Shown here: one piece after another, positions 1 to 64,000 of the stretch | How the letters are laid out: each line of letters begins with the position of its first letter | Position numbering within the stretch: position 1 is the stretch's first letter | Assembly (NCBI GenBank): GCA_036172245.1 | Contig: JAYWIR010000020.1 | Location: 186,001-250,000, forward strand | Reading direction: 5' to 3' | DNA length: 64,000 bases | Source of the DNA: Raillietiella orientalis | Taxonomy: Eukaryota | Made by a program: the position numbers and the translations under genes | The notes under the pieces: model-generated | What the model saw: the letters and a program-made list of their open reading frames with translations, nothing else | What the model was told of the DNA's origin: nothing | Databases searched by the model: none

Positions 1-3000
1 CAACGGGTACAAACCGCTCGGCCCTGGCTTTTGGAGGCTGTCTTCATCGCTTGCATTCTCTTTGTCTTCCGAGAGAAAGTACCGGAAGCTCCGACACTGG
101 TTTTCCAAAGCCTTCAATATCTTTTGAACAGTTCGGAGGCTTCAGTTGGGGGAAAAAATGCCAGGAGCTTTCTGCTGCTGAAAATCGCAAGATCCCTCTC
201 ACAATGAATTGAATTCTGGACTTTACAAGTGCAGCGGGAATCCTCTTTTGATTCGTGTGATGCGCTCAAGCTTATTAAAATGAAAAAAAACAAAAAACAA
301 AGCAAAAGAATAAAAAAGAAAGGATGAAAAAAAATCTTCGATGAAGAGAATCTGTGGGAGAGACCTCCACACGCATAGCACATCTACAAAAATTTCATGA
401 AAAAACTTCTCTAATGGAACGCTCTCCTAAATTTTTCGAATCTGCACGGCAACACCCCCGAGTCTTCTGCAAAGACCTCGCTTGCTGATAAGGGTGTTTC
501 TCCTGGCCTCCTGTTCATTCATCACATCGCCTCTCCTCAGTTTTTATTATAGTTTTTTTTTTATTATTATTATTCTACCGGGACGCGAAGACTGGCAAAG
601 TCGCGTCTCCAGCTGTTAATGCCGACACGCACACTTGGATCGTGGGTTTGCATGCTTGTGTCAAGGGGGAAACAAATCGATAGGTTTTTCGATCAAATGA
701 ACCCATTCCATTTCCTTGCCTCATCGCTTCACGTCGTGTTCACGTCTCCTAGACGAACAACAGGATTGCCAGCAACAACGTCGTAAGTAGGACGATGTTA
801 CTTTGATTCCCCTCATCAGGAGAGAGACCCCTGCATGCAGTCCTCGTACGGAAAATTTTATCTTGCTTGCAGGGTGCCATTGAGTGACCGAGGCGTTCAG
901 ACTGTTCTTGCTATTTCGCTTGAAAAATGGGTTCTCTTCGTCTTTTGTTTCACCTAGCAAAATCACTTTCTTCTCCATGGAAGCGAGCGGCAAAACCACA
1001 GGCGAAGATGAGCAGGTAAAACGGTTTGAAGAGTGAAACGTCCTCTCTCCCCCTGGAACGCGCCTAGATATGGGTGCACATGAATCAGCTTTAGCAGGTA
1101 ACAAGAATGGAGTTCAGGCATCAGTCTCTTCTTAACACTTCCAGAAGGCACCTGTGTACGCTTTTCGATTTTGAAACTCAGGAACACTTCCACGTGAGGC
1201 ATGAGCTGAAGATGTCTCCACCACGAATTTTACTTTGGAAACTGAATCAGTGCTGCCAGACACTCAAGTTTCACCAACACGGTTCTGCATGACAACCTAC
1301 TTAGGCTGTTTGGAATAAATTCGTTCCCCAACTCAGCAAAGTATCATTCTGGAGGAAACGTTTGCGAGGACCGATTCTTAAGCGGTGGTGCACAAGCATC
1401 AACCAGTGCTTCATGCCTTTGGAAAGTAAAGCAAACTGTCATAACAGTCTAAAGCAATTACCGCCTCCAATTATCAAAGTGTTTTCTGTTAGCATTTTCT
1501 GTTTCCATTCTCTTCCACATAGGTATTACCACTTCCAGATATTTCTTTCTGCATCCTTTTCAAAGAAGTGCCTTCCAAAGTGTTCCACATGAAAATTAGT
1601 TGAAACAAACCTTCATTACAATTAAGGATAAGATTTTAAGCTACAGACTTGAACAGTTCATCAGATTCCAGATATGGAAATTGCTTGGAATCTGCTTCAG
1701 ACACAGAAATAGCATGCCAACGTGCATTAGCCGGTTGAAAGATGAGTGCCGTAGGCATATTTTCAAAAATAAACATAAACATTAAAATACTTTTAAGCGG
1801 AAAACAAAAAAAAAAATTGACATGGAAGAAAAATTCCTTTAGACTGGTAGGAAAGGATACTCTTGATGTTAGCATGAACTCTGAATACAGAGTGGGAAAG
1901 GATTGAGGAATCTTATCTTCGGGTTAGGAGCCCGAATTGCTTTCGAAATGTGACGTTTGGTAGACTCGGGAGTCGCTGATTGACGAGTCACTTTCCGCGA
2001 TGCCTTTTGTCTCCGTAACAGAAAAGTCAAGATGCGAATAATGATAGAAAGACTTTCGTGTTTTCAACCTCGACTGCAGCCGCTCCCATCTACAAATCTT
2101 TTTTTCTTGTTAAAGAGGTTCACAGCAAGAGCCGAGATCTGTTGGGTGTCACTGGATCACGCAAGAGGTCGCTGCAGACGCTTGCTCGTAGTCCTAGCTG
2201 GCTTTCCTCTGAACCTAGGCCTGAGATGGAAACCCATAACCCGGCGGCACGAAAAAGCCAAACAGGACAACGAGAAAAAGAAAGTAGGAGAACGAAGCGA
2301 ACGACGCAGCAGAAATCAATGCAATAAATGCCGGCTGATAATTTTACGGATGCTGGACTCAAAATCTTCTTGTGAACACACATCGTTACTCTTACACTGT
2401 AGGGACCTCATTATGACAATTCCATCTCGGAGGCTATCATTGGAAACAACGGATCATTGTAGATGCTTCATCGATGTTTTCAATTTTGCTAGAAATGCTA
2501 GGCGATTCTCAAGTCGGTAGAGAGAGTTCGCTCGAGAATATCAACTTGAATCGTTAATGATGACCGTTTCCTGACCATGCAACCAGAATTCTCACTTTTC
2601 CATTCAAGGAGTCATCAAAGGCGTATTGCTGGTCAGATTGCACTTATTGCGAATCATAAGATATTTGAGAGAGGAGGAATAAAGAGTTGAAGATCTGTGG
2701 TGTATGCCAAGATGCTTGGCTCGCAACCTCAATCGATCCAAGCAGCTTACATAATGTCAAGGTTATCTGTAGAGATAGATTCTACAGAACGTATTTCACG
2801 GCTGTTCGAAGGCTCTCGATAAGTCTCCGTTCGAATTTTTCCATCCCGATGAGATCTGCTTTTCTTTTTTTCCGCGTTTCATTCGAGAAAATAAACGAAT
2901 GGATAAATAAATAGTGCTTTTGGTCGGATTTTAATTGAAACGCTCGAAGTCTTGCAAGCATAACACGAGAACATCATCGTCACCTCTGTCGCCATTGAAC

Positions 3001-3947
3001 AAAGCGCAATATAAATCTTTCACATCGGCACGTACAGACGGCCGCGTCCAGCAGATGCTGGCTCGTATCGATTCACTTCAATTGCACGAAAAGTTACTAA
3101 TTCCTGCAATTCATCAGTCCGTTCCGAAAGATGCACATTCAGGGCGTAGCAGGGATGGCCGAGGAAGCTGCTCGTCTAGAAATCAGTGGAGATGAACAGC
3201 AAAGTAGCCAAGTTTCAGCTCTTAGGTATTTGTACCAACGTGAAAATACGGATGCCAGTCACTGATGCCGTGCAGAAACCTTCGCTGGCAAATTTGTGGG
3301 AAATTCCCATTTCCATTCTCCATTCCCATTTCTGATTTGGAAGAGATCTGGGACCGGAAGTGGGTTGCGACTCACTGTTTGAAAAACTCCCCGGGAAACA
3401 CGTGAAGAGTGGTTTCGATGGCGAAGTAGAAGAAAAATCGTATCCAAGCGACGCTGAACCAGCAGACTCTCGGAACCAGGTTTCGTGGCGGAGCTGCAAC
3501 CAAAAGGTTGTGTTTGGCAGCAGTTGCTGTTTTTGATCGTTTGAGCTCCGGCGAGAATCGCCTTTTTATCGCAATGAAGCAAAAATGATCTGAAGATCCC
3601 CAGGTATTGCGCAGCATAGGAAGCGGCACCACTTCTTGGAGAGGGGCAGGCCGTGCTTGCAAGTGTGGATGTCAACTAGAATCTGGGCATGCACCCGGAT
3701 TTCCCGCTGCCACAGCACCATTCCACCACAGAAGCACGACAATGTCACACCATCACATAACGTGTGCTTGGTATCTTAATTTTTTTAGAGGCCAGTGGCG
3801 ACCTCATGGGAGATCGTTACTATTGGCCAAGGATGGTGGGAACCCTTTTGGGTTCTTCAGCTTTCACTGCTTTCCCTCCAGCTTTTTTTTTGCTTCGGCA
3901 AGTGCTGAAGAACCATTCGCATCCTTGGAGGGGACTCACAGAGCCCA

Positions 3948-4537
3948 TTAAGCATTGTCCACGCCACCCGAAGGTGTATGCAACTCTTCAAGGTATAGGA
4001 GTAACCCCGAAGGGGCCACCGTATAAATCCAAGAAGGCTCCGTTCCTCTAACGCTCGGGAGGGAACCCAAGGGGAACCTCCTCCTTGTTGCTCTTCTGAA
4101 GAGGACTCCGAAGGGAAGTCACCCACTCACACAGCGACGTTCCCGCTTCCCAATTTTCTCCGAAAGGTCGCCTTGAAGAGTGCAGCGCACTTCTGAGCAC
4201 TCTGGAGAGGTATCAATCCACCAGCTCCATGGCACAAGATGGAGGGCCCTCCCCCGAGGGTGAAGGTACCTCCATTTTCATAACCGGAAGGGAACGGCTT
4301 CTTGATTCTCTGGAAGGATCCCGGAGGGTCCACTTCCAACCACGCAGCCGGTCCACGGGGGCATCTGGCTTCCACCAGTGCTGCACCCAGGGCCTGTCGG
4401 CCAGCCAGCGTTGTCCTGCGGGTAGGACTAGAAACCCAGGACACCCCCATTTCTGGGCGCTGATCCTTCCCCGGGTGGGATTCGAACCCGCAACGCTTGG
4501 TACCGCTAACGGAGCCACACGGCCGCCAACCCGGGCA
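3948..4537 (-). mobile_element. tRNA-derived SINE-like element, copy 1 (tRNA head plus modular hairpin body)
   Basis: Minus strand reads GCCCGGGTTGGCGGCCGTGTGG (A-box-like) ... GCGGGTTCGAATCCCAC (B-box/T-arm). The body is colinear with the copies at 9.6, 21.6, 25.5 and 27.9 kb. Shared plus-strand blocks include actcttcaag, cgttcctct, gcgcacttctg, cactctggaga, ccagctccat and tggaaggatcccggagggt. Confidence 0.85.
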
Positions 4538-5104
4538 GGGTGACCTTGAGATTTGAATGAGGTTGTATTGAAGCCGAGGAACGCTATGCCCCAAAGAGAA
4601 ATACTGATGGTACTTTCAGATATTCTTTCTAAAGACGGGGTTTAGCAATGGAGTGCTCCTTCCAAGATAGGAGCAGCTAGCCACTGTCAGCTCTTTTCAT
4701 CAGCAGCTTTCATCACCTTGCTCAGATCTGGGCGATGACCACATTTCTCATTCAGGACCATAGTTGGGCTCGTTATCGGAAAAAAGGTTTCTAGGAGCAG
4801 CGGGAAAATAAAAGGCGTGGTATGGGAAGGGAGCCTTTGGTTTTGGACGCACGCGTTCTTTTCTGGTTTTCCTCTTTAGCGATCTTGGCTGCCTCTTCCT
4901 ATTTTGTTACGCGGTCATCAGTCCCGAATTTCTTCGAGCACCATGCCGTGAAGACCAGCATGCGAGGACCTCGAACCACTTGTGAAGAGAATCCACAACG
5001 CAGAAGGGTGGGAAGGAAACCATTCGTGTTCCTGAGCTTCAGGCCTCGTGCAGTCGGTGCGGTTAGCGGTGCCTCGTGCAGAGAGTCAGCCCTGTCACTC
5101 CTTG

Positions 5105-5160
5105 AGTCTCCGCGCACTTGAACAAGCCGTCCTCCATCTGAGAGTTCGAATCCCGTCCCA
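5105..5160 (+). mobile_element. Possible isolated head fragment of the same SINE-like family
   Basis: gtctccgcgc...gagagttcgaatcccgtccc resembles the head (ggtctccgcgc...gcgggttcgaatcccgccc). No body follows. Confidence 0.35.
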
Positions 5161-6329
5161 ACTGTTGTACGCCTTGTCCGACACGACGATCATAATGACG
5201 GCACATTTGGCTCGCGCCAAATGACGACCCGTTTATCTAGTCTCTGGGATGAAACGCTTCCGGTGGATTCAATTGTGATAAACATTTGCAGCAAATAATT
5301 CGTTCTTCCTGAATAAAGTTGTCTCAGGAGAGATTACGGATGATTTATGCGGATAGACGAGCAATAAAAACATATTCCGCATCATTTCAGAGAGCATAAA
5401 CCAAAAATATGATCCTTGGAAGGAGAAGAATACGAGGGTGGCTCCCCATTTTCGATAGAGAGTTGCCTTCGTGTCGCGTAAGAAATTTCCATTATCTACA
5501 ACCGGAGTTTCGCCCGTTGCACTCTTTGATTTGCCTACCGGATTTTCCCGTTGGCGGTTTGCTGGAGCCTCGGTGGGAAACGCTCAATCGAATCTATTTT
5601 CTCAACGTCCTTCCTACTGCTCCAGAAACAGCAGCAGGACGAATGCTAAAAAAAATCCATCTTCACCTTTCCCGGGTGTTTACGGACCAAGGGGCGACTG
5701 GCTGTGGGACCCCACCGCTTAGGTCGAACGGCTGAGGGGTGTGGGCTGTTAGCGAGGCATCATCATCTTTCCAGTACAATGGCAGTGATCGCCAATTCCG
5801 AGTCGGTTGTCTTGTTCGTTCGATTTTTCGGCAGAAAGGGGAAGCTCGCCGCGTCGGAACTCTCAAAGAACCAACTAAGAAGAAGGCATACCGAGTCCGA
5901 GAAAAATTTTCGTTGACGTCCCCATGGCAGCAAAGCGTCCAGACGACTCATCTGCTCGTGATATGCTTGCTTGAGGGTTTCCAACAAATCAACTGATCTC
6001 GCTGTTCAAGTTTATCACATCCAACACGATGATTAGTCCCTTCTGGGGAGGAGGAATCAAACCCAGGCACCCTTATCCATTTTGTACGTGAGCTACCTCA
6101 TAATTGAAACCTGGAAACCTTTCCTCACGAGTTAGGGAGTGATCCGGAAAGATTAACCTAACCTAATCGACGCATCCGATCTCCAGAAATTTCTCACGTT
6201 TAAGGACCAAGAAAGGAAGAACAGATTGCCGGCTATCGGAAAGAGTTCCTCGACAGATAGCGCAGCTCCCGAAGAGGAATGTCTCTCACCATTGCGGTCC
6301 CGACATGTGACTGAGAAACGCGCGAGCGG

Positions 6330-6730
6330 TTTCAAGTTGTTGGGACCCGTCCAGAAGGCAAGCGAAGTTCAGCGGTAGCCGAGGAAAATCTCTCGAAATC
6401 TAAGATCCAAGAGCGGCGCCTCGCCGATCGCCAAGAGGATGAGAGTTCTGGGTCGAGGAGGAGGATCCCGCTCGATCTCCACGTCAGTCAAGAGGAAAAA
6501 GGTTTCCTGTCCATGCACGACGCTCAGGATCACCTCGAGGAGCGGGTCAGATGGAGTGGAAAGTTGCTGTCCTTTGAAAGGGCAGCAGCAGATTTGCCGA
6601 GGGGTTCGGCCTGCTTGATGCTTGGCACTTGGTACGGCTGAGGATGGATAAAGAAAAGGCGCAAGGGGTTACGCTCCTTCTGGTGCAACTCTGACCTCTG
6701 GAAACTTTGGGCGTCCGTAGCGAGCTTTCT
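6330..6730 (-). mobile_element. Decayed putative LINE ORF1-family remnant
   Basis: Interrupted translation PKFPEVRVAPEG...VILSVVHGQETFFLLTDVEIERDPPPR...SLAFWTGP. It matches motifs in the remnants at 56.9 kb (QDIFCSTVADDALVQRDPTSR), 38.6 kb (SIPFWDP) and 52 kb. Confidence 0.45.
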
Positions 6731-7099
6731 CACGTGGCGTACGCACATACGCGCGTGTGCGTGCGTGCAAGCGAACGCTCGATCTCCTCCCCCGAAGCGG
6801 CCCCGCGCAATCTCTTTGAGAAACTTGTCAGTGTGTGTTCGAGGTAATGAAGCGAAAGAGTTGTTCTGCTGGTTCGGGACCAGTCAGACAAATGGCGTAG
6901 GGATAGACTTGGGCGCCGTTCAAAGGAAACGCGGTGGCGGCGGGTTCCTGTCTCACTTTCATTCTGTGTACCGCGGGAACCAGCGGGAACGAACGCAGAC
7001 AGACAAAAAAAAAAAAACAAGGAAAAAAAAACAAAATCTGGGTAGGGCGACCCTTGCTGAACCCGACTGTGCGAATCCATTAGGTTCTCCCTGCGGAGG

Positions 7100-7420
7100 A
7101 GAGGGTGCTGTTCTGCAGCAACATCGTCCCCGTTTGGCGAAGCAGTTCTTCGTGGTCCCAAAACGCACCCACGTGGAGCGAGGGTTCGCTTTGCACCACC
7201 CGGACATTCACGGCGTCCATCAGAGCTACGAGGCTGTTCCTCGATCCCTCTCGGATACCCCGTGTGTGTCTGCGCTGCGGCAGGACGCTCTCCACGTCAA
7301 GTGCGGTATACCAAGAGGCCAGGAGGCTTTCCTACCGGATGACTCGGTGTCGGCACTTTCAGCAGTGGTAGATCTGGGGGGCATTCGCAGTCTTCACCGG
7401 AACTTCGAGACCATGCCTCC
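7100..7420 (+). mobile_element. Decayed putative LINE ORF1-family remnant
   Basis: ALHVKCGIPRGQEAFL (7287-7335) resembles VILSVVHGQETFF (6.5 kb) and LHTKSKCILREGFSF (17.6 kb). Confidence 0.35.
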
Positions 7421-9617
7421 TAGAAAGAAAGAAACCCGATGAGGAACTTTGTGAAACGGACATTTCCTTATCCTCCTCCCTGCTCCAAAACAGCAGCAAC
7501 GAGAGCACGTTCACTTGAGTGCATCCGAGTATGTCTTTCATTTTATGCCTCGGGCGCATCTGCGATTGCTTTTCGTCTGCCTGATTCTCTGTGTTATCAC
7601 CGACGTGACTTTCCCAAAAGATGTCTCACGGAACCGACACTCGAAGGCAAGGCCTCGAGTAGGACCTCATTGCCTCAAATCTCGAACGCCCGTACCGTGG
7701 GGGATGAAGCGACAGTTACGTGGATTTCGGTTCGATTAGGGACATCTTCAAGAGGCGATTTTCAAAATACTGCAAGATGCGGCGACGCGCACCGCATGCA
7801 CTGTGCAAGTGCTGCAGAGCAGGAAAAACTTTGAAACTGCGTCGCTGGGTTTCAGCATCACGAGTCTCGAACTTATGAACGACACCGAGAAAGAGAGAGA
7901 AATGAAAATAAAAGTGGGGGGGAGGGGGGAAGTACAAAGAACAATATGGAGAAGTAATGGAATGTTCCGGAATAGCACACAGATCGGTCGGTCGTTTCGT
8001 TTGAACTTTGGACGAAAGGGGGTCGGCATCCAAAGTCCATCAAAAGTTTGTTGGCAGTGGAATCCCATGGAAAAGCAAGGGCTCCATTCACGGAGGCGGG
8101 GCTCATCGCCTCTCATCTGCGCGAGAGAATCCGCACGGAAAGGCCAGTGAGAAGCTCCACCTGCGAGGCCGTCTTTGGAATGCTTCATCTCGTCAATCGT
8201 ATTAAGAAGGGATGTAATGGAATTTATTATCTTGTTATCCCGCGCTGGAAGTGACAAAACTCCTTTGGATTTGTTTATACACGAGATCTCCCACCTGCTC
8301 CTCGTCATAGGAGCAGCAGGAGGAACGGAATTCTCGCCAATGGTACTCGCTTTCCGAAGAGGTTGGCTCCCGCCGGAGGAGCCGCTGCCAAGCGGTAGAG
8401 CCACCCTATGAACGCTTGGCTTGCCTCCTTCTTGTCCTTAGTCGGACGTCAAAGATTACCAACAGTGAAGAGAGGGCCAAGTGAAAAAGGGGATCACGAT
8501 CGATATCAAGCCTACCGTAGAGTATGGGAGTATGGGAGAATGAAGCGCCTTCTCCTACACTTCCATCTTATTCATCTTCATGAATCCGTAATTTTGGGGG
8601 AGCGGAGTCTTTTTTGTTTTTGGTTTGTAGCTTTTCTTCCTTGCAATTGCGTGCTCATCCAGAAGAAACCCCGATGGTGTCCCAGGTTCTGCACTCTTCT
8701 CGGAAGGATTTCGATGGATCCTCGTCGTGTGACCATCAGCGTCTACGTCGGTCAGGGACGAACTGAGAGAGAGAGCGCACGCGTCTTCTAGACGGACAGG
8801 AGGCTACAAGACCTTCCTTCCGTGTCAAACTCGGGCAATTCATCTCCGATCTCGCGACATCGCAAGTTCACCATCCGGCGGGCGGCCGCTCGTCACTGCG
8901 GCGCTGGCGGTGCATGTCGAGCGCCCGCCGCCGGCCGTGAGCGAGTGCGTGGGAGGGGAGGAAGGCGAAAAGCCCCACGGCACGACGCAGTCGCGGACTA
9001 CGCGCTCCAGACGGAGTGCACGCGCGCACGCACCATCGCCACACACTGCTGCCCGTGGTATCCGTGCGGTGCTTTTTAGCCCGCAGGGTGGTCATCACTT
9101 TCGAAATCCATGCGCTCCCGAGGAGCGGGCGCAACGAACCTCCCCCATTCCTGTAAAGATCGTCTCGAAACCAGCCCGTGCCAGTTGTGGAAGGAAAGGA
9201 CTAAAGCCTAAGCATGAAACGCCCCCCCCCTTTCCCCCTCCCCACCCAGAAGGGAGGGGAAAGAGTGAGAAGCGTTCTTAGAGGGGCAAATTCATAAAAA
9301 TTAATGATTTGTGGATGAGAAGATCCTCATCCAATTAATAGGCAAATTAATAATAAATAATAAATATCCGGATTGTTGGGACTTATTGCACAGTCCTCGA
9401 GGAAGAATCTCTTGAGACTGACTGCGCAGAGCGGGTGCTGAGCCGAAGAGTCAATTCGCCCTCGCGGGCGATCGTTCCGTGGGCTGTCGGCGAGCGCCCT
9501 GCGCATGCCGTCGACTTCCGGCTTCCCGGCGCCAGGGAGAAGGGGATCTGCTGCCTTGCCGCCCCGAGAAAACGCTCGTCTGCACCGTGGGTCCGCAGCT
9601 TCCGCGCCTCTCGTCTC

Positions 9618-10297
9618 GCTCTTCAACGCTGCCCGCGGCACCAGAGGGTGCGTGATCACTCTTCAAGTTAGGAGGTGCCTCGAGAGGGGACCACCCTGTG
9701 GATCCAGGAAGCTCCGGAAGAAGCAGTCCGTTCCTCTTACGCTTGCTTTGGAACCCCGAGGGAAACCTCTTCCACATTCTCTCACGAGGAAGTCCCGTAA
9801 AGATCCAATCCTCGTTTCTTTTTCGAAGAGTGCCTAGAAAGAATCCTTTCCTGGATTTCTTCTCCGGAGGGAACCCTCAAGGAGACCACCTTGTTGATGC
9901 TTTTCTGAAGAGAACCCTGGAGGGACGCTTCCGAATTTCCCCGAAGGGAGCGGCGCGCTTCTGACACTATAGAGAGGCAAATTCCTGAAGGGGGTATCGG
10001 CCAGCTCCATCATACGGCTCCATTTTCACCACCGGAGGGGATCCCGAAGGGAACGGGCTCCTTATTTCTGGAGGGACCCCGGAGGGTGAAATCCCGATCT
10101 CGGCCAGTCAACGGGAGCAGCTGGAAACCGGTTGCTTCCACCCGAATGGACCAGCCAGCGTCGTCCTGCAGGGAAAGCAACCCGAAAACCCACGACGCAC
10201 CTATTTCTCGGCGCCGACCCTTCCTCGGGCGGGATTCGAACTTGCAATGCTTGGCACCGCGCGCGGAGGTTGCGACCACAAAGACTGCGACGCGGAC
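9618..10297 (-). mobile_element. tRNA-derived SINE-like element, copy 2 (longest)
   Basis: B-box AGTTCGAATCCCGC on the minus strand at about 10229-10242. Colinear body. Units recur at about 9668, 9703, 9742, 9782, 9822, 9863, 9904, 9939, 9969, 10031 and 10068. Confidence 0.85.
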
Positions 10298-13200
10298 TCC
10301 GTCTCGCTCTTGCGCCGCGCGACGGTACCTCCCCCGAGAAGGGTGAAGAACCACCGAATGTTCGCGGTGCCAATCGGCCGAATTCTCTTCGTTTCCCCTC
10401 CCAAGTACTTTTTCTGGAACCCTCAAACCGAGAGCGTTCTTACCGTTTCTCCAGTGGGAAAAGAAATTCAGAAATCGCCCGAATTCGTTTCAACTCCCTC
10501 TCCCGCCCCCCGTCTTTGGCCTTTAACCCACGAAAACACCGAACGCTGTTGCGTGCCTTCCTCTTTCCAAGTCATCTTCGGACCGCAGATCCGGGAATGG
10601 TAAGGAAATATGCCTCACTCGGCAGTTGACCGTACGAGAAGGCGGCGACGGAGCAGCTCTCTCTTCTCCCGACTTGCCCCGCGGCGCCGCGCGTCCGGGG
10701 GGCGCACAAAAGCACAAGCTCTTGCGCACCCTCGCCTTCTTTTTTCGAGAGGAATCGACGTGCGTGATGAACCCGGGTGCTCGGAAAGGCACCGCGAGCT
10801 CGGATGTGCGTGCGCGGCGACCCGATTGAGAGAAATTGCCGAACTCTTCCTGTTCCCTCCCGATTACCTTGAAAAAAAAAAAAGGGAAGGGGAAGGGGAA
10901 TCGAGACGCTACAGAATTATTCTGGGGAATCCTCTTGCAGCAGTGGGCACTGCGAGGACACTCACCGCCTGTTCTCCGGGGCTGCCGATTGCTCGCCCCT
11001 TTGCACCACCTGCGTCTTCCGCTCCGATCACACTTGGGAGGAGCCGGGCCCCATTTCGCTATAGGCAACGCAGAATTAGTCGAATTTTTTTATCTTTAAA
11101 TCTTTCAAACGAGAACTAAATATTCTACTAATGCTTTCGGGCATGCCCTGTGGTCGGCTGGTCGAGGGTCCGCTTGCCCCGCGCTTGACGGGTTTGCCTT
11201 CGGCTTCGAATGGAAGTGGCAGGGAATTTCCCATCACTTCCGTTCTGTGGTTCGGAAGAATCTACCCAAGGTCGGTGGAAGACGCGTCCACCCGGAATCT
11301 GCCTTCAGTCCCTCTCGGGAGCGAGCGGCGCTGCCGAAACAACCCTCTTCCGAACCCCCACCTCCTGGCGGCCGTTGCTTCCTCCCTCCCTCCTCCCCCG
11401 CTCCCACCGCTCCTACTGTGGCAGCCCTTCCTTCGCGGGATCCCCGACTTGCTCGCCTCCCGGAAGCAGCGGGTTAAGCGGGAGGGGGGTCCGGAGGCGA
11501 CGGCGTCTTCAGTGCACCCGAGGAAGAGTCTTTTCGCGCCACGGTTCCCTCCCGCCATCAGCGCATCCCGCTCCCTGAGTCACTCACTCAGGCGTCCGGG
11601 CGAGGGAGCAAGAGTGGCAGTACTAGCCACCGGGGCCGACTGCGGCGGGCGGGCGCAAACGAATAGCCTATCCAACGCAACCGTCAGACGCCCTCGGGGA
11701 CACTCCGATGCCTTCCGCTGGCTCTCGTCTTCGATCCCCCATACCAGCCTCTGTCCCTCCCGGGTCAGCAGAAGAAGTGGACCTCGAGGCTCTTCCGTGG
11801 GCCGCCGCCGAGGTTCCTGAACATTAACGGTGCGTCTTCAGAGGACTTTCAGTTCAGAAGGGAGCGAAGAGCGCTATTCCCGAGCACGCCTGGCCTGGGT
11901 TGCCAGGAAACGCTCGAGGTAGTGCGGAGCGCTCCTCGGGACTATCGTTTTTCCGCGAAGTCCGCTCGCCTCCAGCGCACTGCTGGGGTGCACTCCGGAA
12001 TGGATCAGGGTGTCCTCTCCAGCTGATTCTCCGACGGGTTCCTATTCTGGAACGCACCCTCCTCCGCCAGGCTCCCTTCCTGTGCCTCTGCCGAGCGGGT
12101 TCTCCCTCCAGGCCGCTTCCGCGTCATGCAGCATCCGCCGTCGCTGCGGGAGGGAGAGGAGAAAGTGGTCCGCGAGGCCACGTGCCCTGCGGCCAAAGGT
12201 AGGAGGAAACGGCGTCCACCTTGCTTCCGGTCTCGCTCGCGAGAGCGGCGCCATCGAGGTGGCCTTCCTCCTCCTCCTCCGGGGTCCGTTGCTTCCCTCC
12301 CGCCTCCTCTCTTCCCGTGGCAGCGCTTCCCCGCGGAAAGGGAGCCCGGAAAAGAAGCAGCTCTGTCCTCCCTCCCCACAGTCACCCCCACCTCACCCTC
12401 CTTACCTCCGGCGGGGACCTCAGCTCGGTTGCGGGCTGGAGCAGCGGGCCCTCGCTGCCGGGCAACTACTCCCGGGACTTCTGCATGCAAAGACTTCCGT
12501 CTCCTCTCCCCTCTGCGCATCGGACCCATTCGCATCGGATGCATTATTAAGGGTACCGCCCCCCCGCTTCCTCTTCCCTTCTTCCTCCTCCACTCCTTCC
12601 AGGGGGTGGAATCGGGAAACGGCGGCGGGAAGCTCCCCGGCATCCCAAGTCCTCCGCGGAATCGAAGTGGAAGCGCCGCCGCCGAGCGGGAGAGACCGAG
12701 GGAGGCAGCGCGGGCGCTCAGCAGCTTCCGCTCGGAGGGACCCGCAACGAAGTGCTGGGGCCAGCGCCGCTGGGAATGCCGCGGCGGCGGTGCGACACCG
12801 GCCCCTGCACGGATCCCCCCAGGAAGGATGGGGAGGGCGGGAGAAAAAGGTCCTCCCCTAGCTGCCGACCCCTCTGCGGGGGTAAGAACGTCAGGAGGAA
12901 GCGGATCGGAGGAGAGGATTTCCTTCGGGATGGTTCCCTTTTCGCTCCGGATGCGCCCGTGCATGTGCGCGCACCCCGTGGGGGGTTCCGAGGAGACCGC
13001 GTCCCGGCTTCATCTTCGAGTGGCGGCCGGGAAGGACGCGGTCTCTCTTTCAGGCGCGCCCATCCGCGACTGCGAGGCAGGCGGGGCATCCTGAATTGGT
13101 TTGCACCTAGGTTCTGCCGCTGGCGCGGGCCAACTGACTTTGGGAATTGCTCGGAAGCTTCTTCTGGAGGCCCCTCGGAGGACCGGTTCCCGGCCGGAGC

Positions 13201-16200
13201 AGGAGGGGAATGGGTGAGGAGCGCGGGTGGGTTCAGACCTCGAACCGGAACCGGACGAGCAAGGGAAGATCCGCTCTCGAGGAGAGGAAGGTTCGAGCTG
13301 GCAGTGGGAGGAGCGGAGAGGGGAGGGGGAAGGTGGGGGAGGGATGCTGCGATCCGCTCCTGCAGCTTTCCGTGAGCGTCGAGATGGGCAGCGGGAGGAA
13401 GGAGCAAAGCCCTCGGAAGGAGCCTGGCTCGTCTCATCTTCCCGTTTCCAAGGGGAGTGGCAGCGTCGCCCCTGTTTTCATCCTGGCGCGAGAAAGTGAT
13501 TTTCATCAGGGGGTCTTTCCCGGGGATAGGAAGAGCCGCACTCGAGAGGTGAGGAGGAGTTTCGTCCCAGCTATCCCGAATCGGACCAGACCTCCCTCCC
13601 CTCCCCCTCTTCTTTTTTTTTCTTGTCCGCTCACGACGGAGGCGGAGATCAACCAATTAGCCAATTAGCCTCCAAGAGCACGCGGTTCCTCTTGGAAGGG
13701 GGGGGGAGGCACGACTTGCGTGCGCAGTGTTCACCTCCCATCCGCACTCCAGTCGCGCCTGCGCGCAGAAGCGATGGATGCCGATCCTCCAACCTGGAAA
13801 GCTCGACCAAGAAAGATAAAAAAAGGGGGGGGGGGGAATGGAAACCCGCCACCTACTGCGTCTTCCAAGCGAGCGTCCGCGACTGATCCAGGTGGAACCC
13901 GATTCCTTCTCGGTCCTCCTCCACCGGCAGGAAAGGGTTCGGCTGCGCGCGGCGGCGGGCGTCCGCTCCTCGGAAGCCGGACTCTCGAACGCGGCGGAGT
14001 CGGCAGGCATCCCGATTCACCCACACCGAGGCACGACAACAGTGGGGATTGTCCGCGGGCCTACTCCTTCGGGTCTCGGGGAGACCCATCAGCACGCGTC
14101 CAGGAGAACCGAGCCCGAAAAACTGGAAGTGCGCGCGCGCGGAAGGTCTCCCTGCTTCCTGTCGCGCGATTCTTTCCGGCATCCGCTGCGGAAGGAGGGG
14201 GTTGGAGAAGAGGAAGAGGAGGAGGAAGATGTTCCTTGTGTAACGGTGCCCCCTTCGACGTCCCCGGAAGTCTCATCCAGTCCCGAAAAATGCACAGGAT
14301 GCCACCGCTCCCTCTCTCCCTTCCCTCCTCGTTCCGCGCGACGATCGCCTGTGCCGGCAGGCGCTCTCCACCATCCCGGTCGTCATCGCAAGAGGTCGCG
14401 ATGTGCCGGTGACCCTAATGGGACGCCGCGCGAAGCGAAATGAAGTAGCGGCCTCCGATTAGCCTGTTCCGGGAAAGGATCCATTGTTCCGGGAGGCCAA
14501 AGAACCTCCGCTGGCAGCCTCCTACCCCTCTGGACGCTCAGCCACGGGGCCAGGAGGAGCACGGACGGATGGAGGATTGGCCACCAAGGGAGCGCCAGCA
14601 ACCGCAAGAGCAGTCGTCGTAGGATCTCGAGGGGCTGAGGGACTGGGCAAGAGATCAAACGCTGCGGGGAAAAGGAGACACCCAACGTCTGCGGGATACG
14701 TGCTGGAAGCATCGGATGGGTCGCTGCCCCTGCCGGGTACACCCTCAAGAATCGCAGCCTCTTCAGGAGGGCGCTTGAAGATCAAAGAAAGCTGGTGGAC
14801 TACATGTGGGGACCTTCTGACTTTCCTTGTTGGTTGATACCTCCTTCACCAAAATGCCCCATGTCCTCGCTCCGCCGGCGGCGGATGCAGGGCTCTTCCG
14901 TCCTTTAGGATGCGCCGCTGCACCCAGTGCACCCCTTTGCCTTTTCCGCCTCCTCCAGGATCCTCTCTGCTTGGGTTCCGGGAAAGATCAGAACCCAAGC
15001 AGATCGGAAGATCTGAGGCGTGCGCAAATGACACGAATCTGACCCCCCTCTCGAATGGGGTCGTTGACGCCGCAGCAGCCCCAGCGACTCCCCGGCGCTC
15101 GTCACGCGTCTTTAGAGCCTTCCACAGGACGCGTCCTCCGCCTCGAGAATGGCCAGATGCGTTTCCTTCCTCCTTTCGGATTTCCTGGGGATCGCGCCAT
15201 CCGGTTCCTGTGCAGCGAGCGAATCCGCCGACAGACTGACGTCGGACGTGCTGCTCGGTGCGCAGCCTCCGGCACGACTGCGGTGGTGATCCGTTCCTTG
15301 AATCTTCCGAACAGTAATCTAGCGCGGCCACACGCGCGGAGTCTCACACCGCGCTCGCTTCCTTTGATACTGGTCATCCCTCTCGCGCACCTGCCCGGAT
15401 GCTTCTGTTTCGAGCTTGACAAAGGGAAACAACAAACAGCATGAACAACAATAAAAAAAAAAAAAACCAGGATCGAATTCCAAGATTCTGCTGCTCCAAA
15501 AAAAAAAAAGAAGAAGAAAGAAAGGGAAGAAAGAAATTCTTCAGCAGAAAGTTCCAGCTGGTGCCAAGAAGAATGGACACGAGTGCGAACCGCAGCTCTT
15601 AATTTCGGTACCGGAAGGCCTTTGGCCGCCACTGGCGTCTTCTCCTGAGCCGGGCGTCCTTTCCTATTGTTTCCTTGTACTTTTCAATCTCCTCCGCATG
15701 CTGTTCCGGAAAATGAAATTCTCCTGTCAGCGGCTTCCCAGGTCCCGAATTCCTTCGGAATCTCCTCCGCCAGCGCATCGCATTCCCGCGATCTTTCGAG
15801 CGACGGCAGGGAAAGGAGGAGGCGAATTTTTCCTCTGCGTTTCGGCCAATGGCGGTACTTCGGGCGCTTGAAGAATGCGGCAGGCGCTTCGCAATAATCG
15901 GATTCTTGCAGCGACGCAAGGCAGCGGCCCGTGAATTTCACAACTCGGGAAATCCGGGTTGTCGGCGGCGCAGGACGCCGCGGAAACAGAGGGAAGATCG
16001 ATGGAAAAACTTCGGGAAGGAGGACGGAAACGAAGATCGAGCAGGGATAAAAATTTGGGCACGCTGCTTGGCGGCAGGTGGGGCGCTCCACCTTTTTCCA
16101 GCGTTGCTGTACCTTCTAGGCACCGGGTCGCGCTTCTCCTCTTCCCAAAGAGGGGAACTTCCCTCGTTAAACCCATCTCTCATCATGTAGCCGATTCCCT

Positions 16201-16849
16201 GACCTTCCCAGATTTGGGGGGCGAGTCCTCTTAGAGCTGGAAATCTGGAACCGAAGGCAGGATGCAAAATAGACATCCAAGGGGCAGGGCGAGGCCAAGG
16301 ACGGAACTACACCGCGAGCTATACCGGCTGGAAAATCGGATTTGCATCTCCATGAAGGGAAGATGCACGATAACGGCACGTCTGGTCCACTGGTACATCC
16401 TCATCGACGTGGGGGTGGGTTCTGGCTTCCATTGACGCGTTCTCGACGGGAATTCCTTCGTTCCCTTCCCCTTCCGAAAACAATTAAGTGGTCCTGAAGA
16501 GCGGACCTAAGATGAGAATTTTCCATGCATGAATCCTTCAACGCACGGAAGACTCAAAGAACAAGAGGGATTGTCTGAGGAAACGACTAGGATCAACTGG
16601 ATCGATCCTCATCTCCATGAACCCGAACATCCGTCTGAAGAAAGACGGAAGCGTGGTACAGTGCTCCCGATGCAGCCAACTCCTATGGAAGGAAGGAAAG
16701 GAAAGGAAAAAGCGAGGGCTGGGAATCATTCGAAGGCAGCGAAGCTCTCCGCGGACAGCAGCGACCTGACAGACCGCATCGGCAAAGAGGGGAGGCAACG
16801 GGATGCTGGAAGCACACGCCATCCTGCCCTTCCGGCCAGTTCACTCGGA

Positions 16850-17900
16850 GCACTATGGCACGGAGGAAAATCCTACTGTACAATCTCGTTTGGTACTTGT
16901 AATAGAGCTCCAGGAAATTTTCCTAGAACATCTAGCACAACCAACAAATTCCCACCATCCGCTGCTCCTATTGGCGGGGCAACTGCTCGCTCCCAGGATG
17001 CATCTCCTCCACGTGTCCCGGTTGAGCTGGATGCTGGGCACGCATCGCATTCCTCTCCATGCTTCCACCATTGAAGGAGGCTCCAAGTTTTCTGAGCGCC
17101 TCGGTCTTTGGGTCCCGAGCTGCCAGACATCCCACCACCCGTGCTCTTACTGAGGCTTCCCCTCTGCTCTTTCTGCCGGTGAGCAAGAATAAGGACCTCT
17201 GCACCAGCTTCGTCTTTTCTTCGGGCAATTTCGTGCATGGCGACTCTACTCTTCGTTCCGAAGCACCGATTTCCACAAAGTCTTAGGTTCATCTCCAGTA
17301 TTGGATGGCTCGAGGGTCACCAGCTTCCCATTTTCCCTGAGTCCTCTCGCTGATTTGGTTGACCAGGAGGCAAGACGACCAACTGGTTGAGATCCAGATC
17401 TTCTTGTCGAGGACTCTTCCCACATCAAGCACCTCTCGTCCATTCGGATCCTCGTAGCTCCAAGAGCGGGGCCGAGGTGGCGTGAGAAGGAGCGCGCTCG
17501 AGTTGCGTAGTAACCAGACATGCCGTTTCCAAGGAACGGCTGGCCGTTTTCGAGTCTCCCGAACATGGCAAACTCTTCGCGCGTGCTCGTCAGCTACCGG
17601 AACGACGTGCTGGAAGCTGCTGCGCCTTCACACGAAATCAAAATGCATCCTGCGGGAGGGATTTTCCTTCAGCCTGTCACGGTGATGGGTGGACCAGCAT
17701 CGATGTTGAGCCCGGGATGCTGAGCCCCTGAGGAAAGGGGCACTGGATACGGGTGTGCCAGGATGACGCCACAATCGACCGGACGGTCGAACCGTCGATA
17801 CTGCGGAAACGGCGGCGGGCAATCCTTTTTTTTGATTTCGCAACCCGCCCTTGAACTCTGACACACGGCAAGTGGTTTGACCACATCCGAATTTACTCCA
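16850..17900 (+). mobile_element. Decayed putative LINE ORF1-family remnant
   Basis: Frameshifted motifs LLHVSRL, GDSTL..KHRFPQ...IGWLEG, KCILREG and IDVE, plus a knuckle-like cacacggcaagtggtttgaccacatc (about 17861-17886). They occur in the same order as in 51230-52450. Confidence 0.5.
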
Positions 17901-20900
17901 CAGGCTGGCCTCCGTTTGGTTATTCGCAGCTTCTTCCTGCGAATTTTTTTTCCCCGTGAGTGGTGGCTGCATCTCGGCATGAACAACGTGTTCGAGGAAG
18001 GGAGGAGCCAACGTGTCTTGCCCTTTCGGGCTCCTTCCGTCCCTCAACAAAGTCCGACGGCCGTCACCTCGCGTAAATCAGTGCCGTCGAGCAGCAGCAG
18101 CGGTGTTCCTGCTTGTTCGAAGCCAGGAAAACGGGGAACAAAAAAAAATGCTGCCAATTGGTGGTTTCCTTCCTTCGCTTCCTCCGAGTCAAGTGCCCAC
18201 ATTGCCCAGGGAACAGTGACTTTCGGGGGCCACGGGCGTCATCTGGCCTCTCGTGCTGTCCAGATGACGAGTAACGAAATCTTTTTTACGCATCTTCGAG
18301 TCGCTCGTTCAGTCAAAGGTCACATACACAGTCTTTCCCTCCCCACAACCTCCTTCTCACTGTCCCTTCCAAGCCACGGACGGAAGGAAGGAACGGCACC
18401 GCCGCGTCTCTTGGTGCCACGGTGAGGCATCCTCTCCTTCTCGCCCTTGAAAATGGTGCTTCCGGAAAAAAAGAGGAAAAGACGATTCGGCGAAACTCCC
18501 CTCCCCGGTCGTTCAGCTCGTCTGCGCAGGATGGGAAAGCTCGGGGAAGATCCGCACGAGTCAGGCGGCAGCATCGGATGGTTTCCACGTAGAGGAGCGG
18601 TTGTGCCGGACTGCAAGAGAAGGCAACTCGGCTCAGTTCTCCAAATCCATAATCTCATGCTCCGCCTTGCTGCCTCCATTTACGCCGATAGACGTTCGCG
18701 TGCTGCGCCACGCGAATCCACCCATTTCTCGCAGCATCGATCAATTCCGGCTGCACGGTCGTCTTCGTCACGTGACGGTAATGGGATGAAATTAGCTTGC
18801 AGGCTGCATTTCGGTCCTCCAAGACGGGTGTGAGTTCCAAAAAGGGGTGGGTGGGGGAGAGGAGGGGAAGGGAAACGTGGATTGTGTTTTACTCGACCAT
18901 ATAAGTGCCAATTACTCGGGAGCAATTAAATTATGCATATTCATGGATATTTTATTCCAGCTTTCTCCTACTACGCCCTTTGCATCTGATCTGCCCGGAA
19001 AAAAGAAAGTTCCTTTTTTTTTGGCTCTTTCCGCTTCGCTCACTTGGAACCAGAAGAGTCGAATTAATTGATCGCGCACTGCATATGAAAATAATTCAAT
19101 GAGGTTCGAGTGCGCCCGCCCGTCGAAGGGAAGACGCGCTGGAAGCACCGTCGTTCTGTGAGCTCCCCCTTGCCTCCGAGTTTTGCTGCTGCCTCACACA
19201 CGGGTTCTTTCCTCGCGTGAGGATCGCCCGGCGGAACGAAGAGCCGCAGGAAGCGCTCAGGCGGAGGCTCCCTGGGTCGAAGACGACGGAGCCGTCGTTC
19301 GAGCTTGGGTGCTCCTCTTCGGCTGATCCAGGGGGTGGAGGGGACGATGGGCCTCCTCGAAGAGCGACGGATATATCCTCGAGCTGCCGACTGCTCGGAC
19401 AGAAAAACGACGACTCCAGCGAGGTGGAGTGGACCTCCCCCCAGCACCCGCTTTCTTATCGGAACCTGAGAAGGGATGGTGGTGCTGCTGCCCCCTCCGC
19501 AAGCGAACCCGCCCGCCCGTCACCCGCGCGCGGCAACAAATCCGACCAGCCAATTCCGTGAGCCAGGAGCTGGCAGGAAGCCTAGCCACCGCTACACACG
19601 CGTGCAGGAGAGAGAGAGAGATGCCGGATACAACCCCCGGAGTGGGGCGTGCGGCGAGAGGAGGACCGCGGAAACCTTCCGAACCTTATCCACACGAACA
19701 ATCTTCCGCCGAGATTTTTTTCCGATTTTCCAGAAGAGCGGAACGCGCGCTAATTGAGGAATGGCCGCGCCGGGTACCCGGCAGCTACCGGCATGCCCCT
19801 GAGCTTAGCGCCGGGGAGCAGCAGGAGCGCCAGCTTTTCCCGATAACGGCGACGACAACGAGGAGATGGAAGTTCGACCGCAGCATCCCTCCTTCCTCCC
19901 CCAGTGCACCACCACGTCCCGAGAAAGAGGATAAACAAGCGTTCCGGAAAATTAGGGAGAGGGAGGATCTCGGAGGAGGAAAATTCGCGTTTGCAGATAG
20001 CAGTGGGAGTGGAGGCTGGCGGATTCCCCCTCGGCCGGGAAAGAAGTGGAGCAGCGAGCCGAGAGGCGGAGGGCGTCAAGGACGGGGAGTGTCTCCGCTC
20101 GTTTCCAGGCCACGGGACTTCTCGGCAAAAAGGCAGCGGCGCGGCTCTCGGGCGTTTGCGATCGGGCGCTCCGTAGCAACCGGGAAAGAGCACCGCGAAG
20201 TGCATCGGTGCCACCGGAAGCTCGAGGACAAGGCTGAGGGAAGACACAGCGAGGAGGACCAGCCTTCGGAGCAATCGCTGTCTCTGCGGAGACCGGGAGG
20301 TTCCGAGAGGGCAAAAGCGTGAGCCCATCTCTCCGATGACGGAAGGTTCTAGGAGGAAAAAACGCGACCTACCAAGGTGAACACCTTCAGAGATTCCTTG
20401 GAAACGCTTCGTCGCCGCTTTCTAGGAAACTCCAACCGAAAATCGATAATTTGGGAGGGAAGGAGGGAAGGAAGCTCCCCATTCGGAGTCTCGAACTTGG
20501 CCCATTGGGGGCGCTGTCCAGAGCCTACGAACCGAGGAACCGAGGAATAACCGAGGAACTTTCGCATTCCCTGGATACTGAAGGATGAGGTTTTTTTGCG
20601 CTCAGTGGGCAACCTTGGCCGTTTGGCGTTCCCTCCATCGAGAGGGACAGCGGCAAGGGGGTCGCTCCGCTGTTTGGTCTTCAAGCATTTGGGGAGGGCG
20701 GCACCCGGAAAGTAGGGACGAGTAAGCAACGAGCGAGCTGTCCCCCCCCCCCCCCCCCTTCACCACTTCTGAAAAGTGCAACATCTCGCTCTTCTCTCGG
20801 AAGGTCCGGAGGAAGGGCAAGGAGCGGACGGGGAACGATCCTTCGCCCCGAGGGCACTTGCCAGCACGGGCACGGCGAAGGAACCAACGGGCCGAGGGAG

Positions 20901-21551
20901 AGACACGCAGCCGTGCTGCCAGCTGGCGCCAGTTGCTCCAAGCTGCTCACCCTGCCGAAGCGCGGAAGGGGAGGAGCCGCCGAGTGGCTTCCGACAGCCG
21001 ACAACGAGGCTGCCAGAGGTGGGCGGGTTCCCCTCACACTGGCCTGCCATTCGGGTGCGGACGCGAATCCGCCTCTCTCCACATCCGTGGCAGCTCCGAA
21101 CGCTGCGAGGAGACGAACGTGCGGAAGAATCGATGAATGCAGCTTCTCCGCTCGTCCGAAAGGCTGCCTCGAGTAGTACCGGTTCCTCCCTCCTCCCTCG
21201 CCTCCCTCCTTTTCTCCTCCTGTGCGCACCGGAGGACACCTAGGAGTCGCTCACGTCCTCGCATTCCATGCGATCTTCTCCGCACCGTCACCGACAGTTT
21301 CGGGATGCGGGAAGAGGTGAGATCGCGATGAGGTTTCGCGGACAAGAGGATTCTTTCTCAGAGGGGAAGAGATGGAAGCGATGCCTGGGGGGGAAGGGGC
21401 TTCTCCTCGGTAATTCCCAAGGGCTGAGCTTTCTGCGCCGAGGAGTAGGTCGCTCTGCAGCCTTCGAACTTCCAGGAGGAACTGTTTTCGGAAAAGCACA
21501 AGGAGGACGCAAGGAGAGGAAACGATGGAAGGGTTCGGAAGATTGGGAAGC

Positions 21552-22164
21552 TGAGCGCGCACGAGTCGAGTAATCGGGATGGGACCAAACCATGAATCCA
21601 TGAAGGACTCAGGAGGAAGCAGTACGTTCCTCTCACGCTTGGGAGGCAACCCGACGGAGGCCTCCCTCATTTTTCCTCCGGAGGGAACCCGCCAGGGACC
21701 GCTCCTTGTTGGTACTCATCTGAAGAGTACCCCGAAGGGATACTTCCCAATTTTCTCTGAAAGGTCGCTCCCGAAGGGAGAAGCGCACTTCTAAACACTC
21801 TGGAGAAATATCAACCATCTCCATGATACTCGATGAAGGGTTTCCCCTCGGAAGGGGAGAGGGGAGGGGACGGCTCCATTTTCTCAACCAGAGTGGAGCC
21901 CCCAAGGAAACCGATTCCTTGATTCCTGGAAGAATCCGGAGGTTCAACTTCCAATCCCGCCCACTCAACGGGGCATCCAGTTTCCAGCTGCTTCCACCAG
22001 TGCCGCACACGAATAGAACAACCAACATCATCTTGCCGGGAAGGGAACCCGAAACCCACTACGCACCAATTTCTCCGCGTCGACCGTTTCCCGGACGGGA
22101 TTCGAACCCTCGACACTCGCTAGAACGCGCGAAGCTCGCAGCCACGTGGCCTCCAAAGTGGGAG
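21552..22164 (-). mobile_element. tRNA-derived SINE-like element, copy 3
   Basis: GAGGGTTCGAATCCCGT B-box on the minus strand at about 22095-22111. Colinear body (catgaatcca, cgttcctctcacgc, ccccgaaggga, gcgcacttct, cactctggaga). Confidence 0.85.
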
Positions 22165-25100
22165 TAGGAATGGTTCCCGATGGCAGGCTCAGGGTGGTGA
22201 ACACGAGGATGCGCCAAGTCGCCATAAGCAAGTGTCACGCGGCGTGGAAGCGCTCTCAAGCTGGGACACGTGGTTGAAAATCCCGGAAGACCACCATCAG
22301 ACCGAAACCACCCCAGAGACATCGAAGCCGAAACGCGAAAAGACAGAGGTGGAACGCAGTAATGCAAAGTGGTCCTCCTACGAAATCAAGGAAGGCCCCG
22401 TGGGACCAAGAGAAGCCATTTTGGAAGTCCGCTCCGATGTGCTTCATCTCTTCCAGGAACAGCCGAGTGTGAAATGAGGGAGAGAAGATGCACATCGTGA
22501 GCCCAAACCTGCGAAAAAGAATTCCGAACACAACAAGGAGCACTTTTCTGTTACTTCTGGGAACAATAGACCCATTTTGGGAGCACTTAAAGGTATCGTT
22601 GGAGGCAGATCGACTCCTTCAAGGCACTGAGAGCATCGGGTGTGATGTGAAGGGATTTTATGAGGAACGGGGTCCACTTGGAAGCTTGAGTGGTCTGAGA
22701 TAAAATGCGGTCCTCAATTGTTGTGGCTGGAGTCCAGCAAAAAGGAAACAGAAAATCCAGAGAGCAGAGGTGAGCCAGTGATCCCAGTCTGTTTCCCCGC
22801 ACTAAGCCTGGAGTATTGACCTTTAGTCGTGCGTTTGGGACTAAGACGGGGTCAATCTTTTGGGCTAAGGCAAAAAATTGCCTAATAGGAGTTACCTGAA
22901 TCCGGTAACCAAGCAACCCGAAGAGCAAATCAAAAAGCAACAGGGAGGACGTTGTTAAAAATGAAACCAAGTGTTCGCCACGCTTGACAGCACTGTTTTC
23001 GATCGAATAGGTTTGCAATTTATCCCTACAAACACCTAGTAGCTAATTCAATTGAAAATCTTAACAGCATTACAAATTGTATTGCCATTTATAATCCTTC
23101 TTGCCAACATTTCCCTTCACGATACTCTGATCATTGGATACCAACACTATTTTTCTTAGAACACCCAGGAAAATAAATGAATCGGTATGAATACGTGGTA
23201 GCTACATCCTTCTATAGATTAGCATGATGCTCGGAATACGATACAGTTATTATCACATGATGCATTAGCAAATCAGCAAAGTATCACATAATGCGATGGT
23301 GAACGCATGCAACTGACGCAAACACATAGTAATGCATATGAATGACTATCACTTGTTTTCAGTTCATGCCAGTTCCCTGTCTGTAAACCGAGAATCTCAA
23401 GCGCTGAAGATGTGAGAAATTTCGAGAGCTCCTTTCGAATCGAAAGGAGATCTCGAATAAACCATCGGTAAATAAATAAATTTACCATCGGTAAATCATG
23501 GTAAGGTGAAGTTTTCCGAGGTCTCCCTTCCCGTCCTCGACTACACTATTGCCCTTGAGCAAGGCTGGGAAGGTGGACGGTGAAAGGGAAAGAAGGCAGC
23601 GACCAAGTGCAGTCGTCGAATCTGTCAATAAAAAGCGGTTGCCGCAGTGACGCTCTGTGCAGTTGGTCGATGGTTCTATGAAATATTGAAGAGGTGCTTC
23701 TGATGTTGGTTGGTGTTGATCTCTCGTCCACACTGCGATTTCGTTCGGGAGCAGGGATGAGCTATCTCCGGTTCTGGCTATGTGTGTGTCTCATGGAGAT
23801 ACGCATCATCCATCGTTATCTTTAAAAAAGGCTTTAACGGGGATCAGCATGCAAACTCAGCGGACAGCGTGCGCTCCGGAAGTGCGGAATTGAAAGATAG
23901 AAAAAGGTTTACTTGCTCGCTGAGCTTTCATCTGATTCAGAACTTCTTCCCAATCGATTCAAGGTAGGACGGGTGCTCCTCGAACCTCCATCGCTGCAAT
24001 GTCCAATCGAAGATTAAGAACAGCTACAAGAAAAACAAAAACACAATGCTTTATCTCGAGGGATCTGAGCCGTTCGTGCTGAGAAGGGGAGCTTCGCTGA
24101 ATTTCGCTCCGCGGGCTGCTTAGGCTCGCTGGGTGGTGCTGCTTGCCACGAGGACGCCGTTCTTTTCCGCAAGGCGAGCGCCAGACGTGAGCTTATCGCA
24201 ACGGCAGTAGCAGAAACGACGGTCAAAGAAGACGCGTGTCACTGAGAGACCGAGCCCACTTTCCTCCTCCCACCCCATCCCGACGGCAGATGGCACGGGT
24301 TCTCACTGTCCCACCAATACCACAACACTCGCACAGGAGCAGCACAAATGGATATCGGCGCAGGCATTTCCTCAAGCATCCAGATTAAGAAGTGGATGAG
24401 GAAAGTGCTTCTCCGATGCAGAGATCTTGGCGGTCCTGTCGTCAAAGCGAGAAATCTTCCCTCCCCCCCCCCCTCCCTTCTCAGAATTCTCTTGCACTTT
24501 CGGAACGGACGTCCTTTGCATTTGCTGATACGCGAAATTGAAAACGAACCACGGACCGTTTGATGAAGAAGGGTAGTCCCAAAGATTACTACGAAATACT
24601 CCTAGTTTCACGAAAAGGAAAGTGCACCGATGGGTGCCATAAACAAAAATCAGAAGCTCCCACTGTGTCGAGGTTCCCGTTTATCCCGCGCTGCTTGGGT
24701 ACCCCGAAGGCTTTGAAAAAATGGTAACCTAAGCGATCTCATCTTGGGGGCTTAATAAGTAGTTTACGCATCTGCTCTCTCGTCGCAATCCCCACAGTGC
24801 TTTTTAGATACTGAAAGGAATTCTTTTAACGTACCCCATGAGATGCACCCAGGAGACGGTTTCCCCCCCTACTCTGCCTGCTTTTGTGCATCCTCTCAAT
24901 CTATCTGCCTCCTAATCGCATGGAGTACGGGTCCACATGGTTTACGACTGGAAATGCAGCCGAAAAAGATTGCCCCTCATCCCCTGCTATCTTATACCGT
25001 GCCCATCCCTCCTAAGAGAGGAAGGCTTCCACATCTGGGAAAACGTTATCCCGGATGATCATGCCATCCCACAGCCACGATCCAAAGGTTCTCGTTTCAC

Positions 25101-25483
25101 CAACATCATCCACCATTTGTTTCTCCATCTTCTCCTTCTCCCTCTTTACCTTGCAGTATTCGTGCGAAGGACATGTTTAAATCCAACGCCCCATTTCCTG
25201 CCTACTCCATTCTCTTCAAGAGGAGAGGATGGTCTAGAGAGACCGCTAGTTCGTGATGAGTAGGGCGTGTCTGCCTCCAGAGAAGGTCAAATCTCCAGCT
25301 CTGACACTCTTTTACAGTCCCTCTCCGATCTACAGGAATAATTTCCCTACCCCCGGAACGAGCGACGAGCAGAAGGGGTATTCCCTTCTTTCGGATCCTC
25401 GCTGAGGTTTCGGGTTTTCCTTTTTTTTTTGGTTCTCCGAGTGCTGAGGATCGTTCGCCTCCCCAGGGGAGGAGGACTCGCAA

Positions 25484-26114
25484 AGCTCTTTAACAGTTCA
25501 CGCCACTCAGGAGTGCGCGTGACTCTTCAAGTTAGGGGGGGAACCCGGAGGGACCATCCTATGAATCCAGGAAGGCGCCGGAGGAAGGAGTTCGTTCCTC
25601 TTATTCTTGGTAGGGAACCCTGAAGAGGACCCCATCATAGTTGCCAGAAGGGGACTCCGCTTCTGAAATTTCTCCTCCGGAGGGAACCTTGAAGGGAATT
25701 GCTCCTTGTTTGCTCCTCTGAGGAGAACCCCAAAGAGACTCTTCCCAGTTTTTCTGAAGAGCACCTTCCCGACGGAAGCAGCGCACTCCTGACACTCTGG
25801 AGAAGCATTCAACCAGCTCCATGGTACACGATGGAGGGCAATTCGATTTTACAACCGGAGGAGAACCGGCTCCTTGATTTCTGGAAGGACCCCGGAGGGT
25901 CAACTCCCAATCCCTGCCGGTCAACGTTGGCATCCGGCTTCCACTGGTTCCGCACCCGAATTTCTATAAGGCCAACCAGCGCCATCCTGCAGGGAAGGGA
26001 CTCGAAATCCACAACGCGCCCATTTCTCGGAGTCCATCTTCCACTTGGGGATTGGAACCCGCAACTCTTGGCACTGAGCGCGGAGACCGTAGCCACGCGG
26101 CCGCCAACGTGGGC
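25484..26114 (-). mobile_element. tRNA-derived SINE-like element, copy 4
   Basis: Head GCCCACGTTGGCGGCCGCGTGGCTACGGTC...GCGGGTTCCAATCCC, with a D-arm-like GGCCG/CGGTC pairing. Units at about 25533, 25566, 25607, 25643, 25676, 25718, 25752, 25796, 25854 and 25880. Confidence 0.85.
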
Positions 26115-27924
26115 TCAGCGCCTCCTCAGGGGGCACTCACGAAGGGAATCCTTGCCTCGGTTGTCTCTGAAGAAAGCCCCGAAGGACCCCTGTCTGCTTT
26201 AGGTTCCAATTGGTCTTTCGGAAGCACACCAAATATCCGTGTATGCGGGTCACGTCTCTGAGGCTTCGCTTCTGAGGCTCGGCTTCCCATGGAGGCTCGG
26301 CGAGATCCCTCTGGTTCGACCGCCGGAAGGTTCTTGGCTGCAGCTGCAAGTGGTCGAAGATTGGACAGCGTGTGACTTCTAGAATCTGCTGGAGGTCGTA
26401 TCTCGACTGCTCAAACTCGAATCAGTCCCTTCGAATGTCCCCGTGACGCAACACCGGAAGCATCTGGTCCACCGAACACCGAAGTTTCGAGCTCTCTGTG
26501 GTTCAAAAGGTGGTTCCTTGGATGTGGTTCGAAACGTGGATGGATGTCAACTTTCGTCTCTGTCCACTTTTAGCTTTCCCTCAGGCCGTCGCACTCGGTC
26601 AGCAGGCTGGGAATCGGCCCTTTCCTGTTTGATCCGAACAAAGCAGGCGGTGCTTCCTCTCCGCGAAACCTCCAACACGCCCCAGCTGCCTTGCATCGGT
26701 CAGGAAGAGTCTCCCGGACTACCGGAGTCTCGTCTCCTGGGAGACAGCTAGCGAAGGAGCTTACGCTCTCAAGCGTTGCCACCCTCACCTCCGCAGGATT
26801 CCCTTCGAATTTGCGTGTTGTGTCCAGCAGCGACGGATGCACATGGAAGACCGTGCAGGTACGAGGGTAATGCAGAGCTGGAGAGTACTGGCACCGTCTC
26901 GTGACTCATTGCAGCATCCCGGAAGTGGGGGGGCGAGGGGAGGGAGAACCTCAAAGTTCGATCGAATCAGAAAGGAAGCAGTGGCAAAACTCATAAAATC
27001 AGGACCGGCGTCGAAACTCTGCTGGTGCGCTGTTGCGGCACCGAGGCATTCGAACAAAGGGCTACTGGCGAAGAACTTTTCGTCTCCCAAAGAGACTTTT
27101 TTCGCTTTTTTTTTTTTGGCCATCAGCTGGTTCCTCGGATCCGGAAAGAGTTCTATTGATTCTCCTGTCTTCGAGAAGACGCAATAAGTGCGTACAAGCT
27201 ATGAACAGATGAGAACAGTAGATCTGAGTTTGTAACATATTAATCTTACTAATGGCCTAGGGTTATTGGAGCTGAAGATGCACTAATGGAAGAGGGTACG
27301 AACCGTATTGCAATAAAGTGTGAAGGGGGTGACTGCCTAGCATCCTAGTCCAGTGACGATTACTACGGATGCGAGAAGGCCTTTTTCTTTTTTACAGAAT
27401 AAAGTAAAGCACAGTGGGGCTGAAGAATGCAAGAAAGGGCGAAAACAAGACAGATGAACAGCGTCGATGTGGATGCAGCTGCGTACTCGATGAGAAAGAT
27501 GCGGATGCATGGCGTGAATGGAGAGGTTTTTTTGAAGTAAGAATGAATTAAGGCATGCAGAAAATGGTCCCGTCGTCGGACCTGAAGATTAGTGGTTGCA
27601 AGGATGATCGGGCGGCGAGCGGAGATGGCTAACAAATCATATCGTTGGCTTCGAGGATCTTCATCGAGAAGAAGGCTCTTTGCTTCAGAAGGGTTCCCCC
27701 CCCCCTTTTTTTCCAGTAAAGACGAAGTGTTTGTGAAGATGAAGTACCTTGGTATGAATAATATTGGCACGAAGTCTCAGAAGAAACATCGCTTGATAGT
27801 TGCCACAAGGACGGAAGAGCTCGACTCGTGTGAACCAACGACGGCATCTCCATCAAGGGGAAAGACTGGCCGACAGTGGAATGGCACTTGTCTTCACCGA
27901 AGAACGACGGACTGAGGAAGAGTG

Positions 27925-28560
27925 TGCTCGTGTCGGAGGTCATGTGGTCATGGTCTCCGCGCGTGGCTCCAAGCGTCGCCGGTTCGAACACTTCGAAATG
28001 AATCGACGCAGTGCGCCGTGAGTTCGAGTTCCTCCTCCCACAAGATGACGCTGGTTGGTCTACATTCATTCGGGTGCGGCACTGATAGCGGTTCAAACAG
28101 GATGCCCCCCGATGAGGTCCGGAACAATGGGAGTCGACCCTCCGGGTTCTTCCAGGAAACAGAATCAAGGAGTGCGGTTCCCTTTGCTGTTCCCCTCCGG
28201 TTGTGCGAAGGAGCGAACCCCACCCCTTCGGAGGGGATCCTCCGTCTCGTACCATGGAGTAGGTGTGTTACCTCTCCAGAGAGCAGAGAAGCGTACCGCT
28301 CCCTTCGGGGAGCGCCCTTCTGAAAAATTTCGGTAGCGTCCATTTAGGGTTCCCTTCAGAGGAGTTAACAGGAGCAGTTCCTTTGCGGGTTTCCTCCGGA
28401 GAAAGAAACCCCTCCAGGAGTCCCTCCGGAGATAATAAGAAAGGAGATTCCCTTCGAGTTGCCTTCCCCAGGCGTGAGAGGAACGGACTCCCTTCTATGG
28501 AGCCCTTCCTGGATTCATAGGGTGGTCCCCTCCCGGGTATCCCCTATCTTTAAGAATTGA
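27925..28560 (+). mobile_element. tRNA-derived SINE-like element, copy 5 (opposite orientation)
   Basis: ggtctccgcgcg..ccaagcgtcgccggttcgaa head, then gagttcgagttcc, gaccctccgggttcttccagg, ccatggag, cctctccagaga, ctcccttcggggag and ggattcatagggtggtccc. This is the reverse complement of the other four copies. Confidence 0.85.
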
Positions 28561-31408
28561 ATCCGATTTCAACGTGGAAGATCTCGGAGCTTCGCAAGAC
28601 AAACCACAAATGAAAGGAAGATGGTTTATTTGTTTTCTTTGATTTCCGATCATGCACTTCTCTGTTGAGGACCATCGAGTACAGAAGGCCTCCTTTCTGG
28701 CGCGTATGCGCGTCTGGGTGCTGCGAGTCGAGACTGCATTAGCTTTGCGGCAACCGACTTAGTCGACGCCTCCAATGCCACCGCCGCGGGCAAGCACCGC
28801 CCATGCGGCCTGGAAACGAATCCCTCGGAATTTTTTTTCTGGATCTCCTCACCGCCCACTTGGTATTTTGCGTCAGGAGCACACGAACGGAATGGATGCG
28901 CGCGGTTTCCCCGCTCTAGCAGGAGCGGATTTCTCGGAGCTGTGACGAATGCGGTGCTCCACCCCGAGCTCGCCGCTCGTATCCCTCTCTCTCCCTTCTC
29001 GGGATGATGCACCAGCGAGCATTGCTGGAGACCACATCGGCAGGCATTCCGTGCGCCTCTCCACGTTTATCGACCCTGAGATGGCTGTAGTTCTGCGCCT
29101 GAGCGAAGGGGAAAATCCCGAAAGTTCCAAGGAGAGTGTCGCTAACGGTGATTGGGAGTTACGAGCATGGGGGGGGGGAGAGATGACAAAACAAGGAGGG
29201 GGAGTGGAAGGGAACTCGTGCGGTTCATTCAGGGAACTCAAGGAGTAACGGCAGGAAACAAGACGGGAAGACAATCCGGAAATACGAGAGCGTTCGCAGA
29301 GTCACGCGAAGACGAAAGCCGGGAGGGTCGTGGGTAAAGTGCTCAGCATAGGCTAAGGAAGACAGCCCGGGAAGGATGAAGAGTCAAGGAGATGGTTGGA
29401 CCGTTCCTCTCCCACGAGCAAGCCGTGGGATACAATGAGAGGGAAGGGACGAAAGGCGTCCCCGGTGGAGGACACCGACCTCAGAGAGAACGGGAGAGCG
29501 GATCCTCCCCCAGAAGAGGAAAAGGGGGGAGGGGAGAAGAACGAACAAAACGTGTGCAGCGCTCGGCTGCCAGCGGCTCGTGAGGAGCGACAGCAGGAAG
29601 TGCAGCGGCCGTCGCTCGAAGAGGCATCTTCGGTGTGGGTCGGAGACGGCCTGCGCGGATCGCATCCTTGTCCCAGTCTCCCCTCCATGCATCTCGCGAT
29701 CCCGCTGCGCGATCTAGAAAATGCGGAGGTCTTCGGACCCACAGAGGAAGCTTCCTGAGGAAGTTGTCTGACCGGTTGGGAGAAGAAAAATGCCCGCTTC
29801 CGGCGAGAGGGAAGCGGGGTGTGCGGGTCCTCAGCGTGACGGAAGCGCGGGGCGTTCACAGGGGAGTCCGATGGGGGACCGTGTGAAGGAGCTCCGGAGC
29901 GTCTGGAGTGCTTCCACCCGCTGCGGTCATCACCTGGGAACCGTCTGCAGCGCGGGAGGCTCTGAACGTCGCGCCACCTGCGGCGCTTCGGTCTCTTCGT
30001 TCGGAAGAGAGCGCCCGGCCACCGTTCTTCAAGGAACAGCGCCATTCGTCTCGGCTGCCTCGCGCGGTTGCACCTCGAGGTTTCGGGAGAATGGGTTCAG
30101 GAGCACCACCACGAGGGTGGACGCGAAAATGAATTCCCTCCCCTCCCCCTCCAGCTCCCTCTTCCTCAGGTACCTGCGACAGGACCAAGCCAGGAGGGCA
30201 TCGTCGGGACCACTTGGCTTGGGCCCACGCGCTAGTCCGACCGACTGAGATCCCTACACGGAGCAGACAGGATGACAGCAGAGAGAGGGATGAGAGATCA
30301 CGCGATGGGAGGCTGCAGATGCACGGAACCCGCGCTCCGACAGCTCCTGGATGCCGTCAAACTTTGCAGGGGGACGGGACAACAGAGGAGCCAGCTACTG
30401 ACCAGAGAGGCAGGATAGAAGGGAGAAATGGGAGGATGGGGGAGCGAAGATCCCCACTGGCAGTTCGCCTTTCAGACGGAAACTCGGCAACTGGCATCCC
30501 GGAAGCTCAGCTCCCCAGCACCTTGGGATACCCCGAACTCCTTCCAGCCGGAATCGCCACCCGAGCGAGTGGTGACGGCGCCTGCCATGGAACCACCGCC
30601 TCTTATCGAAGGGGTCAGAGACGGGAGATCGCCAACCGAATGTGGGGATTTTTGGACTGCCGTAAAGGGAAGCCGAGCAGAGGGAATTGCTGACCCGGCT
30701 TTTGCGGAAGGGAGAAAAGGGGAGACTGGGGGACGCACCGGAGCAAAGGGCCGCACTTACACCCCTTCCTGGGCGGGACGTCACTGATCGGAATGGACTG
30801 TTTGCACTCTCTGTGAGGTCACTCGCCGAAGGTCCCCACTACAATGAAGGCAGAAAGCGGGGAGGAGAAGAAAGGGAGGAGAAAGGGAGGAAACGAAGGG
30901 AGACTGGAAGGAGAACGTGCGGACAGATGGAAGGCCTCTAGGCGCTCCTATGGATCTCCCCGATCGTGAGATTTCTCTCCTCCCCCCTCCTCCCCTCGTC
31001 GCTCAACTAGCAAGTGGCTGCCCAAGTGCCCTACGGACGGAGGAGGATGTTTCCCAGCCTGGGCTCTGAGGAAGAGGATTCCTAGGGAGGCTGGTCAAGA
31101 GTTTCCTCCTCTCCTCGGCAGGGGACGTCGACTGCTGGAAAAAGGCGCAGGAAGAGGGACCAATAGTGCTGCATGGAGTTGGAGGAGGACTCAAAGAAAC
31201 CGTTCCAGGACCGTGGGCCGGGAAGAAACGACAGCGACAAGGAAGACAGTGCGAGGGTGGTGACTCCGGAACGCAGACGCATGAAATTTCTGACCGCGAT
31301 GAGCGTGAGCACGGAGTCCACGCGTGAGCGGTACAGGACTCCTAGAAGGCGGCAACCCTAAAGTGTTGACAGGAGTTACGGCGCTCGCTCAACGACCCTC
31401 GATTCCGT

Positions 31409-31472
31409 AGGAGGAGGAAGAAGGAGAAGGAGGGAAGGAGAGAGGAAGGGAAAGGGGAGGATAAGAGGGAGA
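31409..31472 (+). repeat. Polypurine tract (64 nt, one pyrimidine)
   Basis: aggaggaggaagaaggagaaggagggaaggagagaggaagggaaaggggaggataagagggaga. Confidence 0.8.
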
Positions 31473-32812
31473 CTGGGGTTTGAGGGAGAATGTTCGAGCA
31501 GGGACGCGGGAGTTCCCGGATTTTGCAGGAGCCGTTGTTCAAGAAACCTAAGAAAAACCTCCGATGAATCGGAAATGTCTTCTCTTCTCTCTTCTCCTTT
31601 GTGGAGAGGAGAAGGGGAACTCTAGGGACCGGTTGCGACAAGACCGGAGTACCTCCATCCGCCCCCGCAGAGCGTGCAGGGACCGCCGAAGAGCGTGCGT
31701 GCGTTCCCAGGAGAAGCTCGTGGAGGTGCTGACAGCACGGTGAGGAGAAGGGAAAGGGAGAGGAAAGGACGTGGGAGGGGCTGCTGACGGTCCCTCTCCA
31801 AGGAATCGCTTCTCGGAGCGTGTCCGCGTTTCCTCCTGGAAGCGTCCCTTACAGGCGACGGGAGAAGGGACGGATTCCGCTCCCCCAAGGGTGCCGCGTG
31901 TCCTATCGGTAAGTGAGATGGAGTAGGGGACCGGCTGCATCAAGAACGCTGAAGGCTTCCCGGCGCTCTCTCTCTTCCGGGCAGGGAAGAGATAGAAGCA
32001 GAACCCTCCCGCGCAAGCGTCTACGTGGACCCGGCTTCCAGTCCCAGAAGGTTTGCTCCACAGCTTCCGGGAGGGAAAGCGCAGGTGCCAGGTTGCCTGC
32101 CGGGGGGGTTCGGATTCCCTCTACCCCTGCGTCTGCTCCTGCATTCGATCCCGTGGAGCGGACGATGGTATGACGGAAGCGGAAAGCCACTCGTTCCCCT
32201 GCTGGCGGAGAGATCCCGAGGGACGCTCTTGAGGGGACTTTGCGAGCGCCGCAGGTGACTTCCGGGAGACGCTAATGGGACCGGAAGTGTCGTCATCCAG
32301 CCTCCCTACTCGGCTGGTCTGCCGCTTCCCTGGTCGGTAGGCAACCAAACTGGTATAGCAGCCATGTGGCTTCCCGCGGAAGCGACTAGGCAGGTGCGGA
32401 GAGGAGGAGGCGTAGCAGACGCGAGAATTTGGGGGAAGGTGGAAGAGGGGAGGAATGACCAGAGGCTCCTCAGACTCTCCATTCAAGTATCCGACGCGGA
32501 CGGGGAGACCCTAGGGGGACCGGAAAGGATGCGTCTGGAGGAGAACTTCCGGGGCTCCGAAGGGAGGATTTGGGGAGCGCCTCCCTGTCAGCGTCCTCTG
32601 AGAAAGGACCGAAAAGGGAGAGGCAAGAGGGGGAGGAAAAAAAGGACCTCTTCGGGCATCTTCGGGCACCCCTCAAGGCTCGCAAGAAGGGGTGAGTGGT
32701 GGTAAACAGGAGAAGATTGTTTTTTTTACTTTGGGCGCCTGGAGGCCAGGGGGAAACTCAGAGAGGGGAATTTTCCGGTGGGCTCCGGCGGTGGCGAGGA
32801 GAGGGTCCGTTC

Positions 32813-33227
32813 AGGGGCCTTAGGAAGACCCCCACCGATCGAACCCACGCATGCCGGCCTCTGGAGGGTGTGCCGCCAACGAGACAAAGAGAAGCCACCG
32901 GCTCTGCGTTCCCGGGACTCCAGGAAGAAAGGAGCAGAAGAGCTTCAGTCAGAGCCATGGGTCCTCCAGGATCCGCATCTTTGCCCCAAGATGGTGGGAG
33001 AAGGAGGGATACAGATGAATCTCGAAGAGACCCTTCAGATTATTCCGGCAGGCGAGGGAAGACAGGGAGGAGGGGCAGGGCAGGAAAGAGGAGGGAGGGA
33101 AGGAGGGAGGAGGAGGACCCTAGTCTCTTCTCCCCTTTTACCCAGCTTCCTTTGTCTCGTCGGCGGCGCACCCTCCAGAGGCCGGCGTGCGTGGGACCGA
33201 TCGGTTTGGATCGCCCCGAAGGCCCCT
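32813..33227. repeat. Inverted repeat, about 83-bp arms (32813-32895 and 33145-33227), about 250-bp spacer
   Basis: Left arm core accgatcgaacccacgcatgccggcctctggagggtgtgccgccaacgagacaaag versus the reverse complement of the right arm accgatcggtcccacgcacgccggcctctggagggtgcgccgccgacgagacaaag. Confidence 0.9.
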
Positions 33228-35099
33228 TTCTCCTTTCCCTTTCCTTTTTTTTTTTCTTCCTCTTCCATTCTCTCGTCCTTTCTCCTCTCCTCCCAGTCGG
33301 CACATGCGCGCGCCGGAATTCGTCTGCTGTGTGGACCTCGCCCCTTCCTGCGACGAGGTGGCCCCAGGAGATTCGAATCCCTTGCGCTGCCTTTCTTTTG
33401 CCAGCGAGTAACCAAAGGGGAGAAGGGAATGAACCGCGTCCCGTCCAGGAACGGGAAGCAGCAGGCCCTTCGCAGGGCAAGAGTCAGCGCTTGTGGAGGC
33501 GGCGGCGGAAGAGGGAGAGAAAGGGCGAAAGTGAGGTGGATTAAGCTGTGCAGATGCAGGGTGGACAGGGGTCTGCTTCCGGGAACTCCTAGGGGGAAAG
33601 GACGACGCCTCGCGCTGCGCCACGCCAAACTGCTGCTTCCACCAGTGGATTAAAGCGGATCCACTGCTACCACGAGTCGGCCCCTGAAAACGGCCTGTGC
33701 GGACAGACGCCCTCCGCCAGCGCTCCGTGGCGTTGGCGGAGCGCGTCTATTCACGTTCTGCCTCCTCCCCATCCTCTGTCGCTCTGGGACACACGAGCGA
33801 CGCTGCGGTCTCGTCTTACAACCGCTGCTCCCCTCCTTTGTGACTGGACCAGGATCCCGGATACCGCCTGAAGAGCACCAAACTATCGTCGGCGCAGTCC
33901 CCCGGCACCGTCTCGAAGAGCTTCCCGCTCGTCCCCGAAGTTCCGGCCCTATGCACCTACCCACCCCACTATCTCCCGCTTCGAGACGGAAGCGGTGGAG
34001 TAGTGCAGTAGTGGCGCTCTTTTGCCAGACTGAGACCAACCACGAAGCTATCCAGAAAGGGGATATGTGCGTCTTCCAGCAGCCCCTATCCTGGGACAGG
34101 AGCGCCGATCGCCACTGCCTCGCACTGCTGCCCCGGTTCTTGGCGCTCGCTCTATGGAGGCCCTGAATCCAGAATCGGCGACCTCGAGTGACCCCTCCTC
34201 CTCCTCCCATGCTGAGATGCGCCAGACCTCCTTCTCGAAAGAGGGGTCACTCCCGTGACCCGTCTTCTGCTACTCCTGCCCATGTTTTTTTTTTTGCTTT
34301 TGCTGAGAGAATGGAATCCTGCAACCGCCGAGAAGAGTTCCCTCCTTGCAGGCACTCCGGGATCGCTGCCCAGAGCGACCCACTTCATCCGAACGGCCGT
34401 AAGGGGTCGCGCGACGAGCGTGGTGGGAGCTGGGCGGAATGCTTTTCACGCGCTGAGTTGCCAGGCCCACGGCAAAGGGAGGAAACAGGTCAGTCACGGC
34501 CGGCTGCGGTCATGAGGTGCCGCAGGACCTCTCCTACGGGGCTGTTTAGCGACCAGAAGACCTCCGATCCCCACTGGACACAGCTCGAGATTTTCGTCTT
34601 CCAGGAACGCTCGCCCGGAACAACCGAAATTCAACCCGGCAACTTCTGTCCCAGGTGTCCCGCATGACCGCCGTTGCAGGGGTGGAAATGGCTCAAAAGG
34701 CTCCCAGGAAGCGGACTGGAGCTTCCTGTCAGGGAGAGGGGCGCGCTCGCAGGCCAGGGAAGCCCCGCGACACGTCATCCTGGTCTTGCGAGGTCGGTCT
34801 CCCCGCTCTTGACGCGATGAGCTCCTCATTTGCCGTTCTCCCTCCCTTCCCACCCACTCCCGTCCCTGGCACGATGACAGCAGCCGTAGGGAGGTCGCAG
34901 GACAGCAGGGAGGGAGGCTGGAAAGCGGCAAGGTCGCCGCGAGACCGGCGGGACGGCAGGCGTCACTCCCGGTCTCGCATCGACCTTCCGGAGGTGGAGA
35001 TAATGGAGAAAGCAGCAGCAGCTGAGACCTCTTCCTATGGCACTATCTTCCTCTACCTTCCCTCGTGGGGGTTGTGACGCCACCTAACCGCAGAAGGGG

Positions 35100-35850
35100 G
35101 GGAGAGGAGGGACGCGCAGACCAACCGACAGCATTTCGGGTCCGTTATGCCGGGAGTGCTCGTCGTCGACGACCCTGAAGTAGTCGAGGACGTGAGGGAG
35201 GTGGCGAGGTCCTGACCCAGGTCCCTGACCCTTTCGTCTCTCGACGGTCGAGGAGTCACGATCAGGAGGGAATCGCACGATGGATCCCATTGAGGGAAAA
35301 AGGGGGAGAGCGAAGAGAAAGGGGAAAAAAGGCGGTAGAGAGAAGCAGGCACCACAGGACAAGACGCTCCTGCGAGACGGGACCCTGCCGAAGAAGGGTT
35401 CACGCGCGTGAGTTAGGTCACGATGCGATGTCGTCGGATGGGGAGGAGAGGGAGAAGAGGTGGCGAGAGAAGGCACCACGGGACAAGCCTCGAAGAGCAG
35501 AATTCGTCTCGTTCCTCCGCGCCATTTCCGTCCACTGCCCCTCGTTACGTTTAATGCCATTCGTTCAACCCCTCCCCCCGTTGTTCCGAAAGCTTCGCGC
35601 GGAGAAGTTCCTCGAGGATTCCTCGCGTGGCCTCCCGAGCGACCTTGGAAAGGAGGATCCTTAGAGCATCCCAGGGAGGCGCGAGAGGCTCGGAATGCCT
35701 CTGCATGGAGCTCCCGTTCGTCCCACCGTGGACCGCGGCAAGCTGCAGCAGATGCTCCGGGGTGCGAACCGCCCCGCTGCATCCCGCGCACTTGGACGGT
35801 TGCCTGGAGCCGTCCTGTTGGCGTTGCGAAAAGGCCCCGGCGTTCAGGAG
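35100..35850 (+). mobile_element. Possible ORF1-family remnant, interrupted
   Basis: cacgatcaggagggaa (about 35257) matches gacggatcaggagggag (about 38512). Later ELPFVPPWTAASCSRC...H...SCWRC is knuckle-like. Confidence 0.3.
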
Positions 35851-37969
35851 GAAGTGATCAAGACGATTCATGCACCGATGGTGACCTCACAGCCTCTCTC
35901 TGCATCACGTTTGCATCCCACGAACATGGCCACCCTCTGAATAATGGGTAATCGGAGATACCACCGTACATCTTTCGGGAAAATATTCCGCAGAGGTCTC
36001 TTACTTGCAGCCTCATACCCGTCTTCGTAAAAACGCATCGCTGTATCAGCAGATCGATAGCATCCCCGATCCTTCAGGAGTGCCATCGCCTACTCTGGTT
36101 GCAAGACCGAGCTCCGAATGCCCGCAACCCAACGCACGATGTGACCTCGCTCTTCATCTCTTCCAGATGGTGCCCTCGAAAGGCGAAAGCCGGTGTGGGA
36201 GAAGACCGCGTTCTCAGTAGCGGGTTCCCCGCGTTCCTCATCGCTCCGCGGAGCAGGTGAGAAAGGAGCGCAGGTCGCCGCCACTGTAACGAGGCCCACA
36301 TGGAGATGGCCACTCGCTGTCTGAACCGACGCCTGGGGGAATAGACACTGCCTGTGCTGCTGCGCGTGGAGGCGCGATCCAGCCACAGCCAGGATGCCGG
36401 CCGTACGCGCTGGCCAATCCGTCCTCCAGCAGACCAGGATCAGACTTATGTAGTCAAGCCTTCACAAGAAGGCCACCAAGCTTCAGGTCCGTCAAACCCC
36501 CGAAAACCAAGCGAGCAGGTGTGTGATCCAACATCCCTAGAAGGCCGGTGGTTTGAGATGCGGAGGGATGAACTCGCAAGAACAACTCCACTCATAAACA
36601 CTCGCCACAGATCGAGCTCCTCGCCTGCGGGGATGAAAATCGGTAGACGGAGGAAGCGGCGGAGACTGCTTCTGCATTTCTTTGTGCGAACTCGAAACGT
36701 GAAGGAAGCGAGCGGTCCACCCCTCCCGAGGATGCTGCGGGCATCTGAAGCGCTTTACCCCTTGAAGATACTCCTCGTCTCTACCAGGAGAAAGAAGGCG
36801 ACAGCCTCCCGACTTCCGCGCGTTCCTTTGCGGCCTCCTCCGAGTGCCCGTGCAGCGCACGAGCAACGCTAGGCACCTGTTGGCTCTGCCTCACCAAGAT
36901 CTCCGCAACAAGCTCCACTATTTCACCCCATGCACAACCCCGCATTCGTGCTCCACGCACCAGAGAAGAGCAGTTTTCCTCGCGCGCGCGCGCGTATCGA
37001 CCGGAGCGCTTCCCTCACCGGGGAAGGCTCAACGGAGGCTCTCCACGGGACGGGGCTCTCCTGTTCCTCGGCTCGTTCGCACTCCTGTCACCAGGCGGCT
37101 TCGTCACCAGCGAGAAAACCAAGTCGCAGTGGGCAGGGGAAGTTCCTCCCTCTCCAAAACTGCTCCCTGCGTACAGCTGCTCGACGCCTCAGGCGGGGGA
37201 ACGGTGAGAAAGGGGAGATTTGCGCGCCGGCTGTCCGTGCTCCCATTGGTGTCCACGCGCACCGCTCCCCCACAGTCCTTCGCCCCACCTCCGGGAACCG
37301 TAGCGTGGGTCTGGACGCTCGCAGTCTCTTCAGCCGAGTAGCAAGGAGCCGGGATGATTCATTTTTCCCGATCTCCCGATGCTGTCTGAGAGACGAACCC
37401 GAGCGGCAGTACTCGCACGACGAGCAGATGCATAAATTTGCACTGAAGATGAATCTCCATCGAGTTCTGGACCAGACTTTACTAACGTCATGATTTATGC
37501 ATCCCGATTATCATAGGAGCGGAGTACCTTTAATGGATTGTTCCTATTGTGCTCCTCTGATTGTATCGAAGTGAAGAAACAGAGTTCCCTGATAAGTTTT
37601 GTTCGGAGAGAGGATGTGGTCCAGGGTTCATCTCGGATCAGATTCAATTATGCCCTCCCTTGCGTGCAGAAGGGAGTGCTTGCGTTAATTGGTTCGTTCC
37701 CTGGATAGCACCGCAGGCAAAGAAATCGGTGACTGAGGTAGCTCACAGGAGAGCCCTTTCTGAGGGTGGCCCACCGCCGCCTACGATGAATCACTGCTTT
37801 GCAGGGATCTCTCTCCATCCTGGAAGGAAGGTCTCGGAGACCACGTTATTCGTGCGTCGGGGCGAAGGAGCAGCTGTTCGCACGCGTCCGGTTCGGCGGC
37901 GGCGACCCGATCGACTCGTGCGGCGGGGGGCAACCGGGAGCACTTCCTTGTCCCGGCACTAGTCGGGGA

Positions 37970-38680
37970 AAGATGGAGCGCGCAGTCCGAGGGAAGCTGC
38001 CGAGGTGCAACTGCGACGTGCCTGTCATGGTAACCGTGCGCTCCCCGAAGTTCTATAGCACCCTCAAGATGGAGCGCAGAGCCTCGTTTCCGCGTCCTCT
38101 TTACCACCTCGTCGTCAAAGGGCACGTATCCGAGAGGGTGCCTAATCTGATGGGATAGGGGGAGAGGGGAAAGCAGGATCTTCACTTTGTTCCCCTGAAA
38201 CTTTTTCCGGAGGCCTGCCAATAGGTGGAGACGGCGCGTTCGATTTTGATCCTCCTCCCTGGTACAGGAAGCGATCTGCACCGCGGCCTTCCCGAAAAGG
38301 CTCACGCCACGCCTCGTGCGCGTACCCCAGAGCCGCCCTCGAGAGCTCAACGTCCGGAGTGGGGACACTGCTCCATTCGCCCGCCTCCCCATTCAGGTGA
38401 AAGGTTGTCTCGCGAAGGGGATCGCGTGGGGGTAGAAAATCGACTGAGCACACCGGAGCATCCCGTGGGCACGGCGCGTGTCCCCGCGAGTCGGCTGACC
38501 CACGTGCACGTGACGGATCAGGAGGGAGCAGCGGGGACTCCCTGAGACCCTGGAAGCGCGAGTGGTCCCGTTGCGCAAGAGACACGTCCCTTTCCTCGTC
38601 GCCTCTGACCCCGATTGGTCGATTCCCTTCTGGGACCCGACTTGGAGCTGCAAGCAGAAAGACGTCATTCCTGATTCCGA
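37970..38680 (+). mobile_element. Decayed putative LINE ORF1-family remnant
   Basis: YSTLKMERRASFPRPLYHLVVKG (compare STLMSVAKRKFPHAKCVLYGWVKG at 51.74 kb), then LTHVHVTDQEG and SIPFWDPT, in the family order. Confidence 0.5.
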
Positions 38681-41564
38681 TTCCTCCCCTCCCCCCTTTC
38701 TTCCCTTTGGGAGGCTCCCCGGCGGCCTTGGGGGAGGTCAGGCAAAGGGGGGAAATGAGGTCAACCACCCCTGCCAAAGCAACAGCGAGGGAGAGTTCGT
38801 ACTGGGATCCTCACCGTCCTGGACGCCCGGGAACGACGCGGCGTCGAGGGAGCTCGCGATTCTGGAACACCAGGAGGAACACATCAGGAAGAGGCTGGAG
38901 CGTTCCCACACTCCTGAAACATCTTTCGGGACCGTTTACTGGGACATCGGCCGTGAAGCGGGAACCTCTCCCATGGGCGACGCCCTCCTCGGCCACCGCT
39001 CGAAGAAGTGGGTAGGGAAGAAGAGGAAATGGTAGCGAACCCCTTCTCGCTGCAGCTCACGACTCCTCCCTCTCTCTCTCTTGAGCAATGCAAGGAACTA
39101 TAAGGGAAGCAAAACTTCGGGTGAAGCGTGCAGCGATACTCCGCGGCGGATGAGCACCTCCACGACTTTCCAGAGGGTGAGGAAGTCCTTTGAGGAAAAA
39201 CTCGAGGTGTCGGACGCTCTGGGGTAGGATGAGCCGGCTCACGTAAGGAAACTCGCGGTTTAGCGGGAGAAAGCGGGAAAGCAAGCTGCGCTACGGTGCG
39301 GCTACCGGGAAGTCCGGCACGCGTGTGCGCAGAACAACCTCTATACCGCCTTCTACCCACATGTGCGAGAGGGGAGGAAGAAGAGAGACGGAGGTGAAGG
39401 GGGGGAACCTTCCCGTAAAAACGGCATTCGCGCAGGATACCACTTGCCTGACATCGAGGTCACGAGCGCCTGATTTCTCCTCTCGCGCCGCCGCTGCTGT
39501 GGGAGCGCGAGAGGAGGCTGCTGCTCGTTGTCCCCATCCCTGCCCTCTCTTCGAGAGGGGAAGGATGGGCGCTCTCAGGGACCTCGGGAATTTTTCGTTC
39601 TTTCTTTTCCACCTACCCTATCCCCCCTCCCTCCTCACTGACCGGATTGTGCGCTTCTTATCTCGAACCACCTCGATGCCTTCGGTCTCGGAACGATCGA
39701 GAGGGGCCTCTGATTGGTGGCTCCACCAACTGGAGAATTGCGAAACGCACCGCAAGAAGCAGAGCGAGGCCGCCACTAGAGGAAAACGGTGGTATCTCCC
39801 GCTTCCCCTCCTTCGTCTCTTAGCGACGGGAAGGAGATGAATCTCCTTCCCTTTCTGGGCGACTCCGTCTCCAGGAAACCTTCCCCGTGAATTCCTTCCG
39901 TTACGCCCGTGTGCCTCTCCGGATTGATTCCCACAGTAGTCCTGAAGATTTTGACCGTGAAGACGGGAAGGAAGGAAACGCCGAGGTGGAACTTCGCTGC
40001 GCCGCCGCTGCCAGAGCGCTCCTCCAAAGAGACTGGCGGCGACTCATGGCGTGATCACGGTCATTCCCACCGCCAAAATTCCGCGAAAGTTCTATGCGTA
40101 ACATTCCAACGGTTTCCCGGGAAAGAAGGGAGTGGTGAAAGGAGTGCACGGCGGATGCCGCTCCCTTCGCGAAGAGGCCTCAATGGAGCTCGTCCCGACG
40201 TCGGAGTGGGGAGGACGCTGGGGAGAAAGGGAGAGCCGTCCCCGTTTTCATGACCACCAATCACGCCGCAGGCAGCTTCCCCCTCCAAGCTGCTCCCTCC
40301 CTCCTGGTCGCGGCACGGGTTCTCTCCTCCGCCTGGCGGAGGAGGGATTCGGTGGTCACTTGTCAACCCCTCCTCTCGGAGCGAAGTCCGCCTCCCCGCT
40401 TGCGGTTACGGAGGCTACCTCTGCCTTTACGCGCCCTCTTAGGCATGACTAGCGTCATCGTTGTCGTTCCGCCGCGCACACACGCAACCAGGACTTTTGG
40501 GCTGAGGACGCACCGCTTTCAGGAGCGCACGCGCTCGCGGGAGGAGACAGCGCACTCTTCGCCTTACGGCTTGGGTCATCCGAAGTAGAAGCGCAAGGAA
40601 GATGAGCGCGCGCCATCCTACGGGAAGCGAACGAACTACCCGTCAGCCACGCGGGAACGGACGAGATGGAGGAACTTGCAGCCTGTGGAAACTCCCGGAG
40701 GAAGGGAGGGAGGGGAGGGGAGGCAAGCGCAGGTTCCCCTCCCTCCCTCCTTCGGGTAAGAAGAGCGGCCCCCGGCATGCGGAGAGGCCTTCCGAGGGCC
40801 CAAGCCAGGGGCCGGCCGCTCTTCGCACCGCGCTATCGCCAGCGGTGCGATCGCCGTCGTCTGGGAGGGAGACGCATCTGTGGAGGATTCCCTGTGGCGG
40901 AGGAGCCGTGGTGAGGGGGAGCCCTCCAAGCGTCGCGTTCCCCAAGCAGGGATCACGGACAGAGGGCAGAGGAACTTCCCTGTCCCTTCGCTTCAGCGGG
41001 AGCCAGCAGGCAAGCGGCTACTTACGTGGAGCGGTCTTTCGGCGCGAGTTCCTGTGGAACGGAGTCCCCGGGGGCGCGAGCAGCAGCAACAACAGCAGCA
41101 GCAATCCGCAGCGGGAGTCAAACGCTGCCGCAGGCCGGGAGCCGCAAACGGGCAACGGGGACACTCGCCATTTCAGACGGGCACCTCGCCTCTCCTGCAT
41201 GTGGTTTCGCCAGCGAGCGACTGGAGGAATGGCGCATGCCTTCGCCCGAATTGTACACATCGTCCAGGGGAGAGTACACGGGGCGCTGCGTGCGTACTTG
41301 GCGGTGCCGCTCCTTCGCCAGCAAGGTACGGCGCCAGGAGAGTAAATCCACGGTCGCCCGTGGCGCAGCGGAACCTTAGTTTCACCCTGCCAACGCAGAA
41401 GCGGGTCCGTTGCCATCCCGACAATCCCCTGCCTTTTCCTTCCTCCCCTCCCCCTATTTTTTTCCTTTTTTTTTTTCCTTTTTTTTAAAAAAAATTGCAA
41501 ATCGATAATTCATCCTCGCCCCGCCGCTTTTCCGGGTGACTGCATAATTCATACCCCGGGAGAG

Positions 41565-41611
41565 CTTTCCTGGAAAGACTTTCCGGGAAAGCCGTTCGCT
41601 TTTCGGGAAAG
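41565..41611. promoter_or_regulatory. Three clustered palindromic CTTTCC-N-GGAAAG-type motifs (STAT/GAS-like TTCNNNGAA)
   Basis: ctttcctggaaag (41565), ctttccgggaaag (41579) and cttttcgggaaag (41599). The repeats are directly visible; function is inferred only. Confidence 0.35.
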
Positions 41612-42889
41612 TTCCGACCCGCTCCCTGCCACTGCGAAGCACCCCACCGGCTAGCCCAAAGCATCCAGGAATCGATAAAAAAAAAAAAAAAAAAAGGGAA
41701 AAGAAGAAAGGAAAGGGAACTTCCGCTTCCTGACGGCAGCAGTCCGGCGCTGGGTATTCGGCGTGCAACTCCCAGGCGCGGGAGCTTCGCTCGGAGCAGC
41801 AGACGACGAGCTCTGCCGGAGGAAATCCAAACGACCGATCGCTCCGGGAGGAGAGGGAATGCTGCCGCCTCGGCCTGACCGGGGGCTCTTCCTGCGCTTT
41901 CTTTCTTCTTTTTCTTTGTTCGCTCCCCCCCTCCCGCTTCATCCTACCCCTCCAACTGCCGCTGAGGTCCCCAGATCAGTCCCCATTGGTTTCAAGCGGT
42001 CTCAGAGAACTTGGCACCATCTCTTGCTGGTCCCCTCAACTAAAAGGACGCATTGCTGGGATTTCTGCTTGATCCCACCTCGTTCTGAGGAAAGCGACAT
42101 CGATCGACTGTAAGCAGATTTTTCCCCACGCCCACCCCCTACCCCACTTCTGTCAAAAAATTCGCCATTCGACTTCTGGGATCGAAACTGAGCTCTCTTC
42201 GGAGGAAGGTGAAGCATAGAGCAGGCCGCGTCTGTGCAGAGGACGCCTCTCCTGCCACGCGGGAAAGTGCTCCTGAGTCGTCCATCTCCCATTTTCCCCA
42301 TCCGGGCACTGCTGCGAAGAGCGTCCCAGTGATCCCCGGCCGAAACCTGCGCGCGACCCCGGTGGCTGAGACGAAAAAGCGCAATCAAGAGGAGAGCTTT
42401 CAGTTCGTCACTCCGGCGAAGCCATGGCAACGGGAAGGATGGGGGGAGGGGGAGGAGGGGGTTCGAGCTTTAATCCCCGTTTTCACCCCCGTTTCCAGAC
42501 GGACTTTTTGCTGCTCCCGTTTTTTTTTTTTTTTTTCTTCCAGGAAGAATCGCGGTGAAGCAGAGAGACATCCGCTCGGGGCGTTCCGGCAGCACGACTT
42601 CGGGAAGCGGCGCTCGCGGGGGTGCTCTTGCCCCGTTCGCAGAATCCAACGTCACAGAGCAGACGTGCTCGAGCAGACCACGGGACTCTCCTGGAGGCGC
42701 GGGAAAGTCGAGGAGGCGGACCCACGGCTGCACCTGGGCTCGGGGAAGGCAGGATGAACTTCCGGAAGCACCGGAGGGCTTGCCAGGGAGAGGAAGGGCA
42801 CGGGACTGAGCGGCATCGTAGTACCCCATCCCTCGGGACGTAACCCTCGGCAGAAGAGGAGGCTGCTGACCCACTTGCGTGCAAGTCGG

Positions 42890-43210
42890 CCCGCCTCCAG
42901 TCACAAAGATATGGACACTCTGGTGGCCAGCAGCAAGACGGCCTCACCTGGGGCATACTCGGATGGAACTTGCCAGCATCCTGGAAAAGATCAGAGGAAG
43001 CCCTCCAGCGGGCATTGATTCCTTCCCTAACCCTCTCAATTTTTTGTATATATGTTTTTTTGCTTTATTTTTATTTTTGTTTGCCCCTTCCCATCCGCTG
43101 CCGAGGAGAACCTCGCCGGACTGCGTACCGGTTACTCGTCAGGTTCCGAACATTTTCGGACGTTGCAGGGCCGAAAGCCCTACACCTGTATGTTTATTTT
43201 ATAATAAACG
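42890..43210 (+). mobile_element. LINE family 1, extreme 3' fragment (ORF2 C-terminus plus 3' UTR), copy A
   Basis: RRPHLGHTRMELASILE matches RWPHLDLQMQQELAGIL. It is followed by a T-rich tract, the conserved ccccttccc..gctgccgagg motif and AATAAA at 43203. Confidence 0.75.
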
Positions 43211-44744
43211 TTCCAGTGCTACCGGGTTATAAAACCACCTCCACCCCTCTTTTCGAATGGAAGGGGAGGGGGACGAGCGGCGGCGTGATGGCAGCACGCC
43301 TGGGAGCGTGCGTTCTGTGGGAGCCGCAGGATGTACGCAGAACGCGCGCTCCAGAGCACACGATGGCTGCGAAACCGGAGGAGCAAATTAGTTAAGCCGA
43401 AGATGCGATGCGGAAGGTATGCAAATGAAGGCGCTCCTCGGGATAAACTGGCATAATTAGCTCCTGGGATCCAAAAGCGCCTAGAGGAGAAAATTAATGC
43501 ATTAATCTCTTCCCGATAATTCAGGCTCTCCCTCGCGAAGATCGCTCGCTCGCTCCCTGCGCGCGTTCCGAACCCCCGGTTTTTATGTGGAGCACCGCAG
43601 AGAAGCGCGTTGGCGAGAAGAAGGTGATAAGGCAGAGATTCGGATCGACAGAAGTAGAAATTTTCCTTTCCTTTCTTCCGGTATCGGTTTCCTCCGCCTA
43701 ACCACCGGGGTCGAGGTCGATGCGACCACGGAGCATCTCGCCGTCTGTGCCCGGTTGCGCTCTACGCATGCTCTTACCTTGCTCGTTCTGCTTATTGCAG
43801 GGGAGGATTGGGGGAGCTCTGTCTCGGAACTGGGCCATAGGTCGTCAGTTGGGTCGCGGCAGCAAAAAGACAAGGGAAGTGGCCGGGCAGGGTAGAAAGC
43901 GGGCTTGGCGGGCACCGGGCGACTAGCTTGATTCCCGTTGGCAACTGGGTTCAGTTCCTCCTGTTGAGATCAAGGGTGAGAAGGAAGAAAGAGGGGAGGC
44001 ATGAGGTTGGAAGAGTTCTAGAAGGAGGAAGAACTCCTTGTTGGCTCAGTCGAGGCAAGTGCCAGGCCACCGCCGTACCAATAGCCTGCGAAGGACCCCT
44101 CCTGACTTCCTTCCCGCTCGGACCGGTGCCAAGGGGGATCGGCGCCGGATGCCTGAATGAGGGTCTATCGGGCGTCAGAAAGAGTGCGGGGGGCTTTGAT
44201 GGTTACCGTATCGGAGTAGGGGAGGAAGGAGGGGAAGATGGGAAAGATCGCCGGAGCGATCTCAGACAGCTAAAGAAGAGGCACAAAGAGTTGCAGGATT
44301 TGCTGGGTTGGCGGCGGAGTTGGCTGGGCGAGGTGGAGACTCAGCGACATTCGCTCTGAGCGCCTGCGTTGCTTAGTTTCACCGCTTTGCCACGCTAGGC
44401 AGCACAGCAGCTAGAGCACCGCTGTCGTGGCTGGTGGCAGTCTTGTGCTCTTGTCGTGGCGCAATGGTGGAGGCGCTCCAAGCGAAACTATTCATGGTCT
44501 CCATGTGGCCTTGCTCGAGGGGATCAATTCGCCTTTCACACTTTGGGGATGTGGTTTTTTTTTTTTAACTTGGTCAAGCCGGTTTTACTTGGTGACGCCG
44601 GAGCATTTATTTTGAAAAAAAAACTACCAGGAAGAGGGAAAGAGTCCCCCTCAAAACTTAGACTCGCTTGAAAACTTAGACTGCACTCTCAGAAGTGCCC
44701 TCAAAAAAATAACCGGGATAACCATAGGCACGAAGGCGACTTCC

Positions 44745-44820
44745 AAAAAGTAGGAAACGGAGGAAAGGGACAATAAATAAATAAAAAAAGACGGGTGGTT
44801 GGGGACAAGGGTCTTTGGTT
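44745..44820 (-). mobile_element. LINE family 1, 3'-UTR fragment
   Basis: Minus strand ccaaagacccttgtcccca...tttatttatttatt..cctttcctcc matches the 3' UTR of copy E (ccaaagatccttgtcccca...tttatttcttcatttatt..cctttcctcc). Confidence 0.55.
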
Positions 44821-44844
44821 AAAGACGTTCCTTTCCTTCTATAA

Positions 44845-45320
44845 GTGACTCTGGAGGGTGGCAATCTCCCTGGCGACATCTGGTCCAACTCGATCGACCT
44901 CGTCCTTACCAACGTTTACGCGGCGAGCGGCTCCCATCTGCACAGAGTACGGAGAGACTTTTTCGACTCTCTGCAGCGCAGATGGCTGGCTGATGTGAGC
45001 GTGTGCAAGACCCACCTGATTGCAGGCGACGTCAACATGCGCCTGCTCTCAGGTGGGAGCATTGCCGAACTCCACCACGTCAACGAGCTGTGAGCATCCG
45101 TGAGCGCGCGAAACTTGTTTGAGGGCGACCGGGGGGTGGAAAACAACATCGACCACGTCTTCCTCTACGAGCAGCTGAAAGCACGGGTGGGTTGAAGCTG
45201 TCGGGGCACCCCTGGATTGAGTTCGAAATGCTGCCACGCCTGACAGGCCTCCAGTCCTCCGCGTGGCTATACCGGGAGACTGGATGAGTCTCCCCGAGTC
45301 TGTGGAGCACCTCCGCGGCT
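44845..45320 (+). mobile_element. Degenerate APE-type endonuclease domain of LINE ORF2
   Basis: LTNVYA...RRDFFDSL...LIAGDVN, then IDHVFL and LSGH (SDH-like). These are the canonical NVYA, GDFN, ID and SDH motifs in order, with a stop and frameshifts. Confidence 0.8.
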
Positions 45321-45429
45321 TCCTGCGAGAAGCAGCAGTGCAGCGACTCGATTCTTACCCGGGTGCGCCGGGGCGTTCATTCTCTCGAATAAGACTTTTG
45401 CAGAATCTGTGGCTGGACCAATGATCCAC

Positions 45430-47433
45430 GCGATAGATGTGCAAGTCTGCCGTGTCACAGGTTCGCAGACCGGTGTGATCCACCTCGGCAGCAGAGGGGA
45501 GGGGGCATAAACAAAAAGATAAACAAAAATGAAGAATAAATAAAAGAACTGGGAGGGCACGGGAAGGGATCAGTCTTCTGGGAGGGTCCGTCACACCCTC
45601 TGGAGGATGCCGGCGAGCTCTTCCTGTATGTTGAATTCCAGCTGGGACCATCGCGTCGCCATCCTGAGAAAGTGGGCGAAGTATTCTCTGGGTCCTCCCG
45701 TCGCTCTGCTCCATGCAGAGACGATGCCGGGTGGACAGCGCAAGACTTCAAGGGAGACCGCTGGCCGAAGAGCATCGCGAGCAAAGAGGGGTCTAATTGA
45801 GTCCCTGGAATTGCCTGCGGGGGTTCCCAGGGCGACAGCAAAGCGCTCCCATAGGGGTCGGAGGGCAACACAGTCCAATAACAGGTGGGAAAGGGATTCC
45901 CAATCCCCGCACCTGGCACAGTTCGGATTCTCCTTCCCCAGCGTCCGGGGGTGACAACAGGCGTTGCACGGGAGACTTCAATGCAGCACCAACAGCGCCG
46001 ACTGCTTCCACTTCATTGGGAAGATCCTCGTTTCCTTCAACACTCGGGGTCGCTTTAGGTCATTCGTCGGGATGCGAGCAGCTCGCCCAGCTCTCTAATC
46101 CACGCGGAAGGACTCTCGGGGTCATAGTATCCGCCAACTGTTCCATAGTCCAACCGCTCATCTTCTTCTCCCTGTCTGCGATACGGCAGGAGACTTGCCA
46201 CCTCGGCTTGGCTTCTGCAAAGTGCCCTCCTCAAGAAAGGCATCGCCATAGCTAGGGGGGTCGTCTCTGACCAAGTGCTCCTGGCGGGACACTCCAGTAT
46301 GTTCCACATTGAGCAGCGGACGTAGTTGGAGAAACGCAGGCAGTTCCAAAAGTCACTTCCAGATCTATTCAACTTCGCCCATATGCTAACTGTTACCTCT
46401 AGCAATGCGCTAGAGTTGGAGGGGTTACAGACCATCCAACCGTTCTCCTTGGCCAGTGTGGCCATGCGTCCGAGTAGAAGGCCACATTTTCTTATCTTCC
46501 GGCCGGAGTACAAAAGATGAGACGCCAGGCCTTCCGTCCCGGATACATGGCAGGCGAGGAGGCTATTCGGAATGCACCAAGGGGTGCTCCAGTACTTCGC
46601 TGTGATGTCCATGGTTCGCCATCGTAGCTGTATCTCAATCCTCTCCAACATCAGGAGGCCAAGACCGCCGTCGCGCCACGGAGTGCACAAGTCCTTCAGA
46701 GGCATCCGGGGCCTTCCGTTGCCTCACAGGGCGATATGTAGATGGTTCTTTGTCCTTTTCTTCAACTGGGTTGATACGGGAAAACAAAAAGCAGGGGGAG
46801 GAGGGGGAGACCACAAACGCGTTCCACACTGCGGCCCGTTCCAGCAAGTAAAACTTGCCTTCTAGGAACGAGTCGATCGCCAACTCTACTTTCTGGAGAC
46901 GACCTGACCAGGCTTCTGCGAGGCAGAAGTACCCCAACGGAACGCCAAGGTACTTCAAGTACCTGCCCGTGGGGATCCCGAAGCGGATCCAGTCAGGCTG
47001 TCCAGCCCACGTCGCACCAACCGCCACCACCGACGACTTTGCTCTGTTCATCCAGAGTCCCGTCCCGCAGCTCAACAGCTCGAAAAAATTCTCGAGTGTG
47101 GATGCCGGGGCGGACGTGGACAGCAGGAGCAGAAGTTCGCCGACATAGGCTTACACGGCAGAGGTGGTGGGGTACGAGCTCGGCAAGGTGGCCAGAGTCG
47201 CCCTGTACGCTCTCAGCACCAATTCAAACTAAGTGCTAAAGAGCAGGGGACTCAGGCTGTTGCCTCGCCTGATGCCGCGCTGCACCGGCATGCCGAACAC
47301 TTTTGACTGCTGAAATAAACGTCAATTATCGCACTGCCCAGTAGGAGCGCAGGTAGGCTGTTAAGGCGGCCGGGAAGCCCACGCGATCCAGGAGCTCCAA
47401 AAGAAGCTCCTGGTCCACGCAGTCGAACGCCAG
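45430..47433 (-). mobile_element. LINE family 1 (L1/Tx1-like) ORF2, 5'-truncated and decayed, copy B
   Basis: AFDCVDQELLL, a degenerate RT motif B, AYVGELLLLL (decayed YADD), NRAKS, KYLGVPLG, PWRDGGLG, zf-RVT CARCGDWESLSHLLLDC, ELAGIL and the 3' UTR motif. Confidence 0.9.
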
Positions 47434-48980
47434 TTGGTGCGGCGTGGGCAGGGCAGCAGGACTGGGTCCGTTTGGGGATCCCCACGGTGAGGTACTTCAA
47501 GTACCTTGGTGTGCCTTTGGGGGACTCCTCCCCTGCGGAAGCTTGGTCCGGCTGCCTCCAAAAAGTAGAGACGGCGATCGGCCCGTTCCGAGGCGGCAGG
47601 TTTTTCCTGCCTGAGCGGGCCGCGGTTTGGAACACGTTCGCGGCTCCTCTCCTTTGTTCCCTACTTTTTGTTTGCCCCCCCACAGAGAGAATAAAAAAGC
47701 GGACGAAGGACCTCCTCCGTATCGCCCTTTGGGGCAACGGGAGGGCCCGAGTCCGCTTGAAAGGCTTGTGCGCTCCGCGTCGGGACGGCGGTCTCGGTCT
47801 CCTGACATTGGAGCGGCTGGAGCTTCAGCTCCAGTTCCGGATTTTGGCACTTGTGCCGGAGTTGTGGTGCACCTGTTGGTGCGTCTCTGCACGTCTCCTC
47901 GTCAAGGAAGCCACCGGGAAGATGGGACCCACGTCCTTTCTATCACTCCATCGCTCCCGCATCAACCGATGTGGGCTCCAGCTTCGGAGGGTGGCTGCCT
48001 TGGTTCGGAAAAACCAAGGATGAATCACCTGTCGCCCCTCGAACGGTAGTGCCTGGCTGCAGGAAACCGTTCGCACGTGGGCACAGTGCGGCACGCAACG
48101 CGCCCAACAGGAACGACGCTTCCTATTTGGGTGTTACAGAAGTTGCACGCTCCGAGAGATCCTGGAGGATCCGAAGAAGCGAGCGTGGTCAGGAAGAACC
48201 CCCATCGCTGCTGCGCTGGCCTCCCTAGTGGAAGATCAGGACAGCCATGTTGCGGCGAAGTGGGAGGTTAGGATTAAAATCTCCGGAAAGGAGAAGAAGC
48301 AGGGAGAGTGGAAGACGGGCCAGTTAACTGATGCTGCGACCCCGAGTACGCCTCCCAATGGACTTCTGCGCTGGGGAGCGCTGCTCGATGTTCCGATTGA
48401 ACATCTGAAGTGGCCCCCGGTTCTTATGAATACTTCCACTCTCCCCTTAAAATGGCAGGAGTCGGCCCTACTGTTGCAGCATTGGGGACTCCCCTGCAAC
48501 GCCCGCCGACACCACTGGACCTGGGGAGCGGTGGACCCCAATTGTGTAAGGTGTGGGGAACGGGAGTCCCTCCCCCACCTCCTAGTGGATTGTGTTGCCC
48601 TTCGATCCCTTTGGTTCCGCTTTGCAGCGGCCATCGGAATCCCCTGTGGCAACCCCAGGGACGCTTTAAAAGCCTTCGTTGCCGACGCCCTTCGGCCAGC
48701 AACCTCGATAGCAGCCTTGTGCTGCCTTCGCCGGGTCGTCGCCGCATGGAGCACGGCGACGGGAGGACCAAGCGATAAGGATGCCATCCAGTGTGCCTCC
48801 CAATTCCTGAGGAGGACGTCGCGATGGCCCCACCTGGATCTTCAAATGCAACAAGAGCTTGCCGGCATCCTGAGAGGGATGATGCGGCCCCAGAAGCAAC
48901 AGTGATCCCTTCCCGTTTCCTCCTACTCTTTGTTTCTTTTTGTTTTTTCCCCTTCCCCCTGCTGCCTGGGTGGACCGTAC
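47434..48980 (+). mobile_element. LINE family 1 ORF2 3' half, best preserved, copy C
   Basis: A single frame runs from 47472 to 48905 with one internal TGA (48021). Motifs: KYLGVPLG, LCAPRRDGGLGL, PLKWQ..HWGLPCN and zf-RVT CVRCGERESLPHLLVDC (48544-48594), followed by a T-rich 3' UTR. Confidence 0.92.
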
Positions 48981-51030
48981 CTCAAAGAGTTCGACTGAGT
49001 TGACCAGGAGCTTCTTTTAGAGCTTCTGGAACCCCTGAGACTTCCAGCCGTCTTCCTGGCCTACCTACGCTCCAGCTGGCGCTCTGCAATGCTGAACATT
49101 TTTTTCAGTGGCAGGCATGTGTACCATTCCGGTGCAGCGCGGAGTGGGGCAGGGAGGCAGGCTGAGCTCCTTGCTCTTCAGCGCCTACTTTGAGTTGGTG
49201 CTGAGAGCGAACAAGGATACTCTGACTTCCCTGCCAAGCTCGTGCTCCGGTATGCCTGCCCTGCAGCCTATGCAGATGACCTCTTGCTGCTGCTCCCCAT
49301 GTCTTCCCTTGCAGACGCATTCGAGGAATTCTTCGAGCTGTTAAGTAGGGGAGCGGGCATGGAGGTAAACAGAGCAAATTCAAGCGTTTGCCCGGTCCGC
49401 GCTACGTGGACTGGGCAGTCGGACTGGGTCCGTTTGGGGATCCCCACGGTTCGGTGTTTCAGGTATCTAGGCGTGCCGTTGAGGGGCGTTTTCTTTACGG
49501 AAGCGTGGTCCGGCTGTCTCCAGAAGGCAGAGTCGTCGCTCGACCCTTCCAAGAAAGCAACTTCCAGTTTCCGGAACGGACCGTCATTTGGAATGCTTTT
49601 GTGACCTCTGTCCTCCGACCCATGCTTTTTGTTTGCCCTGTCCCCGCTCCGGTATGGTAAAACGGATAAAGGACCTTCTTCTAAAAGCCCTCTGTGGCAA
49701 TGATCCCAAGTCCGATTAAAAGACTTGTGCGCTCCTCGTCGCGACGAGGACTTGGACTCCTGACGTTGGAGCGCATGGAAGTTCAACTGAACTTCCAAAG
49801 GCTAACCTTCGTGGCACAGAACTGGGTCACCCATTGGTGTGCCCCTGCACGTTTGCTCTCCCGGCTGGGGGTTGGTGGCGAAGGACTCTCAACCCTGTTT
49901 GCGTGTCACCATCGCCGCCTCCCACCTTGCGGCTTCCCCTCCGGTGCGTCGCTGCTATGGTGAGAGCGAGCATGTAGATTTCCTGCCGCCCTGCAAACAC
50001 TCCGGCCTGGAGACAGGAGAAAGTGAGGACGTGGGCCTAGTTCACCTGTGCCCCGCCGGAAGTTACCCGCTGCTGAGAGTTTCAGAAGAACAGCGGAAGA
50101 ACACTGGAGGCGGTGGGTAGTGAGCTGATCATTTTGGCCAATCCACCAGTCACCCCCTTCGCCGCAGCAATTTTCTCCGCTATTGACCTACATGGCACCT
50201 GCCTGTCGGCGAAATGGGAGGTTTCCTGCGAGATCTCGGCCCTCAGGAAGCCTATCGGTGGCTGGACTACGCGACAGCTGGCTGGCACGGCAACAGCTAG
50301 AACTGTCTCCAAAGGACTGGAACGTTGAAGCGAACTCTTCTCCATTCAGCCTGAAGAGTTAAAAGTGCTCCCTGTATTCATGGACAGGAAGCTGCTTCCC
50401 TCAAGTGGCAGCAATCGGCATTGCTGGTGCTGCACTGAGGTCTCCCGTGCAATGAGCGTCGGCACCACTGGACGAGGGGAAGCGCATCGCCGAACTGTGT
50501 CAGGTGTGGAGAGGAGAATTTTTCCCACCTCATAGTGCAGTGTGTCACCCTACGGGTATTGTGAGAACTTTTTTCCGCGTTCCTTTCTAATCCCGTGGAC
50601 GATCTTAGAGACTCTTTGAGACTCCTCTTCGTGCGGGAAGCCATGACGCCCACAGCCTCAATAGCAGCGCTGTGCTGCGTGCTCGGTGTCGTAGCGGCGA
50701 AGTGTGGAGCCGAGAGAGGTCGAAGAGATGGAGAAGGGAGCTTCCCTGCACGCCATCCACTTCCTGCAGATAGTTTTGAGGTGGCCCCACCTGAAAAGGA
50801 AGAAGGAGGAACTCGCCGGCATCCTTCCACGGATGCAGAGGTCTCACCCGTCACAAAATGTAATCCCTTCCCTTCCTCCCAATTACTTTTTTCTTCTTTT
50901 GTGTTTTTGTTGTTGTTGTTTTGTTAATCTTTATTGTTTGTTATATCTTTCCTTTTGTTTTAATTCTGTTTCATCTCCCTTCCCCTTCGTGTACGTGATG
51001 GACCTCGCCGGCTCTCCCTCTTGTTTCCTA
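48967..51030 (+). mobile_element. LINE family 1 ORF2 from RT core to 3' UTR, decayed, copy D
   Basis: KEFD*VDQELLL, QRGVGQGGRLSSLLF (about 49135-49179), AYADDLLLLL (YADD at 49269-49280), VNRANS, RYLGVPL, CVRCGEENFSHLIVQC and RWPHL..ELAGIL. Several frameshifts and stops. Confidence 0.92.
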
Positions 51031-51229
51031 ATGTAATAATTGGAATCGATGAGTCTTTTCGCTCCATCGATTCCTGCAAGAGGAATAAGCTCCCCACAAG
51101 CAAGCGTCACACAGGAAATCACAGCGCTTTTCTGCGGCCTACCTCCGGTGAAGAAGCGTCTCAGAAGTCCAACACGGTGTCCTGCGGTTGTCGGAGCGCC
51201 GGAGCGAGTCCCCGCCACAAGTCCGCGAG

Positions 51230-52450
51230 GGCACCGCGGTCCAACAGAAGGTGCATTGGAGAGATTTGATCGTCCGCACCTTGAACAGTTTGAGGGGGCA
51301 ATTCCCCGAACTGTTGGCTTATTGCACTGGAATCTCCAGTGCAGAAGCAGCAGACCATCCTGTTACCACTGGAGCGAGAACACGAAGGTGTCCACACACG
51401 TGGGAGAAACCTTCGGGAGCCACACTCAGAATGAGGCCGCACCATTGAAGCAGTCTCTTTTCCCGGAAACGTAAAGTGGAGGCATCCACCAACTCGCTCG
51501 TCTTGTAGCCATCTAGGAGTTTCTCGACTCCTGCCATGTTGCAGGAGAACTCCCACCCCGCCGGTTGACTGCTCCATTGCTTTCCCTGAGGGCATGCAGC
51601 GCTGCCGCAGGGGATGTGACGGCTATCCGGGACCAATGCCCCCAATCCTGCAGATCTCCCAGCTAGCCATGCCAGGATGTCTAGCCAAACAAATAAACAT
51701 CCAGCCACCGTGCCCTGGTGGAACGATTCGAAGAACGTCTACACTCATGTCGGTGGCTAAGAGAAAATTCCCTCATGCAAAATGCGTTCTGTACGGATGG
51801 GTTAAGGGGACAGTGTATATAACGATTTGGGGAAGCAGAGGGCGCAAACGTTGATCATCCCCGGGAAATGGGAGAGGGATATTCATCGGGTTTCTGTCCT
51901 GTGTCTTTTCTAAATCCTTATCCCGCGATCTGGGAAACGCCCTCTTTGATCTCGGGACGCATTTTGCCGCACCCTCCGCATCACGGTTTCGTCCTTGTTG
52001 GCAAAAAGCAGGTCCACGAAAGGCGCTTGAGGGCGAGTAGGGTGTTCCCTGATGAGGTGAGGACTTCTTGAGACGAGTTCTCCTCCGCATCTCGTAATCC
52101 TTGGCCTCTCGCTCATCACGGGGGGCTTCCCGCTGCTGGACCGCGCCTGTCCGCTCGGTTTTCGACACTGCGCTAGTCCGAGACCTGGTACTGCTCGACC
52201 ACGTGGACTTGCACGTGGTCGTCCGGAGGGTGTCTTAGACAGTGTTTCCTGTAGGTAACCCCTGATGTGGTATATGTCGTTGAACGACATTCAGCACAGC
52301 AGCTTGCTGCGGAGCACGGGCTCCAGACTTCTCCAGATCGGACACGGGAGCCACCGTGCCCCTTTGGTACTCGCGCGCACTTGCCAGGAGAGAACAGGCA
52401 CACACGCTGCAATACCTTGGAACACCTTTCCGCCAACATGTTTGTCAAAC
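51230..52450 (+). mobile_element. Most complete putative LINE ORF1-family remnant, with CCHC knuckle-like end
   Basis: GQFPELLAYCTG, ILQISQL, STLMSVAKRKFPHAKCVLYGWVKG, DHVDLHVV, VVERH, VPLWYS and TRCNTLEHLSA-(C) (about 52402-52441, CX2CX4HX4C-like with lesions). Confidence 0.55.
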
Positions 52451-55214
52451 AGGGAGTGCAAACGAAGGAAAGGAAGAACAGTCGGGAAGAATCCGAGCAG
52501 ATATAAATCCCCGGTTAGAAAGAGAACTGGTGGGAGCTTCTCGAAGAGACGAACGGGCAGGCATGGAATGTGCAGATGCAGGTGGTACATCTCATCGCAT
52601 TCATTTCCAGGGTTTTCGGTCTTTATTGTGCTCGGTCGGGATCATCCATTTGTTGACAGCAGGGGGGTTGACTTTGAATGTTACAGAGAGTTTCTTGGAG
52701 CTGGAGGCGTAAGGGAATGTTACCAGCACTTCCGGATACCGGCACATGGGATGCCTCGGAGGCAGAGGTCCCTGTGGAATCCAATTTCCTGGGTTTCGTG
52801 GTTTTTGAGGGGTTTAATATTAGAGCTCCAAGGACACGGATTAGTGCGGCTGAGTAGTAAGCACAAGTATGAATTATTCGGGTGCTCATAATGGGGGCCG
52901 GAGTAGTGGGCGATGAGATTAGGGAGGGACATGATACGTTTCCAACATGGCTTATAGGATAATTGTGGCTGATTTGTCGGCAGAGTATTATGAGGGCAGT
53001 TTTGGGTTCACTGCGAGATGGCAAGCGAGAACTTCTATTGATGATAGCTCGCGGCCATGCGTCTTCTGACTTGAGCGTCTTGACTTTTTTTACTTTTCTT
53101 TCCTTTTTTGGCTTTCCCTTCCTCCTCTTGAATGCTGCTCTGGTTAAGTGATTAGAGAGGCCATCCGTTTGTTCAGTGGGTAGAGCGAAGATTGATTTTG
53201 GCTAGACGAAGGGTCTGAATAGGTCTTCCTGCTTTTTGTGCTTTTTTTGCTCGCATCGCATCCACGAATAGTGGATTTCACAGGGGAAAGCATTAGGTTA
53301 GTAATCATCATGCACATTTACAATCTATGAATCATGGTATGCAGAGGTACATTCATTATGAGGACGTTTGATTGGAGGAATCGTGGTACATGTGCTGATG
53401 CGAGTGCGAGGTCGCTGCTAGGACTCTTGGTTCAGCCCACAAGAAGCCAAAGCCCTACCTGGAAAGATAGGGCTTTGGTGAAAGATAAACTATCCAGAGG
53501 GTGAGATTCTCGCAGTCTCCTGAAGCGCTCTCAGGAGCGGAAGTTTGGCATCTCTTCCAGCCGGAGATTCCAAGCGTCAACTCGACGGTTTTAGAGAGGA
53601 GAGAAGCAGAGAATGGTACTCCTGCAGAGCAATTATCAGCAGCCCTGTGGTCATTCTATTCCCTGGTCGAGAGAAACCGATAGAGGGTCATCCTGCCAGT
53701 GCACGAATTTCCGAAAGCAAGAGGAACCTTTGGACTTCTCGCAGGCCTTACTACGTTGCGAAGAGACCTCCTCGGTTTCGCTCCACCTCCTTGCCCCCTT
53801 TTTTTTGCGTCCTCCAAAATCACATGCGATCTTGGAAACGAAGTGTGAAGAGCTGGTGCCTTAGAGGCAGAAAGCTGCAAGACCCGATGGAACCCGAGGA
53901 ATGACCCGAGGAATCCTTGGACCCTGTCCAGCTTAGGGTCCCACAGATTATGAATCTCCTGAATCCAGTTTTCCGATGGGTCTGGAGACACATCGTATCT
54001 GCAGAGGTTGATGAACTACTTGGCGGTACTAAAAAGCGTTGTAGGGCAAGAAAGCACCTGAAAGTGCGTGGCGGCTTTAGGTATGGAAATTGGGGTATAA
54101 AAGGGAGCAAACGGCTACAAGACGTCAGAGCAGTTACTAAGAGATGGAAGTTTGAAAACGAAGAAGGAGCAGGTGACTTCTTCTATTCCAGTACGCTTGT
54201 TGTTGCTCCCATTCTTAACGAAGGACCAGGGAGATGCAGAGGGCAGAGGAAGGAGAGAGTGGAGATTGGCCTCTATTGACAGCATGCAGAAGGGTTCTGC
54301 ATCTGAGGAAGCGAAATCTCTGAAGAAGAAGCAAACGAACGATCGAATCTGAGTTTTACGCCACGACTTGGCGCGATGGCGCACCTTCTGTTGCGGGTCG
54401 AAAAGACGTCTTTCCCTACGCCAATCACGAATCTCAGGGTGCATTTCTACGCTCCAGGTGGGATGCTGTGGATGGAGTGGAGTCTGCGAGTTTGCAGTGC
54501 ATGCGGAGCTGATCACCACGTAAGTTCGTAGCCTCGGCGAACTTCGCAATTCCCGTTGCAGGGTTCATTGTTCACTAGGTTACCTGACTTCACCGGAAAG
54601 GCTTCTCACTTTCGCTTTTCGTGGTTTCGTTGGTGCAGGCGAATGGTTCGTCTTCTCTTCAGACCCTTATTTGGCATGAACTTCGTTCTGGCGCTCACCA
54701 CGAAACCCGCCTGGGTTCATAGGGGCCTTCCATTCACTTCGACGTTTCTACCGGGCACCAAGCTCAATGAAGTTCTGGAATATGAAACGACGTTGAAAAG
54801 GGACATATGAGGCACTTGCGGGGTAAGGATTTCCTCTGTCGTCTTCTTCTTCCACCTCTTTTCCTCAACTCTCCCTCTGATTTTCGAATGTTTCTGCCAT
54901 ACGATGTTCGCGGTTCTCAGCCCGGGAACACCATGCCCTTTTCATCCTATGTGCTCCTTCGCCTTCTTCCTTGGAATTTTAAACTTTCTCAGTACTTCAT
55001 CATTTTCCAGATCCCGCCATGTTATTTCTTACGACCACGGGCACTCCTTTGGTGGCGAAGAAAGGGTCTTTCGCTAAGTCACGCCGGAGCTTCAGTGTAA
55101 AAAGAAATTTCAACAACAAAACAGTCAAATGAATTTTTTCTTCGGTCGCGGGAGTTCCATAATTTCCCGCTAATCGGAGGATATCGCTGCAGCTGGAAGA
55201 GATCCCTTAAGGGA

Positions 55215-56520
55215 AAGAGAAGAAAAGGGGGATAAACAGGAAAAAATAAATAAATTTAAACAAACATAGTTTTAAATGTTTGGATCACAGAGTTCCTCCT
55301 CCGCATCTCATCCTATCAAGGATGCCGATGAGTTCCTTTTATTGTGCCTCAGGTGCGGCCATTTCACCGCGATCCTTAGGAACGAGGAGATGAAGGAGAT
55401 GACCTCTTTCCTGTTATTGCGGCCTCTGTCTTCGGAGCTTCCTGCTGCCACGATTCCGCGGACTCGGCGCAAAAACACACGGCAGCACGGCGACTGCGAT
55501 CGCCGCGCTGCCGTGTGTGAAGAGGCATCTCAATAAAAACCTCGGATTGTCTTCTGAGAAGTTCAGAGATGTGGTCGAACGTCTCCACACACACCGAAGG
55601 GCCCACTCCAAAAGCAGGTTTGGCAAGGTTTCCCTTTCGTCTCACCCGTGATACTCTGGTGCCGCACTTCCCTCGTCCAGCGGTGGGGGCGTGTTGCATG
55701 GGACAGCCCAGCGCAGCAGTCGCAACGCCTAGTACTGTCACTCCAGGGCAAGAAAAGAGCTGTATCCAAGAACACCGTGGAGATCTCCACTTCCTCCGAC
55801 GGGATTCCAAGGAGATCTGTCCAGCGGAGAAGTCCTTTGGGGAGGGCGGGTAGACAAGTCAGCCAGTCAACGCGCAGTCCAGCATCCAAATAGCTTCTTT
55901 CGCTTGTGATCTCGCAGTTTATATTCCATCTTGCAAACTCGTGACTGTCCTGGCTATCTAGCAGGGACAATGTGGTCGTAGCAAGAGGATTGCTGGACCC
56001 ACAGGGTCTTCCTGGGGCAGTCCATCATCTCGGCGAGCAGCGAGAGTAATTGGAAGATCGCAGACGTTGCGTTTCTTTCAGGTTCGTGCCAATTATCTAC
56101 GCCTTCTTCTGAACTGCTTTCTGTTTCCAGGCGCAAGAGTTCTTCGGCGAGCGGGAGACCCAAGCATGTCTCACTCCAAGGCAACCATGTGCAGGAGTGG
56201 ACAGCCGCATCGCGGACGCCTTCGGCCAGGTAAGTCCCTCCGAGACGGCTGCCCGCATGGCCAGGTTCATGACCGGTGCGCAACAACGGGTGCTCCAAAC
56301 TTCCCCGTCAGGGCTGGGTCTGGTGTTTCATCCTTTCCAGCGTCGAGACGCCGAATCTGCCGTCCAGACGGGAAGTGCAAGAGTTCTTCAAGCGGACTCC
56401 GGAACTTTGCGTGCTCCAGAGGGCTTTTCGCAGATGGATCTCGGTTCTCTTCTTTATAATACTGGGTTGGAGCAAAGAATCTTCATGGGTCGGAGGATAG
56501 AACCGAAGGGAGGAATCGAA
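55215..56520 (-). mobile_element. LINE family 1 ORF2 post-RT region plus 3' UTR, copy F
   Basis: HLRKALWSTQSSGVRLKNSCTSRLDGRFGVSTLERM (compare LLRIALWGNGRARVRLKGLCAPRRDGGLGLLTLERL), DSQDSHEFARWNI, LPKGLLRWTDLLGIP, RWAVPCN and WPHL..ELIGIL. Confidence 0.85.
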
Positions 56521-56649
56521 GCAAAGAGTAAGCCTCGACGCTTGCGCATCTTCCTCTCTGCTTTGCCTCTTCCAAGGCTGTTGCTGAATGCTGGAGAGGA
56601 GACGTTAAGGATGAGTCCCCTTTCTACTCTCTAGAGCACCCGGTCGGTT

Positions 56650-57260
56650 TTGGCTCTCCGCTTGGTCCCGGGATGGTCTGGCCGGAGGCCATTAACTCCC
56701 AGTATGTTAACATGGGCTTGTTGATTTGGTCACCCACCTCTTCACGCCTCCCTGTGGTCATGCCCTGGTTATGGATGCACCTGTTTGGAATGTGACCCAG
56801 GGATTCCTCTCGCGTTCCACATCTTTTGAATAGACAACCTGGGCTGTTCCTGGCGAGGCGACGCCGGCTCACAGGCGGGAGGTCGGGTCGCGCTGAACCA
56901 AGGCGTCGTCGGCCACAGTTGAACAGAAAATGTCCTGAGGTGCGGCGCTGCTCGAATCGGGACGTCGCTCTTCCCGTGATCCAGTTACGCTGCCTGGTCT
57001 CTGAACCTCTATTTGGCTCCAAGCGATTTTCTTCCCCACGACTGCTGAGTCTCTAAACGCACTCTTGGACGTTCCTCTCTCAGACCTGCATTTTGGCTGC
57101 AAAATGGACGGTGGGAAGGAGTGCCTTCCCAGAGTCCAAGCGCTCCTGTTGTCGCACTGTGTGCATCCGGGAATTGCTTGAGCAGCACTCGATGAATTGT
57201 GGACTCCCCACGAGGAAGGCTCGTCGGCGTTTCCATGCAACGTTTCCATATTGCATGATA
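56650..57260 (-). mobile_element. Putative ORF1-family remnant directly upstream of copy F
   Basis: GESTIHRVLLKQFPDAHSATTG, QDIFCSTVADDALVQRDP and RCG...LGHIPNRC. Same strand as F and 5' of it. Confidence 0.5.
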
Positions 57261-58539
57261 ACTTGGAAACGAGCTTCTAGCTCGAATGCCTTCCTTAATT
57301 CTGTTTGGAACTGTCACGCGTGAAGCGTGACTTCCTTACCTACAATGAAGGTAACGGCTGCCTCTTTGGTCTTTCGAGTGAAAATGTACCAGACGCCGCT
57401 TGGTGATTGGATTTTGGAAGTCAGTAGCGTGGCTTGGAAGAAAAGATGACACCCTGTTTCACAAGTGGAAATCATTAAATGCCCTTGATAGATGGCGTCA
57501 GTTTTTACATTTTGTCCCTCGCCTTGCACTACCAGGAAGAGTGTTTCGCTTCTCGTTTGAGGACTTTGAACCCCTTCTGTCCTGAGAGGAACCAGACGCA
57601 TCAGGAAAGATCGGAAATCCGCTTAGATTTCGCTCACGTGCAAGTCCATCTGTTTTGCATCCATTTAGAACCGCCGATTCTGTTGTTCCGTTTGCTCGAT
57701 GGATTCTGCCATCCAGCAGATTTTCTTGATTTTCTTCTTTTCTTGATCGAGCTGCTTCATTTCATCTTGAAAGCAGTCTGAACTTCCTCAGTGTGCATGA
57801 AGAATTCGTTTTGGTGGCTATGTGGCGAACTGATGCCTCCCTTCGAATCTTTTGTTTTTGGTTGCTTGTTCTGGTAACACTGAAGATTCTTCCATCTACT
57901 TTTGGGGATTCTCTTACATGCATTAAAGAGAACCGTGCCTTTGTGATTTCCTGTTTTCTCAGGAATGGATCAGCCTTCTTTCAGTTCACACAGGGCCGTT
58001 TGGCTCTTCCTCAACCCGTATGCGGCTGTTAAGGACCTCGAAACTCTTATCATTTCAGCGAATGGAGGTCTCTGTGCAGACTGTGCGTGCAGCCAGCGGT
58101 GTTATGATTGAGTCGCTCTTCAGCCGTGCATGCATCTTTCGGAATCACGTAACAGCAGGAGGCGGAATACACACAAAAAAGCCTTTATGCAAATTGCACC
58201 ATAGAAGCATCTCAAACAGTTCCAAAGGGCAGACGACTTGGAAAACATCGCTACCGACAATTCAAGTCTTCTCAGGAAACAACTCTTATGCGCCTATGGG
58301 ATGACGGGCAGCGAAGTGGAAGAGCGGGAACAGCTCCGAATCTGCAATTCAAGGATGCACGACTGTGGGCTCAAAATCTGGAATCTTGCAACGAAAAAGA
58401 CAGATACAACAATAACGAGAAGCAAACATCGCTTCTTGCTTTCGTCCCATTCCGACCCGTAACTCTTTCGCTCCCATGAGATCCTGACCTCGCTTTTTTT
58501 TCTTTGGTCACAGACATTCTCCTGCTTGGGAATCTCAAT

Positions 58540-60260
58540 GAACACGGAAGAAGTCAAAAACTTCCATGTTCCCATCCTGAGTAAGGAGAAAACAAAGGTG
58601 TAGGAATGCCTTTAGGCATGGGGAACAGTAGTTGGTTCTCAGGGAAGGGAGCACCCCTGATGAAGATGTGATAACTTGAGAAGATGCCTCCAGGCGCGAG
58701 GAACAGAAAGTGGTCCTTTCCACATCTTAGGTTCAGCGATTTCATCAGCAGCGGTCGTCGTACCACTATGCTCCCAAACTTTCCTGAGAATTCCTCTTGC
58801 GCCGAGTTCTGCTCAAGGAACTGAGTGGTTTTCAGATCCTGATGGCGCTACCGAAACTCTTTCTGTTGAGTAGCCAAGGAGGTTAGCTGTATCAACTTTG
58901 TTTCCATTCTCTGTGATGATCCTACTTTCCCAAGACTCCCGAGAGGGGATGCTCCAGTCCGCAGTAGTTCCCTTGCAGCATAATCCGTCCACAAAGGTTC
59001 CTTCCCTTTTTCAATGACTTTGGTTTAAAATTGTATTTTCTTTTTTCGATGCTAATCAGACAGCAAAACACCTTCCCGGAACTTTTTCCGGTGATCCCCT
59101 CATTGCCATTGCAGGAGCTGTACCAAGCTCTGAAGATTCGGTCGATGCCCCTCAAGAGTCTTCAGAAAGTAGGGTGCTCAAGACAAGGCTGGTACCTTGG
59201 TTTTCCTCGTTTCCCCATCCGCAACTTGATGCTTTTCTTTAGACGGAACCCCTTTCCAAGTGAGTCTTTAGAAGCACCGAATAAGAACCCCATCGGTTCG
59301 TGTGCTGTCTCAGTGAGCAGCCGTTCTCGAGAATGCGTCCGTTACATTTACAATCATCAGTAACACCTTTCTTTGAACGCAACTTAAAAGATCCACCTCC
59401 CTCACCAACAGAGCGCGGATTCGAGAGATTCTGTACCCTGATCGGTGGCCATCCTAGCCTGGCCATTGAAAACTCTTGGAAAATCCATGCTTTTGGGACC
59501 AGGAAGTTCCATTGTCTATAGAACCTCTGGTCAGGCCGTAGACAATTTCCTTTCTGACCTTCTCAATAACCCTGGGAGATTGTGCCCTTTCCTCTCCTCG
59601 GAAAAAGTTTGGTACAATTTCTTGCACAGGTCTCGAAACAGGGACGTCAGCGACCCTAGCAAGGTGGAATCATTGGGTGGCAGGAAAAGTTGGCATCTTT
59701 ACAAGGAACACTTACCTCTGTGGATGCTTTTTTCTTCCACAATATCTCATTATCTCGAGTAAGGAAGTCCATTTTTCTTTGTTTAGATGGAAGTCTTTTG
59801 GAGCTGCTTGGGTTCTATGGTTTCCTATTTAATTTCGAGATATCTTCGTTAGGAACTGCGAAAATGTCTAAAGGACACCCTCAGGCCGAGATACATGGTG
59901 CGTGCAAATAAATCACGCTCTTCGGTGATCTATGAGAATCTCATTCACGATCGCCGAGGATTGCGGACAGCACGTGTGCTTTCCATCACAAGATGCAGGA
60001 GTGTCTTTGGAAACCTTTTTCTTTGGCACTGTCCCAGGAAACTCTCCTCGGACTCCGAAATCGCGCCCTTATAGAGAGCGACCGACCAAAGGGTTCAAGA
60101 AAAGCAGCAGATGTGATTTCGCCTGACGGCCATTTCGGAGGTGAACGTCGTGCTCATCTCGGAGAGAAGTTGGGAGGGACTGTTTCCAAAAAGAAGTTCT
60201 CTTCCTCGTGTTTGAAAAGGCTCGTTATCAATCATCCTGAAGTACTAAGATGGTCTTGTG
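58540..60260 (-). mobile_element. Highly decayed LINE ORF2 of a second, more AT-rich family
   Basis: Frameshifted motifs in order: GRQAKSHLLLF/LEPF (RT motif B-like), MYLGL, PRVIEKVRKEI, ARLGWP, PRAWRHLLKLSH and CSPC..LHLCF (zf-RVT-like). Confidence 0.5.
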
Positions 60261-60276
60261 CTCAGTCACGCCTAGA

Positions 60277-61070
60277 GAGTTTATTTAAGAAAGTATACAA
60301 ACAAGTTAGATACGCAGTGATCCAGGGGAATCAAAAGAAAGTTCAGGGGAAGGGTTCACCGAAACACAGGTTGGTTGTTGAGACCGTCCGTAGGAGGAGG
60401 AAAGGCGAGAATAAATGAAGAAATAAAGATCCTAGAGGATGGGGACAAGGATCTTTGGCACTAGCTGCTCCTTTCTTCTCAGTACCTGCGGCCAATGCCA
60501 GAGATCTCCAACTTGGTTTCTTCCTGCAGGTGAGGCCACCTCTCAGCTGTCCTTATGTAGGCGGCTACTGACGTGAGGATGACCTCCCTTTGCTGCTCCC
60601 AGGACCCCAGCACATGGCAGGCTGTGACGATGGTGCGGATGCAGCACGCAGCTGAAGCCACGACGCCTTTCGAGAGTCCATCGCCCTCGAAGAATCGCCG
60701 CAGCAGGTCTCCGGCGGTGGTCTTAGGCCTCAGCAGCCCTGAGACTAGCTTCCATCCCAGTTTCTGGAGGGTGCTGCAGTCCAACTACAGAGATTCGATT
60801 GTTCCGCAGCTTGAACAGATCGGGGACGCAGTCCCCTCGGAAACGAGGTGTCTTCTCTGGTTGCACTGGGAGCCCCAGTGCAGAGATAGCAGCACTTCGG
60901 AACACCAAAGTGCCCATACACAAGGAAGGGACCACAAGTTCTACAGGAAGCGCACGGTGGTCACCATGTGGCTACGGTTTCCTCGCGTTCCAGGATGGTC
61001 GGCAAGGAGAACATCTGCCTTCCATGTGACTGCAAGAGCAGCCGTAGAGGAAACGGATGAGCTGAAAAGG
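60277..61070 (-). mobile_element. LINE family 1 3' fragment, copy E
   Basis: LHWG..CN, VDCSTLQKLGWKL, AACCIRTIVTA and RWPHLQEETKLEISGI, then a T-rich UTR ending at AATAAA (60285-60280). Confidence 0.85.
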
Positions 61071-61219
61071 AGGTAAATCTTCCACTTGTAAACAACAAGC
61101 CGAATCCTCTTCCCCTTTGAATGAACCAGATGTGGTTTGGCACAGGGACGGTTCGAAGCTAAGATTCTTTATTAAATCTGTAGCATTGCTAGAATCAAAT
61201 CCAAGTCAACCCAAGAGCT

Positions 61220-62450
61220 ACTCAAGAAACGATGATTGCAGGATCTACACCTTGCACGTGATACTTGCAAAGTAGGGGACTCCGTAGAACGAACCCAAGC
61301 TTTTTTCTCCTAGATGTAAATGGGACGCGTAATTCGCTCTCCTTTCGTGGATTCAAGCAGAGAGGCCCCTGACTCAGGACTTGCTCGCCGCAGATGCCAG
61401 TTCTGAGAAGACAGAGAGCTTTGGTCTCGATTTCCTTTCTATCTATGCTTACAAAGATGCAGAACAGAGACTTCCGCAGCCACGGGTTCATTCCATCAGC
61501 TTCCATCAGCGTCTCCGTAACCAACAAGAAACCATAGGAGCTTGAATGGGCTCGCGTCCATCTTTGACAATCTTGGTATTACAAATTGGATGACGATTTT
61601 CTTATTATTAGATTTATTATTATCATCATTGTGTATGTCATTTCTTTCGAGAATCAAAATGACTGACTCATCATGCTGACTATGGGAACGGCCAGATGCT
61701 CTCATTTCACCTTGTACTTCTTGAACTCCTCTCATGAGGAAACGATTTGTTGCACATCCCCCCTCAGGCTGTGATTCTCGAGTTTTCGCCCAACTCACTG
61801 GATTGGAAACTCATTTCCTTTTTTCTTTTGATTGCTGTTGTTCCTGGAAAACGAACTTACCTGATGTGACGACACTCACTCTGAGAGGTTTTTCCGACCC
61901 CTTGCCACTTCTGTTCCGACATACCTTGGTAGAACATCTTCTCCGTGCTTCCTCGTCTTACTTTTCAAGATCTTTCGAGCACTTCCATTCTGATGACGAG
62001 GAAATTTTCTGCTTTCTGCACACCGAGAACGCTTTATTTCTTTGCCTGCAAGCCCCCCCTCCATCTTGGTTTTGGCGTTCCTTTCGCGATTCAGACCATT
62101 GCAAACCTGATCTGTGCACCGCTTGAGAGAAGTGACGGGGTGAGTTTCAAGTCTTTTCCGAATCACAGATTTTCATGACTCCCCATTAGATGACGAAAGA
62201 TCCTCGGCAAAAATGCAAGACGAGCCTTTCTTAGTTGGACAAGCCATCCCAAAGTGATTCTTAAACGTCCGATGTTCTCAGTCACTGTTTTCATCTTGTC
62301 TCCTATTACGATTCAAGGAGGATTTAAGGGATTTCCTTCCCTTGAACTGTGGAATTGGAGAGACTGGCTACATACGATGCAGCTTTCTCGGAGCAAAACG
62401 GTTTACTCCCATCGAACGGACGTGCTTAAGAAAGCACCGTGTATTTCGGT
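61220..62450 (-). mobile_element. Possible decayed LINE ORF2 5' part (endonuclease to RT)
   Basis: IVIGD, LKLTPSLL (WKLNxSLL-like), then ETLMEADGMNPWL and RTGI..QVLS. The order is plausible but the sequence is heavily disrupted. Confidence 0.4.
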
Positions 62451-64000
62451 ACCGTTCTAGGTTTATACCGTTTTCATGGTTCCGGAAAAATCATTTGGGA
62501 TCGATTTAAAAAGCCGCCCCAAAGCGGAAGGGAAAAAAATCTCCTGATTTCGAAAACTGTTTGTGCAGCTCCAAGTATCCTCGACTGATGTGAACAACGT
62601 GGCTCAGGACTCAGGAGTCATTACTTTCTTCTTGCTTGACCTGTGCATCTCATTTGACTCGCACGTTCTCTCGGTATTCGTGTGTGCTCTTAAGGAAAGA
62701 GCTCGCTCACACGCACGTATTGATGCCGAGAAATTGATCACATCCGTGCATTTTCATCGTGCGGAAGGGATGCTCATTTGTTCCTTGCATTTGAAATGAT
62801 GGATGTGGAAAACTCCCGCTTCGTATCCGTGATTGGATTGTCCGTAAAACGTTCGTCTGCACTTGTAAATAAATTATGCGAGATTTGGGAATGCGCTTCA
62901 AGATCCAGCGCTACCATCAGTGGAACCTTGATCAAAGATGATCAGTATGATCAATGGAGTAAGGAGGAGGCAATTTCCTCGATGCCATGAGTAAGGACGA
63001 CTGAGATGCAAACGATGCCTCGGCCCAAGCATCCAGGTACGGTTTGTACGTCGACGAGCACTTATTCATTGACTGGACAGGGGTTGATGTGCGGCCTGAG
63101 ATCAGGCAGATGCGGTTATACGTGAGCAATTATTTTTGTCCATTTCTTTGGAGATCTGGAGAGTCAAGAAGGCATATGAATGAAGAGCAGGAGTTGCACA
63201 CCTCAGATGAATTCATGGAAACAATGGAACAGCATATTCTTCCGCTGAGCGTGCTCACATGCTTCCTGGAAGACACTTCAGAGAAGTGACAACGGTGATG
63301 GTGACTTCTGGAATTCATCTGGTCACGTGTGCGCTTGTGGGCAAACGTGAGGCACAAATCAATCATCAAAAATGTGTTTCGCTTCCGTACATGAAGAAAT
63401 GAAAAAACGATCCTTTGATTTCTTTGAGATTTTCGATTGAGTTTGCACATCTGCGTTCATCTGTGGACGGAAAGCTCAGTTTCAGAGATCGTAGAAGGAC
63501 ATCGCTAGGGCTGCTGGACACGTGCAGAAAGTCTCACTTCTTTGCTTGGGTCGGCATATATCAGACAATGCGTTCCACGGAATTCCGATCGGATTCCCAC
63601 TCGTTTATTCATCCTTCATCCGGCAGGCGTTAGATAAAAGTCAATCAATGCTTTTCGTTGAGAAAGAAAAAACTCCAAAATCATAGAATTATGATGAATG
63701 GCAGAACACACCTGGCTGAAAATTCTTACGAGAACACGAAAGGTTCTCTTTGGATTAGCAGCCTGGAGGGAAAATTAAGTACGAAATGCTGATGCGAAAT
63801 GAGAGAATACACTTCAGAGATGCACTCTTCCTCCTGTGATATGCATGCTAAGCTCCTGTTCACTTTCTTAATTAGGGCTTGTTTTGAGATCGCATCTGAT
63901 CACGATGAGGAACCTCGTTATCGAGAGAGAGAAGTAGCTGAACTTCCCTTGGCACCTCAACTCCCTGCAATGCTGTGCGATTTCTTCACAGAAAGAGCAC

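Follow-up and report, generated by a model that had tools for sequence, protein, structure and literature searches.

As a first-pass annotation of this DNA had described, the window, by which we mean the whole stretch of 64,000 nucleotides analysed from contig JAYWIR010000020.1 of Raillietiella orientalis, contains five colinear copies of a repeated element. Four lie on the minus strand and one on the plus strand, and every copy has a tRNA-like head and a B box. The five copies are members of a family of long, tRNA-headed and poly(A)-tailed SINEs, and they are 83-86% identical to the family consensus. The length of 590-680 bp previously given for them is wrong, since the element measures about 870 nt and copy 1 extends to about position 3780; beyond its earlier end, this copy continues across an A tract and the terminal hairpin to poly(A), and the four other copies are truncated at the 3' side. 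Table 1 compiles the features of the five copies.

Table 1. Features of the five SINE copies in the window. Consensus positions refer to the family consensus, and percentages are identities to it.
Feature	Position	Strand	Remarks
Copy 1, complete SINE	3780..4536	-	consensus 1-867; 86%; poly(A) 3780-3786
Copy 1, tRNA-related head	4466..4536	-	B box 4479-4488
Copy 1, empty LINE-A target site	4375..4391	+	LINE-A goes in antisense to the SINE, consensus 171/172
Copy 1, hairpin-unit array	3996..4336	-	shortened through unit loss
Copy 1, internal A tract	3883..3891	-	frequent 3' end point among other copies
Copy 1, terminal hairpin	3790..3828	-	followed in the family by T run and poly(A); T run decayed in copy 1
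Copy 2	9618..10297	-	3'-truncated at consensus 697; 83%; B box 10233-10242; array 9671-10094; LINE-A target deleted
Copy 2, direct repeat at 3' end	9612..9623		perfect 12 bp; half is SINE sequence
Copy 2, direct-repeat partner on 5' side	10300..10311		target-site duplication
Copy 3	21567..22163	-	3'-truncated near consensus 640; 86%; B box 22099-22108; array 21570-21951; empty LINE-A target 21997-22013
Copy 4	25421..26114	-	ends in internal A tract; 85%; B box 26050-26059, one change; array 25535-25907; empty LINE-A target 25944-25960
Copy 5	27926..28558	+	3'-truncated near consensus 659; 83%; B box 27981-27990; array 28130-28544; empty LINE-A target about 28069-28085

The family consensus is about 870 nt long, and up to about 950 nt with its optional blocks. 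The family has thousands of copies: two first-look searches of the genome returned 3,678 and 4,749 candidates, and a 28-mer of the SINE has 113 matches with at most one mismatch, compared with 0 for the control. The copies are dispersed over many contigs, with 15 matches in 200 kb; they are about 82% identical to the consensus, and their tree is star-like. Among 93 copies, 68 found by similarity and 25 picked for a perfect 28-nt head, no young copy was found, the closest to the consensus reaching 85.5% and 87.7% identity, respectively, so that a master copy may still lie elsewhere in the genome. None of 139 open reading frames matched Pfam (139 of the 672 frames of at least 60 aa, taken from positions 1-30,500 of the window with G+C below 56%), and a coding role for the element was rejected. 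Rfam 15 gave two matches in positions 3000-30000 of the window, all far below the gathering score, and five in eight SINE loci, likewise far below it and none above chance. The family is an old, very abundant and gene-less mobile element of an animal genome; because it is old and apparently dead, direct tests are limited.

The head of the SINE was compared with 30 of the 62 tRNA matches of the genome, and tRNA-Asn(GTT) (66% identity over 79 columns) and tRNA-Arg(CCT) (64% over 78 columns, both in gapped alignments) are the candidates for its parent. ARAGORN identified no tRNA in the window, in 12 SINE loci or in the consensus. The B box is the best-kept of 326 10-mers, with about half the expected divergence (47 changes vs 103), and in 35 independently found heads it has 25 mismatches in 284 positions, compared with 418 in 2636 elsewhere. 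The A box, which is one mismatch away from the A-box consensus, is not kept above background (61/347 mismatches). There is one T run in the element, at its very end. Reading the A and B boxes as an internal Pol III promoter, as had been proposed, is weak with regard to the A box, but the B box and the single terminal T run make such a promoter likely in the source transcript.

The 5' end of the family is sharp, with 142 of 239 matches beginning within the first 50 model positions, and complete copies end with the terminal hairpin, a T run and poly(A). The 3' ends cluster at the internal A tract, near position 820 and at the true end, and not at unit boundaries. Target-site duplications were detected in 5 of 14 complete copies, compared with 4.7% of swapped controls, in only 2 of 14 copies ending near 820, and in 0 of 14 ending at the A tract, which is not above the control; in another count, 4 of 62 copies had detectable duplications. 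That half of the repeat at the 3' end of copy 2 is SINE sequence is expected under internal priming. The copies lack terminal inverted repeats, the bases flanking them are not fixed, and none of 20 LINE loci showed a 3' sequence shared with the SINE as its partner would. In being 5'-intact and cut at defined internal positions, the SINE is similar to tailless retropseudogenes and internally primed Alu monomers, for which internal priming is the explanation (PMC5322556). In the SINE, one internal hot spot is an A tract, the other falls together with a 7-bp motif targeted by a LINE subfamily, and duplications in support of priming are few there.

The body of the SINE is an array of 12-13 units of 38-49 nt that occupies about half of the element. 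The periodicity noted in the first-pass annotation is reproduced by autocorrelation peaks at lags 39-43 (z 2.6-3.1). Units share 47-77% pairwise identity (mean 60%), a divergence that supports the previous proposal that they diverged before the family was amplified. TRF reported no tandem array in the copies, and a tandem satellite of homogenised head-to-tail units was rejected because of this low identity and because each unit is closer to its counterpart in other copies than to its neighbours.

Each consensus unit is predicted to fold as a bulged hairpin, and the A-rich linkers between units are predicted to be single-stranded. Allowing one mismatch, the 10-nt core of the hairpin is found 8 times, compared with a mean of 0.27 and a maximum of 2 in 200 dinucleotide shuffles, and is scarce outside the element (0.2 per 10 kb). 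Ten of the 11 canonical loops are YNCG, a type of loop with high stability. The exact motif CCC-TTCG-GGG, on which many units had been said to centre, is the loop of 4 of the 13 consensus units and is found 1, 2, 2, 0 and 1 times in window copies 1 to 5. The TTCC/CTCC run does pair with purines as suggested, but not with those downstream of it: the pairing is specific to the upstream purine run, and the downstream register was rejected (p 0.84).

With unit boundaries set by hand (two of 13 by homology), the own arms of the consensus units pair at -8.49 kcal/mol, compared with -6.25 +/- 0.53 kcal/mol for permuted arms; 0 of 20,000 permutations reach the own-arm value. Related units share some compensated changes, and the independent events behind this signal are fewer than the units, about 6-7 by eye. 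The signal persists in all five window sizes and all four leave-out sets (p 0.0001-0.04; p 0.04 without the three most distinct units), and simulated neutral decay of one ancestral unit reaches the own-arm value in at most 0.3% of runs. It was also obtained with the consensus of 14 independently chosen copies, which was aligned onto the first consensus and differs from it at 7 of 790 positions. This covariation among units supports the notion of a source transcript presenting a row of stem-loops. The whole array of the consensus folds mildly better than shuffles (z -2.4 sense, -2.2 antisense), the window copies range from z +0.8 to -2.3, and G-U pairs lean weakly toward the sense strand (10 vs 3).

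The inserted copies behave differently from the source. Paired and unpaired sites have decayed equally in them (0.173 vs 0.173, that is, 17.3% each), 81.5% remain paired compared with 81.4% after shuffling, and stem covariation across genomic copies is not above chance, with 189 of 500 shuffles scoring as high. One test shows a slight surplus of paired cells (4115 vs 4086 +/- 11, p 0.01), and another a slight surplus of pairs changed on both sides (33 vs 26.8, 23/500). The equal decay gives no support to a constraint on structure in the dispersed copies; taken together with the covariation in the consensus, it indicates that the hairpins were kept paired in the source genes and not in the copies.

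Units had also been described as each keeping its own identity and position. Their order is indeed conserved, but their content is not fixed: there are eight optional blocks, each lacking in between 11 and 36 of the 68 copies. Single hairpins as well as entire units can be present or absent, in free assortment, the association beyond 15 nt being r2 0.016-0.021 where 0.015 is expected; subfamilies defined by block states were sought and not found, and the number of deletions relates to copy age with rho 0.17 (p 0.17). A second common base is present in 77 of 596 columns, compared with 30 expected, which, together with the freely varying number and content of units, suggests many diverse sources and not one gene. 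We infer that the mosaic copies arose when the polymerase skipped at hairpins and changed from one SINE RNA template to another.

A LINE of the L1/Tx1 type, LINE-A, inserts antisense at one site of the SINE, between consensus positions 171 and 172. Of 26 independent copies of LINE-A, 22 adjoin the SINE, a share above the 20% of flanks in one target sequence by which target specificity is defined (PMC4494074); in 18 of these 22, the junction falls exactly at position 171. A LINE-A copy of 5.16 kb (L138) has weak Exo_endo_phos matches in broken frames and RT similarity to intact relatives, in agreement with an ORF1 plus an APE-RT ORF2. When two other LINE families of the same genome were used to search for homologues, the results were L1/Tx1-type domain sets, without a clade name. 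The flanking duplications of LINE-A show 95 mismatches in 280 positions and variable lengths, and are too noisy for dating. SINE-LINE chimeras, seen in 7 of 50 downstream flanks, were rejected as template-switch fusions, since duplications flank these LINEs and, beyond the LINE, SINE tail sequence is often found again. Two further LINEs were rejected as SINE-specific: about 33 of 39 ends of LINE-B precede one short motif, 9 of 39 entering the SINE, all at 818, and LINE-C has 4 of 39 matches at four sites, with 48 of 300 random pieces also passing the threshold.

Our preferred reading, with a probability of roughly 60%, is that of a long tRNA-derived SINE whose source hairpins were maintained at the RNA level, whose copies decay, and which is targeted by one LINE. 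From the internal promoter of the source genes, Pol III would have produced an RNA of about 870 nt, which the proteins of an L1/Tx1-type LINE, as the putative source of the enzyme, would reverse-transcribe from the poly(A) tail. Judging from the anatomy of the copies, priming would more often be internal, at the A tract or around position 820, and would give rise to thousands of 5'-intact, 3'-variable copies. The body would have been built by tandem duplication of a unit of about 42 nt, and covariation suggests that each unit was held as a bulged hairpin, mostly with a YNCG loop and A-rich linkers, during replication of the family; the most likely cause would be that the SINE RNA was selected for being stable or for being captured by LINE proteins. 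Hairpins and units would be dropped or exchanged independently, probably by skipping and template switching, as the mosaic pattern suggests. Inserted copies decay irrespective of pairing, and one LINE subfamily has come to use one site as its landing pad, which the abundance and dispensability of the SINE family would explain. In an alternative that we consider unlikely, the SINE is the same, but its hairpins were perfected by template switching during DNA replication (quasi-palindrome correction), without selection on RNA. Such switching can create and mend stems (bioRxiv 10.1101/2021.04.15.439925), and the two units with long perfect C/G stems, the similar DNA folding energies of both strands (-98.4 vs -101.7) and the slight surplus of double changes in copies would agree with it. 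However, inserted copies in the same genome lose pairing at the neutral rate, whereas the source units have lost none despite their larger divergence; bulges and internal loops survive between compensated inner and outer stems; and no loop is inverted among the source units, compared with 1 of 476 in the copies. This contrast between source and copies separates RNA selection from palindrome repair at the DNA level without the need for other species.

Unlikely as well is that the source is or was a host Pol III RNA, a multivalent scaffold for protein formed by about thirteen hairpins, with the copies as its retrocopies. The strong covariation at the unit level, the prevalence of YNCG among the canonical loops, the single terminal T run and the low divergence of the B box are all compatible with such an RNA, but no conserved master was present among the copies examined, unit number, unit content and column bases vary as indicated above, no Rfam match exceeds chance, and a well-kept B box would equally follow if every active source needed one. 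That the SINE is instead a DNA element, non-autonomous and with hairpins that function while the DNA is single-stranded, is very improbable: detectable duplications are lacking in most copies, and the antisense strand would form C-GNA-G mini-hairpins in 8 of 10 YNCG units, but the tRNA head, B box, T run and poly(A), the duplications of complete copies and the lack of terminal inverted repeats or fixed flanking bases argue for a retroposon. The least probable alternative is a precursor cut into small RNAs of unit length (about 40 nt); it would fit regular units separated by linkers predicted to be single-stranded, but the units are too heterogeneous in identity and length, their stems are short and interrupted, and copy ends do not fall at unit boundaries. 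A bolder and rather doubtful proposal is that selection shaped the source RNA into a modular, multivalent array, in which about thirteen bulged YNCG hairpins bind many copies of one protein (LINE ORF1 or a host factor) and units are swapped from transcript to transcript by template switching. The architecture would be that of a repeated aptamer whether a retroposon or a host RNA lies behind it, the B box may still be host-held, and the SINE would serve a LINE as its dedicated target, this LINE belonging to the group by which the SINE was probably mobilised. If the hairpins bind protein, they would constitute a natural repeated-hairpin RNA that evolved within a retroposon. Arrays of GC-rich or hairpin units in retroposed or non-coding RNA are also known from the VNTR of SVA and the A-repeat of XIST, which are Pol II transcripts; the likeness concerns the layout as a unit array alone, and no sequence relation is claimed.

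The element had been put forward as an undescribed system. It is, however, a SINE as SINEBase defines one, being shorter than 1 kb, interspersed and non-tandem, with at least 100 copies and at least 60% identity to a tRNA across at least 60 nt, and a SINE with a unit array, CHRS, has already been described (PMC3531059). In common with the tRNA-derived SINEs in that account, it is interspersed, under 1 kb and present in many copies, and has a tRNA-related head, a body of obscure origin and an A-rich tail; it differs from them in being 5'-intact and mostly 3'-truncated, in having a structured unit array over about half of its length, and in its size of about 870 nt, compared with 75-662 nt in 175 families and with the limit of <700 bp also given for SINEs, which it exceeds (PMC3531059). 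CHRS and the present SINE both repeat a degenerate motif more than 10 times and have variants differing in unit number; compared by description, the CHRS unit has about 20 nt and ours 38-49 nt, and hairpins or covariation are not mentioned for CHRS in the portion of the source that deals with it (PMC3531059). The chiefly open-access literature yielded no description of the present family, no SINE body made of covarying hairpins and no LINE targeting a SINE. SINE bodies are mostly of obscure origin and function, and the paralogous units of this one provide an internal test.

Target-specific LINEs of the Tx1 clade include Tx1 in Tx1D, Tx1-Mar in Mariner-N4_AMi, Tx1-9_AMi in Harbinger elements, Keno, Kibi and Koshi (PMC4494074). 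LINE-A is similar to them in its APE-RT, in its fixed position and orientation within another repeat and in a duplication of about 10-17 bp, a likeness drawn from domains and insertion habit. The targets named for the clade in that source are DNA transposons, LTR elements, snRNA and 5S genes, satellites and microsatellites, while that of LINE-A is a SINE (PMC4494074). A LINE that lands at one base of a SINE extends target-specific retrotransposition to this kind of target, and LINE-A and its site form a defined endonuclease-target pair.

The five related tRNA-headed copies proposed in the first-pass annotation were confirmed, and each of them opens with the same tRNA-like head, B box included. 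Their family, to whose consensus they show 83-86% identity, is a SINE of about 870 nt that comprises, from 5' to 3', a head (positions 1-78), a unique segment, an array of hairpin units (about 215-740), an A tract, a short tail, a terminal hairpin, a T run (the sole run of four T in the consensus) and poly(A). The annotation had left out the 3' part: copy 1 runs on past the A tract for about 110 more bases, up to a hairpin and poly(A), while copies 2-5 end early, short of the SINE 3' end. In a comparison that took in 30 of 62 tRNA matches, the head was 66% identical to the tRNA-Asn(GTT) of the genome over 79 columns and 64% identical to its tRNA-Arg(CCT) over 78 columns; Rfam gave no match at the gathering score, and ARAGORN none. 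The element has the three properties by which SINEBase defines a SINE, as worded in the excerpt of PMC3531059, and its length exceeds the 662-nt maximum that this excerpt gives for 175 SINEBase families. In its mode it resembles a relaxed-type tRNA SINE, in agreement with the criteria that can be tested, and Pol III would transcribe its source genes. At one locus, a tRNA gene immediately precedes a SINE copy that lacks the start of its own head.

Coordinates of the SINE copies and of other features in the window and in loci (L numbers) taken from the same genome
Feature	Sequence	Coordinates	Strand or orientation
SINE copy 1	window	3780-4536	minus
SINE copy 2	window	9618-10297	minus
SINE copy 3	window	21567-22163	minus
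SINE copy 4	window	25421-26114	minus
SINE copy 5	window	27926-28558	plus
tRNA gene (alanine-like by eye)	L112	~1300-1372	
Two tandem LINEs at one SINE site	L124 (as fetched)	1866-2125	
RT frame	L147	1-909	
Decayed L1/Tx1-type LINE fragments	window	42925-43227, 45357-50925, 55226-56501	direct and inverted
Weak zf-RVT match	window	48024-48902	
83-bp inverted repeat	window	32813-32895, 33145-33227	inverted
Imperfect palindrome, 37 bp	window	23421-23457	
Imperfect palindrome, 44 bp	window	55475-55518	

The family is abundant and old. Two DNA searches of the 210-Mb genome, whose tRNAs resemble those of animals, returned 3,678 and 4,749 candidates at first look, and even the best of them outside the window shared no more than about 72% identity with the query. 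When three large contigs were sampled at 20 evenly spaced stretches of 10 kb, 15 matches turned up, of which 10 had a head, and 3.9% of the sampled bases belonged to them; this extrapolates to about 10,000 copies if the distribution is uniform, the LINE-rich contigs lying outside the sample, and a realistic estimate runs from several thousand up to about 10,000. Mean identity to the consensus is 82.4% in 68 near-full copies (best 85.5%), whose mean identity among themselves is 71%, and 83.7% (best 87.7%) in 25 further copies picked solely because their 28-nt head is perfect; none of these 93 is young. The tree is star-like, with internal branches summing to 0.83 versus 12.3 for the tips and support above 0.95 at 3 of 65 nodes.

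The 5' ends are sharp, 142 of 239 matches beginning within the first 50 positions of the model. Among 87 3' ends, which were not chosen for a tail and include one locus twice, the A tract accounts for 24, positions 810-839 for 25 and the true end for 11. Target-site duplications scored above the threshold set by the control in 5 of the 14 copies that are complete (4.7% in the control), in 2 of 14 ending near 820, in 0 of 14 ending at the A tract and in 0 of 8 shorter ones; at such an age, many would have been lost by decay. A perfect 12-bp duplication, half of it SINE sequence, flanks copy 2, a pattern like the internal priming of tailless retropseudogenes in the excerpt of PMC5322556.

The periodicity claimed for the body was borne out by autocorrelation maxima at lags of 39-43 (z 2.6-3.1, consensus body), and a 10-nt hairpin core occurs 8 times at no more than one mismatch, versus 0.27 in 200 shuffles. 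The array consists of 13 units of 38-49 nt with a mean identity of 60% (optional blocks counted), each folding into two stems with a bulge or internal loop between them, the inner stem being of C/G pairs and capped by a loop of four bases; the 11 canonical loops are TTCG (4), TCCG (4), CTCG (2) and TTGC (1). With a fixed window cut on either side of the core, pairing is stronger between the two arms of one unit than between arms of different units (-8.49 vs -6.25 +/- 0.53 kcal/mol; 0 of 20,000 permutations), although the unit boundaries were set by us and related units have some changes in common. The outer-stem arms co-vary, as in GGAG/CTCC, GAAG/CTTC, TAGGG/CCCTA and CACGC/GCGTG. The signal held in all five window settings and all four leave-out sets, with its lowest strength (p 0.04) when the three units that differ most were dropped, and recurred in 14 independently chosen copies, whose alignment used the first consensus. 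When neutral decay of a single ancestral unit was simulated, no more than 0.3% of the simulations reached the observed pairing value. G-U pairs weakly favour the sense strand (10 vs 3). The register of the first-pass annotation, in which a unit pairs with the purine run of the next, did not rise above permutation (p 0.84).

The inserted copies behave differently. Divergence across the 68 copies is equal at paired and unpaired sites (0.173 vs 0.173), paired cells in the array are slightly in excess (4115 vs 4086 +/- 11), and 46% of double changes are compensated, versus 45% when permuted. Among 32 copies, 81.5% of pairs remain paired (81.4% shuffled), covariation was not above chance (score reached in 189 of 500 shuffles), and 33 pairs changed on both sides versus 26.8 (23 of 500 shuffles). 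The TTCG loops decay near the context-expected rate (29/32, 26/38 and 34/33 observed/expected). Because the units co-vary in the source but paired and unpaired sites decay equally in the copies, the same sequence kept its stems during replication and loses them after insertion. This contrast tells against DNA template switching, as presented in the excerpt of bioRxiv 10.1101/2021.04.15.439925, as the main cause; the retention of the bulges and the count of 1 inverted loop in 476 point the same way. The covariation would be due to selection on the RNA, which most probably served the replication of the element itself. That the source RNA is a scaffold, a multivalent hairpin array binding many protein copies, is a candidate we regard as rather unlikely.

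The copies are also mosaic. Eight optional blocks are each missing in 11-36 of the 68 copies, and block states are unlinked to each other and to two inherited head types. The 352 deletions of at least 6 nt have a stronger predicted fold (-8.5 kcal/mol, versus -5.9 kcal/mol in random segments) and are richer in microhomology of at least 3 nt (20% vs 6.5%), several excising precisely one hairpin or one 40-43-nt unit. A second common base occurs in 77 of 596 columns versus 30 simulated, yet columns more than 15 nt apart are linked no more than independent ones would be. We infer many source genes, hairpins that the polymerase skipped again and again, and templates that exchanged sequence; hot sites of recurrent mutation would account just as well for part of the pattern. 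Of 326 10-mers, the B box is the one kept best (47 changes vs 103 expected), the next region scoring 0.50 as compared with 0.46 for the B box, and it is still the best kept in 35 heads found regardless of SINE sequence (8.8% vs 15.9%, p 0.001). This fits either a need for the box in all the diverse sources or its use by the host after insertion.

The SINE is itself a fixed target for a LINE. When the 3' end of a LINE inside one SINE copy was used as query and 30 of the returned loci were taken, 26 of these insertions (LINE-A) adjoined the SINE in antisense, 21 precisely at position 171; once the query itself and three duplicate loci are removed, the figures are 22 of 26 and 18. A full-length 5.16-kb LINE-A (L138), which has a 17-bp duplication, retains remnants of an endonuclease and an RT. 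LINE-A is present in 3 of the 25 head-selected copies and in none of the five window copies. The excerpt of PMC4494074 describes Tx1-clade LINEs that target other transposons, but names no SINE among them, whereas the target of LINE-A is one; our literature searches found no LINE with a SINE as target. In the excerpt of PMC3531059, the CHRS body is built of degenerate units whose number varies and exceeds 10, and short internal duplications within SINEs are cited in that of PMC10702118; from these, our SINE differs in length, in its covarying bulged hairpins and in its dedicated LINE.

A second subfamily, LINE-B, adjoins a 7-10-bp motif genome-wide; for 9 of 39 insertions the entry point was position 818 of the SINE, and the motif coincides with the cluster of SINE 3' ends near 820. 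Among 27 such ends whose flanks were examined, 11 have LINE sequence within 1.2 kb and the other 16 have none in that range. L1/Tx1-type proteins would mobilise the SINE RNA, and priming at LINE-B-type cuts near 820 is possible but weakly supported. A third subfamily, LINE-C, showed no preference for the SINE. It may prefer a different repeat, since seven of 39 3' flanks have one sequence in common by eye over their first 70 bases (L248, L256, L259, L266, L271, L272 and L274).

Other LINE arrangements were seen. The tandem LINEs of L124 belong to different subfamilies, with the target duplication between them. Inverted near-identical LINE pairs lie 8-65 kb apart (L006/L011, L126/L127, L111/L112, L114/L117/L123); in two, the LINE parts match closely and the SINE flanks differ, which suggests conversion or inversion between them. 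Near-intact LINEs of a second family form tandem arrays on small contigs and in some other regions (L146-L150) and are 27% identical to LINE-A at the protein level; the RT frame of L147 is 73% identical to metagenome protein P0121, so this lineage has a close relative outside the Raillietiella orientalis genome. The window LINE fragments, within which the zf-RVT match falls, show 57-70% identity among themselves and with LINE-A, and their 3' ends lie outside the SINE. The arms of the window inverted repeat are 84% complementary and about 250 bp apart.
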